Assembly (NCBI GenBank): GCA_050298595.1
Contig: JBNKUM010000056.1
Coordinates: 1 to 64,000 of the forward strand
Direction: 5' to 3'
Source: Gammaproteobacteria bacterium
GTDB lineage: Bacteria; Pseudomonadota; Gammaproteobacteria; GCA-001735895
DNA length: 64,000 nt
Shown: one piece after another, positions 1-64,000 of the stretch
How positions within the stretch are numbered: position 1 is the first letter of the stretch
How the letters are laid out: each line of letters begins with the position of its first letter
Made by a program: the position numbers and the translations under genes
The notes under the pieces: generated by a model
What the model was told of the DNA's origin: nothing
Databases searched by the model: none
What the model saw: only the letters and a program-made list of their open reading frames with translations

Positions 1-62
1 AATCTATTCTAATTATTTCAATGGCTTGGGCTTTAGTCAGTGCCATTCTGATCTGACCCCGA
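1..62. repeat. REP-like/transposon-end motif (GTGCCATT...TCTGACCCC) that truncates the intron fragment
   Basis: TCTGACCCC at 52-60; a similar TGACCCC ends the Y1-transposase relic near 54740. Family assignment is from memory only. Confidence 0.35.
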
Positions 63-239
63 ATTGCATGTTCTTGTTCATCAGCTCGCAGTTTTGCTAG
101 CGGCTTCCTTCAGACCTTTCCTCACGGATCGGCCCTTGCCATTCGCTAGTAGTTATCATCTAATAACCATCAGGTTAAAGATGGTGATCTTCCTTCAGAG
201 GACTTTCACCTCATTAGTTAATGCCCATGTCGGGCGTAC
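63..239 (-). mobile_element. Group IIC(-attC) intron, 5' fragment (domain I only)
   Basis: Minus strand starts GTACGCCCGACATGGGC...GGTGAAAGTCC...GCAAGGG...TCTGAAGGAAGCCGCTAGCAAAACTGCGAGCTGATGAACAAGAAC, matching class C intron domain I. The 5' junction abuts ACAA of an attC site. Confidence 0.8.
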
Positions 240-307
240 ACAAAGTGCTGCTGTCGGACAATTATTTCGCTACGCTCCATAATTGCCGCAGAGCACGACG
301 TTATAAC
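240..307 (+). other. Integron attC recombination site (R'' end cut by intron insertion)
   Basis: (TA)ACAAAGTGCTGCTGTCGGACAATTAT...ATAATTGCCGCAGAGCACGAC-GTTATAAC: imperfect palindrome with extrahelical bases, ending at a GTT core site at 300. Confidence 0.8.
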
Positions 308-680
308 TAAAAAGAAAATTGGTCAGGTTGTTTCAATAAAAACAATCACAGTTTTTGAAATAACGGTTTCAAAACAAACAGTAAAAAAGCATGCGGGTCT
401 AATCATTATAAGGCAAGCTTTGAACAAAACGGTTATTCGTTAAAAAAAAAAGCATTGGTGTATCAGCAACCGTTAAAAAGAAACGGCTTACGAAACGAAA
501 CCCTTGCTTTTATTCGGGTAGAGCTGTATTTTTCATAAATCGCAAAAAACCAAAACCCACCCGCTTCAAGGGTCTGAGGCAACATGCACATTAGCAGTTA
601 TAACAATGGCCTTTAAAGGACTCGCGGCACTGTTGATGCCGCTTCGATAAGTGCATTGGCGCTCACCTTTTAGACTGGGC
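300..680 (+). mobile_element. ORF-less integron gene cassette
   Basis: Starts at GTTATAAC (300-307); its attC opens with the complementary GTTATAAC (597-604); no ORF of 60 aa or more in between. Confidence 0.65.
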
Positions 681-687
681 GTTATGC
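597..687 (+). other. Integron attC site
   Basis: GTTATAAC-AATGGCCTTTAAAGG...CCTTTTAGACTGGGC-GTTATGC: about 90 bp imperfect palindrome bounded by AAC and GTT. Confidence 0.7.
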
Positions 688-723
688 CAAAAACGTAACT
701 TTAATACATGGAGATATAAAACA

Positions 724-1263
724 ATGGTAACTAAAAAATATTTTGTATTTATTTTACTCATAATAACTTCACAAGTTTCTTATGGATCATTAATTACGGC
801 AAGTCACAGCCTATCTTTACCAAATATAGTAACAGACCCAATTTATGTGACAGCAGATTTTGGTGTACCTGGAAGTAGGATAAATAACATAATAATTGAT
901 ATGAGTTTTAGTGATAACTTTTGGGATCCAGGTGAATCTATAGAATTCAGAATAATCGAAGAAAATGAAACCTTTGGTTTTATAGGCCTAACAAATATTA
1001 TCTTTAATGTTTCTTTATTAGGAGATACATTTCATTCGGTTTACATCCCTAGAGATATGTATGTAAATGAAGGTGGCATAAGTGAATTTTATTTAAGTAT
1101 TACGGGAAATGGCGCATTTGTTACAGATATGTTAGTAACGGCTGACATAGCCACAATTTCTTCACCACCATCTTTGCTATTATTTATTCTTGGGTTACTA
1201 GGCCTTATTGTTCAAAAAAACTTAACAAATAACCAGCATAATCGGGTAGCCGAGGGTCTCTAA
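724..1263 (+). CDS. Cassette-encoded secreted protein with PEP-CTERM-like C-terminal anchor
   Basis: RBS GGAG; N-terminal signal peptide; C-terminal ISSPPSLLLFILGLLGLIVQK; AT-rich; lies between GTTATGC (681) and GCATA(A) (1236). Last codons read into the intron end. Confidence 0.65.
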   Translation: MVTKKYFVFILLIITSQVSYGSLITASHSLSLPNIVTDPIYVTADFGVPGSRINNIIIDMSFSDNFWDPGESIEFRIIEENETFGFIGLTNIIFNVSLLGDTFHSVYIPRDMYVNEGGISEFYLSITGNGAFVTDMLVTADIATISSPPSLLLFILGLLGLIVQKNLTNNQHNRVAEGL

Positions 1264-1360
1264 CCCCCAGCCCACACACCACCCTGCATTCGGGTTCGCA
1301 CACGACTGAAGGGAATCAGGAGGTAGGGTGAAGCAGGAGGCCAGAACCGAGGGCGTTTCC
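1241..1360 (-). mobile_element. Group IIC(-attC) intron, 3' fragment (domains V-VI), with a 48-nt insertion in domain V
   Basis: Removing 1303-1350 gives minus-strand GGAAACGCCCTGTGCGAACCCGAATGCAGGGTGGTGTGTGGGCTGGGGGTTAGAGACCCTCGGCTACCCGAT: CGC triad, short IIC domain V, AY 3' end. Junction is GCATA|, the attC R'' site. Confidence 0.8.
1303..1350 (+). repeat. 48-nt GGA double-hairpin micro-element
   Basis: CGACTGAAGGGAATCAGGAGGTAGGGTGAAGCAGGAGGCCAGAACCGA; homologous to units at 32866, 50488, 50560, 50593 and 53716. Confidence 0.85.
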
Positions 1361-1570
1361 CAAAAATATTTAAAGCAAGCTGCCCGATTGAGTTAAAGTG
1401 GTCGGAGGTACATGATAACTCTTCTCAACTGAAGTATGTTATATATAATCAGGAAATGAGCTCGTACCGTGTAATAAAATGACATCCTACGACACTGCAA
1501 CCTGTCAGGAATGGCAACTTCGGGTCGTCTTGAGCCAATACAGTCACGATCACTAACGACTGCATATTTG

Positions 1571-1733
1571 ACAGGCTGTGTGAAAACTATTTTCTGATTT
1601 TTAAAGTGGAATATGTGAGTTCATATTCACTCTATTTCCTATGATTGGTGGAATTTGAATCCCGGATAAATTAAACCGTGGTGGGAAATATTTTCGGTAT
1701 CATCAGATTGGAGCGAGTTTCCACATAGCCTGT
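1571..1733. mobile_element. Non-autonomous MITE with 18-bp terminal inverted repeats (IS1182/IS5-like ends)
   Basis: ACAGGCTGTGTGAAAACT (1571-1588) versus AGTTTCCACATAGCCTGT (1716-1733): 16/18 inverted match; no ORF inside. Confidence 0.6.
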
Positions 1734-1883
1734 TGATATAGCCGACAATGTTAATTGTCGGATCTGATGTGAGCTACTGTTCTTTACTAGCATTAGCGTG
1801 CATCATAGCAAATATGAGCTATCTGCCATTACCGGTCGTTTACATCCCCATATACTTGCAGTATCGGTAAGGATGGTAATTTT

Positions 1884-3149
1884 TTAATCGTAAGATTTCC
1901 TTTTATTCCATAACTGCCTAAGTCGGTTTCTTATGTTCTTCTCAACACCAATTTCTTTTGGTTTATAGAATTGAGGCGTTTCAGACGGCGAGTATTGTTG
2001 ATCAACCCAGCCTTCTGAATATGAATGAGGATACAGGTATTTAACTGGAGTATTTTTTTGAGGAAAATTTTTCAGATGTTCCGGTACCTCAATAGTTGGA
2101 TTTGATTTTACATACTCTAATGCTTCGTTTATCGCTAAATATGCTGCGTTACTTTTCACCGTGCTAGCAAGGTAAGTGGTGGCCTGGGCAAGAGAGATAC
2201 GGGCTTCTGGCATACCTATATTGCTTACCACTTGAAGAGCGTTGTTGGCAATGGTGATACCATGTATATCGGCATTACCTACATCTTCTGACGCAAATAT
2301 GACGAGGCGTCGAGCAATAAAAACGGGGTCTTCTCCACCGTCTAGCATGATGGCTAACCAGAGTAGGGCAGAATCGGGGTCTGAGCCCCTCATGCTTTTG
2401 ATGTATGCAGATATTACGTCATAGTGGCGATCTTTGTTGCGGTCATAAGCTCTGGAATTTTCCAGAATGAGCCTTTTCAACGCTTCAATTGAAAACTGAT
2501 TGTTTTCTTTTAATTCTATGGCCATTTCTAAACTGCCAATCGCCTTCCTGGCATCACCGGTAGAATATTCGGCCATCATTTCAATCTCTTCCTTAGTGAA
2601 GCTTGTATCTAGCTTGTCGACTGCTGAGGTAAGTATCTGAAGTGTGTCGTCGAAATCTATGGCCTTTAGCTCGACGATTTTTAGTCGAGATAACAATGCT
2701 CTGTTAATGCTACTTTTAGGGTTTTCTGTAGTTGCACCTATTAAAATGAACTGACCGCTTTCGACATGTGGAAGTAGTGCGTCTTGCTGCGCTTTGTTAA
2801 ACCTGTGAATTTCATCTATGAAAATTATGGGGGTGCGATGATGCATTTCAATAGCATCTTTAGCTGACTGAAAGAGTTTTTTTAATTCAGCAACACCAGA
2901 TAAAACTGCGGAAAAGGGGAAGAACTCAAAGTCCTCTTTGTCACACAATACATGAGCTAAAGTAGTTTTACCGCACCCAGGTGGCCCATAAAAAATCATA
3001 CTTTTAGGCTTGGGTGACTTTAGAAATGGGTACTTATTTTCGAGTCCTTCAATACCAATGAAATCAGATCTCATCTGGGGCCTAAGCCTGTGGGCTAGAG
3101 GAGATAGAGTGGTAAAGCCATCGTTATTACTGAAAAGAGTTTTTTGCAA
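1884..3149 (-). CDS. rarA: Replication-associated recombination protein A (RarA/MgsA), AAA+ ATPase; foreign-looking copy
   Basis: PLAHRLRP, GPPGCGKT, FIDEIHRFNKAQQD, IGATTENP, SMRGSDPD, GEDPVFIARRL, ASEDVGNAD. Probable TTG start at 3149; the ORF extends to 3185. Confidence 0.95.
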   Translation of the reverse strand: MQKTLFSNNDGFTTLSPLAHRLRPQMRSDFIGIEGLENKYPFLKSPKPKSMIFYGPPGCGKTTLAHVLCDKEDFEFFPFSAVLSGVAELKKLFQSAKDAIEMHHRTPIIFIDEIHRFNKAQQDALLPHVESGQFILIGATTENPKSSINRALLSRLKIVELKAIDFDDTLQILTSAVDKLDTSFTKEEIEMMAEYSTGDARKAIGSLEMAIELKENNQFSIEALKRLILENSRAYDRNKDRHYDVISAYIKSMRGSDPDSALLWLAIMLDGGEDPVFIARRLVIFASEDVGNADIHGITIANNALQVVSNIGMPEARISLAQATTYLASTVKSNAAYLAINEALEYVKSNPTIEVPEHLKNFPQKNTPVKYLYPHSYSEGWVDQQYSPSETPQFYKPKEIGVEKNIRNRLRQLWNKRKSYD

Positions 3150-3290
3150 AATGCACCTGTTTATCATTCGAGAAGGATATAACAACCTTCTCGGGTTTAA
3201 GCTTAGCTGGTTTATCTTTGATATTATTCTTTAGCTGTGTCTGTATTTCAATTGCGTCATGGATAGCTTGTAAGCTTCGGAGAAACAAAT

Positions 3291-3437
3291 ATGATCCGTT
3301 TTGAGAAGTTATGGCACTGCCAGTACCCTATAGTTTGGGTGCCGAAATATAGATATAGAGTCTTAAAGGGTAGTATAGCGACTTAAGGATTGTATCCCAA
3401 TGTATTACAGCAGTGTAAACTGTCAGGTAGTCGAATT
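3291..3437 (+). pseudogene. tnpA: IS200/IS605 family transposase (TnpA) N-terminal relic
   Basis: RBS GGAG then MIRFEKLWHCQYPIVWVPKYRYRVLKG...CQVVE; the IVWxPKYR motif is typical of IS200 TnpA. Confidence 0.7.
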
Positions 3438-3442
3438 CTCAG

Positions 3443-3766
3443 GCTCAGGCTGTGGTTTATCTGGCCTGTGCGGCTAAAAGTAATGCGGTTTATGCGGCGT
3501 TCAATATGGCTATGCAGGATGCCCGAGCTTCGGGTAGTTTGATGGTGCCAGTGCATCTATGTAATGCACCCACCCAGTTTATGAAGCAGCTGGGCTTTGG
3601 TAAGGATTACCGTTATGCACATAATGAGGATCAGGCATTTGCGGCAGGGGAGAAGTACTTTCCTGATGAGATGTATGGCAGGCTTTAGTGTCATCCGGTA
3701 GACCAGGGGCTTGAAACTAGAATCGCTGAAAAGCTTAATCTATGCAGTTTGGATAAAAAAACATGA
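3443..3766 (+). pseudogene. rarA: Native gamma-type rarA, 3' relic with internal stop
   Basis: [17 protein letters not shown]...[10 protein letters not shown]...[12 protein letters not shown]...YFPDEM, TAG at 3686, then CHPVDQGLETRIAEKL. The final TGA overlaps the ATG of the next gene. Confidence 0.85.
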
Positions 3767-4365
3767 CGAATCCAAAACCTTTCTCTGAGTCCTGTGTTCA
3801 GAACAGGGCGCCTATCCAGCAGATATTACAACAATATGTCGATGGTAGAGAAACCGTGCTGGAGATAGGTAGTGGCACTGGACAGCATGCAGTATATTTT
3901 GCCGAAGCTTTCCCTCATTTAAACTGGCAAACCAGTGATCTTGCAGAAAATCATGCGGGTATTCAGGCATGGATAGCAGATAGCCAATTACCGAATGTAT
4001 TGCCTCCGCTACTACTCGATTGTTCTGGAGACTGGCCTGAACAGCAATTTGACCTGCTGTATACTGCTAACACTGTACATATCATGTCGCAACTTGCGGT
4101 AGAGAGTATGTTTAGTTCAATCGCCAACTGTATGAATGCAAATTCAATATTGATTATCTATGGTCCATTCAATTATCAGAACCAATTTACCAGTGAAAGT
4201 AACGCTCGATTTGATATCTGGTTGAAGCAGCGTGATCCGTTAAGTGGCATTAAAAACTTTGAATGGCTTCAGGACATAGCAGCTAAATCTGGTTTAGAAT
4301 GCACTCAGGATCATGCAATGCCTTCTAACAATCGAGTTCTGGTATGGCGTTTAATTGATAATTAA
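3763..4365 (+). CDS. DUF938 family SAM-dependent methyltransferase
   Basis: KPFSESCVQNRAPI, VLEIGSGTGQHA, YGPF, SNARFD, MPSNN motifs. Confidence 0.85.
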   Translation: MTNPKPFSESCVQNRAPIQQILQQYVDGRETVLEIGSGTGQHAVYFAEAFPHLNWQTSDLAENHAGIQAWIADSQLPNVLPPLLLDCSGDWPEQQFDLLYTANTVHIMSQLAVESMFSSIANCMNANSILIIYGPFNYQNQFTSESNARFDIWLKQRDPLSGIKNFEWLQDIAAKSGLECTQDHAMPSNNRVLVWRLIDN

Positions 4366-4466
4366 TTAACACTGACCTCAGTTGAAACTTTTCCTGTTCC
4401 TGTCAGACTAACGCTTTTAGAGCTTTTGAAAAGTTAACGAATTTATTTATTAATCAGAGAAATTGA

Positions 4467-5219
4467 ATGAAACCTATTAAATTGATCATAGGCGCAGGCA
4501 TTTTAGCTTGTGTTTCGACTGTTTTACCGGTGCAAGCCGATACCGATAAATCAGAAATAAAGCCTCAAATGACAGATTTACTTAAATCTCGCCTTGGAGA
4601 TGTGGAAATTGGAAAGCCAGTTGCTACTCCGGTAGACGGCATCTATCAAACTCAATTCGGTTCCAAATTCGCGTATTTAACCGGTGATGGCCGTTACGTT
4701 TTGATCGGTGATATGATTGACCTTCAATCGCAATCCAATCTCACCGAAATTGCTCGCCAGGGCGTAGCCAAGAAAGCTCTGGCATCTATGCCAACATCAG
4801 AACTTGTGGTTTTCCCTGCGGCAGATGAAACCAAAGCGGTATTGAATGTGTTTACCGATACTTCCTGCCCTTACTGCAAGAAAATACACGAAGAAGTGCC
4901 TAAGCTACAGAAAGCAGGTATAGAAGTACGCTATTACCCTTTCCCACGTGGTGGAAAGCGTGGGCCTGGTTATCAGGACCTGAAAAAGGTTTGGTGTAGT
5001 GAAGATCGCGCCAAAGCGATGGATATTGCAAAAGAGATTAGCAAGGGAGAACTTTCAGATGGCACCTGCGCTGAAGCTAATCTGGTTGATAAGGGCTATG
5101 ACCTGGGTAACGAAGTTGGTGTATCAGGTACCCCGGCACTTTTTACAGCCAGCGGACGTAAGTTTGATGGCTATGTGCCTTATCAGAAGTTAATCCCCAT
5201 GTTATTAAGTGGCTCCTGA
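4467..5219 (+). CDS. dsbC: Periplasmic thiol:disulfide isomerase DsbC
   Basis: Signal peptide, N-terminal dimerisation domain, FTDTSCPYCKK, GTP cis-Pro motif, GYVP. Confidence 0.9.
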   Translation: MKPIKLIIGAGILACVSTVLPVQADTDKSEIKPQMTDLLKSRLGDVEIGKPVATPVDGIYQTQFGSKFAYLTGDGRYVLIGDMIDLQSQSNLTEIARQGVAKKALASMPTSELVVFPAADETKAVLNVFTDTSCPYCKKIHEEVPKLQKAGIEVRYYPFPRGGKRGPGYQDLKKVWCSEDRAKAMDIAKEISKGELSDGTCAEANLVDKGYDLGNEVGVSGTPALFTASGRKFDGYVPYQKLIPMLLSGS

Positions 5220-5242
5220 TATCTATACGGTTATTTAGAGTG

Positions 5243-5276
5243 AAGGGCGTTGAATGTTATGTTCAACGCCCTTTTT
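5243..5276 (+). terminator. Rho-independent terminator after dsbC
   Basis: AAGGGCGTTGAA...TTCAACGCCCTTTTT. Confidence 0.85.
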
Positions 5277-5558
5277 CGTTGTGAATCAGGCCCTGGGATT
5301 TCATGATATGGATGGTGTGGTTGAATGATGTCTATTGTTCGTTAATAATGAGAATTGATTAAACGAGCTATGCAACAAAAATAAATCTTTATAATTCGCT
5401 CGTGCTGTAAATAAGCTTATACAGAGAAAATGTAGCGCATTTGATCATTACGATAGAGAATGACGCTAGTTAGAAAATTCATTTAACAGTAATTTTTGAA
5501 GTTTTTTACAACTTGCTAGTTGGCAGGTTGTGCATTGCAAGACGCAGATGGTGAGCTG

Positions 5559-5735
5559 ATGACACAAGATGACAAACAGGTTAACAGTTCCGATGATCTG
5601 AGCAGCGAGACTCAAGCGAAAGAAGATGATTCTAATGAACCCCTTCGTCCATCGGAAGAAATAGGTGGCCCCAGAGGCCTCGAACCAACTCGTTATGGTG
5701 ACTGGGAGCGCAAAGGTCGTTGTATCGATTTTTGA
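5559..5735 (+). CDS. DUF1674 / SDH assembly factor 4-like protein
   Basis: EIGGPRGLEPTRYGDWERKGRCIDF signature directly upstream of sdhC; ATG at 5559. Confidence 0.9.
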   Translation: MTQDDKQVNSSDDLSSETQAKEDDSNEPLRPSEEIGGPRGLEPTRYGDWERKGRCIDF

Positions 5736-5800
5736 CCAACTGGTAGAGCTTTTTTTATAAATAAGCGGTATAAAACCGCGCAGTGTTTGGTAGCTAAATA

Positions 5801-6184
5801 ATGACAAACAACAATCGACCGACATCTCCTCATTTGCAGATCTATCAACTTCCCTTGACTGCGAAAATGTCTATCTCTCACCGCATTACTGGTGTGTTTC
5901 TAAGTGCAGGTCTGGTAATAACCGTGTTGTTTTTGTTGGCTCTTGCAGGTGGTCAGTCGAGTTGGGATGTGGCACATAATCTGCTCTCCAGCTGGTTTGG
6001 TCAGTTAGTATTATTTGGTTTTAGCCTGGTACTGAATTACCACATGTGCAATGGCATTCGTCATCTTTTCTGGGATATTGGTCACGGCTTCACGCTGGAA
6101 GCAGCCAGCCGCAATAATAAAATCGTGCTGGTGGCCAGTGTAGTGATAACACTACTAGTCTGGATTGTAGCGCTGTCTGCGTAG
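5801..6184 (+). CDS. sdhC: Succinate dehydrogenase cytochrome b556 subunit
   Basis: RPTSPHLQIY, SISHRITG, HMCNGIRHLFWD. Confidence 0.95.
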   Translation: MTNNNRPTSPHLQIYQLPLTAKMSISHRITGVFLSAGLVITVLFLLALAGGQSSWDVAHNLLSSWFGQLVLFGFSLVLNYHMCNGIRHLFWDIGHGFTLEAASRNNKIVLVASVVITLLVWIVALSA

Positions 6185-6191
6185 GAGAATA

Positions 6192-6575
6192 TTGATGAGC
6201 TTACGAACTCCATTATCTAAAGTAAAAGGTCTGGGTGCGGCCAAAGAGGGTGCCAGTCACTGGTGGCACGAACGTCTGACCTCGATAGCATTGATTCCTC
6301 TGGCGCTTTGGTTCAGTTTTTCCATTGCGCTGTTAGCGGTTGCCGATTACAGCACAGTGACTGCCTGGATTGGTTCTCCATTTAGCAGCGTTTTGATGAT
6401 ACTCGCCATTAGCGTTGGTTTTTACCATGGCTATCTTGGGCTGAAGGTCATCATCGAAGACTACGTTTCCCATGAAACCCTGAAGATTACACTATTGATT
6501 GCTATTGCATTGATGGCGATCCTGTTTGCCACGCTTGGTGTGGTTTCTGTACTGAAAATTTCTTTTGGAGTCTGA
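6192..6575 (+). CDS. sdhD: Succinate dehydrogenase hydrophobic anchor subunit
   Basis: GLGAAKEGASHWWHERLT, HGYLGLKVIIEDYV. Confidence 0.95.
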   Translation: MMSLRTPLSKVKGLGAAKEGASHWWHERLTSIALIPLALWFSFSIALLAVADYSTVTAWIGSPFSSVLMILAISVGFYHGYLGLKVIIEDYVSHETLKITLLIAIALMAILFATLGVVSVLKISFGV

Positions 6576-6578
6576 TGC

Positions 6579-8366
6579 ATGAGTTCAGCTTATAAAATCG
6601 TCGATCACAGCTATGATGTAGTGGTTGTTGGCGCTGGTGGTGCCGGTTTGCGCGCTACCTTCGGGATGGCTGAAAAAGGTCTGTCCACTGCCTGTATCAC
6701 CAAGGTCTTCCCGACTCGCAGTCACACGGTGGCCGCTCAGGGGGGTATGAGTGCTTCACTGGGTAACATGGGGCAGGATGACTGGCGCTGGCATATGTAC
6801 GATACCGTGAAAGGTTCTGACTGGTTAGGCGATCAGGACGCTATCGAGTATATGTGTCGCGAAGCGGTTCCGGCTGTCATTGAGCTTGAGCATTACGGAG
6901 TACCTTTCTCGCGTACCGACGAGGGTAAGATCTATCAGCGTCCGTTTGGAGGAATGACCACTAATTTCGGTGAAGGTACTGCACAACGTACCTGTGCTGC
7001 GGCTGACCGAACCGGTCATGCAATTCTTCACACCCTGTATCAGCAATCGCTGAAACATAAAGCTGAATTTTTTATTGAGTACTTTGCCACCGATCTGATT
7101 ATGGATGACGGCGTTTGCCGTGGAGTACTGGCCTGGGATCTGGCGACGGGTGAGTTACATCGTTACCGCGCCAAGATGGTGGTTCTGGCAACGGGTGGTT
7201 ATGGACGTGCTTATTTTTCTGCAACCTCTGCCCATACCTGTACCGGCGATGGCAATGCCATGGCAATTCGTGCAGGTCTGCCACTACAGGACATGGAGTT
7301 TGTCCAGTTCCATCCTACCGGTATCTATGGTTCCGGCTGTCTGATCACCGAGGGTGTGCGAGGCGAGGGTGGTTACCTGACTAACTCCAAAGGTGAGCGC
7401 TTTATGGAGCGTTACGCACCTAACGCTAAAGACCTGGCATCGCGGGATGTGGTTAGTCGCGCCATGACGGTTGAAATTAACGAAGGCCGTGGTGTTGGTT
7501 CCGAGCTTGATCATATCAACCTGCATCTGGAGCATCTGGGCCCAGAGGTGATCAACGAACGGCTACCAGGTATTGCCGAAAGTGCCAGCATTTTTGCTGG
7601 AGTAGACGTTACCAGACAACCCATTCCTGTACTGCCAACCGTGCATTACAACATGGGCGGTATACCCACCAACTACCATGGTGAAGTCGTTACTCTCAAG
7701 GATGGTAATCCCGATGCTGTTGTGCCAGGTCTAATGGCAATCGGCGAAGCTGCCTGTGTATCGGTTCATGGGGCTAATCGCCTGGGTTCCAATTCATTGC
7801 TGGATATCGTGGTATTTGGCCGTGCCGCCGCAATACGTTGTGGTGAAATAATTGATAAGGATGAAAAGCATAAGCCTCTGAACGATTCTCATATTGAGCC
7901 CTTGCTTGATCGATTTGATCGCTTACGCAATGCCAACGGCAGTATCAGTACCGCTGAGTTGCGTCTGAAAATGCAAAAAACCATGCAAACCCATGCAGCA
8001 GTTTTCAGGACTGGTGAAACTCTGCAAAGTGGGGTAGAGAAGATGAATGACATTTATGCCGAGTTCGATGATGTGAGGGTCTCTGACCGCACCATGCAGT
8101 GGAATACCGATCTGGTAGAAACACTGGAGCTGGATAATCTACGAGCCTGTGCACTGACTACAATGCATGGCGCCAATAACCGTGAAGAAAGCCGTGGCGG
8201 TCATGCCAGAGAAGACTTTGCAGAACGTGATGATGAAAACTGGATGAAGCACACCCTGGCGTGGATAGATGACAAGGGAAAAGTCAGCATCGATTACCGT
8301 CCGGTACACATGAACACCTTAACCGACGAGGTGGAACCCTTCCCACCCAAGGCACGTGTTTACTGA
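6579..8366 (+). CDS. sdhA: Succinate dehydrogenase flavoprotein subunit
   Basis: [19 protein letters not shown]-attachment motif, [17 protein letters not shown]. Confidence 0.98.
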
Positions 8367-8411
8367 TGACTAAAAAAATTGTGAATTGCCGAACCAAGAG
8401 GATGATACACC

Positions 8412-9194
8412 ATGGCTGAGTTTAAATTACCTGCCAATTCCGTCGTAAAAGAAGGTAAGACCTGGCCGGCACCGCAAGGCGCCAAACGTCCCAAGAAGTT
8501 TATCGTCTACCGTTACGATCCTGAATCCGGTGAAAATCCGCGTGCCGATACCTACACCCTGGATCTGGACGACTGTGGTCCAATGATTCTTGATGCAGTG
8601 CTAAAGATCAAAAACGAAATCGATCCTACGCTCACTTTTAGACGCTCATGTCGTGAAGGTATCTGTGGCTCCTGTTCGATGAATATCGATGGGCGCAACA
8701 CACTGGCCTGTACCAAGCCGATCGAAGAAATAGAAGGCGATGTGCATGTATATCCATTGCCACACCAGCCTGTGGTCAAAGATCTGGTTTCGGATCTGAC
8801 TAACTTTTATGCTCAGCATGCCTCGGTGGAACCCTGGATGAAAACCGATACACCCATGCCCCCTGACCGAGAGCAATTGCAATCCAAGGAAGACCGCGCA
8901 CTGCTGGATGGATTATACGAGTGTATCCTGTGCGCCTGTTGCTCAACCAGTTGCCCTAGCTACTGGTGGAATTCAGATCGTTATCTGGGGCCGGCGGCAC
9001 TGCTCAACGCTCATCGCTGGATTCTTGATAGCCGTGATGATGCCACTGGCGAACGTCTGGATGCGCTTGAAGACCCATTCAAACTGTATCGTTGCCATAC
9101 CATCATGAATTGTACAGATGCCTGTCCCAAGAGCCTGAATCCGGCTAAAGCGATTGCTGAGATCAAGCAATTGATCGCCAAGCGCCGTAGCTAG
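8412..9194 (+). CDS. sdhB: Succinate dehydrogenase iron-sulfur subunit
   Basis: [34 protein letters not shown]. Confidence 0.98.
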
Positions 9195-9221
9195 GCATCG
9201 TCATGTGGGCACGAGGATCTA

Positions 9222-9467
9222 ATGATGAGTGAGGTGGCTCGACTGCGCTGGCTGTGCCGGCGCGGTATGAAAGAGCTCGACCTGCTGTTCAATAAATACC
9301 TGGAACATAGTTACCCCACAGCCTCAGAAGCCGATCAACAGGCTTTCGAATCAATTTTACAGATGCAGGATCCGCAGCTTTACGACCTGATTCTCGGGCG
9401 CTTTCAGAGCGAAGATGCGGATATTGCCCGTGTTATCGAATTCCTGCGCAAGTCTCTGACTGAATGA
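9222..9467 (+). CDS. sdhE: FAD assembly factor SdhE
   Basis: RLRWLCRRGMKELD motif; follows sdhB. Confidence 0.92.
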   Translation: MMSEVARLRWLCRRGMKELDLLFNKYLEHSYPTASEADQQAFESILQMQDPQLYDLILGRFQSEDADIARVIEFLRKSLTE

Positions 9468-9493
9468 AGCCAGATATGTTTGGCTAGCTTTAA

Positions 9494-9965
9494 TTGGCCG
9501 ATTTTCTGTTTCATGCAGAATGTGGTTCTGCAATTTATCACGCGGGTGAATTTTGGGACAACCATGACAGAGCAGCCGCTATCGGCTTGCCTGACTCGAT
9601 AGCGCTCGGGCAACCCCTGGCAAATCACCCTCAGCAAGCAGCAAATCAACAAGGTCTTCCCTTGTGCTACACAACTTGTCCGTAAGAGTGAAAGTCAGCC
9701 CGTCAAAATCAATAGTGGGCAAGATCAGATCAATGTTGAAGTATTTCGTCTCGCGATCAATCGTCAGTATGGCTGGAATACGATACCGTCGAATGAGTTT
9801 AGTATTTCACAGCAAGCGTAAGGCTGGGTGTTAACTGGCCATGGGCGTGGTCATTTGGTAGGCCTGTGCCAACAACAGTCTAATCAGCTTGCAGGGCAGG
9901 GATCGCAGTATCATGAAATACTAAAGCTGTTTTATCCCTCGATAACAATAGAAAAGCTGAAATAG
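9494..9965 (+). pseudogene. SpoIID/LytB-domain protein relic
   Basis: Manual translation EVFRLAINRQYGWNTIPSNEFSISQQA*GWVLTGHGRGHLVGLCQQ...LAGQGSQYHEILKLFYP: SpoIID C-terminal GHGVGxxQ...ILxxYYP-like motif with an internal TAA. 5' boundary uncertain. Confidence 0.65.
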
Positions 9966-10105
9966 TGGAACAATTTAAGATACCCTTATTATTGTAAGCA
10001 TTTGACTCGCAAAGGGACTATACAGGCGATTTCGCAAGCTTGAAGGCCTGTGATGATGAGCATACAATCACTATACCTTTTACCTAATGATCAGGAGGAA
10101 AGACA

Positions 10106-10846
10106 ATGAAGGATATATTGAAGTGGTTTATGGTATCGACTCTGCTTATAACCGTCGTCGCAATACAGGCCGATCCTATCAAAGACAACGTGTTGGGAGG
10201 CTATAAGGCCGGCTGGTTCCCTAATATCTATAAAGGCAAGCTGATGAACTGCCCGCAGACTTGTAAAGTCAGGGTCAGTGGTATTTCGGAGCATGAAATG
10301 AGCATGGGTGCAAAAAGCAAGTTCACCAATGTATGTAAGGTTAGTAATGAAAAAGTTGTGGAGCAACCACAGCTACTACGCAGTGCAAAGTTCCTGTATG
10401 GCAACCAGTTCGACAAGAATCCGATCTGCTATACCACGGATATGGAAGGCAAACCGAAGAGAAGCAAAAATTTTTACTGCTTGTGCATTGCTGATCGTTG
10501 TAATGGTCCAGATCTGGTGGTAACTATAATAGAGCAGCCCGTGTGGGATAGCACCGCTCACCGCTCAGTTATCAAGGCTGTGATCCAAAATATTGGCAAC
10601 GCTGATGCAACTGCCAGTATTGCCCGCGTGATCGATCCTTCAACTCCACAACCAGGTGGTGCACCGTACAACGCAATTGCCAATACGCCTGTATTGGTGC
10701 CCGGAGCAACTGCGACTGTTACTTTCTACCTGCCATACTGGGTCTACAACCCAAATGCAGATCTTGAAGTGACAGCCGATTACAAAGGGATGGTCAAGGA
10801 GTGTAATGAGAAAAACAATACCGGGACCTTTCATCGGATGGGGTAA
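10106..10846 (+). CDS. Secreted Cys-rich protein with C-terminal CARDB (Ig-like) domain
   Basis: RBS AGGAGG, signal peptide, Cys-rich N-terminal half, PDLVVT...IQNIGNADA...ADYKGMVKECNEKNN. Confidence 0.7.
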   Translation: MKDILKWFMVSTLLITVVAIQADPIKDNVLGGYKAGWFPNIYKGKLMNCPQTCKVRVSGISEHEMSMGAKSKFTNVCKVSNEKVVEQPQLLRSAKFLYGNQFDKNPICYTTDMEGKPKRSKNFYCLCIADRCNGPDLVVTIIEQPVWDSTAHRSVIKAVIQNIGNADATASIARVIDPSTPQPGGAPYNAIANTPVLVPGATATVTFYLPYWVYNPNADLEVTADYKGMVKECNEKNNTGTFHRMG

Positions 10847-11306
10847 TGACGATACCTGATTGAATACTGCAGGGTGACTGCATTTTCATGATCTGTATTC
10901 AAGTTGCTTCGTAGTTTTTATGGTCAGTAGTTGTTGAGCAGCCAGGGCTTGTCGTGAGATAGCGTAAGGCAGCCCTGGCTTTTCTCAGCAACGCGAAGTG
11001 TCCGTAGAGAGGGTGTTTGTATGAAACGCATTGGCGTTGGTTATGGCTGTATTGATCGGCGGATGAGCCTCAACACCTGAGGTATTTGCCAATACGAGCA
11101 AAGGGCTAAAGGGCAGGATCGACGAAATCTAGCTGGTAATATCCGTTACCACCACAAAACGCCCGATAGCGATGGAATCTTCGCTATGCCATCTTTTCTA
11201 TTGCCAACTGGCTGCGCTGGTTCCCCACTGAAGAGCGAATCTGAGCAGATCCCATGGTGCGTTCTGGCACATAGCGACAGGATACCTGAGCAGCGACACA
11301 AGTCTA

Positions 11307-13058
11307 TTGAGTTTACGCTGGATAGCCATTTATGGGTACAATGCATCAATGGTTGAAACACAGCAAAATAATAATTTTTCTCCCTGGAATCCGGGGATCG
11401 AGTCAGAAATCCCATTAGCTTATCGCGAGCTGGAAACGATTTATAATTCGATCAATGTTTTCACTACGCTTGATGAGGTCAACCAGCTTGTCGCCGATAC
11501 CGGCCTCAGTGCCATGGAATTCATCAGCTTTCGTCCACAGCGACTGGCGCTGCACGAACTTATAGTCAGAGTCACTGCCGATATCGTCGTTCTGGAAGGC
11601 GAGGCCGAGGAGGATCTTGGTATCAATTTTCGAGCGATTACCAGACGATTTTTTGACCACTATATTCATCCTCATTTACCGGAGATTGAACACAGTTATG
11701 ATTCGCAGTGTGAGCGTATCGAGGCGTTGACGATGCAGGAACTCAATAGCGTAATCGAGAGATTAAGACCGCCCAAAGCACCTGCACCAACACTGTGGCA
11801 GCGACTGACAGGTAGCAAGCCCAAACCATCAGCGCCGCAGCAAACCCGAGAGGAACGCGAATTCGAACTGATCAATGAATATAAAACGCGCCAGCTTGCG
11901 ACCGATGATGAATTCGAAGCCTCGGTTTTTCGCAGCATTCACCGTGTACTCGGTTCAATCACTCGGACGCGCGGATTTATCGGCAACGATCCACAGTACC
12001 TGGCCCATATCTGCGTATTGCATGCCACTCATTATCTAACCAGTCGGCTCATCGGCCTCCAGGTAGGTGAACTGGTCAGAGTAGCGGTTGAGCAGGAGGG
12101 TTATGCTTTAATACCCGATGCTAAAAGCCCAGTGCTGTTCAGCCTCAAAGGTGCTTCAGCCTCTGGAAAAAGTTATATGCGCCCCATGCTGCGTTCCAAG
12201 ATGGCCAGTATAGGTATTGCTGACGATGCCTATGGCACGATCAGTCCAGATATCTGGAGAAAGTTGCTACTCGATTACGATACTCTGGGTGAGAGCTTTA
12301 AGTATGCCGGCCGTTTCACCAGCCATGAAGTCAGTGTCATCGATACAAAGCTAGACCGTTACATTCGCGACAAGGCTAAAAAAAGCCATTCGATTCCGCA
12401 TCTAGTGGTGGATCGCTTCCGCTTCGACAGTTTTGCCAGTGAAAAGATTGCTCGCGTTTTGCATAACACCTATGTGCGTTATATCGATACCATGTATATG
12501 TATTTCATCGTCACGCCCCCTGAGGCAACGGTCGAGCGAGGCTGGGCACGTGGTTTGGAACGCGGTCGCTACAAGGCGGTTGAGGATTATCTGGGGCACT
12601 GTGTGGAAGCCTATGAGGGCATGCCGAAGTTATTGTTCAAATGGCTTGCTTATAAAAAGCCGCGTTATTCCTTCAAGTTTATCGATAATAGCGTTCCCAA
12701 GGGATCTGTCCCGACATTGATTGCACGGGGCACTCAGGGCTGGATGCAGATATTCGAGCTCGAGCCACTCATCAATATTGAGAGATATACACGTATCAAT
12801 ATTCATGCGACCACACCCGAACAGGTTGCTGCCGATCCTGCTGAATTGACAGTGAAAAAAAATCTTGGCTTTCTGCGACAATGTATCAAGCGTATCGAGC
12901 ATATTGAATTTGTCGATACTGATAGCGACAGGATCTATCTTTCGATACGTTCGGGTAAGTTTGAAATCGTCGACAGGCAGCTGTTCGATATTAAGCTCGC
13001 CGATGAAGCCCTGCGCGAGATTATATTTGAGATTGCTCCAGACCTTGTGAGCGTATAG
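11307..13058 (+). CDS. Hypothetical protein with zeta-toxin-like P-loop kinase domain
   Basis: Long ORF with Walker A KGASASGKS, ISPD motif and R-rich lid (ERGWARGLERGRYK). Start may be the ATG at 11349. Confidence 0.6.
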   Translation: MSLRWIAIYGYNASMVETQQNNNFSPWNPGIESEIPLAYRELETIYNSINVFTTLDEVNQLVADTGLSAMEFISFRPQRLALHELIVRVTADIVVLEGEAEEDLGINFRAITRRFFDHYIHPHLPEIEHSYDSQCERIEALTMQELNSVIERLRPPKAPAPTLWQRLTGSKPKPSAPQQTREEREFELINEYKTRQLATDDEFEASVFRSIHRVLGSITRTRGFIGNDPQYLAHICVLHATHYLTSRLIGLQVGELVRVAVEQEGYALIPDAKSPVLFSLKGASASGKSYMRPMLRSKMASIGIADDAYGTISPDIWRKLLLDYDTLGESFKYAGRFTSHEVSVIDTKLDRYIRDKAKKSHSIPHLVVDRFRFDSFASEKIARVLHNTYVRYIDTMYMYFIVTPPEATVERGWARGLERGRYKAVEDYLGHCVEAYEGMPKLLFKWLAYKKPRYSFKFIDNSVPKGSVPTLIARGTQGWMQIFELEPLINIERYTRINIHATTPEQVAADPAELTVKKNLGFLRQCIKRIEHIEFVDTDSDRIYLSIRSGKFEIVDRQLFDIKLADEALREIIFEIAPDLVSV

Positions 13059-13074
13059 TCTGGAGACAAGGTCT

Positions 13075-13545
13075 TTGCCAGGGAACAGCACATCGATGAA
13101 ATCGCCAGATCAATCAGCTTTTGCTCAGTCCTTTAAAATTCGCTATTCACAGACTTTTTACCGCCTGGAAATTGCTCTGCACCTACTGGTATTGATCAGT
13201 ATGGTGCAAATTATTGACTGGCCTTACCTAGTATTATTTGTGTGGTTGTTTTTATTACTCGGATGGCAGTTTTGTAGCAATCACTCCAAAAGCAGACAGT
13301 ACAGTAACGATTGCCAGATACAGATTTTGAATAATCCAGCAGGTATACATTGGACAGGGCCTGAAGGTGAATGTACCTATCCTGAGCATGAGATAAAATT
13401 ACTAATGACTCGATGGTTTATTCTGCTAGAGTTAGGTCAGTGTCAAACGAAGATAAGGCGCTTATTACTCGTAGATAGCTTTGACAGTCTCGAGTCATAT
13501 TCAAATTGTAGAAAATTATTACTGAGACTAAATTATGCTAGCTGA
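13075..13545 (+). CDS. YgfX (CptA)-like inner membrane protein
   Basis: Two N-terminal TM helices; C-terminal LLLVDSFDSLESYSNCRKLL resembles the YgfX DS...RxL motif. Confidence 0.55.
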   Translation: MPGNSTSMKSPDQSAFAQSFKIRYSQTFYRLEIALHLLVLISMVQIIDWPYLVLFVWLFLLLGWQFCSNHSKSRQYSNDCQIQILNNPAGIHWTGPEGECTYPEHEIKLLMTRWFILLELGQCQTKIRRLLLVDSFDSLESYSNCRKLLLRLNYAS

Positions 13546-14002
13546 TTTTGAATCGGTTAAAACCGGTCAAATCATAAAACCCAGAACCTTCTCCGGCTTA
13601 ATGGATTTATATGAACACAACTTCCTGCGAATTAGAAAAATTGTGCCTGATCTGGATATTGCAGATGAAATGATTTCTCTCTCTCCTGGTCATCTGGATC
13701 TTTTTCTGTCCGTACAGGAAAGATGCAAATACACCACTATGCTGCGCATGACCTATCAATTTCAACAACAGGACAAGGTTATACTTCAACCTGATCTGCA
13801 TATACGTATCTATCACGATGCAAATATTGCTGAGGTACACGATAGACTGGACAAAAACCATCAGAGAATCTATTCAGGTGACACGCTACAGCAAAAATGG
13901 AAACTCAATCGTTTTCTGTATAAATGGTTAGGTTACTGTATTTATCAGGGACATTGTTTTCATCCTATCTCCAATTTAAAGCGTTTAAATAGCTCGCGTT
14001 AA
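13535..14002 (+). CDS. DUF1249 (YqiB-like) protein
   Basis: LMDLYEHNF, ERCKYTT, IRIYHDA, KWKLNRFLYKWLGYC. Confidence 0.85.
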   Translation: MLADFESVKTGQIIKPRTFSGLMDLYEHNFLRIRKIVPDLDIADEMISLSPGHLDLFLSVQERCKYTTMLRMTYQFQQQDKVILQPDLHIRIYHDANIAEVHDRLDKNHQRIYSGDTLQQKWKLNRFLYKWLGYCIYQGHCFHPISNLKRLNSSR

Positions 14003-14103
14003 TTATCAATACTTTCCCCTAAGTGACTGATATTCTGTTTAATTATTTTATTTTCCTGCAATTAGACTTAAATTAGACTTGACCTGAAAGGCATCATCCG
14101 ATA

Positions 14104-14130
14104 AATTCCTGACTAAATTAGTCAGGAATT
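14104..14130. promoter_or_regulatory. IscR type-1 operator (autoregulation)
   Basis: Palindrome AATTCCTGACTA-AAT-TAGTCAGGAATT with a GACT...AGTC core, just upstream of iscR. Confidence 0.8.
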
Positions 14131-14142
14131 AAAGGTGAGCCC

Positions 14143-14625
14143 ATGAAACTGTCTACAAAAGGTCGTTATGCTGTAACCGCAATGATGGATATTGCGCTGC
14201 ACGAGAAGGTTGGTCCGGTAACTCTAGCCGATATATCCCAATGCCAGGGGATATCGCTTTCTTACCTGGAGCAGCTATTTTCTAAACTTAGAAAGCATGG
14301 ACTGGTCAAGGGTGTACGTGGCCCCGGTGGTGGTTATCGCCTAGCCAAATCAGCAGATCAGATCTCTGTAGCCGATATTATTGATTCGGTAGATGAAAAA
14401 CTGGATCTGACCAAATGTGGCGGCAAGGGCGATTGCAATAATGGTGAAAAATGCCTGACTCACAAGTTATGGTTCGATCTTACCTGCGATTTGCATAAAT
14501 TTTTATCTGGGGTAAAGCTTGATCAATATGTCAATCGTCCTCATATTGGTGAACTAGTACAAAAACAGGATGTACAATATGGACGTTTTATAAATCGTCG
14601 TTCATCTACAGTTGTAGTAGCCTAG
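14143..14625 (+). CDS. iscR: Fe-S cluster assembly transcription factor IscR
   Basis: [25 protein letters not shown], three Cys plus LTH. Confidence 0.95.
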
Positions 14626-14632
14626 TGGAGAA

Positions 14633-15865
14633 ATGAATTCAATGAGTAACATCAAACTTCCAATTTATCTGGATTACAGTGCAACAACACCCATAGATGA
14701 ACGTGTTGCAGCTAAGATGGCCGAGTACCTCACCATCGATGGTAAATTTGGCAACCCTGCCTCACGCAGCCATGAGTTTGGCTGGACGGCTGAGCAGGCT
14801 GTAGATCTGGCGCGTCAGCAGGTTGCTGACCTGGTCAATGCTGATCCCAGAGAAATCATCTGGACCAGTGGGGCTACTGAATCAGATAATCTGGCAATCA
14901 AAGGTGCTGCGCATTTCTACAAAAAGAAAGGCAATCATATCATTACCGTTAAAACTGAGCATAAAGCCGTGCTTGACACCTGTCGTCAACTGGAGCGCGA
15001 AGGTTTTGAGGTGACTTATTTAGATCCTGAAGAAAACGGTTTACTGGACCTGGAAAAATTTAAAGCCGCAATCCGTCCGGAAACTATTCTAGCCTCCGTG
15101 ATGCACGTTAACAATGAAATTGGCGTGATTCAGGATATCGCCTCGATTGGTGAAATCTGCCGTGAAAAGGGTGTTATATTCCATGTGGATGCAGCCCAGT
15201 CTCCAGGTAAGGTGTCTATCGACCTGTCTGAGTTAAAGGTTGATCTAATGTCTTTCTGTGCACATAAAGTGTATGGCCCAAAAGGTATCGGTGCGTTATT
15301 CGTACGTCGTAAGCCACGTATTCGTCTGGAAGCACAAATGCATGGCGGTGGCCATGAACGTGGATTACGTTCAGGTACCCTGGCAACACATCAGATAGTT
15401 GGTATGGGCGAAGCATTCCGCATTGCGAAGGAAGAAATGGCGACTGAAAATGAGCGCATCCGTATGATTCGGGATCGTTTATATAATGGTCTAAATGATA
15501 TGGAAGAGGTGTATCTCAATGGTGATCTGGAGCATCGCATTGCTGGCAACTTGAATATCAGCTTTAACTTTGTTGAAGGAGAATCGCTCATCATGGCGTT
15601 ACGTGACCTGGCGGTTTCTTCTGGTTCAGCCTGCACATCAGCCAGCCTGGAGCCTTCATACGTACTGCGAGCTTTAGGACGCAACGATGAACTGGCACAT
15701 AGCTCAATCCGGTTTACTATCGGGCGATATACTACGATCGAAGAAATCGATTACACCATCGAACTGGTTAAAAAGGCAGTTATAAAATTACGAGAACTTT
15801 CGCCCCTGTGGGATATGTATAAGGCGGGAGTCGATCTAAATTCTGTTGAATGGGTTGCCCATTAA
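14633..15865 (+). CDS. iscS: Cysteine desulfurase IscS
   Basis: [33 protein letters not shown]. Confidence 0.97.
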
Positions 15866-15888
15866 GCAATGATATTGAGGTAATAAGC

Positions 15889-16266
15889 ATGGCATATAGT
15901 GAAAAAGTACTTGATCATTATGAAAATCCTAGAAATGTCGGAGTTCTGGATGATGACAATAGTGTAGGAACCGGAATGGTTGGTGCACCCGCCTGTGGTG
16001 ATGTAATGAAACTACAGATCAAGGTAGGTGCTGATGGCATCATCGAAGATGCAAAATTCAAAACCTATGGATGTGGTTCTGCCATCGCTTCCAGTTCGTT
16101 GGTAACCGAATGGGTTAAAGGGAAAACTCTGGATGAAGCCGCGCAAATCAAAAATACACAGATCGCCGAAGAGCTGGCTCTACCACCGGTTAAAATTCAT
16201 TGTTCGGTACTCGCTGAAGATGCGATTGCTGCTGCGATTTCAAATTACAAAGAGAAGAATAAATAA
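15889..16266 (+). CDS. iscU: Fe-S scaffold IscU
   Basis: MAYSEKVLDHYENPRN, GAPACGD, LPPVKIHC; RBS GAGG before the ATG at 15889. Confidence 0.97.
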   Translation: MAYSEKVLDHYENPRNVGVLDDDNSVGTGMVGAPACGDVMKLQIKVGADGIIEDAKFKTYGCGSAIASSSLVTEWVKGKTLDEAAQIKNTQIAEELALPPVKIHCSVLAEDAIAAAISNYKEKNK

Positions 16267-16287
16267 CGCTCTTTTTGTGAATTAGAG

Positions 16288-16314
16288 AAGCCTGCATTTT
16301 GCAGGCTTTTTTTT
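16288..16314 (+). terminator. Rho-independent terminator after iscU
   Basis: AAGCCTGC-ATTTT-GCAGGCTTTTTTTT. Confidence 0.85.
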
Positions 16315-16362
16315 GCCTGAAAATTCGAATCTGAAAAATCTGAATCTGATAAAAAATCTGTC

Positions 16363-16392
16363 TTGACAGAATAACTTTGTGACGTTTATAGT
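16363..16392 (+). promoter_or_regulatory. Putative sigma70 promoter of the ilv leader
   Basis: TTGACA (16363), 18-bp spacer, TATAGT (16387). Confidence 0.6.
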
Positions 16393-16419
16393 CAGGCCTA
16401 AATTTTATAAAGATTTAAT

Positions 16420-16497
16420 ATGAACCTTAACGCTAATTCCCTGTTCAACGTCGTCGTCCATTTTCTAGTGGTCGTGGTCGTGCCTATCGCACCGTAA
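16420..16497 (+). CDS. ilvBN attenuator leader peptide (IvbL-like)
   Basis: MNLNANSLFNVVVHFLVVVVVPIAP*: Val/Leu runs followed by a terminator hairpin. Confidence 0.85.
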   Translation: MNLNANSLFNVVVHFLVVVVVPIAP

Positions 16498-16520
16498 CGG
16501 GAAGGAGCTTAAAGAATCCA

Positions 16521-16561
16521 AAACCCCCGTCCGGTGCGAACCGGCGGGGGTTTCTTCGTTT
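16521..16561 (+). terminator. Attenuator terminator of ilvBN
   Basis: AAACCCCCGTCCGGT-GCGA-ACCGGCGGGGGTTTCTTCGTTT. Confidence 0.85.
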
Positions 16562-16608
16562 AAGACCCGTCGATTCCTTTCCGGACGATCAAACAGGAGA
16601 TTGATCTG

Positions 16609-18288
16609 ATGATAAAACGAACGGGCGCTGACCTTACTATCAACCTTTTACAGCGTCAGGGCATTACCCATATCGCCGGGATACCCGGTGGCGCCAACTT
16701 ACCTTTGTATGATGCGCTAAGCCGTAGTCCTATTCGGCATGTGCTTGCACGTCACGAGCAGGGGGCAGGGTTTATCGCACAGGGTATGGCGAGGGTCTCC
16801 GGCCGAGCAGCAGTGTGTTTCGCAACCTCGGGTCCAGGTGCTACTAATGTGTTAACCGCATTAGCCGATGCGCATCTCGACTCTATTCCTGTTATCTGTA
16901 TTACCGGCCAGGTGTCATTGCCATTAATTGGCTCTGATGCCTTTCAGGAAGTTGATATCTACGGGATGAGTCTTCCAGTTACTAAACACAACTTTCTGGT
17001 TCGTTCAGTTGAAGAGTTACTGGAGGTGATACCTGCTGCTTTTCGTATAGCCACTTCAGGCCGTCCGGGGCCTGTACTTATTGATATTCCCAAAGATGTT
17101 CAGCAGGCAGAAATCGAGTTTATGCAATGGCCTGATGCAGGCATACCAGAGGAAGCAATATCTGCACCTGTCGAGACTATAGCCTTAGCCGCGCAGGCGA
17201 TTGAAACCGCTGAAAGACCTGTACTTTATTTAGGGGGAGGCGTTATTCATGCTGGCGCATCCAGCCTTGCTCAGGCACTTGCTGATAAATCCGATTTACC
17301 GACAGTAATGACTTTGATGGCACTGGGCGTAATGGATACGGAACATCCACTATCATTGGGCATGTTAGGTATGCACGGTGCGGCTGCAACCAACCACGCT
17401 TTGCACCGAAGCGATCTGTTAATAACTGTTGGTGCACGTTTTGATGATCGAGCTACCGGACGTCTCGCCGAATTCTGCCCTGATGCAAGGGTTATTCATA
17501 TTGATATCGATGCCAGTGAACTGCATAAATTAAGGTATGCAGATATTCCATTGCGAGGAGATGTTAAGCCCACATTGGAATTATTACTGCAAAAGGTTAC
17601 AGAGCGTAAACGTGATAGCTGGAATAAGGAAATCTACCTGTTAAAGCAACAATATCCAGCGACTGTGTATGCAAGTGACCTGTCCCGACCCAGAGACCTG
17701 ATACGCAATATTGCCCGTCTTCTTGGACCTCATGCCCTGGTTGCCACTGATGTTGGTCAGCATCAGATGTGGACAGCTCAGTCCTATCACTTTACTCAAC
17801 CGAGGCAATGGCTAACCTCCGGTGGTCTTGGCACTATGGGCTTCGGCTTACCCGCAGCCATAGGAGCGGCCCTGGCCGAACCTGATCGACCTGTTGTGTG
17901 CTTTAGTGGAGATGGCAGTATCCTGATGAATATTCAGGAACTGGCAACTGCTGCGGAGCAGGGGCTCAACATCAAACTTATATTGCTGAATAATGGTGCT
18001 TTAGGTCTGGTACGTCAGCAACAGGATTTATTCTACAGTGGTAACCGCTTTGCTTCTGACCTGGGTAGCAGTCCAGATTTTTGTGCCATAGCCAGAGCTT
18101 TTGGCTGGTCTACTCTAGATCTGGCGCAAACTGACTTTAATCTGGAAAGTCTGGCAGCAGCTCTCAATACAACTGGACCCCAGCTTATTCATGTACCCAT
18201 AGATGGCGCTGCGCGAGTTTATCCAATGGTGCCTCCAGGAGGTGCAAATCATCAAATGCTAACAGGAGCAGAACATGGACAACAGTAA
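16609..18288 (+). CDS. ilvB: Acetolactate synthase large subunit
   Basis: GIPGGA, RHEQGAGF, TSGPGATN, DVGQHQMW, GDGS...NN TPP motif. Confidence 0.93.
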   Translation: MIKRTGADLTINLLQRQGITHIAGIPGGANLPLYDALSRSPIRHVLARHEQGAGFIAQGMARVSGRAAVCFATSGPGATNVLTALADAHLDSIPVICITGQVSLPLIGSDAFQEVDIYGMSLPVTKHNFLVRSVEELLEVIPAAFRIATSGRPGPVLIDIPKDVQQAEIEFMQWPDAGIPEEAISAPVETIALAAQAIETAERPVLYLGGGVIHAGASSLAQALADKSDLPTVMTLMALGVMDTEHPLSLGMLGMHGAAATNHALHRSDLLITVGARFDDRATGRLAEFCPDARVIHIDIDASELHKLRYADIPLRGDVKPTLELLLQKVTERKRDSWNKEIYLLKQQYPATVYASDLSRPRDLIRNIARLLGPHALVATDVGQHQMWTAQSYHFTQPRQWLTSGGLGTMGFGLPAAIGAALAEPDRPVVCFSGDGSILMNIQELATAAEQGLNIKLILLNNGALGLVRQQQDLFYSGNRFASDLGSSPDFCAIARAFGWSTLDLAQTDFNLESLAAALNTTGPQLIHVPIDGAARVYPMVPPGGANHQMLTGAEHGQQ

Positions 18289-18577
18289 TCAAATCATGCA
18301 CAAACAGGCTATTCTCGAACTCACTGTGGATAACCATCCAGGAGTCATGTCGCATGTCTGCGGTTTATTCTCACGTCGTGCTTTTAATGTAGATGGTATT
18401 CTCTGTATGCCCTTGAGCGATAATAAAACCAGTCAGATCTGGTTGCGAGTACAGGAAACCGAAAGGCTTGCGCAGGTCGAAAGCCAGCTGCATAAATTAC
18501 ACGATGTGCATTCTGTCAAACGCCATCCGCCAGATCATGCGGTGTTCGATCATATGCAGGGCTTTTTTCAGCAATGA
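18275..18577 (+). CDS. ilvN: Acetolactate synthase small subunit (ACT domain)
   Basis: NHPGVMSHVCGLFSRRAFNVDGILC. Confidence 0.9.
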   Translation: MDNSNQIMHKQAILELTVDNHPGVMSHVCGLFSRRAFNVDGILCMPLSDNKTSQIWLRVQETERLAQVESQLHKLHDVHSVKRHPPDHAVFDHMQGFFQQ

Positions 18578-18606
18578 TTTTTGCCAGTATTACGATGAAC
18601 TACACA

Positions 18607-19038
18607 TTATTCAGGATCAGGTTTTTTAGGTGGTAGTTCGTCGTACATTGGTAAGGTATTCGGATCTGTATACCAGACTGCACGTGAAGCGCAGAAAATA
18701 CTTTGTGTAGGTCGAATAACAGGATCATCATCCAGAGTCCCAGCAGGAATGACTACAAAAGTTCCGCTCTGGCTAACCCAGGGTAGTGATGATCCGCAGT
18801 TACCGCAGAAAGACGTGGCGAAATATTTGGCTTCCTTAAGTTCGAATCGTCCAACATCTTGCTCGCCTGTCAACCAGCGGAAATTTTCCGATGAAACTAT
18901 CAGGTTAGTGGCGAAGGCACTCCCGGTAAATTTACGGCAACGCGAACAATTGCAGTATTGGAAAATGCCGGGTTCTGCCGTGATTTCATAGGATACTTTG
19001 TTACACAGGCAACTGCCGCTTACGCAATAATCTGACAT
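18607..19038 (-). CDS. GFA family Zn-binding protein
   Basis: GSCLC, CNCSRCRK, FCGNCGS. Confidence 0.9.
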   Translation of the reverse strand: MSDYCVSGSCLCNKVSYEITAEPGIFQYCNCSRCRKFTGSAFATNLIVSSENFRWLTGEQDVGRFELKEAKYFATSFCGNCGSSLPWVSQSGTFVVIPAGTLDDDPVIRPTQSIFCASRAVWYTDPNTLPMYDELPPKKPDPE

Positions 19039-19097
19039 ACTACTGTTCTCATTTTTAATGTTTAAAATAAATTAAATCAATTACTTAAGATGACTTA

Positions 19098-19970
19098 TTA
19101 ATCCTGTTTCCCTTCAAATAACTCGCGTTTGTTATGTACAGATTCAATCATGAAATTCCGAAATGCAAGCACCCGTGCTGTGTGTTTTAGATCCGGGTGA
19201 AACAGTAACCACAGGCCCAGGTCATGCTCGGGGTCTGGGTCACAGTACCTTTCCAGTAACGGATCGCTATCGCCCATAAAACAGGGCAGGAAAGAAACGC
19301 CCAGGCCTTCACGGATTGCGGATAGCGTCAGCAGTGTGTCATCACTATAAAAGTCGAAAGATGTCTCCTGGCAATGCTGTCGGGTCCATGATTTGTGGAA
19401 AGCACAACAATTGACGCCTATCCATTTAGGATCTCCACCCATTTGTCTATGCTGTTTCAGGTATTCCCGGCTACCGTATATGGTAGAAGCAACCGTTACC
19501 ATACGTTTTCCAATTAAGGTTGGTGTTGGTGAGTTGGTCAGTCGGATGGCTATATCGGCTTCACGCTGTGGCAGGCTAGCATCGATATTGCTGACCATGA
19601 TGTGCAAATCTACCTGAGGGTTTTGCTTACTGAATTCGGCAAACATCGGCATTAATACTGTCGATGCCATGTTGTTGATAGCAGTCACCCGAAGCGGTCC
19701 GACCAGTTTTATATCCTTACCTAGAAGGGCGTCATCGATACTGATGACTTCGCCTTCCATGCGTAAGGCAGCCTGCTTGAGTTTCTCACCTGCTGAGGTT
19801 AGTTCGTAGCCAGAAGATTTACGTTCGATCAGACGCGCAGCCAGTTTGCTCTCCAACTGACGCATTCGACGAGATACGGTCGAGTGTTGTACCTCAAGCT
19901 GCCTGGCTGCACCGCTTATAGATCCTGTACGTGCAACTGCTAGAAAGAGTCTTATGTCATCCCAGTTCAT
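19098..19970 (-). CDS. LysR family transcriptional regulator
   Basis: MNWDDIRLFLAVARTGSISGAARQL HTH plus substrate-binding domain; divergent from the methyltransferase. Confidence 0.92.
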   Translation of the reverse strand: MNWDDIRLFLAVARTGSISGAARQLEVQHSTVSRRMRQLESKLAARLIERKSSGYELTSAGEKLKQAALRMEGEVISIDDALLGKDIKLVGPLRVTAINNMASTVLMPMFAEFSKQNPQVDLHIMVSNIDASLPQREADIAIRLTNSPTPTLIGKRMVTVASTIYGSREYLKQHRQMGGDPKWIGVNCCAFHKSWTRQHCQETSFDFYSDDTLLTLSAIREGLGVSFLPCFMGDSDPLLERYCDPDPEHDLGLWLLFHPDLKHTARVLAFRNFMIESVHNKRELFEGKQD

Positions 19971-20087
19971 CACTCTGCCTCATTGTGCATATTTGCACAT
20001 TATGTTTGTTTTTTTTGCGAATTGTAAGCATAAATTAACAGCGTAGTCTTGTTGTTACTTAAACAACAGCACATCGAGGAAAGAGAA

Positions 20088-20954
20088 ATGACTAAAAATC
20101 CACCAAAATTTGATGCAATTAAATACAAGCAGACAACCCTGCAACAATGGAATACAGCCGCTGAAGCATGGAATCGATGGGGACCTCTTTTATCTCGCTG
20201 GCTGGGACCTGCTACCGAAACCATGCTCGATATGTGTGACATTAAAACTGGAAGCAGGGTGCTGGATGTTGCAGCGGGAGCGGGTGAACAAACACTCACT
20301 GCAGCAAAACGTGTTGGTGATAGTGGACATGTACTGGCCACTGATCTGTCACCAAATATCCTTAAATATGTAACCGAGTCCGCTCAGTTAAGTGGGGTAT
20401 CACATGTCAGTACGCAGGTTATAGATGGAGAAAACCTGACTGAACTGGATGCAGATCCTTTCGATGCGGTGATTTCCCGTGTCGGTCTTATCTATTTTCC
20501 TGATCAACAGAAAGCCTTAAGTGGAATGCATCATCAATTAAAAGCTGAGGGTAAGGTTGCTGCTATGGTTTATTCGACCGCTGATAGAAATCCCTTCTTT
20601 TCCATTCCTGTTTCAATTATCCGTCGTCGGGCCAATTTACCCGCTCCATTACCAGGACAGCCTGGACCATTTAGTCTTGGCGCTGAAGGCATCTTGCACA
20701 AAGCCTTTACCGATGCGGGTTTCAGAAATGTCGAAGTGTTGAGCATTAATGCACCAGTACGTTTGTCATCGGCTGCCGAATGTATTCAGTTTGAACAGGA
20801 GTCCTTTGGCGCTTTACATCAAATGCTATCGACGCTGAGTGATACTGAGCAGGATGATGCATGGAATGAAATCGAACAGTCGCTGACACAGTTTGAAACC
20901 AACGGTCAGTTTGAAGGCCCCTGCGAAATGTTAGTCGCAGTAGGCACAAAATAA
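20088..20954 (+). CDS. Class I SAM-dependent methyltransferase
   Basis: VLDVAAGAGE motif I; RBS GAGGA before the ATG at 20088. Confidence 0.85.
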   Translation: MTKNPPKFDAIKYKQTTLQQWNTAAEAWNRWGPLLSRWLGPATETMLDMCDIKTGSRVLDVAAGAGEQTLTAAKRVGDSGHVLATDLSPNILKYVTESAQLSGVSHVSTQVIDGENLTELDADPFDAVISRVGLIYFPDQQKALSGMHHQLKAEGKVAAMVYSTADRNPFFSIPVSIIRRRANLPAPLPGQPGPFSLGAEGILHKAFTDAGFRNVEVLSINAPVRLSSAAECIQFEQESFGALHQMLSTLSDTEQDDAWNEIEQSLTQFETNGQFEGPCEMLVAVGTK

Positions 20955-20973
20955 ACCAGAGGAGGAAACAGTA

Positions 20974-21909
20974 ATGACACACATAGCCATTGTACAAACA
21001 GCACCGGTATTTCTGGATAAGGTTAAAACCATTGAATTAGCTGTGAGCAAAGTAGAGCAGGCTGCGGCTGAAGGCGCTAATCTGGTGATATTTAGTGAAG
21101 CCTTCATACCCGGCTATCCAGCCTGGGTGTGGCGACTTAGACCCGGTGCAGACTGGGGAGTATCTGAACAACTGCACGAGCGATTGCTAAACAATGCAGT
21201 AAATATTGAATCAGCAGATTTAAACCCTTTATACGAAGCTGCAGCAAAATATAAGGTCAATATAGTGTGCGGTATTGAAGAGCGGGAAAGCCAGCTCGGG
21301 CGTGCGACTCTGTACAACACGGCTATCACTATCGGCGACGACGGTACACTGTTAAATAGACATCGCAAATTGATGCCAACCAATCCTGAAAGAATGGTAT
21401 GGGGTTTTGGTGATGCCAGTGGTCTGAAAGTAGTTGATAGTACTGCGGGCCGCATTGGTACCTTATTATGCTGGGAAAACTATATGCCGCTAGCTCGCTT
21501 TGCACTGTATGTACAGGGGGTTGAAATATATATCGCACCCACCTACGACAGTGGTGATGACTGGATTGGAAGTCTGCAGCACATTGCACGCGAAGGCTGC
21601 TGCTGGGTAGTCGGCTGTGGCAACCTGATGCGTGGCAGTGACATTCCCGATGATCTGCCGGAGAAATCACATCTTTATCCGGATGCCGAAGAGTGGATTA
21701 ATCCAGGCGATTCACTCGTGATTGCACCGGGTGGTAGCATCGTCGCCGGTCCCATGCATGAGCAGGAAGGGATACTGTATTGTGAAATTGATCTGTCGAA
21801 AGTAGCTATTGCCAAACGGGCACTGGATGTTACCGGACATTATTCAAGGCCAGATATCTTTCAGTTAACTGTGAATACTCAAGCACAAACGCCGGTGGTG
21901 TTCGAGTGA
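20974..21909 (+). CDS. Nitrilase (carbon-nitrogen hydrolase family)
   Basis: E-K-C triad: SEAFIPGY, HRKLMPT, LCWENYMP; C-terminal DVTGHYSRPD. Confidence 0.9.
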   Translation: MTHIAIVQTAPVFLDKVKTIELAVSKVEQAAAEGANLVIFSEAFIPGYPAWVWRLRPGADWGVSEQLHERLLNNAVNIESADLNPLYEAAAKYKVNIVCGIEERESQLGRATLYNTAITIGDDGTLLNRHRKLMPTNPERMVWGFGDASGLKVVDSTAGRIGTLLCWENYMPLARFALYVQGVEIYIAPTYDSGDDWIGSLQHIAREGCCWVVGCGNLMRGSDIPDDLPEKSHLYPDAEEWINPGDSLVIAPGGSIVAGPMHEQEGILYCEIDLSKVAIAKRALDVTGHYSRPDIFQLTVNTQAQTPVVFE

Positions 21910-21911
21910 GT

Positions 21912-22823
21912 TTATCCCATACTAACTAAGGTAACGCCAGTGAACATTGCAATAACTCCCAGGATCTTCGGCAGCGACTTTGACTCTTTAAAAAAGTAGA
22001 TGCCGAAGATCACACCAATCGGGATGCTTACCTGGCGAAACGCCACCACATAACTGACGTTTTCTACCATCGACATACTGATTAATACCAGCGCATAAGT
22101 AGCATGGATGCCCGTGCCGGTAAACAAAAAGGCCTTTAATTTTTTATGCCACATATTAACGACCGACTGGCGAGTTTGTTCGTTGTATAGCAGCACCATA
22201 CCCATCCAGAAGGATGCGAATACCACCTGTACGAAAGCATAAATCAAGGTAACACCAATGATCTGTTGCGGCTGTTGGATGAGTATTTTAAGACCATTGA
22301 GCGCTCGGCCATCGACTATCGAATAGCCAGCGGTGCCGAACGCAGCGATCAAGGCATACCAGGTGGATTGATTGAGATAATGACTACGCTGAAAATCCTT
22401 AAAATGCTTCATCGGCAGTACGATAGAACCACAAACGATAAGTAGAGCACCTGTAATAAATGAGCTGTTGATTAAGCCGGTATATCCGGCCTGAATCATG
22501 AATAGACTGACTAGAATCACAGGAAAAGATCGGGCAAATGGATAGATAATGGATAGATCACCCATTCGATAAGCTAGCGCCAGTCCCCAATAATAAGCAC
22601 CTAGAAATAAACCAGAGACACTGCCGTACCACAGGGTATGCCATTTGAAGTAAACCAGTAGATCGATGTTATAGATAGAAACAGGTAATAGTAGGATCAG
22701 ACTGCCAACAAGATTGGCGAGAAAAAAGAAAGCAAGATCAGGTGTTGAATGTTTGCCGAGTAGATTCCATCCAGCATGCATAAAAGCTGAAATCAGGATT
22801 AGAATAATCGCGCTTATGGTCAA
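21912..22823 (-). CDS. EamA/DMT family transporter
   Basis: HAGWN, GDLSIIYP, VAFRQ; about 10 TM segments. Confidence 0.85.
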   Translation of the reverse strand: MTISAIILILISAFMHAGWNLLGKHSTPDLAFFFLANLVGSLILLLPVSIYNIDLLVYFKWHTLWYGSVSGLFLGAYYWGLALAYRMGDLSIIYPFARSFPVILVSLFMIQAGYTGLINSSFITGALLIVCGSIVLPMKHFKDFQRSHYLNQSTWYALIAAFGTAGYSIVDGRALNGLKILIQQPQQIIGVTLIYAFVQVVFASFWMGMVLLYNEQTRQSVVNMWHKKLKAFLFTGTGIHATYALVLISMSMVENVSYVVAFRQVSIPIGVIFGIYFFKESKSLPKILGVIAMFTGVTLVSMG

Positions 22824-22959
22824 TTGAGAGATCCCGCTATTTATATCAGAATGGTTTCGTGCAATATATTTCTAGAGTGAAAATTGTAAACGAATAATTC
22901 ACTGCTTTGTCTGATTTAAACTAGTAAGATGAGTAGAAGTGGATTTTAGGAGAATAACA

Positions 22960-24075
22960 ATGTTAATCGGTGTACCCAGAGAGATTAAGAATAACGAATT
23001 TCGTGTTGGTCTGACTCCCACCAGTGTCAGAGAGCTGGTGGCACATGGGCATCAACTCATTGTTGAAACCAGTGCGGGTCTGGGCATAGGTAAAACCGAT
23101 GACGATTACACTTTAGCTGGAGCTAGCATAGCAGGTTCAGCTAAAGAGGTTTTTGAACGTGCAGATATGATCGTTAAGGTAAAGGAACCTCAGGCTGTGG
23201 AACGTGCAATGTTACGCGAAGGTCAGGTTCTATTTACTTATCTTCATCTTGCTCCTGACCCTGAACAGACAGGCGAATTGATGGACAGTGGAGCGGTCTG
23301 TATCGCCTACGAAACGGTAACTTCCCCTTCTGGTGGGTTACCGTTACTGGCCCCCATGTCCGAGGTGGCTGGGCGTATGTCGATCCAGGCTGGCGCATAT
23401 TGCCTGGAAAAATCGCACGGTGGCAAAGGTATGTTGCTGGGTGGCGTACCCGGAGTTGATCCTGCCAAGGTGGTAGTTCTGGGTGGTGGTATGGTAGGAC
23501 GACATGCTGCACATATGGCAGTAGGACTCGGTGCTGAGGTTTGGGTGCTGGATAAGAATAATGCTGTGCTTAAACAGTTATGGACTGAGTTTGGTCGCTC
23601 AATAAATACCGTTTTTTCAACACGAGATGCACTTGAGCAGCATGTATTGGCGGCTGATCTGGTGATCGGCGGAGTTTTAATTCCCGGTGCCGCAGCACCA
23701 AAGCTGGTGACGGCACAGATGGTTAAGCAGATGGGTAAGGGGTCAGTGCTGGTGGATGTAGCGATAGATCAGGGAGGCTGTTTTGAAACTTCCAGGCCGA
23801 CCACACATCAAAATCCGACCTTTGTGGTCGACGATGTCATCCATTATTGCGTAGCTAATATGCCTGGTGGCGTACCTCAAACCTCCACCTTTGCACTAAA
23901 TAATGCCACCTTGCCATTTGTTTTTGCTCTGGCAGATAAAGGATATCAACAGGCATTAAAAGATGACCCGCATTTTTTAAATGGCCTTAATGTTCACAGA
24001 GGCGATTTAACGATTAAGGAAGTCGCCGAAGTTCAGGGATTGAGTTATAAATCTGCCATTCAGGCTCTGGGTTAA
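22960..24075 (+). CDS. ald: Alanine dehydrogenase
   Basis: MLIGVPREIKNNEFRV, FTYLHLA, DVAIDQGGC, HYCVANMPG. Confidence 0.96.
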   Translation: MLIGVPREIKNNEFRVGLTPTSVRELVAHGHQLIVETSAGLGIGKTDDDYTLAGASIAGSAKEVFERADMIVKVKEPQAVERAMLREGQVLFTYLHLAPDPEQTGELMDSGAVCIAYETVTSPSGGLPLLAPMSEVAGRMSIQAGAYCLEKSHGGKGMLLGGVPGVDPAKVVVLGGGMVGRHAAHMAVGLGAEVWVLDKNNAVLKQLWTEFGRSINTVFSTRDALEQHVLAADLVIGGVLIPGAAAPKLVTAQMVKQMGKGSVLVDVAIDQGGCFETSRPTTHQNPTFVVDDVIHYCVANMPGGVPQTSTFALNNATLPFVFALADKGYQQALKDDPHFLNGLNVHRGDLTIKEVAEVQGLSYKSAIQALG

Positions 24076-24089
24076 TAGACTGAAGGAGA

Positions 24090-24368
24090 TTATCTACTAC
24101 CCCAAATGGTAGCCACAGCTCGATCATTACCAAGGCTACCCACAACTAAGCAAACAAGGCCGGCAAAGAAGAATACGATAATTGGAATAAATGCGGCAAA
24201 TTGCGCTGCGGCTAAAGCCGCAACAATAGAGATAGTTGATAGCATTAAAAATAAAATGCCGACAACTATCAGAATAGTTCTGTGCGATTTACGATAAACA
24301 AATTCACCTTCACCTGATTCGAAATAATTAAGTATGGGTGAAAATAATTTTCTAAATGCTGTTTTCAT
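24090..24368 (-). CDS. Small hypothetical membrane protein
   Basis: Two TM helices; clean ORF. Confidence 0.7.
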   Translation of the reverse strand: MKTAFRKLFSPILNYFESGEGEFVYRKSHRTILIVVGILFLMLSTISIVAALAAAQFAAFIPIIVFFFAGLVCLVVGSLGNDRAVATIWGSR

Positions 24369-24729
24369 TGTTGGCCTTTCAATTAATCTGATTGATCAGT
24401 GTTAGTGTATATGTGTTAGTGTGGGGCGGTTAGCAAAGTGAAGCATTTCCGCAAGTCGGTTTTTTCTTCATAACATACATCAGAGGTACCTTAAACCTCA
24501 ACCTTAGCATTGATAACTCTGATGGTTGTTACTCACCATAGTGAAGGGGCGCATCAAGAATGGACACAATCTATTTTTGATAGGCGACTTTCTGATAACT
24601 CATTCACTGAGCGCTATAGCTTGCCACCCAAAAGAATATTCAAGCCAGTAAGGTGGTATATAACATTGCGCAGTATCAACACTAAAACCAAACTTGCCAT
24701 AGTAGTCGGGATTACCATAAACAAATAGC

Positions 24730-24824
24730 ATGCATGTACTCGTGCCTTTTGCAGAAACTTAAGGCGCTCAACCACTCTGTGATTCAGGGTGATCAGTTCT
24801 TCGATAGTCGTCAATATCAATCAT
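24730..24824 (-). pseudogene. Frameshifted relic of a small conserved hypothetical protein
   Basis: MIDID/..EELITLNHRVVERLKFLQKARVH resembles a family recalled from mobile regions; unverified. Confidence 0.3.
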
Positions 24825-24984
24825 TAACCTGATTAACAATAAACGTCAGCCACTCGAATTGAACGCAACGTCCGAGGCGGTGTTATGACGGCTGTGATCA
24901 GCAAACGATGGTGAAGCGTACGTAGGTCAAAGCGTCGATTGAATCGATAACAGAACACTGCAAGGTAACGCGATGAGCACTTTA

Positions 24985-25204
24985 TTTGCTATAAACAAGA
25001 GAATCTGACTTCGTTTAAGCTGCTTCTTTTTCACTAAACGACCTGTTTTACTCATGGCAAATAAGTGGAAAACTGATTTTTCAATATCCAGCCCAATTGT
25101 TGTAATCTTCATTTCAATTCACTCCATTTTTTTAAATGGTTGTAAATATTTCCATTTTGGCTATTTTGAAGCCGTTATAAAGTGGAGTGGGTTCATACCA
25201 TTAT
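24985..25204 (-). mobile_element. IS110 family (IS1111 group) left end plus truncated transposase
   Basis: MKITTIGLDIEKSVFHL...KKQLKRSQ, with similarity lost after about 40 aa. Upstream TAATGGTATGAACCCACTCC resembles IS1111-group left subterminal repeats. Confidence 0.75.
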
Positions 25205-25578
25205 TCATGCACCACTTCTCTGAAGCATTTACAGGCCAGGGGGTGAATTACCTCCTCCGCCATATCTGTTACCTGATACGCGAGACTCGCCCAATGCGGA
25301 CTGGTTAGCATAGACAAGGGATTCGTTCATCAATCTTTCGGGAAAACTACGGTAACCGTTAGAACAGGTTACCCGGTGGCTTGTCGCCTGATGGAACGCC
25401 CCCGGCTGCAAAACAGCGGAAACACACACATTCTGTTGAAAGTTACAGGATATCTAATAGATTCTGATCTTGTCGATAGGTGTTATCAGGAATTTCCAAA
25501 TCCGGTTTCAAGTCTTGATAAGCAGGGGTGTTGCGTTTATTCTTCTTACAATTTTTATTGAGGTGTAAGTAACGCCAG

Positions 25579-27588
25579 ATGGATTTAGTTAGTGTATCGC
25601 CGCTGGAAGTGGTTGGCTGGCTAGTCCAGTTCTGGATCGTGCTCGGGGTGGCAGGATTGGCTCTGCAACGTGCCCCGCATCTGGTCAATAACCTTATTTT
25701 TCCGCTCAGTGCTTTGATATCCCTGTTGTTGGCGATGACTGGTTTATGGGCACTCTCCACAGCGCCCGGCATCATGGTTTTGCCACTCGGTTTGCCTGAT
25801 CTGCCTTTCCATTTGCGTCTCGATCCGCTGTCCGGTTTCTTTCTGATCCTGCTGGGCGGTGCGTCTCTGGGCATATCCCTGTTTAGTGCCGGCTATTTCA
25901 AAACCATGGCAGGAAGCACACTCGGCCTATTGTGCCTTGAATATCACCTGTTCCTGGTCGGGATGGCATTGGTACTTCTGGCCGACGACGCCTACATGTT
26001 CATGGTGGCGTGGGAAACCATGGCGCTGTCATCCTATTTTCTGGTCACCACCGACCACAACATTCCCGACATTCGCAAGGCGGGTTTTCTCTACCTGCTG
26101 ATCGCACACGTGGGCGCCATTTCCATCCTGCTCTGCTTCGGCGTGATGCAGGGCGGCAATGGCATTGCTGCATACACATTCGATGCGATACGTCATGCGC
26201 ATCTGACCGGCTTCTGGTCTTCGGCGGCGTTCCTGCTGGCGTTGTTCGGTTTCGGTGCCAAGGCTGGTTTATTGCCGATGCATGTCTGGCTGCCCGAGGC
26301 TCATCCTGCTGCGCCTTCGCCGGTGTCGGCCTTGATGAGCGGTGTGATGCTGAAGACGGCGATCTATGGCATTCTGCGCGTGACTTTCGACTTGCTTGGC
26401 ACGCAACTCTGGTGGTGGGGTGTGCTGGCGTTGGGGCTGGGATTGATCACTGCAGTGTTCGGCGTGATGTTCGCCGCCGTGCAGGGCGACATGAAACGGC
26501 TGCTGGCCTTTTCATCTATCGAGAACATCGGTCTGCTGCTGGTGGGCATTGGCTTGACTATTATCTTCCACGTCTACGGCAAGAACGTACTGGCTGCACT
26601 GGCGCTTACCGCGACCCTGTATCACAGTCTGAACCATGCGATGTTCAAGAGCCTGCTGTTCGTCGGTACTGGTGCCATTTTACACGCCACCGGCGAGCGC
26701 AATATGGGACGCCTGGGCGGGCTGATCCGTCGCATGCCCTGGGCTGCGATGTTGATGCTGGTCGGAGTGCTGGGGATTTCCGGTTTGCCGCCGCTTAACG
26801 GCTTCGTTTCGGAATGGCTGCTGCTGCAGGCCTTCCTGTTGTCGCCGGGGCTGCCTAACAGTTATATCAATATGCTGGTGCCGGTAGCGGCGGCGGTGAT
26901 CGCACTAGCCGCTGCGCTGGCAGCGTATGTAATGGTGAAATTCTACGGCGTGATTTTCCTCGGCCAGCCGCGTGAAAAAGTGCTGGAGCATGCACACGAT
27001 GCGGGTATTTGGAAGCGTATCGGTATGGGCTGGCTGGCACTTGGCTGTATCGTCCTGGGTTTGACGCCGGTGTTCGTGGTGCATCAGATTGACTTCGTTT
27101 CGCTTTCGTTGATCGGTTCCAACCTGGGTAATGCCGCAGGCAACTGGGTATTCCTGACGCCGGTGGACACCGAGCGTGCCAGCTATAGTCCGCTGTATTT
27201 CCTGCTGGCGGTGCTGGCGGTGATGTTGCTCACCGCGTTACTGGTACGGCGTTTGTATCACGGCCGAATGCGTCGCTGTGAACCCTGGGATTGCGGATAT
27301 CCGGCGCACAATGCGCGCATGCAGGATACCGCCGAAGGTTTCGGGGAACCGATCCGCCGCATCTTCAAGCCGTTCTTCAAGATCGAACGGGAAGTGCCGA
27401 GCCCGTTTGATACGAATCCCCGTTACCTCGGGTGTAGCGAAGACCGTTTGTGGTACATCCTGTATCTGCCGATCAAGCATCTCACCGAAAAACTTGCTTC
27501 GCTGGCCGGGATGTTACAGCACGGACGCATTCATTTATATCTGACCTACACGTTTTTCACACTGATCGTGTTGCTGGTGTTTGTGTGA
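25579..27588 (+). CDS. hyfB: Ehr/hydrogenase-4 membrane subunit B (NuoL/MrpA-like antiporter)
   Basis: AWETMALSSY, HVWLPEAHPAAPSPVSA, SSIENIG, PPLNGFVSEW. Confidence 0.88.
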   Translation: MDLVSVSPLEVVGWLVQFWIVLGVAGLALQRAPHLVNNLIFPLSALISLLLAMTGLWALSTAPGIMVLPLGLPDLPFHLRLDPLSGFFLILLGGASLGISLFSAGYFKTMAGSTLGLLCLEYHLFLVGMALVLLADDAYMFMVAWETMALSSYFLVTTDHNIPDIRKAGFLYLLIAHVGAISILLCFGVMQGGNGIAAYTFDAIRHAHLTGFWSSAAFLLALFGFGAKAGLLPMHVWLPEAHPAAPSPVSALMSGVMLKTAIYGILRVTFDLLGTQLWWWGVLALGLGLITAVFGVMFAAVQGDMKRLLAFSSIENIGLLLVGIGLTIIFHVYGKNVLAALALTATLYHSLNHAMFKSLLFVGTGAILHATGERNMGRLGGLIRRMPWAAMLMLVGVLGISGLPPLNGFVSEWLLLQAFLLSPGLPNSYINMLVPVAAAVIALAAALAAYVMVKFYGVIFLGQPREKVLEHAHDAGIWKRIGMGWLALGCIVLGLTPVFVVHQIDFVSLSLIGSNLGNAAGNWVFLTPVDTERASYSPLYFLLAVLAVMLLTALLVRRLYHGRMRRCEPWDCGYPAHNARMQDTAEGFGEPIRRIFKPFFKIEREVPSPFDTNPRYLGCSEDRLWYILYLPIKHLTEKLASLAGMLQHGRIHLYLTYTFFTLIVLLVFV

Positions 27589-28547
27589 TGGAAAAATCCG
27601 AACTCATCTTCGCCATTATTTTCCAACTGGCGCAACTTGTGCTGGTGGTGCTGCTTGCCCCGCTACTGACCGGTTGGGTCAATCAGTGCCAGGCCTGGCT
27701 GCAGAACCGTTCCGGTGCGGGTGTGCTGCAACCGTATCGCGTGCTGCGCAAACTGTTTAGCAAGGATGCCGTAGTGGCGCATAACGCCTCGCCATTGTTC
27801 CGCGTTACGCCTTACATCGTGTTTGGCTGCATGTGGCTGGCAGCGGCCATCATCCCGATTATTGCGGTGGATTTACCGTTCTCGATGGCCGCCGATGTGA
27901 TCGCGCTGGTCGGCGTATTCGCAGTGGCGCGCGTATTCATCTCTCTTGCGGCGATGGATATCGGCACTGCGTTCGGTTCGCTGGGTGCGCGGCGTGAGAT
28001 GCTGGTGTCCTTTCTTGCCGAACCGGCCTTGCTTATGGTGTTGTTCACTGCATCAATGATCAGCCATTCCACGCAGTTACCACGCATCGTAGAAGCTTTG
28101 GCGTATCATGAGTTCATCTTCTATCCGAGCCTGGCTTTCGCCGGGCTGGCGTTCGTGATCGTGCTGCTGGCCGAGAATGCGCGCATTCCTGTGGACAACC
28201 CCAGCACCCACCTTGAGCTGACCATGATCCACGAGGCGATGATCCTGGAATACTCTGCTCGTCATCTGGCGCTCATCGAATGGGCCAGCAGCCTGAAGCT
28301 GCTCGCCTATATCTCCATCGGCATAGCTCTGTTCCTGCCCTACGGTATTGCCGAAGTTGGCAACTGGGCGGGACTGCCGCTGGCCATTGCGGCGCTGCTT
28401 TTAAAGCTGATGCTGGCGGGTGTGGCGCTGGCCGTGTTTGAGATCGTGTCAGCCAAGTTGCGCATCTTCCGCACACCGGAGTTTTTGGCTACTGCGTTCC
28501 TGCTGGCCGTGCTGGGCCTTCTGATTCATTTTCTGCTGGGTGCCTGA
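27588..28547 (+). CDS. hyfC: Ehr/hydrogenase-4 subunit C (NuoH-like)
   Basis: ATG overlaps the hyfB stop; ENARIPVDNPSTHLELTMIHEAM. Confidence 0.88.
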   Translation: MEKSELIFAIIFQLAQLVLVVLLAPLLTGWVNQCQAWLQNRSGAGVLQPYRVLRKLFSKDAVVAHNASPLFRVTPYIVFGCMWLAAAIIPIIAVDLPFSMAADVIALVGVFAVARVFISLAAMDIGTAFGSLGARREMLVSFLAEPALLMVLFTASMISHSTQLPRIVEALAYHEFIFYPSLAFAGLAFVIVLLAENARIPVDNPSTHLELTMIHEAMILEYSARHLALIEWASSLKLLAYISIGIALFLPYGIAEVGNWAGLPLAIAALLLKLMLAGVALAVFEIVSAKLRIFRTPEFLATAFLLAVLGLLIHFLLGA

Positions 28548-29209
28548 TGCAGATTCCATTTACATTACAACTCATCAACCTGCTGGCCTCGCTGATGTTG
28601 CTGGTCGCTTTCGCCATGCTTACGCAGCGGCGCATTCTGTCGCTGATCAAGCTGTTCGCCCTGCAGGGTCTCGTGCTGTCGCTCAGTACGTTTGTCGTCG
28701 CTTTTTCCTCGGAGCAGTATCACCTTTATTTCTCGGCGGGACTGACCCTGTTGCTCAAGGTGCTGCTGTTACCCTGGTTACTGCACCGCCTGATTCACAA
28801 GCTGAATGTACGCTGGGACGTGGAGACGATGATCAATATTCCCACCACCATGCTAGTCGGTATCGGGCTGGTGATCTTTGCTTTCAATCTGGCTGCACCG
28901 ATTGCGCAGTTGGCCGAAGGCATAACACGTAGCCTGATCGGCATTGCGCTGGCCAGCGTGCTGTTGTCGCTGCTGATGATGCTTACCCGGCGCAAGGCGG
29001 TGTCGCAGGTGGTAGCTTTTCTGTCGCTGGAAAATGGATTGTTTTTCGCCGCCACCAGCGCCACACAGGGCATGCCGCTGGTGGTGGAGCTGGGCATTGC
29101 GCTGGACGTGCTGGTAGCCACCTTCATTTTCGGTATTTTCTTTTTCCAGATCCGCGAGACTTTCGACAGCCTGGACATCACTCATATGGAGAAGCTCAAG
29201 GATGATTGA
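28547..29209 (+). CDS. hyfE: Ehr/hydrogenase-4 subunit E
   Basis: Multi-TM protein; LSLENG, GMPLVVELG. Confidence 0.85.
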   Translation: MQIPFTLQLINLLASLMLLVAFAMLTQRRILSLIKLFALQGLVLSLSTFVVAFSSEQYHLYFSAGLTLLLKVLLLPWLLHRLIHKLNVRWDVETMINIPTTMLVGIGLVIFAFNLAAPIAQLAEGITRSLIGIALASVLLSLLMMLTRRKAVSQVVAFLSLENGLFFAATSATQGMPLVVELGIALDVLVATFIFGIFFFQIRETFDSLDITHMEKLKDD

Positions 29210-30659
29210 CCTGCAACTTCTCGCGCTGTTGCTCGCCCCGTTGTTGGGTGGTGTGCTGCTGGCCGTGTTCGGCTCGCGCAAGTGGGCGGCGGAAATCAAT
29301 TCGCTGATGAGTTTTGCCACGTTTATTGCCTCAGTGATCCTGACAGTTCGCGTGATCGATTCCGGGCCGCAAGTTGCATTTAGCGAGCAATTCTTCATCG
29401 ACCAGTTCAATGTCTTCCTGGTTGCGCTTACCGCTTTCGTCGGTTTTACCACTTCGCTGTTCTCGCGGCCTTACATGCGCGTCGAACAGCATCACGGCAA
29501 GCTCACTGTCGGCATGCTGCACCTGTACTACAGCATGTACCAGTTGTTCATTTTCGCCATGCTGGTGGCGCTCACCACCAATAACATGGGCATCGTGTGG
29601 GTCGCGATGGAAGCGGCGACACTGACCACTGTGTTGCTGGTCAGTCTGTACCGCACCCCAGCCAGCCTGGAAGCGGCGTGGAAATATTTCATCCTGTGCG
29701 GCGTGGGCATCGCGCTGGCGTTGTTCGGCACCATCCTGTTGTATTTCGCCGCTGAGCGCGTGCTGGGCGAGGGCGGCACAGCACTGTTGTGGACGCACCT
29801 GAATGAGGTCAAGGGCGATCTGGAGCCGACCGTACTCAAGCTGGCATTCGTATTCCTGCTGGTAGGCTACGGTACCAAGGTCGGTCTTGTACCCTTGCAC
29901 AGCTGGTTACCGGATGCGCATGCGGAAGGTCCGACGCCTGTGTCTGCCGTACTCTCCGGTCTGCTGCTCAACGTTGCGCTGTGCGCGGTGGTACGCAGCA
30001 AGGTGCTGGTGGACGGTTCGCTCGGCAACCACTTTGCGGGATTCCTGATGATGGGCTTCGGCCTGCTGTCGGTGGTGGTGGCGTCGTTCTCGCTGTTCCG
30101 TCAAAAAGACATCAAGCGCATGTTTGCCTATTCTTCCATCGAACACATGGGACTGATCACTTTTGCTTTCGGCATGGGCGGCCCGGTGGCGACATTCGCT
30201 GGCTTGTTGCACATGACAGTGCACTCGTTGACCAAATCGGCGATCTTCTTTGCGGTCGGCCATGCGGTGCAGAAGTCCGGCACGCAGGTAATGGAAAATA
30301 TCCGTGGCATGCTACAAGTCAGCCCCACGGTCGGCTGGGGCCTGGCAATCGGTACCTTTGCAATTCTGGGCATGCCGCCGTTCGGTGTGTTCGCCAGCGA
30401 GTTCCTCATCATCACTACCGCCATGCACGAATATCCGTGGACCACGCCGTTCCTGCTGATCGCGCTGGGCGTCGCATTCGCCGCCATTTTCGGCAAGATC
30501 CAGCCCGTCGTGTTCGGCGAAACTACCGCGATTCGATTGCCGCATCCGCCCGCGCTCATCCCTGTGTTTGTCCACTTGCTGCTGGTGCTGATGCTCGGCC
30601 TGTACATGCCGCCTTACCTGGCCGACTGGTATCGCCAGGCGGCAGCTTTATTGGGATAA
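29202..30659 (+). CDS. hyfF: Ehr/hydrogenase-4 subunit F (NuoM/MrpD-like)
   Basis: WVAMEAATL, EAAWKYFILC, KVGLVPLHSWLPDAHAEGP. Confidence 0.88.
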   Translation: MIDLQLLALLLAPLLGGVLLAVFGSRKWAAEINSLMSFATFIASVILTVRVIDSGPQVAFSEQFFIDQFNVFLVALTAFVGFTTSLFSRPYMRVEQHHGKLTVGMLHLYYSMYQLFIFAMLVALTTNNMGIVWVAMEAATLTTVLLVSLYRTPASLEAAWKYFILCGVGIALALFGTILLYFAAERVLGEGGTALLWTHLNEVKGDLEPTVLKLAFVFLLVGYGTKVGLVPLHSWLPDAHAEGPTPVSAVLSGLLLNVALCAVVRSKVLVDGSLGNHFAGFLMMGFGLLSVVVASFSLFRQKDIKRMFAYSSIEHMGLITFAFGMGGPVATFAGLLHMTVHSLTKSAIFFAVGHAVQKSGTQVMENIRGMLQVSPTVGWGLAIGTFAILGMPPFGVFASEFLIITTAMHEYPWTTPFLLIALGVAFAAIFGKIQPVVFGETTAIRLPHPPALIPVFVHLLLVLMLGLYMPPYLADWYRQAAALLG

Positions 30660-30665
30660 ACGAAT

Positions 30666-32216
30666 ATGCCGATCAAACATCCCCGCCTGAAATTGACCCG
30701 ACTAACCGATGCGCTGCAGGTGTGGGCAGGCGAGATCGCGTCGGACGATCTGTACGAAATCTGTCAGCAGGTGCGCGACAGTGGCGGCAGGCTGGTGGCG
30801 TTGTGGGGCAGTGATGCAAGACAGGAAAATATGGGCTTCAAGCTGCACGTGGTGCTGATCAACGAAATCGGTGTGGTTTGTTTGAATGTGCAACTGTCGG
30901 CAGAGCAGCCTGTATATCCCGATGTTAGCCGGATATTCCCGGCGGCTAATCGCATGCAGCGCGCCGCCTACGACCTGCTCGGTATCTATGCTCAGGAAGG
31001 CCAGGATCATCGCAAATGGCTGCGCCACGGTGCATGGAGCAGCGGCAGTTTCCCCTTGCGCAAGGATTTCGATGCGGCAGCGAGCCTGGCGCAAGAACCG
31101 GAAGATTATCCCTTCTTGCAAGTGAAGGGGCAAGGCGTGCACGAGATTCCGGTCGGCCCGGTACATGCGGGCATCATCGAGCCGGGACACTTCCGTTTCT
31201 CTGTTATCGGCGAACGCGTGCTGCGCCTGGAAGAGCATCTGGGCTATGTGCACAAAGGCATAGAAAAACGTTTCGAGAGCATGACTGTGCAGCAGGGCGC
31301 GAAACTGGCCGGACGCGTGAGCGGCGACAGCACTGTGGCCTATGCCTGGGCATACGCGATGGCGGCGGAGAGTATTGCGAAAGTGACACCGCCCGAGCAT
31401 GCATTGTGGATGCGCGCGCTATTGCTAGAGCGCGAACGTGTCGCTAACCACCTCGGCGATCTGGGCTACCTGGGCAACGACGTGGCGCTGTCCTTTGGCT
31501 TTGCCCAATTCTGGATACTCAAGGAACAGATGCTGCGCAACAATGCCTCGCTGTTCGGTCACCGTTACCTGATGGACAAGATCGTACCGGGCGGTGTTAC
31601 CGCAAGCCTTGATGTCGAAGGCAAACACATCATCAAGCAGGAATGCGACATGCTGGAGAAGCAAGTGCGTATTCTGCGCGGCATCTACGAAGAACATGCG
31701 GGGATGCAGGACCGCTTCATTACGACCGGCATCGTCGAGCCGAAACTGGCCGCGCAGCTCGGCCTGTGCGGTCTGGCCGGACGCGCTAGTGCGCAGGCCT
31801 GGGATTCACGGGTACAGTTCGCCTGCGCCCCCTATGACAAGCTGGACGTGCAGATGGCTACCTATCGCAATGGCGATGTCGCCGCGCGCGCCATCGTGCG
31901 TTTCGGCGAACTGTTCGAGTCGTTGCGCTTGCAGCGCGACATCCTGGTTAATTTGATCCACGAAGACGAAGCACCGTCGCTGATCGAGAAACTGCCACCG
32001 AACGGTTTTGGTATCGGCATGGTGGAAGGCTGGCGCGGCGAAGTGATGGTGGGGATTCATACCGATGCCGAGGGCAACCTCACGCGTGTGCATCCGCACG
32101 ATCCGTCCTGGCAAAACTGGCCGTTGCTGGAACACGCCGTTGTCGACGACATCGTGCCAGATTTTCCGCTCATCAATAAATCGTTCAATCTTAGTTATTC
32201 AGGGCAGGATCTCTGA
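30666..32216 (+). CDS. hyfG: Ehr large subunit (NuoCD/HyfG-like) lacking NiFe-binding cysteines
   Basis: GPVHAGIIEPGHF, GYVHKG; RVSGDS replaces RxCGxC and NKSFNLSYSGQDL replaces DPCxxC. Confidence 0.85.
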   Translation: MPIKHPRLKLTRLTDALQVWAGEIASDDLYEICQQVRDSGGRLVALWGSDARQENMGFKLHVVLINEIGVVCLNVQLSAEQPVYPDVSRIFPAANRMQRAAYDLLGIYAQEGQDHRKWLRHGAWSSGSFPLRKDFDAAASLAQEPEDYPFLQVKGQGVHEIPVGPVHAGIIEPGHFRFSVIGERVLRLEEHLGYVHKGIEKRFESMTVQQGAKLAGRVSGDSTVAYAWAYAMAAESIAKVTPPEHALWMRALLLERERVANHLGDLGYLGNDVALSFGFAQFWILKEQMLRNNASLFGHRYLMDKIVPGGVTASLDVEGKHIIKQECDMLEKQVRILRGIYEEHAGMQDRFITTGIVEPKLAAQLGLCGLAGRASAQAWDSRVQFACAPYDKLDVQMATYRNGDVAARAIVRFGELFESLRLQRDILVNLIHEDEAPSLIEKLPPNGFGIGMVEGWRGEVMVGIHTDAEGNLTRVHPHDPSWQNWPLLEHAVVDDIVPDFPLINKSFNLSYSGQDL

Positions 32217-32740
32217 TGTACCAGATACTCAAACAGATTTTCAAAACCGGTATCAAGACCGAAACGCCGCCGCAGGCGGACGAATCCATGCGTGTCGATA
32301 CTCAGCGACTGCAGCAAGCGATACTGGATACTTTCGACGGTGCGATGGCAATCCGCATGGTGGATGCCGGATCGTGCAACGGCTGCGAACTGGAAATTCA
32401 TGCAGTCAACAACGCCTATTACAACATCGAAGGACTGGGCATCAAATTCGTCGCCAGCCCGCGCCATGCCGACCTGCTGCTGGTCACCGGCCCGGTGTCG
32501 CGCCACATGGAAGTTGCGCTCAAACGCACCTACGATGCCACGCCTGAACCCAAGCTAGTGGTTGCCATCGGCGATTGCGGCTGCGACGGCGGCATCTTCG
32601 GCGAAAGCTACGCCAGCTGCGGCAAAGTATCCAACGTCATCCCGGTGGATGTGGCAGTGAGCGGTTGCCCGCCCACACCTACCGCCATTTTGCAGGGTAT
32701 TCTCACGGCAATATCAGCCGGTCATGTCGCAAAAAAATAG
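32216..32740 (+). CDS. hyfI: Ehr small Fe-S subunit (NuoB/HyfI-like)
   Basis: GSCNGCELE, SPRHAD, GDC, GCPP. Confidence 0.87.
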   Translation: MYQILKQIFKTGIKTETPPQADESMRVDTQRLQQAILDTFDGAMAIRMVDAGSCNGCELEIHAVNNAYYNIEGLGIKFVASPRHADLLLVTGPVSRHMEVALKRTYDATPEPKLVVAIGDCGCDGGIFGESYASCGKVSNVIPVDVAVSGCPPTPTAILQGILTAISAGHVAKK

Positions 32741-32865
32741 GTCTGGAAAAGTCAACCCGTAACCCGGAATAGTAGGTTGGAAAAGGAGGAACGACGCCTT
32801 CCAACATTGGCTTGCCTTTGAGTTTGCCAGAGTGCTTGTGTTGTTGATGTTGAATGGCGCTTTGC

Positions 32866-32961
32866 TCGGCTCTGGCTTCCTGCTTCGCTCTACCTCCTGC
32901 ATCCTTGCAGTCGTCGGCAACTGCGTCCTGCGTTGCTCTACTCTCTGACATCCCTGCCAGG
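32866..32961 (-). repeat. Two tandem GGA double-hairpin micro-elements
   Basis: Minus strand: CCTGGCAGGGATGTCAGAGAGTAGAGCAACGCAGGACGCAGTTGCCGA followed by CGACTGCAAGGATGCAGGAGGTAGAGCGAAGCAGGAAGCCAGAGCCGA. Confidence 0.85.
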
Positions 32962-33022
32962 ATTATCCGACCTATATCAAATAGCTCAAAACCCTCTGTG
33001 TCCTCTGTGGTTCAATCTTGCC

Positions 33023-34273
33023 TTAGCAACAAACCCGAGGAATATCCTTCCACGAAGAGGTATAAGCCGGTGACAAACGACTCTGGCGCATGGTCCATTT
33101 GCCGGTCAGTCCTTCGGCACCAAAGGTGAGGGAATCGCGTCCGTAACGTTGATTGATACTATCCACCACCTGCATCAGCTTATCGGTGGTCTGCTTCTGT
33201 CCGGGGGTGAAAAGGTCGTACTGATAAAAACTGCGATCACGGATATCCAGCAGACCAATACCACATTTCATGAATACACTGCCCGGCTGGTAGAGTTGCT
33301 GCATTCCCTGTCGGGCATGATGAATAATCAACGCGCTGTCGCTGCTGGGATAGGGCAGGCGCAGTACCACGCTGTTGCTATAAAAATCGGGCTTGAATTC
33401 AGAGGTATGTGCAAACAGGTAGATGCTGCTGCAGAAGCTATTCTGACTGCGTAGCTTTTCTGCCGCAGCGGCGGCATAGCGACTGATATGGCGCTGCAAT
33501 TCTTCTTCACTGCTGGTTTTGCTACCAAACGAGCGCGTGACAAAGATTTCTTTTTTTGGAGCCGGCTCTTCATCCAGCCCGATACAGGGTTCGCCGTTGA
33601 GTTCACGGATAGTACGTTCAACATTGATATTGGTTTGTTTGCGGATGAAACGTGGGTCGGCCTGCGCCAGCTGGTAGGCATTGTGGATGCCCAGGGCATT
33701 CAGGCGTAAACTCAGGCGCTTGCCTATACCCCAGACCTTGCCGATGGGCAGGCGCTTTTCCAGCCATTGCCATTTAAGCGGGGTATCGAGCACGGCAACA
33801 TTGCTGGTCTTGATATTCTTGGCTGCATGGTTGGCCAGTTTGGTCAGGGTTTTGCTGGGTGCAATCCCCACGCCTACTGGCATGCGTACCTGCTGCCAGA
33901 TAGTTTTTCGGATCTCCCTGCCATACGCTTCCATATCCTGTTTCATGCCTTTTAAATCAAGGAACATTTCATCAATGCTGTACTGTTCGACATGCGGAGA
34001 AAACTCACGCAGTGTCGCCATCACCTGATTAGAGATATCGCCATACAGTCGGAAGTTGGCAGAAAATACCCGTACCTGATGCCGCTTAAGCTGTTTCTCG
34101 ATCTTGAAAAAAGGCTGTAGATCAGGCACGCCCAGCGCCTTGGCCTGCTTGCTGCGTGCGATAATACAGCCATCGTTATTGCTCAACACGATGACCGGTT
34201 TATCGCGTAAATCGGGACGAAAAACCTGTTCGCAGGAAGCGTAGCAGGAATTACAGTCGACCAGTGCCATCAT
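33023..34273 (-). CDS. umuC: Y-family translesion DNA polymerase V subunit UmuC
   Basis: LVDCNSCYASCE, VLSNNDGC, YSIDE, C-terminal LSPAYT. Confidence 0.95.
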   Translation of the reverse strand: MMALVDCNSCYASCEQVFRPDLRDKPVIVLSNNDGCIIARSKQAKALGVPDLQPFFKIEKQLKRHQVRVFSANFRLYGDISNQVMATLREFSPHVEQYSIDEMFLDLKGMKQDMEAYGREIRKTIWQQVRMPVGVGIAPSKTLTKLANHAAKNIKTSNVAVLDTPLKWQWLEKRLPIGKVWGIGKRLSLRLNALGIHNAYQLAQADPRFIRKQTNINVERTIRELNGEPCIGLDEEPAPKKEIFVTRSFGSKTSSEEELQRHISRYAAAAAEKLRSQNSFCSSIYLFAHTSEFKPDFYSNSVVLRLPYPSSDSALIIHHARQGMQQLYQPGSVFMKCGIGLLDIRDRSFYQYDLFTPGQKQTTDKLMQVVDSINQRYGRDSLTFGAEGLTGKWTMRQSRLSPAYTSSWKDIPRVCC

Positions 34274-34288
34274 GATGTCAGGGCTTGC

Positions 34289-34723
34289 TCAGGAATTGCG
34301 CTGGTGGCGTCTGATGCTGTGTGTGACGACGCCCTCGATGATTAACTCCTCCCTGCCAGAGATAGGAATAGGGGGGAAGTTTTCGTTGGCCGACAGCAGC
34401 AATCCACGCCGGGTATCCAGGATCTTGCAGGTCAATTCACCATCCAGCGCAGCCACTACAACCGCACCGTTGCAGTGTTCTGCTGAGCGGTCGATGATCA
34501 GCAGGTCACCGTTTGCAATACCAATATCACGCAATGAATCACCTTCTGCCCAGGCAAAAAAAGTGGCTGAAGGCTTCCTGATCAGGAACTCATTCAGATC
34601 CAGTGCGCGGTCGATAAAATCGTCGGCTGGCGAAGGGAAGCCAGCACGCACACGGCTAGAAAACAGGGGTAATGCAAGTTGCGATAGCTCGCTGTCGGCG
34701 TCGGCAACAGGGATGATGGACAT
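34289..34723 (-). CDS. umuD: DNA polymerase V subunit UmuD (S24 peptidase)
   Basis: AGFPSPA cleavage site, GDS, TCK. Confidence 0.93.
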   Translation of the reverse strand: MSIIPVADADSELSQLALPLFSSRVRAGFPSPADDFIDRALDLNEFLIRKPSATFFAWAEGDSLRDIGIANGDLLIIDRSAEHCNGAVVVAALDGELTCKILDTRRGLLLSANENFPPIPISGREELIIEGVVTHSIRRHQRNS

Positions 34724-34731
34724 AGCTAAAT

Positions 34732-34746
34732 GTTCTCAAAATGTTC
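34732..34746 (-). promoter_or_regulatory. Putative LexA box of the alphaproteobacterial GTTC-N7-GTTC type
   Basis: GTTC-TCAAAAT-GTTC lies 9-23 bp upstream of the umuD start. Confidence 0.6.
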
Positions 34747-34859
34747 TCATTAAGTCTAGTTTGCCTGTGCCTGTAATGCAACCGGGAATGCGATGCACCC
34801 AGCCGCTGACATCAGCTATACTCAAAATGGACTCAAGGATAATAAAAAGATGAAAAAAC

Positions 34860-37286
34860 ATGAAAAAGTATGAACCACTAGCTGCAGAGTCTCTTTATCA
34901 GAGCTGTGATATATCCCAGTTCAAATTTAAAACCACTGCTGAACTGGTACCTCTGGACCAGCCACTAGGACAACAACGCGCACTGGAAGCGATCGAGTTT
35001 GGTGTAGATATCCAGCAAGATGGCTTCAATCTGTTTGTCATTGGCCATACCGGGCTGGGCAAAAACACCCTGGTACAGCAGATACTGGAAAGCCGTGCTC
35101 CCGCCGAGGAATCTCCCTACGACTGGTGTTATGTGAATAATTTCAATCACCCGCAAAATCCTCGTGTGCTCAAATTACCAGCCGGTATGGGTCTACGTCT
35201 GCGCAAGGATATGAAATCTTTGATAGAGGATTTGCTGACGGCCCTGCCATCTTCATTCCAGAGTGAGGAATACACCAATAGTCTGCAGGAAATAGAAGAT
35301 GAAATGCATAATCGCAGGGAACAGGCGTTTCACAAAATCAACCAGAAAGCAGAGCAGGAAGGCATAGGCATAATACGCACTCCCGGTGGTTTCACGCTAG
35401 GGCCTATGGTTAATGGTACGCCACTGAAACATGACGAATATAAGAAGCTACCCGATGCAGAAAAAGATAGAATTGAAAAACTGATTGCCGATCTGCAACT
35501 TGAGCTACAGAGTGTTATTCGTGAAATGCCGCTACTGCAACGCGAGCACCATCAACGGGTCAAGGCGCTGAATCAGGAAATCACCCAGCATACCGTAGAA
35601 CAGCTGATGGCCTGGATCGAACAGGCTTACCGTGAACAACCCGAGGTGATGAAATACCTGGGCGAAGTGAAGCAGCATGCCATTGAAAATGTCGCGGAGT
35701 TGCTACCCAGTGAGAACCACCCTGAGGCAGATAATGTGAGAAGGCGGGTGGAAGATTTCAGTGAATATAGTATCAATGTAATCGTCGATAATACCGATAC
35801 GAAGGGTGCTCCTATCGTATTTGAGGACAATCCCACCTACCAGAATTTGATTGGACGTACCGAATACGTCGCGCATATGGGCACCATGATGACCGATTTC
35901 AGTATGATTAAATCAGGTGCATTGCATCGGGCGAATGGTGGCTACCTGATTCTTGATGCGCATAAGGTACTCACCCATGCCTTTTCCTGGGAAGGATTGA
36001 AACGCGCGCTCAAGTCAGGTGTAATCAGGATACAGTCACTTGAACAGATGCTGGGTCTGGTGAGTTATGTATCACTGGAGCCAGAGCTGTTGCCGTTTAA
36101 TGTCAAGGTGGTACTGACCGGCGAACCGATTCTGTATTACCTGCTGAAGGAGTACGATCACGAGTTTGACCAGTTGTTTAAGGTCGCCGCCGATTTTTCC
36201 AGTTTTACCGAACGTAATGTCGATAATGCTCAATTGTATGCGCGCCTGATTGCCTCCATTCAACAACGGGTGGAAGGCAGAGCATTAAATCGCGATAGCG
36301 TGGGCAGGGTGATTGAACATGCCTCGCGAATGATTGAAGACAGTGAAAAAGTGTCACTGCATGTTGCCAGCATTGAAGACCTGCTGGTCGAGGCCAACTA
36401 CTGGGCGGGTAAGGAGTCCAGTGAGGTTATTCGTTTGCAGGATGTAGAGCAGGCAATCTCCAAACGCCTGTTCCGGCAGGATAAATACCGCGAATATTTT
36501 CAGCAGCAGATTCTCCGTGGCATTAAGCTGATTGATACCGATGAGATGAAAACAGGCCAGATCAATGCGCTGTCGGTACTGCAGATCGGTGATTATATGT
36601 TTGGGCAACCCTCTCGTATCACTGCCACGGCCCGGCTGGGGCGTGGCGGGGTGATAGACATTGAACGCGAGACCAAACTCGGTGGGCAGATTCATTCCAA
36701 AGGGGTGATGATCCTGTCCTCCTACCTGGCCAGCCAGTATGCAGCGGATCAATCCTTACCCTTAGCAGCCAGCCTGGTATTCGAACAGTCCTATGGCATG
36801 GTGGATGGTGACAGTGCCTCGGCAGCCGAATTATGTGCGTTGTTGTCGGCGCTGGGGCGGATTCCGCTAAAACAATCCATGGCTGTGACCGGATCGATCA
36901 ATCAGCTTGGGGAAATACAGGCAATCGGCGGGGTCAATGAAAAAATAGAAGGCTTCTTCGATATCTGTCTGGCACGGGGACTAACTGGCGATCAGGCTGT
37001 CATCATTCCTGCCAGTAATCAGGTACACCTGATGTTACGCGAAGATATTCGACAGATGGTAGAGCAGGGTATGTTTCAAATCTATACTGCGGCACATGTG
37101 GAAGATGTCATGGAATTGTTGAGCGGTTTGCCTGCGGGTAAGCTGAGTAGAGCAGGGAATTATCCCCGCAATAGTTTTAACTATAAGATTCAGCAACGCA
37201 TCAGGCAATTACGCAAACAGGAACAACAATCAAAGAAAGGAAATAGAACCGCCAGCAAAAAATCCAGTAAGAGCAAAAAGCAATGA
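34860..37286 (+). CDS. Lon-like (LonB/S16) ATP-dependent protease
   Basis: GQQRA, GALHRANGGYL, FEQSY..VDGDSAS catalytic Ser, GGVNEKIEG Lys. Confidence 0.88.
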   Translation: MKKYEPLAAESLYQSCDISQFKFKTTAELVPLDQPLGQQRALEAIEFGVDIQQDGFNLFVIGHTGLGKNTLVQQILESRAPAEESPYDWCYVNNFNHPQNPRVLKLPAGMGLRLRKDMKSLIEDLLTALPSSFQSEEYTNSLQEIEDEMHNRREQAFHKINQKAEQEGIGIIRTPGGFTLGPMVNGTPLKHDEYKKLPDAEKDRIEKLIADLQLELQSVIREMPLLQREHHQRVKALNQEITQHTVEQLMAWIEQAYREQPEVMKYLGEVKQHAIENVAELLPSENHPEADNVRRRVEDFSEYSINVIVDNTDTKGAPIVFEDNPTYQNLIGRTEYVAHMGTMMTDFSMIKSGALHRANGGYLILDAHKVLTHAFSWEGLKRALKSGVIRIQSLEQMLGLVSYVSLEPELLPFNVKVVLTGEPILYYLLKEYDHEFDQLFKVAADFSSFTERNVDNAQLYARLIASIQQRVEGRALNRDSVGRVIEHASRMIEDSEKVSLHVASIEDLLVEANYWAGKESSEVIRLQDVEQAISKRLFRQDKYREYFQQQILRGIKLIDTDEMKTGQINALSVLQIGDYMFGQPSRITATARLGRGGVIDIERETKLGGQIHSKGVMILSSYLASQYAADQSLPLAASLVFEQSYGMVDGDSASAAELCALLSALGRIPLKQSMAVTGSINQLGEIQAIGGVNEKIEGFFDICLARGLTGDQAVIIPASNQVHLMLREDIRQMVEQGMFQIYTAAHVEDVMELLSGLPAGKLSRAGNYPRNSFNYKIQQRIRQLRKQEQQSKKGNRTASKKSSKSKKQ

Positions 37287-38047
37287 TCAGCAGACAGGAG
37301 AACGATGGTAAACAGACGGTCATCCTGACAGTCGATGCGATCAGTTACTCCAACAGAACGGTAGACCTGGCGATTGCAATCGCGGCAATTGGTGAGGGAC
37401 ATCTACAGGGTCTGTTTATTGAAGATATTGATCTGTTAAGCGTTGCTGAATTACCGTTTACACGAGAGATATCCTTCCATACTGCACAGGCAAGACCGAC
37501 TGACCTGGAAACGACCCAGAGAACACTGCGTAGCCTTGCTGATAAATTCAGACGCTATCTGGAACAATCGGCACAGGCATCGAAGGTTGCCTGTAGTTAT
37601 GATTACCGGCAGGGGCGGGTGCTGGATATTGGCACAGATGCTGATTCTGACATTAGCTTTATCGTTATTGGTCAGGGGCGGGCGAATAGATTAAAAAGCC
37701 AGGGTCGTCTAAATACACAACGTATACTGGTGATAGAAAATCACTCGCCTTTCCTGCTGCAGGCAGTCAAGGTGGTGCTTAATCAATTGCACAAACAAAA
37801 AGCCGAAATCGCGTTAATAACTCGAGCGCATTTAGAAACAGAACCTTCCATTACTCCGGAAATAGAGGAAATCGCTCAGGCCGATACAAGGGTTACACTA
37901 CATAAATATAGCCACGAGCAGTTGTCAGAGATTCTTGCCACAACGGCCTCTCGTTACGACTATGCCGTGGTATCAAAAAATGAAAGTCTTAAAGACCTGA
38001 CTGAAATTATCAAACATCTGAGTTGCCCGATTATTCTGGTTAACTGA
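37283..38047 (+). CDS. Hypothetical protein, universal-stress-protein-like fold
   Basis: Overlaps the Lon-like gene; GLFIEDIDLL..AELPF and C-terminal CPIILV. Confidence 0.5.
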   Translation: MISRQENDGKQTVILTVDAISYSNRTVDLAIAIAAIGEGHLQGLFIEDIDLLSVAELPFTREISFHTAQARPTDLETTQRTLRSLADKFRRYLEQSAQASKVACSYDYRQGRVLDIGTDADSDISFIVIGQGRANRLKSQGRLNTQRILVIENHSPFLLQAVKVVLNQLHKQKAEIALITRAHLETEPSITPEIEEIAQADTRVTLHKYSHEQLSEILATTASRYDYAVVSKNESLKDLTEIIKHLSCPIILVN

Positions 38048-38056
38048 CTGGCTGGC

Positions 38057-38485
38057 TCAATGTACCCGGTAAGAGGAATGACAGGCGACGCATTGCTGCA
38101 TCACCTCGGATAATGCGCCGAAGGCTTTACCCAGACCGCCCTCAATATCAGCATCACGTGCGCTGAGTGCAAAACGGCTGGCGGCATGGTGCATCTCAGT
38201 ACCGATTGCAGCCATTTCCGGCGGCATGATCTTCGACATATGCGCAGCACCATGCAAGGCCATAGAAGACATGCCCAGTCGAGACTCAGCCACATCGGCT
38301 GCCTGATCGTATTCACCCGAGGCGAGGGATGCCGTGATTTCCTGTAGCGCAGTCAGGTGATCGCGCATATTGCCCAACATGTGGTCTCGCATCATGAGAG
38401 GGAAATCGACTTTGATACGGTCATCAGCCTGTGATGGCAGAGCAAAGCAGGTAATTAGCAGTAAAAAGATAATTCTATTTAGCAT
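38057..38485 (-). CDS. Periplasmic c-type cytochrome (cytochrome c'-like)
   Basis: Signal peptide, helical body, C-terminal CVACH. Confidence 0.8.
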   Translation of the reverse strand: MLNRIIFLLLITCFALPSQADDRIKVDFPLMMRDHMLGNMRDHLTALQEITASLASGEYDQAADVAESRLGMSSMALHGAAHMSKIMPPEMAAIGTEMHHAASRFALSARDADIEGGLGKAFGALSEVMQQCVACHSSYRVH

Positions 38486-38945
38486 GGATAGAGCCTGATT
38501 TAGCGAAAGGTAACAGCTGTAAAGACTACGTTTTCTTTACAGGAGGTTAGTATCACTTATATCTACTTAACTGTCGAATACCTGGAATCAATACTGACAG
38601 TTTATCGGTTTACTCCTACAAGTCTTTCACCTTTGGTTTATCGTATTCGACTTATTATTTAAATCCCCCCCAAATGCTTTTTAAACACCTCGACTGGGAT
38701 GCCGTATTTTCACAGGATACGCATTTCCATCCTCATGACTGGCAAAGTCTTCAGGAATCATTGTTCTGACCATCAGGTTCCTGAATCTAAATTGTTAACC
38801 AAAATAAGAAGGACAATTGTTATGTGAAAAAGAGCGAGTGACCGTAAAGATACGCTACCTGATGAAACACATTTAACTTTCTAATCTGTAGCACTGCTCA
38901 ACTGCATTTTCTATGGTGGATATCTAGCGTTACCATTAGACCAGT

Positions 38946-38974
38946 AAAAGGCCGGGCTAATAGCCCGGCTTTTT
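38946..38974. terminator. Bidirectional Rho-independent terminator
   Basis: AAAAGGCCGGGCTA-A-TAGCCCGGCTTTTT. Confidence 0.8.
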
Positions 38975-38984
38975 GATTCATCTG

Positions 38985-39953
38985 TTATGGCGACCAGGGC
39001 ATCATATCGCGCATGCCTTTCATAGTCGGTGCAACATTGTAGGTCATGATATTCAGGTCTTTGCTCATCTGTGCGATATTACGGTTGAGCTTATCCATGT
39101 TGCCGCTCACCTCTTTGCTCATCTGTGCCATATTATGGTTGAGCTTGTCCATGTTGCCGCTCATCACATTGGTATTGATAGTCATGACATCCATTTTTGT
39201 GGACATGCTCTGCACCGAATTTGTGATGCTATGCAGGTCAGTAGACATGCTGGTCATCGCGGTTTCCATGACACGTACTACGTAAAACATATAGAAAATC
39301 GCAATTATGGCGATGATCATACCGGGGATAGCTATCCAGCGATTTCTACCAGAGGACTGTTCCTGTAATTTACCCAGACGCTCCATCTGTTTGTCCTGAA
39401 TTTTCTTTTGTTCTTCCAGTTGTTTCAGGGTTTGCTCATGGTCCTGCATGATCGATTCACTGAGCGCCTTGATCATGGTCATGTTGCGCTGTTCCAGACT
39501 CTGTGTGCTGTCTTCGGCTTTGCTAAAAGCGCTGCCTATGGTTTCATAGAAGCGTGACATTTCCTGTTCACGTTCACTTTCCTGAACCGTCGTTTGTTGA
39601 ACTACGCTGGCAAAGCCTTTACCGATTTCCTGAACCAGGCCACTGAAATGGCGATCACGGCTCTGATTTTCAGAGCGCATTTCATTGATCAGGGCTTGCA
39701 GGGCTAGCAGGCTTTGTTTTGTGTTGTCTGTTGCGTTTGTATCTGAGTTATTTGTCGAGTTTTGTGCGGTGGATTTTTTTACAGCAGCCTTTTTTACTGT
39801 GTCCGTTTTTTTGTCCGAAACTTTCGCCGTTTCTGCTTTTTCGGGATCAGCTTTTTTAGTTACTGATTTTTTAGCCGCTGCTTTTTTTACTGTGGGTGTG
39901 TCTTCAGGGGATATCTGTTCGGGTTTGTTATCGTCTGATTTATTTCCAGCCAT
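38985..39953 (-). CDS. Hypothetical protein: Lys/Ala-rich N-terminus, coiled coil, one TM helix, Met-rich heptad C-terminus
   Basis: Composition of the translation; internal 18-aa duplication. Confidence 0.7.
   Translation of the reverse strand: MAGNKSDDNKPEQISPEDTPTVKKAAAKKSVTKKADPEKAETAKVSDKKTDTVKKAAVKKSTAQNSTNNSDTNATDNTKQSLLALQALINEMRSENQSRDRHFSGLVQEIGKGFASVVQQTTVQESEREQEMSRFYETIGSAFSKAEDSTQSLEQRNMTMIKALSESIMQDHEQTLKQLEEQKKIQDKQMERLGKLQEQSSGRNRWIAIPGMIIAIIAIFYMFYVVRVMETAMTSMSTDLHSITNSVQSMSTKMDVMTINTNVMSGNMDKLNHNMAQMSKEVSGNMDKLNRNIAQMSKDLNIMTYNVAPTMKGMRDMMPWSP
39058..39163. repeat. 54-bp in-frame tandem duplication
   Basis: SGNMDKLNHNMAQMSKEV / SGNMDKLNRNIAQMSKDL. Confidence 0.8.
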
Positions 39954-40350
39954 AATTCTATACCTGCTTATTTGAGTTTTTGCTACGTGACTCTGTGCTA
40001 ACTGGAGTCAATCAATATAAGCAAATGATTATATTCTGATTTAAAAAAATTTCTATGACATTGTTCCTATTGAAGAGCTTTTACGCTGAATCCTTGCATG
40101 CAAATAGCTAGCTGATAAACTGATATGTCATGTCTACGCAACACCAGCCACAAAGACAACGGCACTAGATATCACGAAAGGTGCTGGCTGAGATTGGTGA
40201 TGGGCATGATTTTTCTGAAATGAAAAAAAAACGAAAAACCCTGATTGAGTGTAATCACGCCAGTAAATGAATCAGTTAGCTTGATAACTGTCACTATTGC
40301 CCCCATCTCAGATTCTTATTTGACCTTAACTAACCTGTAAGCCATCCATT

Positions 40351-42969
40351 ATGAAAACTGACCAGTTACAACGTAAATTTCTGAATCAATATAAACCCTC
40401 CGATTTCACTATTGATAAAACTGATCTCGAATTCAGATTAAACGAAGGCAATACAACGGTTACCAGTTGTCTGAGCATGCGCCGTTTGACCAGTGATCAA
40501 CAGGCAGCATTATATCTGGATGGTGTTGGTTTGCAGATTATTGATATCCGGCTGGATGATGACTACCTGGATGACTCTGATTATAAATACGATGGTGAAG
40601 TGCTGGTGATACCCAATGTACCGCATGAGTTTGAACTCATCACCCAGGTAAGGATTGACCCAGCGCAGAATAAGAGTCTGGAAGGTCTGTACCAGAGCAA
40701 TGGCAATTACTGCACTCAATGTGAAGCAGAAGGGTTCCGCCATATTACTTTTTATCTGGATCGTCCCGATGTGATGTCCGTATTTACCACCACGCTATGG
40801 GCAGATATGGATACATACCCTGTATTGTTATCCAATGGCAATAAGGTCGATGCTGGTGAAGTAGATGGTCGTCACTGGGTGAAGTGGTTCGATCCATACC
40901 CGAAGCCCTGTTATCTATTTGCGCTTGTGGCAGGCGATCTGGCGCAGGTGAGCGGCAGCTTTACCACCCACTCTGGTCGTGAAGTCGCGCTGGAGTTTTA
41001 TACCGAGCATCATAATAAGGAGAAATGTGGCCATGCCATCGAGTCGCTGAAAAAAGCCATGCTGTGGGATGAGCAAGTTTTCGGGCTGGAGTACGATCTT
41101 GATCTGTATATGGTGGTAGCTGTGGATGATTTTAATATGGGTGCGATGGAAAACAAGGGGCTGAATGTATTCAACACCAAGTATGTACTGGCAAATCAAC
41201 AAACCGCTACCGATACCGATTATCTGAATATCGAAGGCGTTATCGCGCATGAATATTTCCACAACTGGACCGGCAACCGCGTCACCTGTCGCGACTGGTT
41301 TCAACTCAGCCTGAAAGAGGGCCTGACGGTCTTCCGTGATCAGGAATTTAGTGCCGATATGACATCACGCGCTATCCAGCGCATCAATGATGTTCGTGTA
41401 CTGCGTGCGCATCAGTTTACCGAAGATGCAGGTCCTATGGCGCATCCGGTACGTCCTGCTTCCTATCTTGAAATCAATAATTTCTATACATCTACCGTTT
41501 ACAACAAAGGTGCTGAAGTGGTGCGTATGTACCAGACTCTGCTGGGTAAGGAAGGCTTCCGTAAAGGCATGGATCTATATTTTAAACGCCACGATGGGCA
41601 GGCAGTGACTACCGATGATTTTCGTATGGCGATGCAGGATGCGAATGATTTTGACCTGACGTTGTTCCAGCGCTGGTATGAGCAGTCGGGTACACCGATC
41701 GTTAATATTCAACGTATCTACGATGCTGAAAATAAGCTGCTGACTCTGTGGGTTAAGCAGGATGCGAGAGCCACCAAAGGCGAGGCCAATCTGCCATTCC
41801 ATATTCCCATGAAGGTTGCGCTTTTCGACCATCAGGGCAATACGCTGGCATTGAACGAGCAGGGCGATAGCGAGCTGGTGTTGAATATAGTGGAGGCCGA
41901 TCAAAAATTTGAATTCCACAATATTCCCGAGAATGCGCTGGTTTCAGCATTCAGAGAGTTTTCGGCACCGATAATTCTGCGAACTGATTTAAAACCCGAT
42001 GAACTGGCGCTGTTGATGTCCTGTGACAGCGATGCTTTCAATCAATGGGATGCCGCTCAGCAATATGCAACTCATGTGATGCTGGATTTGATCAATAGCG
42101 ATGAGATTACGCAAACCGATATGCTGGAAGGCCTGTTAATGGCTATTGAGGCCTTGTTAAACAATAGACAGATGGATAAGCCATTACAGGCTGAGATGCT
42201 ATGTCTGCCCGGTGAAAAGTATCTGGCTGAACAATGTACACCGATTGATGTGCATAAGATTCATCGCGTGCGCGAATTTGTTAAGGGGCAGGTCGCTCAA
42301 CGCTTCGAACAGCAAATCCTTGACCTGTACAACTCACTACAAGATTCTGGCGAGTATAAGATCGATCACCAGAGCATTGGTAGACGCACACTGAAGAATG
42401 TCTGCCTGGGCTATCTTACTCATCTACAGAAGATGGATCACTTTGAGCTGGCTAAAGCACAATTCGATAGCGCGAATAATATGACCGATCAAATGGGTGC
42501 ATTGAATGCCATGGTTAATTATAAAAACGCCATCCGTGAAACCATGTTCGACAGCTTCTATCAGCAATGGTCAGATACCGCACTGGTGGTGGATAAGTGG
42601 TTTAGTGCACAGGCCTCAGCTAGTTATCCCGATGCATTGAAAGAGATTCTTGCGCTAGAGCAACACAAAGCCTTCAACCTGATGAACCCGAACCGGGCGC
42701 GCTCATTGATTGGTGCATTTCAGGCCAATAGCGTGGTGTTTCATGATACCTCTGGCAAGGGCTATGAATTCCTGGCGGATAAGGTGATGGAGCTGGATAG
42801 TTTTAATCCGCAGATAGCATCCAGAATGGCGGGCGCCTTTCTGAACTGGAAAAAACTGGTGCCAGAGTTGGGTGAATCGATGAAAGCTCAGATTCAACGC
42901 ATCCAGTCCAAACCTGATCTGTCTAATGATGTTGCTGAATTGATGTCTTCCTGCCTTGCTGACGACTAG
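40351..42969 (+). CDS. pepN: Aminopeptidase N
   Basis: GAMENK, HEYFHNWTGNRVTCRDWFQLSLKEG. Confidence 0.97.
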   Translation: MKTDQLQRKFLNQYKPSDFTIDKTDLEFRLNEGNTTVTSCLSMRRLTSDQQAALYLDGVGLQIIDIRLDDDYLDDSDYKYDGEVLVIPNVPHEFELITQVRIDPAQNKSLEGLYQSNGNYCTQCEAEGFRHITFYLDRPDVMSVFTTTLWADMDTYPVLLSNGNKVDAGEVDGRHWVKWFDPYPKPCYLFALVAGDLAQVSGSFTTHSGREVALEFYTEHHNKEKCGHAIESLKKAMLWDEQVFGLEYDLDLYMVVAVDDFNMGAMENKGLNVFNTKYVLANQQTATDTDYLNIEGVIAHEYFHNWTGNRVTCRDWFQLSLKEGLTVFRDQEFSADMTSRAIQRINDVRVLRAHQFTEDAGPMAHPVRPASYLEINNFYTSTVYNKGAEVVRMYQTLLGKEGFRKGMDLYFKRHDGQAVTTDDFRMAMQDANDFDLTLFQRWYEQSGTPIVNIQRIYDAENKLLTLWVKQDARATKGEANLPFHIPMKVALFDHQGNTLALNEQGDSELVLNIVEADQKFEFHNIPENALVSAFREFSAPIILRTDLKPDELALLMSCDSDAFNQWDAAQQYATHVMLDLINSDEITQTDMLEGLLMAIEALLNNRQMDKPLQAEMLCLPGEKYLAEQCTPIDVHKIHRVREFVKGQVAQRFEQQILDLYNSLQDSGEYKIDHQSIGRRTLKNVCLGYLTHLQKMDHFELAKAQFDSANNMTDQMGALNAMVNYKNAIRETMFDSFYQQWSDTALVVDKWFSAQASASYPDALKEILALEQHKAFNLMNPNRARSLIGAFQANSVVFHDTSGKGYEFLADKVMELDSFNPQIASRMAGAFLNWKKLVPELGESMKAQIQRIQSKPDLSNDVAELMSSCLADD

Positions 42970-42971
42970 TT

Positions 42972-43967
42972 TTGTTGCAGAATCTATTAAATTCTAAAAA
43001 AACTCAGATAGACCTGGTCCTTCCAGGTCTTTTCAATTTGCCGTTGTATGAGCTGGATGAAACAGAATTGCAATCGAAAACACCTGCATTGCATCGTTTG
43101 CTGCGCTATGCCAATCGAGAAACCAGTTGCTGCTTCGACATCGATGAGATCTTGATTGATGTACTGGGGCTGAAGCAGAGTGCATTACCTTACGCACATG
43201 CCTGCAAACCCACGCATTCCGGCTACGGTGTTTTGTTTAAGCCAGTACACCTCAAAGCCGATATGAATAATGCTCTAGTCTTTCCTGTCAGTGAATCGGA
43301 AGAAAATATAAGTCATATAATCAATGACTTACAGGACTATTTTAAAGTTGATTTTGATATTGAGTCTTTATCAGATAATCTGTTTTTAATGCAGTTACAT
43401 GAAGTTCAACCGATGCTTGAGCTGCCCCATTACCTGTCAGCTACGGGTAAGAAAGTGACGCATTATCTGGAGCAGGCAAAAAGAAATCTAGACTGGTTTA
43501 AATTGTTTAATGAGATACAGATGTTTTTGTTTCAACATCCAGTGAACCGGTACCGGGAAAAACAGGGTTTACCACTAATCAATAGCCTGTGGTGCTGGGG
43601 CGCTGATCGCTGGCAGGGTGAGACTTTTAGCAACCGTTTATGGTTTAGCGATGATAGTGAGATGCAGGCACTGGGCAGGCTTTATTGTGGTGAGAGTTCA
43701 GAGCTGGACGATATTCAGGCGAGAGACCTGAAACAGCAGGTTACCGTCATTGACCTTAGCCTGATCCGTTCATTAAAAGGACACTCGCAACAGCCGCTGC
43801 TTAAACTGTTAGTAGATATTGAAAACAAATATCTGCAATACCTGCTGGAGAAAAGCTCCCATCGTATTAGATTACTAGCAGGGGGCTCTTTTAATGTTTG
43901 CTACCAAAGCGCTATGCGCCATAGATACTGGAAAAAAAACATCACTCTGTCGCAACTATCGAGTTGA
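42972..43967 (+). CDS. Hypothetical protein (cofactor-independent phosphoglycerate mutase-like family often found near recJ)
   Basis: PVHLKAD, NEIQMFLFQHPVN...INSLWCWG. Confidence 0.6.
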   Translation: MLQNLLNSKKTQIDLVLPGLFNLPLYELDETELQSKTPALHRLLRYANRETSCCFDIDEILIDVLGLKQSALPYAHACKPTHSGYGVLFKPVHLKADMNNALVFPVSESEENISHIINDLQDYFKVDFDIESLSDNLFLMQLHEVQPMLELPHYLSATGKKVTHYLEQAKRNLDWFKLFNEIQMFLFQHPVNRYREKQGLPLINSLWCWGADRWQGETFSNRLWFSDDSEMQALGRLYCGESSELDDIQARDLKQQVTVIDLSLIRSLKGHSQQPLLKLLVDIENKYLQYLLEKSSHRIRLLAGGSFNVCYQSAMRHRYWKKNITLSQLSS

Positions 43968-44059
43968 AATCTCCGCATTTCGTAATCAAATTTTTTATTT
44001 CGCACTCAAGCCAGATATCAACTAGAATCTACGCCGATTTGAAACATTAAAGGGAAACA

Positions 44060-46843
44060 ATGATATTAATTGGCGTACTCATCATCGTAATCTTAGGGGC
44101 CATGGCTGGCGAAATTGAGATAGCACTCACTCTGGCTCTGCTGTTTGGCCTGTTTATTATTCAGAATAGTTTTAACAAGCAGTTAAAAGACCTCCAGCAA
44201 CAGATTAAAACACTCAAACAGCGACTCGACGCTAGCGATGTTAAAGCAAAGATACCTGAACAGCCGGTACAGGCGTCTCAGGCGCTAAGCAGCAAAACCG
44301 AAGTGCTAAATATCCCGTCGCCAGATGATGAAGATTTGGTCAGACAACTGGATATGCCTGAGGCTGAGGTTGCTAGTGCGGTCCAGCCTGCAGCTGTGCA
44401 GACTAAACCTCAGCCTCAGCCAGCACGAGCTCAAGCCGCCCAAGCAACTGAAACTAAAGCTACCCCCTTTGATCTCCTGATCGACAGAGCCAATAAACTG
44501 ATTGTGTCCTACTTCACCGATGGCAATATCTTCGTGCGAGTAGGTCTGCTGGTGTTATTTTTTGGTGTTGCATTTCTGCTCAAATATGCCGCTGAAAACT
44601 CTCGTATACCGATAGAGTATAGATTTCTCAGTGCAGGCCTGGGAGGCCTGGCTCTGGTAGTGGTGGGCTGGCGCTTACGTCTGAAAAAAGAAGTCTTCGC
44701 GCTACTGTTGCAGGGCGGGGGCATAGGTATCATCTATATCACCATCTTTGCATCCTATCGTATCGCTCATCTGATCCCTTCAAATCTGACCTTTGTGTTA
44801 CTGGTAGCCTTTGCCCTGATTACCACTGCGCTTGCGGTATTACAGAACTCCAGGTCTTTAGCCATGTATGCCGTCTTAGGTGGTTTTCTGGCACCATTTC
44901 TAGCTTCTTCTGGCAGTGGTAATTACATCGGTCTGTTCAGTTATTACGCAGCGCTTAATCTAGTGGTATTTGGTGTAGCCTGGTTCAAATCCTGGCGCCT
45001 GCTCAACCTGATGAGCTTCGCTTTTACCTTTGGTGTTTACACTCTCTGGTTTGTATTCTCTTACCGCGAGCATATGCTGCTTTCTGCGGGTCTGTTCCTG
45101 GCGCTATTTTTTGTTATGTACAGTGTGCTGGGTGTGCTTTATGCGTTAAAGCAGGAACAGAATTTAAAAGGCGTCGTAGATGCTTCCCTGGTATTTGGTA
45201 CACCTCTGATAAGTTCGTCGATAGCCATGGTGATGTTGCGTCATCTGGAATACGGCATTGCTATCGTCTGTATGGCTGTAGGTATCTATTACGTGGTTCT
45301 GGCGCGTTTTTTATGGAGCCGCATTGGTGAACAAACACGTCTGCTGGCCGAATCCATGCTGGCTGTCGGTGTGGTTTTTGCGACGTTGGCGATCCCTTAT
45401 GCGCTGGATGGCCACTGGAGCAGTGCGGCCTGGGCGCTGGAGGCGGCAGGTATACTGTGGGTATCGTTGCGTCAGCAACGTTATTATGCACAGGTATTCG
45501 CTTTAGTTTTACAACTGGGTGCAGGCATTTTATTCCTTTTCCGAAACGCCCATGACATCGGTGAAATAGCGTGGATGAACCCTGCATTTCTGGGGGGGAG
45601 TTTTATTGCTTTTGGTGCGTTGATTTCGGCCCGCCTGCTATATCAGGAAGATCGTAGTAATCATTTACATCAGGCCCACTGGATATTCTATGGTTGGGGC
45701 TTAGGCTGGTGGTTAGTCAGCTCACTGATTCAGATTGATCACTATATCGATAATGAGATATTTGCCGTGCTGGTCCTGTTAACCTTTACCGCTTCAGTAC
45801 TTGGCTATCTGGACCGGATACGCAAATGGGACTGGTTACCGGCTTCCATTACGCTGGGGGCATTGCTACCCGTGCTGTATCTGCTGGCAGTAGTCTCCTG
45901 GCAGCAGGGGCATTACTTTCTTCAATTGCCGGATATGACTGGCTGGATTGCACTACTCGCTCTGAATTATTTCCTCATATTCAAACTGGAAGATATCAAG
46001 TGGCCTGTTAACTATTATCTGGCACTTTACAGTGGCTGGGTCTTTCTTGTTGTTGTAATGCTTTCAGTGGAGCTGGAAGCACGTTTCTTTGAGTTGATGC
46101 CTGATGCTGGAAACGCCTGGTCGGCATGGTTTGCTGTATTACCGCTGTTTAGCATCTGGTGGGTGAGGCAGGGTAAAATGGCGGTGCTACAGCGCTTTGG
46201 TCAACCACTACAATTATCCATTACTGCGCTTATGGTCGGGTATCTTGTGATCTGGCTTGTGTTCAATAACCTGTCTAATGATGGCGCTGCTTATCCTTTG
46301 CCCTATATGCCTTTGATCAACCCGATAGATCTCGTGCAAATTGTATTTTTTATAGCGGTTTATCGGTCTATGAAATTGCTAGGTGGTGCAATCCCTGAAT
46401 ACAGGAACATGATTTTTAGTGTGCTGGGAGGACTGATTTTTATCTGGATTAGTGCATTATATCTACGCAGCATGCATCACTACATGCCGATCCAATTCAA
46501 TATTGAACATATGCTGTTAAATGCCCGTATACAGACCGGGCTTTCTATACTCTGGACCCTGATCGGTATGGCAGCGATTCTTTTCGCTTCCAAAAAATCT
46601 TTGCGTACCTTGTGGATAACAGGAGCTGTGCTGGTTGGCATTGTCGTGGTCAAATTGATTTTCACTGATCTACGAGCCAGCGGTACGATTGAGCGCATTG
46701 TTTCCTTTCTTGCAGTGGGGGGATTGCTTGTTGCCATGGGCTATTTTTCTCCCATCCCCCCTAAACAGGATGACAGCGCAGAAGATGAAGAGAGTAACGA
46801 AAAGAGTCAGATTATTGTCTCAGCAGGGCAAGTGAATGAATAA
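44060..46843 (+). CDS. DUF2339 multi-pass membrane protein
   Basis: VRVGLLVLFFGVAFLLKY, LGGFLAP, ERIVSFLAVG..GYFSPIPP. Confidence 0.85.
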   Translation: MILIGVLIIVILGAMAGEIEIALTLALLFGLFIIQNSFNKQLKDLQQQIKTLKQRLDASDVKAKIPEQPVQASQALSSKTEVLNIPSPDDEDLVRQLDMPEAEVASAVQPAAVQTKPQPQPARAQAAQATETKATPFDLLIDRANKLIVSYFTDGNIFVRVGLLVLFFGVAFLLKYAAENSRIPIEYRFLSAGLGGLALVVVGWRLRLKKEVFALLLQGGGIGIIYITIFASYRIAHLIPSNLTFVLLVAFALITTALAVLQNSRSLAMYAVLGGFLAPFLASSGSGNYIGLFSYYAALNLVVFGVAWFKSWRLLNLMSFAFTFGVYTLWFVFSYREHMLLSAGLFLALFFVMYSVLGVLYALKQEQNLKGVVDASLVFGTPLISSSIAMVMLRHLEYGIAIVCMAVGIYYVVLARFLWSRIGEQTRLLAESMLAVGVVFATLAIPYALDGHWSSAAWALEAAGILWVSLRQQRYYAQVFALVLQLGAGILFLFRNAHDIGEIAWMNPAFLGGSFIAFGALISARLLYQEDRSNHLHQAHWIFYGWGLGWWLVSSLIQIDHYIDNEIFAVLVLLTFTASVLGYLDRIRKWDWLPASITLGALLPVLYLLAVVSWQQGHYFLQLPDMTGWIALLALNYFLIFKLEDIKWPVNYYLALYSGWVFLVVVMLSVELEARFFELMPDAGNAWSAWFAVLPLFSIWWVRQGKMAVLQRFGQPLQLSITALMVGYLVIWLVFNNLSNDGAAYPLPYMPLINPIDLVQIVFFIAVYRSMKLLGGAIPEYRNMIFSVLGGLIFIWISALYLRSMHHYMPIQFNIEHMLLNARIQTGLSILWTLIGMAAILFASKKSLRTLWITGAVLVGIVVVKLIFTDLRASGTIERIVSFLAVGGLLVAMGYFSPIPPKQDDSAEDEESNEKSQIIVSAGQVNE

Positions 46844-48185
46844 AATGATTATATTCAGCCTGCTTGCGTTGACCATGTCTCAGGCACATGCACAAAAGGT
46901 ATTCGAAATATCCGATTATGCCTGGCAGGCACAGATTGTTGTCAGCGATGCTAATCTGCAACGTATCGATATTGGCGTCGATATTCTAAAAGGAATGAGT
47001 CATCAGCAAGCTGCCGATATAGCGGTATTCGATGCCAATGGACAGGCCTTGCCCAGTATGTTGCGTAGAAAGGGGCCGACGACAGAAAGCGGTCAGATTG
47101 ATTTGTCGTTTCACCGTTTTAATCGTGAACAGGTTACTGGTACGGCTGGAACACTGACCATCGATCAGCAGCAGATGGACGATAATAATAATCAGATTAG
47201 CCGTCTGGAGTACCAACAACAACTCGCAGTCACACAGGATAGATCAGATTATATTATTGAATTGACGGATCAGCAGAGAGAGCAGGGTATCAGTGAAATC
47301 GAGCTGGAATGGACGCATCAACCAGCTACTGATTTCCTCAAGCTGACAATACAGGGTGCCAATGATCTCGATCACTGGAAAACTCTGCAACGTGAGAAAA
47401 ACCTGTTTAGCGAGTCCGGACGTAAGGCTGAATGGGTAACTCTGACCCAGTTACCGACACATTATCGATATATTCGTCTGATTCCATCATCTGACATCAC
47501 TGAATTTAATTTACTCAAAGCAACGGGTAGCTACCATCGGGTTATTAATGCGCCTGATCTAGTGTTTAATACGACTACTGCACTTGAGGAAGATGCTAAA
47601 CATGCAGGGTTTTATCATTTTAAGCAACCGCTACAGGTGAAAGCCAAAGGCATGAGTTTTGTGCTACCAGCAGGCTATTTTGTATCCGGTATCCTATATG
47701 GCAGTCATCGCGGATTTGATAAGAAATTTCAGCTTCAATCGAACTTCAGGCAGCATAATATGAGTAATATCGCCGCGAATAAAGCGCTGGATATTTCATC
47801 CTATCGATTTACGGACTGGTGGTTTAAGCCGGATAAAATGCTAGATGTACCTGTTAAACTATCGTTTAGCTATCCTGCTTATGAGTTATATTTTATCAAT
47901 AATCAACAGGGACCTTTTACCCTGGCCTGGGGTAATTATGAGGTTGATCACTTCAATGATAATTTATCGGCCTTACTGCAAAGTCAGGGTAGCAATAGTT
48001 ATTCTAATGCTGCTGAAGTCGACTACCTGGAGATACAGCAGGGCAGTGGTATACAGCGGCAGAATAAAGCCCCGGTTAAACCATGGAAAACCTGGCTATT
48101 ATGGGCTGTATTATTGATAGCTGTTTTAGTGACGGGGCGTATGGCATTTACCCTGTATCGCGATATGAATAGACAAGCATCTTGA
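46836..48185 (+). CDS. DUF3999 family protein
   Basis: Signal peptide, DIAVFDANG, GPFTLAWG, C-terminal TM WLLWAVL; usual partner of DUF2339. Confidence 0.75.
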   Translation: MNKMIIFSLLALTMSQAHAQKVFEISDYAWQAQIVVSDANLQRIDIGVDILKGMSHQQAADIAVFDANGQALPSMLRRKGPTTESGQIDLSFHRFNREQVTGTAGTLTIDQQQMDDNNNQISRLEYQQQLAVTQDRSDYIIELTDQQREQGISEIELEWTHQPATDFLKLTIQGANDLDHWKTLQREKNLFSESGRKAEWVTLTQLPTHYRYIRLIPSSDITEFNLLKATGSYHRVINAPDLVFNTTTALEEDAKHAGFYHFKQPLQVKAKGMSFVLPAGYFVSGILYGSHRGFDKKFQLQSNFRQHNMSNIAANKALDISSYRFTDWWFKPDKMLDVPVKLSFSYPAYELYFINNQQGPFTLAWGNYEVDHFNDNLSALLQSQGSNSYSNAAEVDYLEIQQGSGIQRQNKAPVKPWKTWLLWAVLLIAVLVTGRMAFTLYRDMNRQAS

Positions 48186-49909
48186 GTAAAAGCCAACCTG
48201 GAATCGTATTCAAGCAGCGGGAAGCTGACGCACAATTACTGGCTGAGAAAAGCACGCTGCATCCACTATTGCAGCGGATTTTTAGTGCGAGGGAGATATC
48301 ATCATTTGCTGAAACCCGCTATTCGCTGAGTAATTTATTATCCCCTGAGAGTATCTCTAATCTCAGCGAAGCTGCACAGTTACTGGCAAAGCATGTACAG
48401 CAACACTCATCGATACTGATTCTAGGTGACTATGATGCGGATGGAGCAACCAGCACTGCGCTATGCGTAAGAGCATTGAATATGCTAGGCCATGCCAAGG
48501 TCAGTTTTATATTACCCGATCGGGTTATCGATGGTTATGGTGTATCTGGCAATATCGCACAGCGTGTGATCGATTTAGCTCCAAAACTGGTGATAACAGT
48601 TGATACTGGCATTGCCAGTTTCAAGGGCCTGAGCATGCTGAAACAGGCAGCTATTGATGTCATTATCACTGACCACCATCTACCAGCAGAGGGTTTGCCC
48701 GATGCCAATGTGATTGTAAATCCAAATGCTTTTGCTGACAGTAGTGGAAAGAATCTGGCTGGTGTAGGAGTCGCATTTTATCTAATGCTGGCAACGCGTA
48801 GTGTATTACGCCAATCAGGCTATTTCGAAAAGCAGTCAGAACCCAATTTTGCAGAGTGTCTCGATCTGGTCGCAATAGGGACAGTTGCCGATCTGGTACC
48901 ACTGGATTATTACAATCGCATTCTGGTCAACGAGGGGTTAAAAAGAATCCGTGCAGGAGCCTGCTCAAGAGCGGTCACCAAACTCATTCAACTTACGGGA
49001 AGAACTCAAAAATACCTCACCAGTCAGGATATTGGATTTACCCTGGCCCCACGCATCAATGCCGCAGGTCGTCTGGACGATATGAGTATAGGTGTTCAGG
49101 CACTGCTGACCAACGATGAAACACAGGCTGCTGCTCTGGCTTTCGAGCTGGATAATATTAATGCCTATCGGCGTGAATTACAGGATGAGATGACACAACA
49201 GGCGATGCAGATGCTGCCTGATATTGATGACATAACAGGCCAGGCGAAATTCAGCTATGTGTTATATCAGGATAGCTGGCACGAAGGCATTGTGGGTATC
49301 ATCGCCTCAAAGATCAAAGACATGACATTCCGCCCCTCAATCAGTTTTGCACAAACGGAAGAGGGTGCGCTCAAGGGTTCCGGTCGGTCAATACCGGGAG
49401 TTCATATGCGCGATATGCTTGATCTGGTTGATAAACAATCTCCCGGGATCATACGCCGATTTGGCGGACATGCCATGGCTGCGGGTTTAACCATAGAAAA
49501 AGACAGTATGGAACAATTTAAACACAGCTTCGAGCAGGTATTACAGCAGCAAATCGATCCTGACTGTTTCGATAATGTCGTTTATTACGATGATGAAATT
49601 AATGCGGCTGATATAAATCTCGAGATGGCTTTATTACTACGAGAGACTGGTCCCTGGGGACAGCGTTTTCCTGTACCGAGTTTCATTGGAGACTTTAAGG
49701 TACTCAACCAAAGGATACTCTCCGACAGACATCTGAAATTTATATTGAAACTCGAAGGTCAGCCTGGTCAGGTTGACGCTATTTTATTTTATGCGACTGA
49801 TGAGGAGCTCAGAACTAATTATCAGACTATCAAATTACATTATGAACTTAGTGTAAATATCTACCGAGAACAGGAAAGCGTACAGTTGATGATTCGTCAT
49901 ATCATTTAA
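48182..49909 (+). CDS. recJ: Single-stranded-DNA-specific exonuclease RecJ
   Basis: GDYDADG, TDHH, GTVAD, PRINAAGRL, GSGRS, FGGHAMAAG. Confidence 0.96.
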   Translation: MSKSQPGIVFKQREADAQLLAEKSTLHPLLQRIFSAREISSFAETRYSLSNLLSPESISNLSEAAQLLAKHVQQHSSILILGDYDADGATSTALCVRALNMLGHAKVSFILPDRVIDGYGVSGNIAQRVIDLAPKLVITVDTGIASFKGLSMLKQAAIDVIITDHHLPAEGLPDANVIVNPNAFADSSGKNLAGVGVAFYLMLATRSVLRQSGYFEKQSEPNFAECLDLVAIGTVADLVPLDYYNRILVNEGLKRIRAGACSRAVTKLIQLTGRTQKYLTSQDIGFTLAPRINAAGRLDDMSIGVQALLTNDETQAAALAFELDNINAYRRELQDEMTQQAMQMLPDIDDITGQAKFSYVLYQDSWHEGIVGIIASKIKDMTFRPSISFAQTEEGALKGSGRSIPGVHMRDMLDLVDKQSPGIIRRFGGHAMAAGLTIEKDSMEQFKHSFEQVLQQQIDPDCFDNVVYYDDEINAADINLEMALLLRETGPWGQRFPVPSFIGDFKVLNQRILSDRHLKFILKLEGQPGQVDAILFYATDEELRTNYQTIKLHYELSVNIYREQESVQLMIRHII

Positions 49910-49918
49910 TGCAGTTTC

Positions 49919-50030
49919 CTAAACTGTGGCAGGAAATAGCCCTATGCAAGGCATCATCCGCAGGGAGTGCTGGCCCTTTTCAAGAATGACAACGTAGCAG
50001 AAGGCTATTTTCCGGCTCGCCCGAAGGGAA
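49919..50030. repeat. Structured intergenic repeat / MITE fragment
   Basis: Long hairpin GGAAATAGCC...GGCTATTTTCC enclosing CAAGGC...GACAACG, an architecture also present in the 50215 element. Confidence 0.45.
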
Positions 50031-50294
50031 GTAACCTTCCTGGGACTATATCAAAGAAATGGATAGCAATCTCATGGAGATTGATTACAGAGACTATTCC
50101 TCTTATATCGGTAATATCCATATTTCAGCCTTAGAAAATATTAAAAAGTAGACAATTACTCTTTCTTTTATAGATTAGATTTTTATAATGCCGCACATTC
50201 TGCAAGGTTTCATTCTGGAATCCGCAGTTGGAGGAGTTGTAGTGCGTTTGCAGTGGTGTAGATCAAGGCGTGACGACGCGGAATAGCAGAATTA

Positions 50295-50391
50295 CAAGGC
50301 TTCCGCGTCCTGCTCACGCCCCTTACCTAAGTCCATATAGGCAAGGCTTCCGCGTCCTGCTCACGCTCCTTACCTAAGTCCATATAGGCAA
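50295..50391 (-). repeat. 2 x 47-bp tandem unit
   Basis: CAAGGCTTCCGCGTCCTGCTCACGC(C/T)CCTTACCTAAGTCCATATAGG at 50295 and 50342. Confidence 0.9.
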
Positions 50392-50487
50392 TGCAGAGAT
50401 ACGCCGCCGGAAAAGTGCAATTCAGCTCGTAGCTGGATTCACCTGTTGGTTTTCAGCATGGATGCTGTTATTTCGCGAATGCATGGA

Positions 50488-50651
50488 CGCCTATATGGAC
50501 GTAGGTGGTAGGGTGAAGCAGGAAGCCAGAACCGAACTATTGTCGAGAACAGTGCAGGACGCCTAAAGGGAGTTAGGTGATAGAGCGAAGCACGACTCAA
50601 GGGACGAGGTAGGGCGAAGCAGGATGTCTAAGCCGAGGAGGCCAGAGCCGA
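50488..50651 (+). repeat. Three GGA micro-elements, one (50593-50636) nested inside another (50560-50651)
   Basis: Units begin CG(A/C)CT and end CCGA; the counterpart at 53716-53763 lacks the nested unit. Confidence 0.85.
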
Positions 50652-50855
50652 TGCATTAGAGCGTGAAAAAATATTTAGACTGTAATGCCTGACGAAACAG
50701 TGAGTTACCCTCTAATACGAGCGGTCAACTGCGGAATCTATGTTTATAACTGAGTGCGTGATTATCTATTAGCTGACTGGGTGTTTACAGCTAAAAATCC
50801 GACTCCCATAATTGTTTATTATCAGAGATGTGAAGTTTTGTAGTCTTATTAACAA

Positions 50856-51899
50856 ATGAAAGCTCAATTACGAATTTTAAAACAACTGGCCATCTGGATT
50901 TTTCCTTTTACAGGATTAAACATTTATCTGTCAAACTCTTACAACCAGTCTCTTTTTGAGTTGGCCGTGTGGTGGGGTGAAAATTACACTCTTACTGTGA
51001 ATACCTCCGTAAAGCTAATAACGTTTGCAATTTTATTCATATTATTTTCTCTTCAGTTCATAAGTTTATTGAATTCAATGTGTCTGGGTATTTTCGGTCG
51101 AAAACATTCACGGGTATTTTTAGGCTGTCTAATTAAAAATACCACTATGAACTATCGGCCAGAGGATAAAGAAAAAAAAGTCATTTGTGAACGCAATTAT
51201 AAACAAGAATTCAATTATAGTTTTCACGATGTCAATCGGTTGAAAACGTTCATAAAATTGCCTTTTACTGAAAACACTCTGGTAAATAGCAATAAACATT
51301 TACATCCTTACTCAATCTTAAACCGCATCATGTTAATGTTGTTTTTTGCTATGCCTACATTAGCAGCAATTCATGCTCTGGCATTTCCAGCGTATGTCGT
51401 TGACCAGAGTAGGGGGCAAATACTATCCGATGATGCCGTGCAAAGTTTTGATCAGGTATTATCAGCCTTTAATTTAAATCTATTTACTTCAGCCATCGTT
51501 TTTTTCTCCAGTCTTTTGATAGCCATTTATTTTTCCAGTAAGCAGCAAGATGATTCTGGAAAACAGGTCGAACCTCTACCAGAATATATAAGGCCTAAAA
51601 GTATCGTTATTGGAAAACCAATTATTCTCGTAAAAACCACCATTGAAAAATTTGATGAGCTTACTCAATTAAAGACTCAGGTTGATACGGGATTGCGTCG
51701 CGTATCGTTTGAGTTTGCAGAGGGATTTTATCCGCCTGTTTATGTGACTTTAAAGTTTGATCGAAATAAATATCCTGAGTTAGAAAAACAAATCATGCTG
51801 AATATAAAATCTAAAAAGGCTATGAGTTTTGAATTGACAGAAAAGTTGAGATTGAAGGTAATTAAAAAGGAAGAAGAGGCTGAAAAAAAATCTGCATGA
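50856..51899 (+). CDS. Hypothetical membrane protein
   Basis: 347-aa AT-rich ORF with several TM segments; no recognised family. Confidence 0.65.
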   Translation: MKAQLRILKQLAIWIFPFTGLNIYLSNSYNQSLFELAVWWGENYTLTVNTSVKLITFAILFILFSLQFISLLNSMCLGIFGRKHSRVFLGCLIKNTTMNYRPEDKEKKVICERNYKQEFNYSFHDVNRLKTFIKLPFTENTLVNSNKHLHPYSILNRIMLMLFFAMPTLAAIHALAFPAYVVDQSRGQILSDDAVQSFDQVLSAFNLNLFTSAIVFFSSLLIAIYFSSKQQDDSGKQVEPLPEYIRPKSIVIGKPIILVKTTIEKFDELTQLKTQVDTGLRRVSFEFAEGFYPPVYVTLKFDRNKYPELEKQIMLNIKSKKAMSFELTEKLRLKVIKKEEEAEKKSA

Positions 51900-52055
51900 T
51901 GGAAAATTCAGGTAGCTTGTATGTATGTGCAACTATTAAATCTTCTCATCGGACAGGATAAGGCAAAAGCAGGACTCTAAAGTTTTCATTGCAGTCCAGA
52001 GTGTTTTTTCTGCAATGCAAAAGACTCGATGGTTTCAGGAATATAATATTGAAAC

Positions 52056-53060
52056 TTATTGTGCTAAAACCTCGCTATGACCGATCCATGTGCTAGATAT
52101 TCCCAGTTTACCTTCCACAGATCTGGAGAAAGTCTGTGCTTCTTTTAATGACTGAAAATCTTGTACAGCGATACGGTAAATACTGGTGCCTTTACGGTCA
52201 ATAATGATGATTCTGGAATTAAGACTGGCCTTATGAAATCTCTGATTGACCCGCTCAGCCTCCGCCTTATCAAGCGTAGAAAACAAGTAGACATTATACT
52301 GCCGTCTCGATTTACTTGCTGCGGGAGTAGTGTTGTTTTTTATTGCTGTCTTTTCATCCTGAGTAAGGCTGGTTTTAGCTTTAGCCGCTGTACCTGGCAG
52401 ACCTGTTGATTTATTTTTGGTCTTATTTTTCGTCTTCTTATCTACAGTTGTTTTAGCTGAGTCTTTTGAATCAGAAGCTATCAAATCGAATGAACCATCG
52501 TCATTGATGAGCAATTGTATACCCGGTTGACTAAGAATGAACGCGTCGGATTGCTCGTTTTGGGTGATTTGAATGCTGCCATTGATCAAGTAAACCGAAG
52601 ACGAACTTCTTCCGCGCTGAACACAGATATCATAGTTGAAAGAAACCGCTGAAACGAGAGAATTGCCTACTTTGATATCATGCATATCACCAGGTTCTAA
52701 CGCTTGCTTGGAAAAGATACAGCTTTTTCCTTTATTAATAACCAGTATCAGTGGTTGGCTATTTGTTGTTGATTTTTCTATTTCCTTAGCTTGTATGCTG
52801 ATCTGGGATTCAGGATAAAGGAACAAAGTAGTAGATACCCCCATTTGTATCTCTGCCTGCCCTCTATTACCTGTGGTTATTTGATCGCCTGGTTTTATTA
52901 CCTGATTTCTTTTCAGATCAGTTTTATGTGTTCCCTGTTGTAACCAGACTGGGGATTTCAAAGCAGTAATTTTTTTTTCAGTGAAATCAGCGGCAAAAAC
53001 AGAGCAAAATATTTGACTGAGTAATATGGAACTGATGAGTATCTTTAGCATAGATTTCAC
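52056..53060 (-). CDS. Secreted protein with FecR-like N-terminal domain and C-terminal SPOR domain
   Basis: Signal peptide, GDQITTGNRGQAEI, Lys/Thr linker, YRIAVQDFQSLKEA. Confidence 0.7.
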   Translation of the reverse strand: MKSMLKILISSILLSQIFCSVFAADFTEKKITALKSPVWLQQGTHKTDLKRNQVIKPGDQITTGNRGQAEIQMGVSTTLFLYPESQISIQAKEIEKSTTNSQPLILVINKGKSCIFSKQALEPGDMHDIKVGNSLVSAVSFNYDICVQRGRSSSSVYLINGSIQITQNEQSDAFILSQPGIQLLINDDGSFDLIASDSKDSAKTTVDKKTKNKTKNKSTGLPGTAAKAKTSLTQDEKTAIKNNTTPAASKSRRQYNVYLFSTLDKAEAERVNQRFHKASLNSRIIIIDRKGTSIYRIAVQDFQSLKEAQTFSRSVEGKLGISSTWIGHSEVLAQ

Positions 53061-53210
53061 ATAATGGTAAGGTTGTTTTTATAGCACAAATAAGCACAAA
53101 AATAAAAAGAGTCAGATTCGAAGCGGTCAGGTACTGCTGTGTACAAAACTGAAAATATTTTTATCCGTCCTGAATTCGGTTTCTGACCTGAGTTAATCAA
53201 AATACGTAAT

Positions 53211-53633
53211 TTACACCACCTTACTCGCTTCACGATAAGATACCATGCGTTGTTGGTTCTCGTCCCACAGACTTGATTGAAAACAGTCAATAATATCTCG
53301 TAAAGCGATAGATGTGGTCACAGGTGACTGTAATTCGGGAATCGCTGCCATGGCTTCGGGCAGGCGGTAGAACGGTATGCGCACATTGAGGTTATGAACA
53401 TGGTGATAACCGATATAGCCGGTAACTCACTGCATCAGTTGGTTGAGCTTCATATAACAGGTAGATTCGAGCGTCGCGCGCGATAGAAGGTCAAGGCCTC
53501 AGGTGAAATTATAATCATGCGTTTTAAGCTCTGCCGGGTGAAAAAGAGATAACTATCCAGTGCTGAGGCAAGGGGCATTGGTATCAACACCACAAAAAAG
53601 CCACATCAAAACCGCCAAACACCCATAGCAAGG
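53211..53633 (-). pseudogene. Fatty acid desaturase 3' relic, truncated at the MITE copy 2 boundary
   Basis: Manual translation ...LMQ*VTGYIGYHHVHNLNVRIPFYRLPEAMAAIPELQ...LWDENQQRMV: third His box with stop and frameshifts. Confidence 0.75.
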
Positions 53634-54129
53634 CGCAGTTGACCGCTCGCGTTAGAGGGTAAGCCACTGTTTCGTTAACCATTATCATCGATATGTCTAT
53701 TCACGCTTCTATGCATCGGCTCAGGCATACTGCTTCGCTCTATCACCTAAATCCCTTTAGGCGTCCTGCATTGTCCTACCTTCGTTCATGTTAGCGTCCA
53801 TGCATTAGCGAAATAACAGCATCCATGCTTAAAACCAAACAGGTGAATCCCGCTACGAGCTGAATTGCACGTTTGAGGCGGCGTATCTCTGCGTTGCCTA
53901 TAGGGACATAGGTAAGGGGCGTGAGCAGGACGCGGAAGCCTTGCCTATAGGGACATAGGTAAGGGGCGTGAGCAGGACGCGGAAGCTTTGCCTATAGGGA
54001 CATAGGTAAGGGGCGTGAGCAGGACGCGGAAGCTTTGTAACTCCCTGGAATAGCTCGCTATTGTGCGTCGTCACGCCTTGATCTACAATACCTTAAACGC
54101 ACTACAACTCGTCCAACTGGAGATTCCAG
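53634..54129 (-). mobile_element. MITE-like element, copy 2 (inverted, one terminal repeat clipped)
   Basis: Reverse complement aligns end to end with 50215-50740 (CTGGAATCTCCAGTTGG...GAGCGGTCAACTGCG). Confidence 0.8.
53894..54037 (+). repeat. 3 x 47-bp tandem unit
   Basis: TTGCCTATAGGGACATAGGTAAGGGGCGTGAGCAGGACGCGGAAGC(C/T) at 53894, 53941 and 53988, closed by TTG. Confidence 0.95.
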
Positions 54130-54375
54130 GTTTAAAAGTTCCCGTCCGATTCGAATTCCGCCACTATGATCTAGCTACTCCAGATCGGATAGTTCATCGA
54201 TATCTGGTTCTTGCGTCAGCCCCATAATCGTGTTCTCCAACTCTTATAGAAAAATCGCATTAAAAAACGTCACGTACCTGTCATACAACATTTTAATAAA
54301 TATTACATGAACAGCCCCAGGGTCATTTAATAGATGTCATGGAAGTTACTCCATTCTTGTGCAGTACAAAAGGAA

Positions 54376-54746
54376 TAGCGCTGGAGTCTATATTGCGCAG
54401 CAACAGGCCAGACTGAAGCTCATCCCTGTTTAACGACTGTCTGGGTATTATTGTCCGTACTGGATAAAACACGCAGAAAAGTACAGGATAACTATCTGGC
54501 TTTTGTTTCAGAAGGCTGCAATCAATCCTCTCTGGGTTAGGCCCAGATCAATCTATCAAAGACATACCCAATAATAGAAACAGGCAGCACAGCGACCACT
54601 TAGCGATTACGCTAAGAAAGGTGTGGAGAAATATTCAGCGATGGCTAAAGCCAGATGCTAGTGAAGTATTTTGGGTAAAGCTATGCAACGGTAATTTGGC
54701 TGTAAAAGCAAATGTAAATCAGATTTGAAATATAAATCCTGACCCC
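54376..54746 (+). pseudogene. Relic of an IS200-like/REP-associated tyrosine (Y1) transposase
   Basis: RWSLYCAATGQTEAHPCLTTVWVL...KTRRKVQDNYLAFVSEG resembles the post-catalytic WSSY region; ends at TGACCCC. Confidence 0.5.
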
Positions 54747-55142
54747 ACAGAGCTCAGATAAAAATAAATAGCGATGGTTTTGTTTGGCGTATGGTAGAGA
54801 TGACTATGAGTATCGTACGATAAAAAGCTTATATATGTTTATTTTTGCCTACGCTGTTTTGCTAATTGAAAGATGGCTACCTATCATCTAAATTTAAACT
54901 GTGATTATCATACTTCGTGTAGTTATGCAAATAGAGGGAAAAATTCAGCAAATTGGAAAATTCGCGCAAATCACATAATGACCAGTTAGGAGAATAATAA
55001 AATTAATACTCGCACATTAAATACTCTATCGTTCGGAACTATAATTGTTTTTGCTTGTGGGTGGGGATTAATATTATTAATACCAGCTGCAAGTTCGCTA
55101 TTCGGTAGCGAGCAGGTTGAACACTACAAAGTACCATTAGTT

Positions 55143-55385
55143 TTGATTTCGTTTCTAGCCGTGATTGTTTTATCTATCACAGCAGTTGTCATGGTTGTAT
55201 ATTGTTTAGCATTGTTACTAAAGAAAAGATCGACGGCGTGGTTAAAATTACCTATCGCTTTATTATTGCCTGTCATACTTTTAAATGTGGTTTCATTTTT
55301 TATAGTTGACCATGTATCTCAAAGTAGAAACTCTGCCGAAAATGCGATGAAATATTGTAAGAAAGTTAAAGGTCTAACTCAATAA
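55143..55385 (+). CDS. Small hypothetical membrane protein (possibly a fragment)
   Basis: Two TM helices, TTG start, AT-rich. Confidence 0.35.
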   Translation: MISFLAVIVLSITAVVMVVYCLALLLKKRSTAWLKLPIALLLPVILLNVVSFFIVDHVSQSRNSAENAMKYCKKVKGLTQ

Positions 55386-55599
55386 ATTTGGGGGTCTCAA
55401 TAAATGTATATCAAATCATTACTGTCTATTAACTTTCACTGCAAAAACAGTTGATTGATATTCACGAAAGAACTCTGGAATTAGCGATTAGCAGTTCCCA
55501 TAATAGATGTTACCGTTTTGTTTCTAACTTAACGAACCTCAAATAGAAACTTTCATGAACTTTATGGTGAAATGGACTTACATTCATCCAAAAGTTTAG

Positions 55600-55925
55600 T
55601 CATATTGTTCGATGAGGCAGACAAATTGGTTTAACTAAAAAACTGGCCAATGATCTCGATTTAATTCTTAATCAATGTAGACTTAGGTATATTACCGACC
55701 GGATCTGTTTGCATTGTCATCCCAGGTAGTCAGGGATATTTTTGAATATCTCGATTCTTAATTTTATGTGTAGACACTAGATACTCTTTAACCTCAATAA
55801 TTCATAAAAAAGAAGCCAAATCGATTGCATCCGTGATGCTCAATACCGGTGTACTTTGTGCGTAAATATCGATACCTATATGAACTCCAGAAGCGACTCA
55901 CAGTAACCGGAATGTATTCGAATTC
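55600..55925 (-). pseudogene. Possible M23 peptidase relic
   Basis: SGVHIGIDIYAQSTPVLS resembles the M23 HxGxD motif; the rest is degraded and the boundaries are approximate. Confidence 0.35.
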
Positions 55926-55929
55926 TGCA

Positions 55930-57213
55930 CTAGCTGATACGTATAATTTTTAGTGCCTGTTTTTTACCTTTAACCCTAAGCAATTCGTATTCACTCACTG
56001 GTATATTCATAAAGGTGCCGTAGCTATGTTGATCTATCACTATTTCACCTTCTGCTGCGGCAGAGCATAAGCGAGATGCAACATTGACTGAGTCACCGAT
56101 AATAGTAAAGTCCATTCGATCTGAGGCACCTATAGTGCCTATGACTACATCTCCGGTATAGATACCGATACCAATTCCGCGCGACAGACGGGAAGTTTTC
56201 ATTTTTGAGATGGCCTGCTGAGCGGCATTGAATGCTCTTTTTTCAGCATCTTCGCCCTGGAAATACGCCAGTACTGCATCACCGATCATCTTATCAACAT
56301 CACCGTGATTCTGGGATACCGCTGCGATTACAATCTCCAGCGATTGATTAAGAAAGGCTACAACTTTTTCTGGTGATTCTGTTTCACAAAAATCCGTAAA
56401 ACCCCGTATATCAGAAAACAATATGGTCGCCCGAATACGCCTTGATTGAACTTGTCCTGAACCCAGGGATGATCTAAGGCTTGAAACGGCCTCATGTGAA
56501 ACCAGCTTTTGTAGCTTGTTGCGAAACTCCTGGATAAGATCAGTCCTGTAATTGATATCTCGTTGTGCCCTTGCAACAAGTTGTCTCATGATCAGACCAA
56601 GTAACACCAATACGCCAACTGGAAATGATATTGCGGGAACGATAATTTTAAGAGATAAGCTATCGAGATAATCAACAGGTTCGTATAATTCCATTACAAT
56701 ATTATTTACATTTCCTGGTACACGTACATACAGCTCATAAAGTTTGGAACCGTCATCCATTTTTTTCAGAATCAGGTTGTTCTGACCATTCCTGGCGTTG
56801 ACAAAACCATTGCTGAGATCATTGCTACCTATGGCATTTTCTTCAGAGCTGTAAAGTAGTATCGCATCGTTACCGTAAATTTTTAGATGAGATAGCCTCA
56901 GTTCCCTCATTTCTCCTCTAATCGTATTGATCAATGACAGACCCTGATCTGTTTTAAAAAATGAGGGAGGGTCTTCACTCTGTTGCAGGGTTTCCCATGC
57001 GCTTTTATCTTTATCGATTAAAGCCTGGTCTATGGTTTGAGACCGGGCTTCAGATAATTGAAGATAGATTTCTTCGACCAGATATCGACTGCCCTTGCCA
57101 AAGGTAATGGCGATCACCAAAATCAAAATAACTAAACCAGGTAAAACAGTATGTCGAAACTTTTCGGCTAGAGGATACGGATTATCAAGTTTTATGTTCA
57201 AAGAATCTGGCAT
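55930..57213 (-). CDS. Membrane-bound class III adenylate/guanylate cyclase
   Basis: Two TM helices; ILFSDIRGFT, DKMIGDAV, DFTIIGDSVNVASRL. Confidence 0.9.
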   Translation of the reverse strand: MPDSLNIKLDNPYPLAEKFRHTVLPGLVILILVIAITFGKGSRYLVEEIYLQLSEARSQTIDQALIDKDKSAWETLQQSEDPPSFFKTDQGLSLINTIRGEMRELRLSHLKIYGNDAILLYSSEENAIGSNDLSNGFVNARNGQNNLILKKMDDGSKLYELYVRVPGNVNNIVMELYEPVDYLDSLSLKIIVPAISFPVGVLVLLGLIMRQLVARAQRDINYRTDLIQEFRNKLQKLVSHEAVSSLRSSLGSGQVQSRRIRATILFSDIRGFTDFCETESPEKVVAFLNQSLEIVIAAVSQNHGDVDKMIGDAVLAYFQGEDAEKRAFNAAQQAISKMKTSRLSRGIGIGIYTGDVVIGTIGASDRMDFTIIGDSVNVASRLCSAAAEGEIVIDQHSYGTFMNIPVSEYELLRVKGKKQALKIIRIS

Positions 57214-57619
57214 GGAATTTACCTTGGTAGTTATTTTTATTTATGAGGACTCGGAAGCGATTGCAGATTGATTGAATACCCTGATGATGAGCCATAGTGA
57301 AGTCTTCCTGACATAAGCAACAATTAATAATCCTAGCCACTAATAATCTGAAACTGACATAATCAGGAGCCATATCTTCGTTGTGTTTTTTTAATATGTG
57401 AAACAGGAATAATGCAATCAGAACCACTGCAGGAACACCTTTAAACTCTATCAGCATTCCTGATATTACCACTATTTTGTTTAGATATGCATTATCCAGG
57501 TAATTCGGATTTTCTAGAACTGGCTAGTAAAGGGCTTCTCCAATAAAAAGCATAACAATCGCAAATAAAAACAATACACCGATGCTATCGTTTGGCATTT
57601 GCTCAATGTTCTTTTGTTA

Positions 57620-58042
57620 AAACAATCCGTTTTTCTGAAGTTCAATTTTAGAAATTACACTGGTAATGAAATATTAAGATTGCAATCCAGATTTATTGGC
57701 TATCGCTCTTATCCCAGGCGCTATCTCTGATTTTGCTGGATTATCGATGCAGCGGCTTCGCGTTCAGATAATGCTACCGATGCAACATCCAGCAGTTCGT
57801 CATTTAAACCATGTTTAAAGCAGGGTGTCGTCACAGCCTGAGATAATCAATCATGTAGCAGTCCATTATGTGTTGAGTCGAGTATCCATCTATCGATAAG
57901 CTCGTGCGGGAATAACCATTTACCAGTTATTTTGGTGGCGGGTATCTTGCCATAGCTAACCAGTGAATAAATTTTTTTCGTTTAGATGCAGGTAATCTGA
58001 TACCTGCTTTACATTCATGAAAACATCAAAATGATTTTCCAT
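57620..58042 (-). pseudogene. Excisionase-type HTH plus molybdate/PBP-domain regulator relic
   Basis: MNVKQVSDYLHLNEK/(frameshift)YSLVSYGKIPATKITGKWLFPHELIDRWILDS...SEREAAA...IAPGIRA; directly downstream of fdhD. Confidence 0.7.
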
Positions 58043-58061
58043 ATAGGGACGCATGGCGAAT

Positions 58062-58937
58062 CTACTCTAATGTTCTTTTTTGTGATGAGCCAGGGCGTTG
58101 CGGGATGGCATCAAATTCAATACTTGAGTGGCCGTTGTAAACAATGAAATGTTTGCCCTTCGCGCGTGCGATTAGGATTACGCCCATTTTTCTGGCGATA
58201 TCCAGCCCCATCTGAGTAGCGCCTGAACGCGATAGCAACACCGGTATACCCATTAGCGCAACCTTAATCACCATCTCTGAGGTCAGCCTACCTGTGGTGT
58301 AAAATACCTTGTCATTTGCGGGCACACGATTCAGCCACATATAACCCGCTATGGCATCTACTGCATTATGTCTGCCGACATCTTCGATGAAGATCTCGCT
58401 TTCATCCTGCTTACACAAGGCACAGCCGTGTACGGCGCCGGCACTTTTATAGATTTCATTATGCTCATTCAACTTATTCAGAAGACTGTAGATCATGGAT
58501 TGTCTGATCTTAACCTGAGGTAACTGGGTTTTATCCAGCTCTGCCGTCAGATTGCCGTACATGGTGCCCTGTCCACAGCCAGTGGTGACGGTTTTGTGTT
58601 TGAGCTTTTTATCCAGACTATCTACACCATGGTGAGTGACGATTGCGACGGATTCGGTTTCCCAGTCGACCTGGACTGATTTGATTTGTTTTATGTCGCT
58701 GATGATGCGTTGATTATGTAACCAGCCCAGAATCAAAAGCTCGGGATAATTGCCGAGTGTCATCAGGGTGACTATTTCTCGTTTATCGAGATAAACCGTT
58801 AGGGCGCGCTCGACGGCAATGTTTCCACTTACCTGCTCGTTGAATTCGTTTAAACCAGTAACTTCGTTGGTGCTGTGCAATCCGGCATTACTGAGTTCCG
58901 GTTGATAATGGGGTGTTAACAGGGCAGGTTGGTTCAT
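58062..58937 (-). CDS. fdhD: Formate dehydrogenase accessory sulfurtransferase FdhD
   Basis: TTGCGQG, GAVHGC, EDVGRHNAVD, TTGRLTSEMV. Confidence 0.93.
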   Translation of the reverse strand: MNQPALLTPHYQPELSNAGLHSTNEVTGLNEFNEQVSGNIAVERALTVYLDKREIVTLMTLGNYPELLILGWLHNQRIISDIKQIKSVQVDWETESVAIVTHHGVDSLDKKLKHKTVTTGCGQGTMYGNLTAELDKTQLPQVKIRQSMIYSLLNKLNEHNEIYKSAGAVHGCALCKQDESEIFIEDVGRHNAVDAIAGYMWLNRVPANDKVFYTTGRLTSEMVIKVALMGIPVLLSRSGATQMGLDIARKMGVILIARAKGKHFIVYNGHSSIEFDAIPQRPGSSQKRTLE

Positions 58938-58939
58938 AT

Positions 58940-59962
58940 CTAACCGCCGGTCATATTCATATGGCGAAGTAAAATTTCATTAGACTGGATATTAAATTCA
59001 TGTCCTTTGGGTTTGATATCGAGTGATTCGATAATGGCATTCTTTAGAGCCTCTCTATCACCGGGGTGGGCTCTGATGATGTGTTTTAAATCCATAGAGT
59101 GTTCCTGACCCAGACATAACAGTAACTGGCCTTCTGCAGTCAGGCGAACACGATTACAGCTATCGCAGAAGTTATGGCTATGCGGTGAGATAAATCCCAC
59201 GCGAGTATCAGGGTAGTCATTAATGCGAAAATAGCGGGCTGGTCCAGCGGTGGTTTCAGTCGTGTGTATTAATTCAAAATCAGACGACAGGTCTTCGATA
59301 ATCTCGTCACTGGAGTAATAGGTGCCACTGTGGCTATGCTCTCCGGTGATACCCAGCGGCATATTTTCTATAAAGCTGATATCGATCTTTCGTTCAAGTG
59401 CATAATTGAGCAGGTCTTTCACTTCTTGATGATTACGATCTTTCAGAATGACGCTATTGATTTTGACCTTATTAAATCCATGATCAATAGCTGCCTGAAT
59501 GCCATCTAGTGTTTTCTCGATTTTGCCGACTCGGGTGATCTCAGAAAACAGATCAGGCTTAAGTGTATCCAGACTGACATTGATACGTGTAACACCCGCA
59601 TCTTTAAGCTGAGTTGCAAATCTGCTCAGCTGTGATCCATTTGTGGTCAGGGTAAGATCTTCCAGGTCATCAAGCTGCCCCAAGTTTTGAAATAGCGAGA
59701 TGATATTACTTCTTACCAGTGGCTCACCACCGGTGATTCTGATTTTCTTTACGCCAAGTTCGACATAGGCCTGTGCGATGTAATGAATTTCTTCCAGCGT
59801 GAGTAATTGGGTACGCGGCACGAATTGCATATTCTCTGACATGCAGTACTGGCAACGAAGATCACAACGATCAGTCACCGAAAGCCGGATGTAATCGATT
59901 TTCCTGCCGTAGCGGTCAATTAACTGGTTTTGATTTTTTGTAGCAGGCTGATTATTCAGCAT
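58940..59962 (-). CDS. moaA: GTP 3',8-cyclase MoaA
   Basis: CDLRCQYC, TGGEP, FCDSCNRVR, C-terminal GG. Confidence 0.96.
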   Translation of the reverse strand: MLNNQPATKNQNQLIDRYGRKIDYIRLSVTDRCDLRCQYCMSENMQFVPRTQLLTLEEIHYIAQAYVELGVKKIRITGGEPLVRSNIISLFQNLGQLDDLEDLTLTTNGSQLSRFATQLKDAGVTRINVSLDTLKPDLFSEITRVGKIEKTLDGIQAAIDHGFNKVKINSVILKDRNHQEVKDLLNYALERKIDISFIENMPLGITGEHSHSGTYYSSDEIIEDLSSDFELIHTTETTAGPARYFRINDYPDTRVGFISPHSHNFCDSCNRVRLTAEGQLLLCLGQEHSMDLKHIIRAHPGDREALKNAIIESLDIKPKGHEFNIQSNEILLRHMNMTGG

Positions 59963-60466
59963 AAAAAACTCTCATTCTTGGTAGCTCTTAACTTTGAGCT
60001 TTAGTTTGTATAGCAATATGTATACCTGAATAATTCGGAGAAGTGTCCGGATTTATTCGTATATTTCGATCATTACGCGCTCACTGCGAAAATAATCTTT
60101 TACAATATCAGATGCTTATAGATTGATTCGTTACTATGGATGCTCGCTATAATGTAATAATTCGTTTCAATATGACAACTTTTTCCACTAGTTGTCTCAT
60201 TTAAACACGATATCTGATTCAGATTTAGCTGAAAAGTGGGTCGATATGTACCATTTGCGAATCAGCATTTTCCCATATTGCTCCACTTTACAGCTTTTCA
60301 AGCTGATTATTTTCCACTGTCAGCTCTTCTACCAGCCTCGCAACAATTTGAAAAAGCTGTCATGGCGAGTGTAACGTGTCAATCTATAAGTGCTTGATAT
60401 TATGCTAAAAGATCTCCAGGCAACTATAGGTCAATAATTTCAGAATTTGAGTAAACACAAACTCTA

Positions 60467-60828
60467 TGCAAAAAAATAGAACTTAGCGATTTCACACGGA
60501 TTTTTTAATATGGGAGAAAAATCCTGGTACTGGATGGTCATCATCATTTGATTGAAAGAATTGTCGCTGGAGTAGAAAAGCTCAAGGTAAAGTATGTGAT
60601 CAGTCCTGAATGTGGACATGCTTTTTCAGCCATTCGATGGGAATGCCCCAATTTTATTGGTCGCCAATATTCCTTTTGATGAATTAATAGTAAAAACTCT
60701 GATCTAGGCCTGCGCCAACTGTCGCATGGTAATGGAAGAGGGGCTGGAAAAAAGTGGAATGGATATTCCCATTATTGGATTAACCGAACTTTTGGCAGAG
60801 CAACTGATAGAGACGAAATAACACTGAT
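60467..60828 (+). pseudogene. CCG-domain Fe-S protein (HdrD/DsrK-like) relic
   Basis: Fragments LKVKYVISPECGHAFSAIRWE and ACANCRMVMEEGLE...IIGLTELLAEQL, separated by stops and deletions. Confidence 0.6.
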
Positions 60829-60890
60829 GCCACTGAAACAAATGATACTGAATCTGGCGCATCTTAAGAATATCTATCAATCAAACTACA

Positions 60891-61472
60891 TTAAAAGGAT
60901 GGGGGTGTACAGGCGCTAACAATGACACAGTCTTCATTAGACAGGTTTCTAAATCGATGCAGATGTCGGCTGTCGAATAGATAGGCATCCCCAGTCTTCA
61001 GTATTTGAGCCTGCTCGTTAACCGTAATCTCGATTTCTCCTGAAATAATGATCCCGCCTTCCTCGGCTTCGTGAGTGAGCATTTCTGCGCCGGTATCGGC
61101 CCCTGATGGATAGCACTCATATAATATCTGAAGACTGTGTTTGCTAGCATCGCCGACCTGTTTGAAGGATGCCTGACCAATATTTCCAGGCAGGCCGATT
61201 CGGTTAATTTCAGCAGGACTAAGTTCTTTGAGCTCATGAGACTTAAAGAAATACTTTTCCTCTTCACTATCTTCTACGCTAAAGAACTCAGATAGGCTCA
61301 TCGGAAATCCAGCAAGCACTTTTTTTAATGAGGATACCGAAGGGCTGGTACTGTTTTTTTCAATCATCGAGATCGCACCATTGGTTACATCGGTACGTTC
61401 TGCCAGCTGTCGTTGCGATAAGCCATGCGCTTTGCGAATTTCTTTCAGGCGTTTGCCTACATCTATATCCAA
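60891..61472 (-). CDS. puuR: XRE-cupin transcriptional regulator PuuR/PauR
   Basis: LSQRQLAER..TNGAISMIE..SPSVSSLKKVL; HEAEEGG cupin; divergent from gabT. Confidence 0.85.
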   Translation of the reverse strand: MDIDVGKRLKEIRKAHGLSQRQLAERTDVTNGAISMIEKNSTSPSVSSLKKVLAGFPMSLSEFFSVEDSEEEKYFFKSHELKELSPAEINRIGLPGNIGQASFKQVGDASKHSLQILYECYPSGADTGAEMLTHEAEEGGIIISGEIEITVNEQAQILKTGDAYLFDSRHLHRFRNLSNEDCVIVSACTPPSF

Positions 61473-61501
61473 GTCTTCACCTTTTCACGAATTTTTTATG
61501 A

Positions 61502-61607
61502 TGTTAAAATAATTAAACAAGCATTTTTTATTAAAATCAACAGGATGACCCATAAACTGAAGGTAAAAGTGCACTAGTTGTGGCCAATGTGTTTAAATAA
61601 TTAAATA
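61502..61607. promoter_or_regulatory. Two candidate PuuR/PauR operators
   Basis: TGTT-AAAATAATTA-AACA (61502) and TGTT-TAAATAATTA-AATA (61590) in the divergent promoter region. Confidence 0.5.
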
Positions 61608-61784
61608 TAACTTGCATTGTTTTTTAAACGATTGTAGATTTTAATAAACGATTGCTTACACTATTAATCGAAAGTCAGGGTTGTTTTCGTACCTCATTTG
61701 TTAAGATCTGAAGACTATTCAAATTCAAAAAACCGTGTTTTAGGCCATCATGACATCAAACCTATCGCCAGGAGTCTGTTAACT

Positions 61785-63110
61785 ATGTCAAATGCCGAGT
61801 TGTTAAAACGTAGAATTGCTGCCGTCCCGCGTGGTGTGGCTTCTGCAACTTCGATATTTGCGGTGAAAGCAAAAAATTCAGAAATCTGGGATGCCGATGG
61901 TAATCGCTACCTTGATTTTGCGGCCGGTATTGCGGTGTGTAATACAGGGCATTGCAACCCGAAACTGGTGGAAGCCGTTGCCAGACAGAACGATTATTTC
62001 TCGCATACTGCTTTCCAGGTAGTGCCTTATGAAAGCTATATTGCTCTGGCTGAACGTTTGAATGACAAGGCTCCGATAAAAAATGCCAAAACCATATTCA
62101 TGACCACGGGTGCTGAAGCGGTTGAAAATTCAGTCAAAATAGCACGCCATTACACCAAACGATCTGGCGTTATTGCTTTTAGTGGAGGGTTTCATGGACG
62201 CACCATGCTGACTATGGGCCTAACTGGAAAGGTGGCACCCTATAGCACAGGCTTTGGTCCATCTCCTTCCGGGGTGTATCACGCGCCATTCCCAATTGAA
62301 CATCATGGGGTGACAACTGAAAACAGTCTGGCGCATCTTCAACGCTTACTTAAATGCGATATAGAGCCCAGCGATGTGGCAGCAATAATTGTTGAACCGG
62401 TGCAGGGTGAGGGTGGTTTTCACCCCGCTCCAAAAGACTTTATGCAAGCAATACGCGCGCTATGTGATGAGCATGGGATTCTGATGATTTCTGATGAAGT
62501 ACAAACTGGTTTTGCCCGTACAGGTAAGGTGTTTGCAACAGAACATTACGATATTGAACCAGACCTGATTACAGTAGCAAAAGCGCTTGCTGGTGGATAC
62601 CCACTATCCGGTGTTATCGGTAAAGCTGAGATTATGGACTCTCCAACACCTGGTGGACTGGGCGGTACTTACGGTGGTAGCCCAATAGGCTGTGCTGCAG
62701 CACATGCTGTGCTCGATATTATCGAACAGGATGACCTCTGCTCACGAGCCGATGAAATTGGTACCATGGTGATCGAGCGGGTCAAAAAGATGAAAGCACG
62801 TAGCGATACTGCTCCTATAGGCGATATACGTGGAGTCGGAGCCATGGTTGCTTTCGAAATGGTGACTGAGCGTGGTTCAAATAAGCCCGATGCTGATGCG
62901 ACCAGGGCATTGACCAGTAAGGCTTTGGAGCATGGATTGATATTGCTCTCCTGTGGTTACTACGGTAATACCATCAGATTACTTTCACCTTTGACGATCT
63001 CAGATGAACAGCTCAATGAAGGCCTGGATATCATCGAACAGTCATTGGTTGAAATGGGAAATATAAACAGTATAACTGATCATAGCAGGCCAGTCTCTGG
63101 GCTCTTCTGA
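61785..63110 (+). CDS. gabT: 4-aminobutyrate--2-oxoglutarate transaminase
   Basis: RBS AGGAG; AVPRGV, DFAAGIAV, FHGRT, EPVQGEGG, DEVQTGFARTG, AKALAGG. Confidence 0.92.
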   Translation: MSNAELLKRRIAAVPRGVASATSIFAVKAKNSEIWDADGNRYLDFAAGIAVCNTGHCNPKLVEAVARQNDYFSHTAFQVVPYESYIALAERLNDKAPIKNAKTIFMTTGAEAVENSVKIARHYTKRSGVIAFSGGFHGRTMLTMGLTGKVAPYSTGFGPSPSGVYHAPFPIEHHGVTTENSLAHLQRLLKCDIEPSDVAAIIVEPVQGEGGFHPAPKDFMQAIRALCDEHGILMISDEVQTGFARTGKVFATEHYDIEPDLITVAKALAGGYPLSGVIGKAEIMDSPTPGGLGGTYGGSPIGCAAAHAVLDIIEQDDLCSRADEIGTMVIERVKKMKARSDTAPIGDIRGVGAMVAFEMVTERGSNKPDADATRALTSKALEHGLILLSCGYYGNTIRLLSPLTISDEQLNEGLDIIEQSLVEMGNINSITDHSRPVSGLF

Positions 63111-63264
63111 TGTCTTTGAGAGCCCAGGATCTATGTGTTCAGGGCCCACCCTTCGGGGATCAGGGGTACCCTGGATGTATTCACTATTTGAAGGAGATGT
63201 ATATTTTCGATTTCAAACAGGCCTTAATCAGTTACACTTACTATAAGATAATAACAGTACGCAA

Positions 63265-63480
63265 GTGATTGCGGTAAACGGGTGTGAGATTATGAATAAC
63301 CTAATTTATAAATTAAAATTAATAGCAGCAAAGGCTAATGTATCTGTTGCTCCGATAATCAATGCGGCAATTGATCGCATCAACTATCTGGAAGAAAAAT
63401 TGTCCGAATATGAGGATGACATCACTGATTGGCAGTCCTCTGTTGAAGCACAGATGAAGCGTAGGAAAGAGGACAGTTGA
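63265..63480 (+). CDS. Small hypothetical coiled-coil protein
   Basis: Short ORF; ATG at about 63292. Confidence 0.45.
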   Translation: MIAVNGCEIMNNLIYKLKLIAAKANVSVAPIINAAIDRINYLEEKLSEYEDDITDWQSSVEAQMKRRKEDS

Positions 63481-63599
63481 AGCTCTTTTTATAAAATTCT
63501 GAATGGTTTCCCAGTGACATCATACATTACCACCATTGGACAGGAATTAATGTTGAGGTGATACTTAGCGCTAAAAACCTATAAATTGTTCTCAGGTGT

Positions 63600-64000
63600 A
63601 TGATGTCCATCTTCTCCTCATCCCTTGCTCGGCTCAATCTGCAAACGCGTTTAATGATGGCATTTGCTACTGTTGTTCTAATCCAGGCGGTCGTCACTGG
63701 TGCCATTACCATGCGTTATATACAGGTTGAACTGGAACAACGCATCGGTGATCAAGCTTTACAGTTATCCAATATCGTTTCTAACTTACCTCAAATCAGA
63801 CAGGGACTTGCTGAACGCAATGTGGATATGGTTCAACCCATTGCCGAGCAAATCCGTAAAAATACTGATGCACGTTTTATAGTCGTGGGTGATCGCGATG
63901 GAATTCGTTTTTCTCATCCTATTCCCGAGCGTATTGGAAAGAAAAGAGTGGGAGGAGACAATGCTCGTGCGCTTGAAAATGGTGAATCCTATGTATCGCG
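63600..64000 (+). CDS. CitA/DcuS-family sensor histidine kinase (partial, runs off the window)
   Basis: Open frame from the ATG at 63600: TM helix, then FIVVGDRDGIRFSHPIPERIGK...GGDN..AL..GESYVS (sCache carboxylate-sensor motif). Confidence 0.8.
   Translation, partial: MMSIFSSSLARLNLQTRLMMAFATVVLIQAVVTGAITMRYIQVELEQRIGDQALQLSNIVSNLPQIRQGLAERNVDMVQPIAEQIRKNTDARFIVVGDRDGIRFSHPIPERIGKKRVGGDNARALENGESYVS

Follow-up and report, generated by a model that had tools for sequence, protein, structure and literature searches.

Short double-hairpin repeats with GGA loops occur in the 64-kb window considered here (the whole stretch of DNA that was analysed), raising the question of whether they insert as discrete units and, if so, what moves them. 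All seven repeats listed in a preliminary description of this sequence were found at their intervals, six of them as 48-nt or 44-nt units, with the claimed motifs at the start (CG(A/C)CT) and end (CCGA) and, at 53716-53763, the GCAGTA variant. The list was incomplete, however. A sister subfamily is represented by five more units of 47 nt, two in tandem at 50298..50391 (- strand) and three in tandem at 53894..54034 (+ strand); the core 15-mer of this subfamily occurs 39 times in the genome. A 27-nt 3' pattern was present five times in the window (≤3 mismatches) and not once in 100 shuffles. A covariance model (CM), whose training set included the window units, returned nine matches at E≤1 in the window, comprising the seven listed pieces and two short weak partials, and no further full copies.

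Insertion sites and orientation of the units

The first unit (1303..1350, + strand; CM 65.1 bits) interrupts domain V in the 3' part of a group II intron, a fragment with domains V and VI (1239..1395, - strand), of which ~110 nt are homologous to an intact copy on contig C18 in an alignment made by eye. The C18 paralogue lacks the unit and reads GCACA|GGGCG, matching the domain V that had been reconstructed by removing 1303-1350. This empty copy matched Rfam RF00029 at 48.2 bits, whilst the window copy gave no RF00029 match at E≤1. Domain V is also filled on C85. At 32866..32913 (- strand; CM 76 bits) a 48-nt unit identical to copies on C51, C100 and C115 forms the downstream half of a head-to-tail pair, alongside a 48-nt unit of a divergent subfamily at 32914..32961 (- strand; CM 32.9 bits) with a fully paired hairpin 2 (GCAAC/GTTGC). 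The remaining listed units are housed in two copies of a MITE-like element, H1. In the first copy (50436..50738, + strand), the hairpin loop GCATGGA|TGCAT houses the units at 50488-50651, namely a 48-nt unit at 50488..50535 (+ strand; CM 63.9 bits) and a 48-nt host unit at 50560..50651 (+ strand) that is split into 50560-50592 and 50637-50651 by a 44-nt unit nested at GAAGCA|GGA (50593..50636, + strand). The proposed reconstruction of this nest was reinforced by reuse of the GAAGCA|GGA site at no fewer than 10 other genomic loci. The second copy of H1 (53630..53849, - strand; lower boundary approximate) is inverted relative to the first and contains the GCAGTA variant, a 48-nt unit at 53716..53763 (- strand; CM 60.9 bits).

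Across the genome, at least 6 copies of H1 were empty and at least 12 filled, with the break always after TGGA. Empty and filled copies of a 42-nt element, H2, lie side by side in locus L106, and the orthologous recJ spacer in genomes G012 and G010 lacks the block. Empty and filled sites were thereby found among paralogous copies of intron domain V, of H1 and of the unit itself. At the junctions, A occupied position -1 in 82/98 sites (234/934 controls) and G occupied position +1 in 74/98 (242/934 controls), where C was never seen (0/98); GGA abutted the junction in 25/98 sites compared with 23/934 controls. The target is short and asymmetric (not-A, A | G, purine, purine), with CA|GGA as its archetype. 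No target duplication beyond one ambiguous A was seen in the empty/filled pairs, which together with the target counts bear out the suggestion that the units insert as discrete pieces at sites resembling CA|GG, with no visible duplication. Targets were not enriched in predicted hairpin loops (16/98 vs 143/980). Neighbouring matches less than 150 nt apart were on the same strand in 21/21 cases and on opposite strands in 0/21, a head-to-tail arrangement, and the whole unit inserts in one fixed orientation. Each insertion restores A|G at its 3' junction and so allows later copies to settle behind or within earlier ones, which yields head-to-tail arrays and nests.

Structure and distribution

The unit is 48 nt long (range 44-50). 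The stem of hairpin 1 has at most 8 bp, free in sequence, and is capped by an NGGA loop, which reads ATGGAT in the main subfamily; a GTAG spacer comes next at positions 21-24, directly 5' of hairpin 2. The latter is weak, consisting of a 3-bp foot, a tandem G.A internal loop and a 2-bp tip with an AGGAW loop; the 3' end is CCGA, and the two GGA motifs are spaced 24 nt apart. Covariation of the hairpin 1 stem around a conserved GGA loop, as originally proposed, was evident among 93 sequences, with double changes in 8/8 pairs and a covariation score of 0.220, compared with 0.097 for shuffles (0/500 reached the observed score); with slid partners the score was 0.018-0.073. The search pattern used dictated columns 22-40 of the cross-genus alignment but not those of G10, G11 and A12 in loop 1, which were ≥90% conserved while the stem covaried. 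Folding energies were no better than those of shuffles (z -1.5 to +0.8).

The family extends beyond the window, as had been anticipated. In the source genome 68 nhmmer matches defined 51 loci, and scanning relatives with the covariance model gave matches in 25/150 gammaproteobacterial families sampled, including at least 46 in genome G081. A 19-base core pattern was found at more than 118 public loci in Pseudomonas, Shewanella, Marinobacterium, Endozoicomonas, sulfur oxidisers and others. Near-identical units were present in different orders and on plasmids, and identical units in unrelated loci on different contigs. No Rfam family was matched: the window gave nothing at the gathering score, nor did 50400-50760 at E≤10. 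The core sequence was not found in the literature searched, and the element and the enzyme moving it seem to be undescribed. Some copies lie within genes. The unit corresponds to 16 codons, open in 5/6 frames, and in-frame copies were identified in valS, in an E1 dehydrogenase gene and in plasmid pglX, a small minority of the 119 pattern matches examined. Pfam matches to the ValRS anticodon-binding domain (L081) and the E1_dh domain (L106) flank the unit on both sides, and PglX on two plasmids carries a 16-aa insert.

Candidate movers and alternative explanations

Orientation of the units was related to replication. Assuming a terminus opposite dnaA, the GGA strand was on the leading-strand template in 57/81 loci from 8 genomes (p=3e-4), although the bias was weak in the source genome (28/49, not significant) and absent in two others (G023, 8/15; G168, 2/6). 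There was no sense bias with respect to neighbouring genes, with 11 sense and 9 antisense loci in co-directional contexts as judged from crude ORF calls. Counter-selection of stable hairpins on the template of the lagging strand could equally explain the strand bias.

ANGGA-type loops resemble the CsrA/RsmA consensus, and the preliminary description had proposed that the element may spread CsrA/RsmA sites through the genome. The unit might accordingly be kept mainly for an RNA role, as a portable twin site that binds a CsrA/RsmA dimer and thereby tunes the regulator or soaks it up, with mobility serving only its spread. We consider this unlikely, if the strongest of the alternatives. The conserved GGA of loop 1 within a covarying stem, the distance between the two GGA motifs, the preference for GGA-bearing targets and the resemblance of the loop sequences to the CsrA consensus are all consistent with such a role, as is the presence of two csrA genes in the genome, with two units in sense within ~700 nt downstream of csrA and tRNA-Ser. 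No unit was near csrA in 5/5 other genomes, however, and the Csr/Rsm and TwoAYGGAY Rfam models gave no match. The near-equal sense and antisense counts, an orientation linked to replication (the GGA strand is mostly the one opposite the leading strand) and the in-frame copies in coding regions also argue against it. Of the original proposal on CsrA/RsmA, it is the resemblance of the loops that is supported.

The units might instead be ordinary members of the REP/REPIN-RAYT system, i.e. GTAG-tagged palindromes moved by their own single-copy RAYT, a reading we regard as improbable. The GTAG directly 5' of hairpin 2 and the enrichment of Y1 genes in carrier genomes favour it, and PMC3733652 reports REPs inside other palindromes and ORFs, including tRNA synthetase genes. 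In the unit, however, GTAG is internal, not terminal, and the best 10 of 26 Y1 matches are not flanked by units. REPINs are described as inverted pairs next to their RAYT (PMC3116915) and head-to-tail dimers as rare in REPs (PMC3733652), whereas inverted doublets made up 0/21 of the neighbouring matches here. REPs also co-diverge with their RAYT, whilst one sequence is common to several orders in the present family.

Two further explanations appear very improbable. Spread via RNA by a reverse transcriptase, such as a group II intron protein, would suit the unit in intron domain V and the several introns in the genome, but 18/25 carriers, including G081, had no RVT_1 match at E≤1e-8, and RVT_1 was found in 7/25 carriers vs 43/125 non-carriers (p=0.65). 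Immobile units multiplied by local tandem duplication and by recombination between GGA-rich sequences could account for head-to-tail arrays and for the deletions between repeated ATGGA words seen in some copies, but not for the precise empty/filled pairs, the A1-[A2-B2]-B1 nest, which tandem duplication cannot yield, or the identical and near-identical units at unrelated loci, in different orders and on plasmids.

The explanation that best fits the data as a whole is a tiny non-coding element that does not move itself and is moved in trans, likeliest by an HUH (Y1) enzyme, and we give it about an even chance of being right. The mover would act on single-stranded DNA at the replication fork, and might recognise the unit by its conserved 3' half and its GGA loops; the best candidate would be an enzyme of the RAYT/IS200-like Y1 type. 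Any binding of CsrA/RsmA by transcribed copies would then be a by-product. The case for Y1 consists of the replication-strand bias and the enrichment of multi-copy Y1 in carriers. Y1 genes were present in 21/25 carriers vs 72/125 non-carriers, and three or more copies were associated with carriage (odds ratio 8.9, p=3e-6), whereas three or more copies of a control transposase family, rve, were not (odds ratio 1.8, p=0.18). Presence of rve (23/25 carriers vs 82/125 non-carriers) was nevertheless as strongly associated as presence of Y1, indicating that genome size and mobile-DNA load confound the Y1 association. Of the correlations that had been suggested for examination, with RAYT/TnpA or with reverse transcriptase genes, one was seen in part for multi-copy Y1 and none for reverse transcriptase. 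Linkage did not favour the HUH transposase originally suggested, as there were no CM matches at E≤1 within 1.5 kb of the best 10 of 26 Y1 matches. The units nearest to other Y1 matches were more than 4 kb away, with one exception; a unit 216 nt from a Y1 gene lies in an unrelated MITE that interrupts that gene. The Y1 paralogues are flanked by their own, different repeats. No transposase-like gene recurred near the 118 loci, and no gene was found between unit halves or beside units.

A more far-reaching version of this explanation is improbable in our estimation. It envisages pan-gammaproteobacterial micro-transposons of 44-50 nt, with two GGA-loop hairpins as their sole content, that are moved as single-stranded DNA by a large and diverged family of unlinked long-type Y1 paralogues and home into GGA sites including their own, building up twin CsrA/RsmA sites, sponge-like arrays and 16-residue protein inserts in genomes over time. 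In that version the unit would act as a mobile module of regulation and would represent a novel, minimal substrate of transposition.

If the general explanation holds, the unit ranks among the smallest discrete bacterial mobile elements known and is unusually widespread (approximately one in six gammaproteobacterial families sampled, plus plasmids). Since each copy brings two CsrA-type loops with it, its spread could be one concrete way for Csr/Rsm binding sites and sponge-like arrays to arise, and the tiny size of the unit makes the substrate needs of its mover directly testable. The element also explains puzzling repeats with a conserved core and unrelated stems, disrupts structured RNAs (an intron domain V in this case) and extends enzymes by 16-residue inserts, and genome pipelines should mask or annotate it.

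Relation to known elements

The ends of the unit (CGAC... and ...CCGA) are not inverted repeats and the empty/filled pairs show no target site duplication beyond one ambiguous A, which sets it apart from MITEs. Sponge sRNAs of the Csr/Rsm systems (CsrB, RsmY/Z) are single transcribed genes with many GGA hairpins, whereas the units are dispersed on both strands and have no Rfam match. The TwoAYGGAY RNA motif (RF01731), reported from Gammaproteobacteria (PMC2864571), likewise has two hairpins with AYGGAY-type loops, as in loop 1 of the main subfamily, but its model (168 positions; 43 bits needed) matched no unit, and the sole match in the genome (30.3 bits, C89:20075-20203) was not at a unit. 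Rickettsia palindromic elements are described as hairpin repeats in frame inside functional genes (PMC3733652) and resemble the unit in occurring within intact protein domains; they are longer and confined to Rickettsia, whilst most copies of the present element are intergenic. REP/REPIN sequences, characterised as short structured extragenic repeats of many Gammaproteobacteria for which movement in single-stranded DNA form has been proposed (PMC3116915, PMC3733652), share with the unit its short, structured form, a GTAG beside a hairpin and occasional placement inside palindromes or ORFs. A terminal GTAG (or CGTC) tag on a 20-40 bp palindrome is usual for REPs; the unit has a GTAG just 5' of hairpin 2, whose stem is only 3+2 bp. 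Differences from REPs lie in the internal position of the GTAG, the two unlike hairpins, the head-to-tail arrays and the nests of the unit.

The IS200/IS605-derived PATEs and IS608 are described in PMC6006769 as inserting in an oriented manner beside a short sequence without duplication, in a hairpin-dependent process with replication-linked orientation; the same source places Y1 enzymes on the lagging-strand template. The unit shares the oriented, duplication-free insertion, the hairpins and the tie to replication, but lacks subterminal hairpins set back from its ends, and conservation in its target is limited to A at -1 and G at +1, as opposed to the tetra- or pentanucleotide 3' of which IS200/IS605 elements insert. 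The polarity of the replication bias of IS608 is opposite to that of the unit, if the GGA strand is the active strand, and no autonomous IS matching the units was found. Cyanobacterial small dispersed repeats (SDR) of 21-27 nt, reportedly described by Elhai et al. in 2008 in a study that PMC3116915 cites, are said to insert into each other and into MITEs without target duplication and with no known mover. They belong to a different phylum and differ in sequence, yet like the present unit they are shorter than 50 nt and appear to form nests.

Units in the window, their structure and their spread

The preliminary description listed at least seven double-hairpin units in the window, and units were found at all seven intervals. 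Five were 48 nt long (1303–1350, 32866–32913, 32914–32961, 50488–50535 and 53716–53763), one was 44 nt long (50593–50636), and the interval 50560–50651 comprised a 48-nt unit split by the 44-nt one. A 27-nt pattern from the 3' part of the unit occurred five times in the window and in none of 100 shuffles. A covariance model, whose training set included the window units, recovered the same pieces and no other convincing match. The list was nonetheless incomplete, as five 47-nt units of a sister subfamily, arranged in tandem at 50298–50391 (−) and 53894–54034 (+), had escaped both the preliminary description and the covariance model. In these units the hairpin loop reads ATGGAC or AGGGAC, GCGTGAGCAGGACGC is also present, and the core 15-mer occurred 39 times in the same genome.

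Several other features of the window were recorded. The regions ~50215–50745 and ~53630–54130 are large composite repeats, built of 47-nt units, the MITE-like host element H1 and 48-nt units; they lie in inverted orientation to each other and enclose two ORFs without a Pfam match (50856–51899, + and 52056–53060, −). The left block (~50215–50745) was absent from two genomes of the same genus. A distinct repeat of ~113 nt (32753–32866) adjoins the unit pair at 32.8 kb and recurs many times in the genus; the spacer there was not conserved in relatives, leaving a comparison for orthologous empty sites at this position uninformative. Judging from sequence motifs, we take 1884–3185 (−) to be a RarA/MgsA-like gene, and a short second frame on the opposite strand (3452–3688, +) presumably resembles the RarA C-terminus.

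We aligned 93 sequences, comprising six window units and 87 distinct sequences out of 119 external pattern matches, and the consensus was the 48-nt unit. The covariation claimed for the stem of hairpin 1 held across the alignment, with both sides changed in all eight pairs. The covariation score was 0.220 compared to 0.097 in shuffled alignments, was reached by none of 500 shuffles, and stood against 0.018–0.073 when partners were slid; 77.9 % of cells were paired in the structure versus 71.0 % in shuffles. Pairs 2–19 and 3–18 of hairpin 1 were mostly G.A and A.G, whilst pair 27–44 of hairpin 2 changed from C-G to U-A in six sequences. The invariance of columns 22–40 is meaningless because the search pattern fixed them. 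The loop GGA (columns 10–12) and the last eight columns, which the pattern did not set, were at least 90 % conserved. Predicted RNA folds matched the structure in three of four window units. Thermodynamic support was sought and rejected, folding energies being no better than those of shuffles on either strand, as DNA or RNA. G.T outnumbered A.C at helix positions (35 versus 23), a difference that does not settle the strand of the structure.

Dispersal of the family beyond the window was evident both within the genome and among relatives. An nhmmer profile built from five sequences returned 110 matches at E<10 in the genome that contains the window (5.49 Mb, 119 contigs), of which 68 in 51 loci had E<1e-3 and 54 were near full length. 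Forty-six copies were exactly 48 nt long; 40 of these were distinct, one sequence occurred four times, and mean pairwise identity was 80 %. A 19-base degenerate core pattern identified at least 118 stretches in a collection of species-representative genomes, nearly all of them full units with the same ends. The records came from Pseudomonas and its split genera, Shewanella, Marinobacterium, Endozoicomonas, Cellvibrionaceae, Paraglaciecola, Pseudoalteromonas and Marinomonas, as well as Thiohalomonas, Thiohalophilus, Sedimenticola, Methylococcaceae, Woeseia, a tubeworm symbiont and many MAGs. When 150 genomes were sampled evenly, with a single genome for each gammaproteobacterial family, 25 had a covariance-model match at E<=1e-3; 40 candidates were scored per genome, making copy numbers floors. 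Pattern searches found few copies (2 to 13) in several of the named genomes and none in a reversed-pattern control; copy number was high in the window's own genus.

Insertion sites

Both insertions reconstructed in the preliminary description were corroborated by other copies in the genome. In the window, the 48 nt of a unit lie exactly between GCACA and GGGCG at the 3' end of a minus-strand group II intron. A paralogous intron on contig C18 lacks the unit, reads through the site as GCACA|GGGCG and scores as RF00029, whereas the window copy no longer scores. A third copy on contig C85 holds the same insert and a further partial nest, and an intron fragment on contig C74 has nine bases of a unit at that junction. 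These three inserts most likely represent one old event that was copied afterwards. The second reconstruction, nesting of the 44-nt unit within another, was seen repeatedly: a subfamily beginning CGACTCC was nested at GAAGCA|GGA within other units in at least ten loci. Near the contig start, window positions 1–243 (−) contain the initial part of another group II intron copy, with RF02001 at 1–131; the contig end truncates it, and over 176 nt it shares 99 % identity with the copy on C18. A 179-aa ORF at 724–1263 (+), with a signal-like start, a PEP-CTERM-like tail and no Pfam match, overlaps the end of the intron fragment.

Empty and filled sites were also found in other host elements. H1 occupies 50436–50738 (+) and ~53630–53849 (−) in the window. 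At least six of its copies in the genome were empty and at least 12 were filled, the latter holding one to several units and always cut after the TGGA of the H1 hairpin loop. Among other genomes, a REP-like hairpin in Pseudomonas carried a unit at its apex. H2, a 42-nt GGA-hairpin element, hosted the 48-nt unit in three loci of the core-pattern search (L081, L106 and L073), with empty and filled copies side by side in L106. H2 also occurred as an in-frame insertion within coding genes. In the orthologous recJ spacer the whole repeat block was absent in two genomes of the same genus, and a third had a short H1 without units. No empty allele was callable in four DNA runs covering the locus, which were available as contigs only and in which paralogue repeats produced tangled joints; none of the runs listed was recorded as RNA. 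Separately, positions 1422–1449 of locus L002, on C74, matched the CRISPR-DR4 repeat (50.1 bits).

Units were also found within coding sequences. Copies were in frame within an E1 dehydrogenase domain and the anticodon-binding domain of a ValRS, as shown by Pfam matches flanking the unit on both sides, and in pglX on two plasmids the unit formed a 16-residue insert. Most long open frames across units in GC-rich genomes were without a Pfam match; we take these to be spurious.

The insertion site is asymmetric, and unit orientation was always constant relative to a given host. With duplicate flanks counted once, position −1 was A in 82 of 98 distinct flank contexts (234/934 controls) and position +1 was G in 74 (242/934 controls) and C in none; A was rare at position −2 (5/98). 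GGA abutted the junction in 25/98 contexts versus 23/934 controls. Units with atypical ends (9/117 external and 7/32 own-genome) were left out of the flank logos. Insertion regenerates A|G at the 3' junction, accounting for the arrays and nests, and neighbouring matches shared a strand in all 21 cases. General targeting of hairpin loops was rejected: predicted loops were not enriched at reconstructed empty sites (16/98 versus 143/980), and a looser test was likewise null (39/115 versus 218/575). Hairpin-loop sites are kept as individual cases only, namely H1, H2 and the Pseudomonas REP apex.

Candidate movers and strand bias

A correlation with RAYT/TnpA or reverse transcriptase genes, which the preliminary description put forward as a check, was seen for the former only, and part of it extended to a control transposase family. 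The HUH transposase family Y1_Tnp was present in 21/25 carriers and 72/125 non-carriers (p=0.013), and three or more copies were enriched in carriers with an odds ratio of 8.9 (p=3e-6). This control family, rve, was present in 23/25 and 82/125 (p=0.008), with an odds ratio of 1.8 for three or more copies (p=0.18). These tallies take in two unpublished non-carrier genomes (G056 and G158), and the figures barely change without them. Four carriers had no Y1: one rested on a marginal match and three were genomes no more than 73 % complete. Reverse transcriptase (RVT_1) was found in 7/25 carriers and 43/125 non-carriers (p=0.65) and not in the richest carrier, and movement by this route is unlikely.

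Proximity to Y1 genes was examined in the window's own genome. No unit lay within 1.5 kb of its ten best Y1_Tnp matches, and in the only close case the unit sits within a different MITE, which interrupts a decayed Y1 gene. Around 18 diverged long-type Y1 paralogues were present among 23 places (215–293 aa, HIIQRGNNR-like motif, several broken), each with its own flanking inverted repeats that differ from the units. Among the 118 loci listed, no transposase-like gene recurred around units, and recurrent neighbours were discarded as candidates, forming clusters only of GGDEF/response-regulator, ABC and LysR families. A Y1 route for unit movement is possible but unproven.

Strand preference was assessed in eight genomes with long contigs, two of them MAG or scaffold assemblies, in which dnaA and covariance-model matches were placed, with the terminus taken to be opposite dnaA. 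The GGA strand was the leading-strand template in 57/81 loci (p=3e-4), with counts per genome of 18/24, 11/14, 8/15, 7/7, 2/6, 10/13, 0/1 and 1/1. By GC skew, the window's own genome displayed a bias of the same sign that was not significant (28/49). Y1 enzymes at the replication fork act on the lagging-strand template (PMC6006769). The replication-linked bias fits a single-strand mechanism, and it would fit equally well if stable hairpins were selected against when they lie on the lagging-strand template. Relative to transcription, co-directional gene contexts in the own genome contained 11 sense and nine antisense loci by crude ORF calls. On contig C91 (8446–9311), csrA is followed by tRNA-Ser, a terminator and then two sense units within about 400–700 nt; csrA adjacency was dismissed as a general feature, as it was seen in 0/5 other genomes.

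Relationship to known repeat families

Cyanobacterial small dispersed repeats served as one comparison system. RPEs, which PMC3733652 mentions, served as another. The preliminary description had allowed for an already characterized family, and no Rfam family was found to match the units; the TwoAYGGAY model had no match at any of them. Literature searches with 15-mers of the unit gave no match, and 11-mer matches were to unrelated primers only. Searches on CsrA and repeats and on small dispersed repeats returned no published description of the family; figure 1 and the additional REP tables of PMC3733652, outside this comparison, might list a related one. Compared with REP/REPIN elements (PMC3116915 and PMC3733652), the units likewise have a GTAG, here internal to the unit, and insert into ORFs and palindromes, but differ in being without RAYT adjacency, inverted doublets or species specificity.
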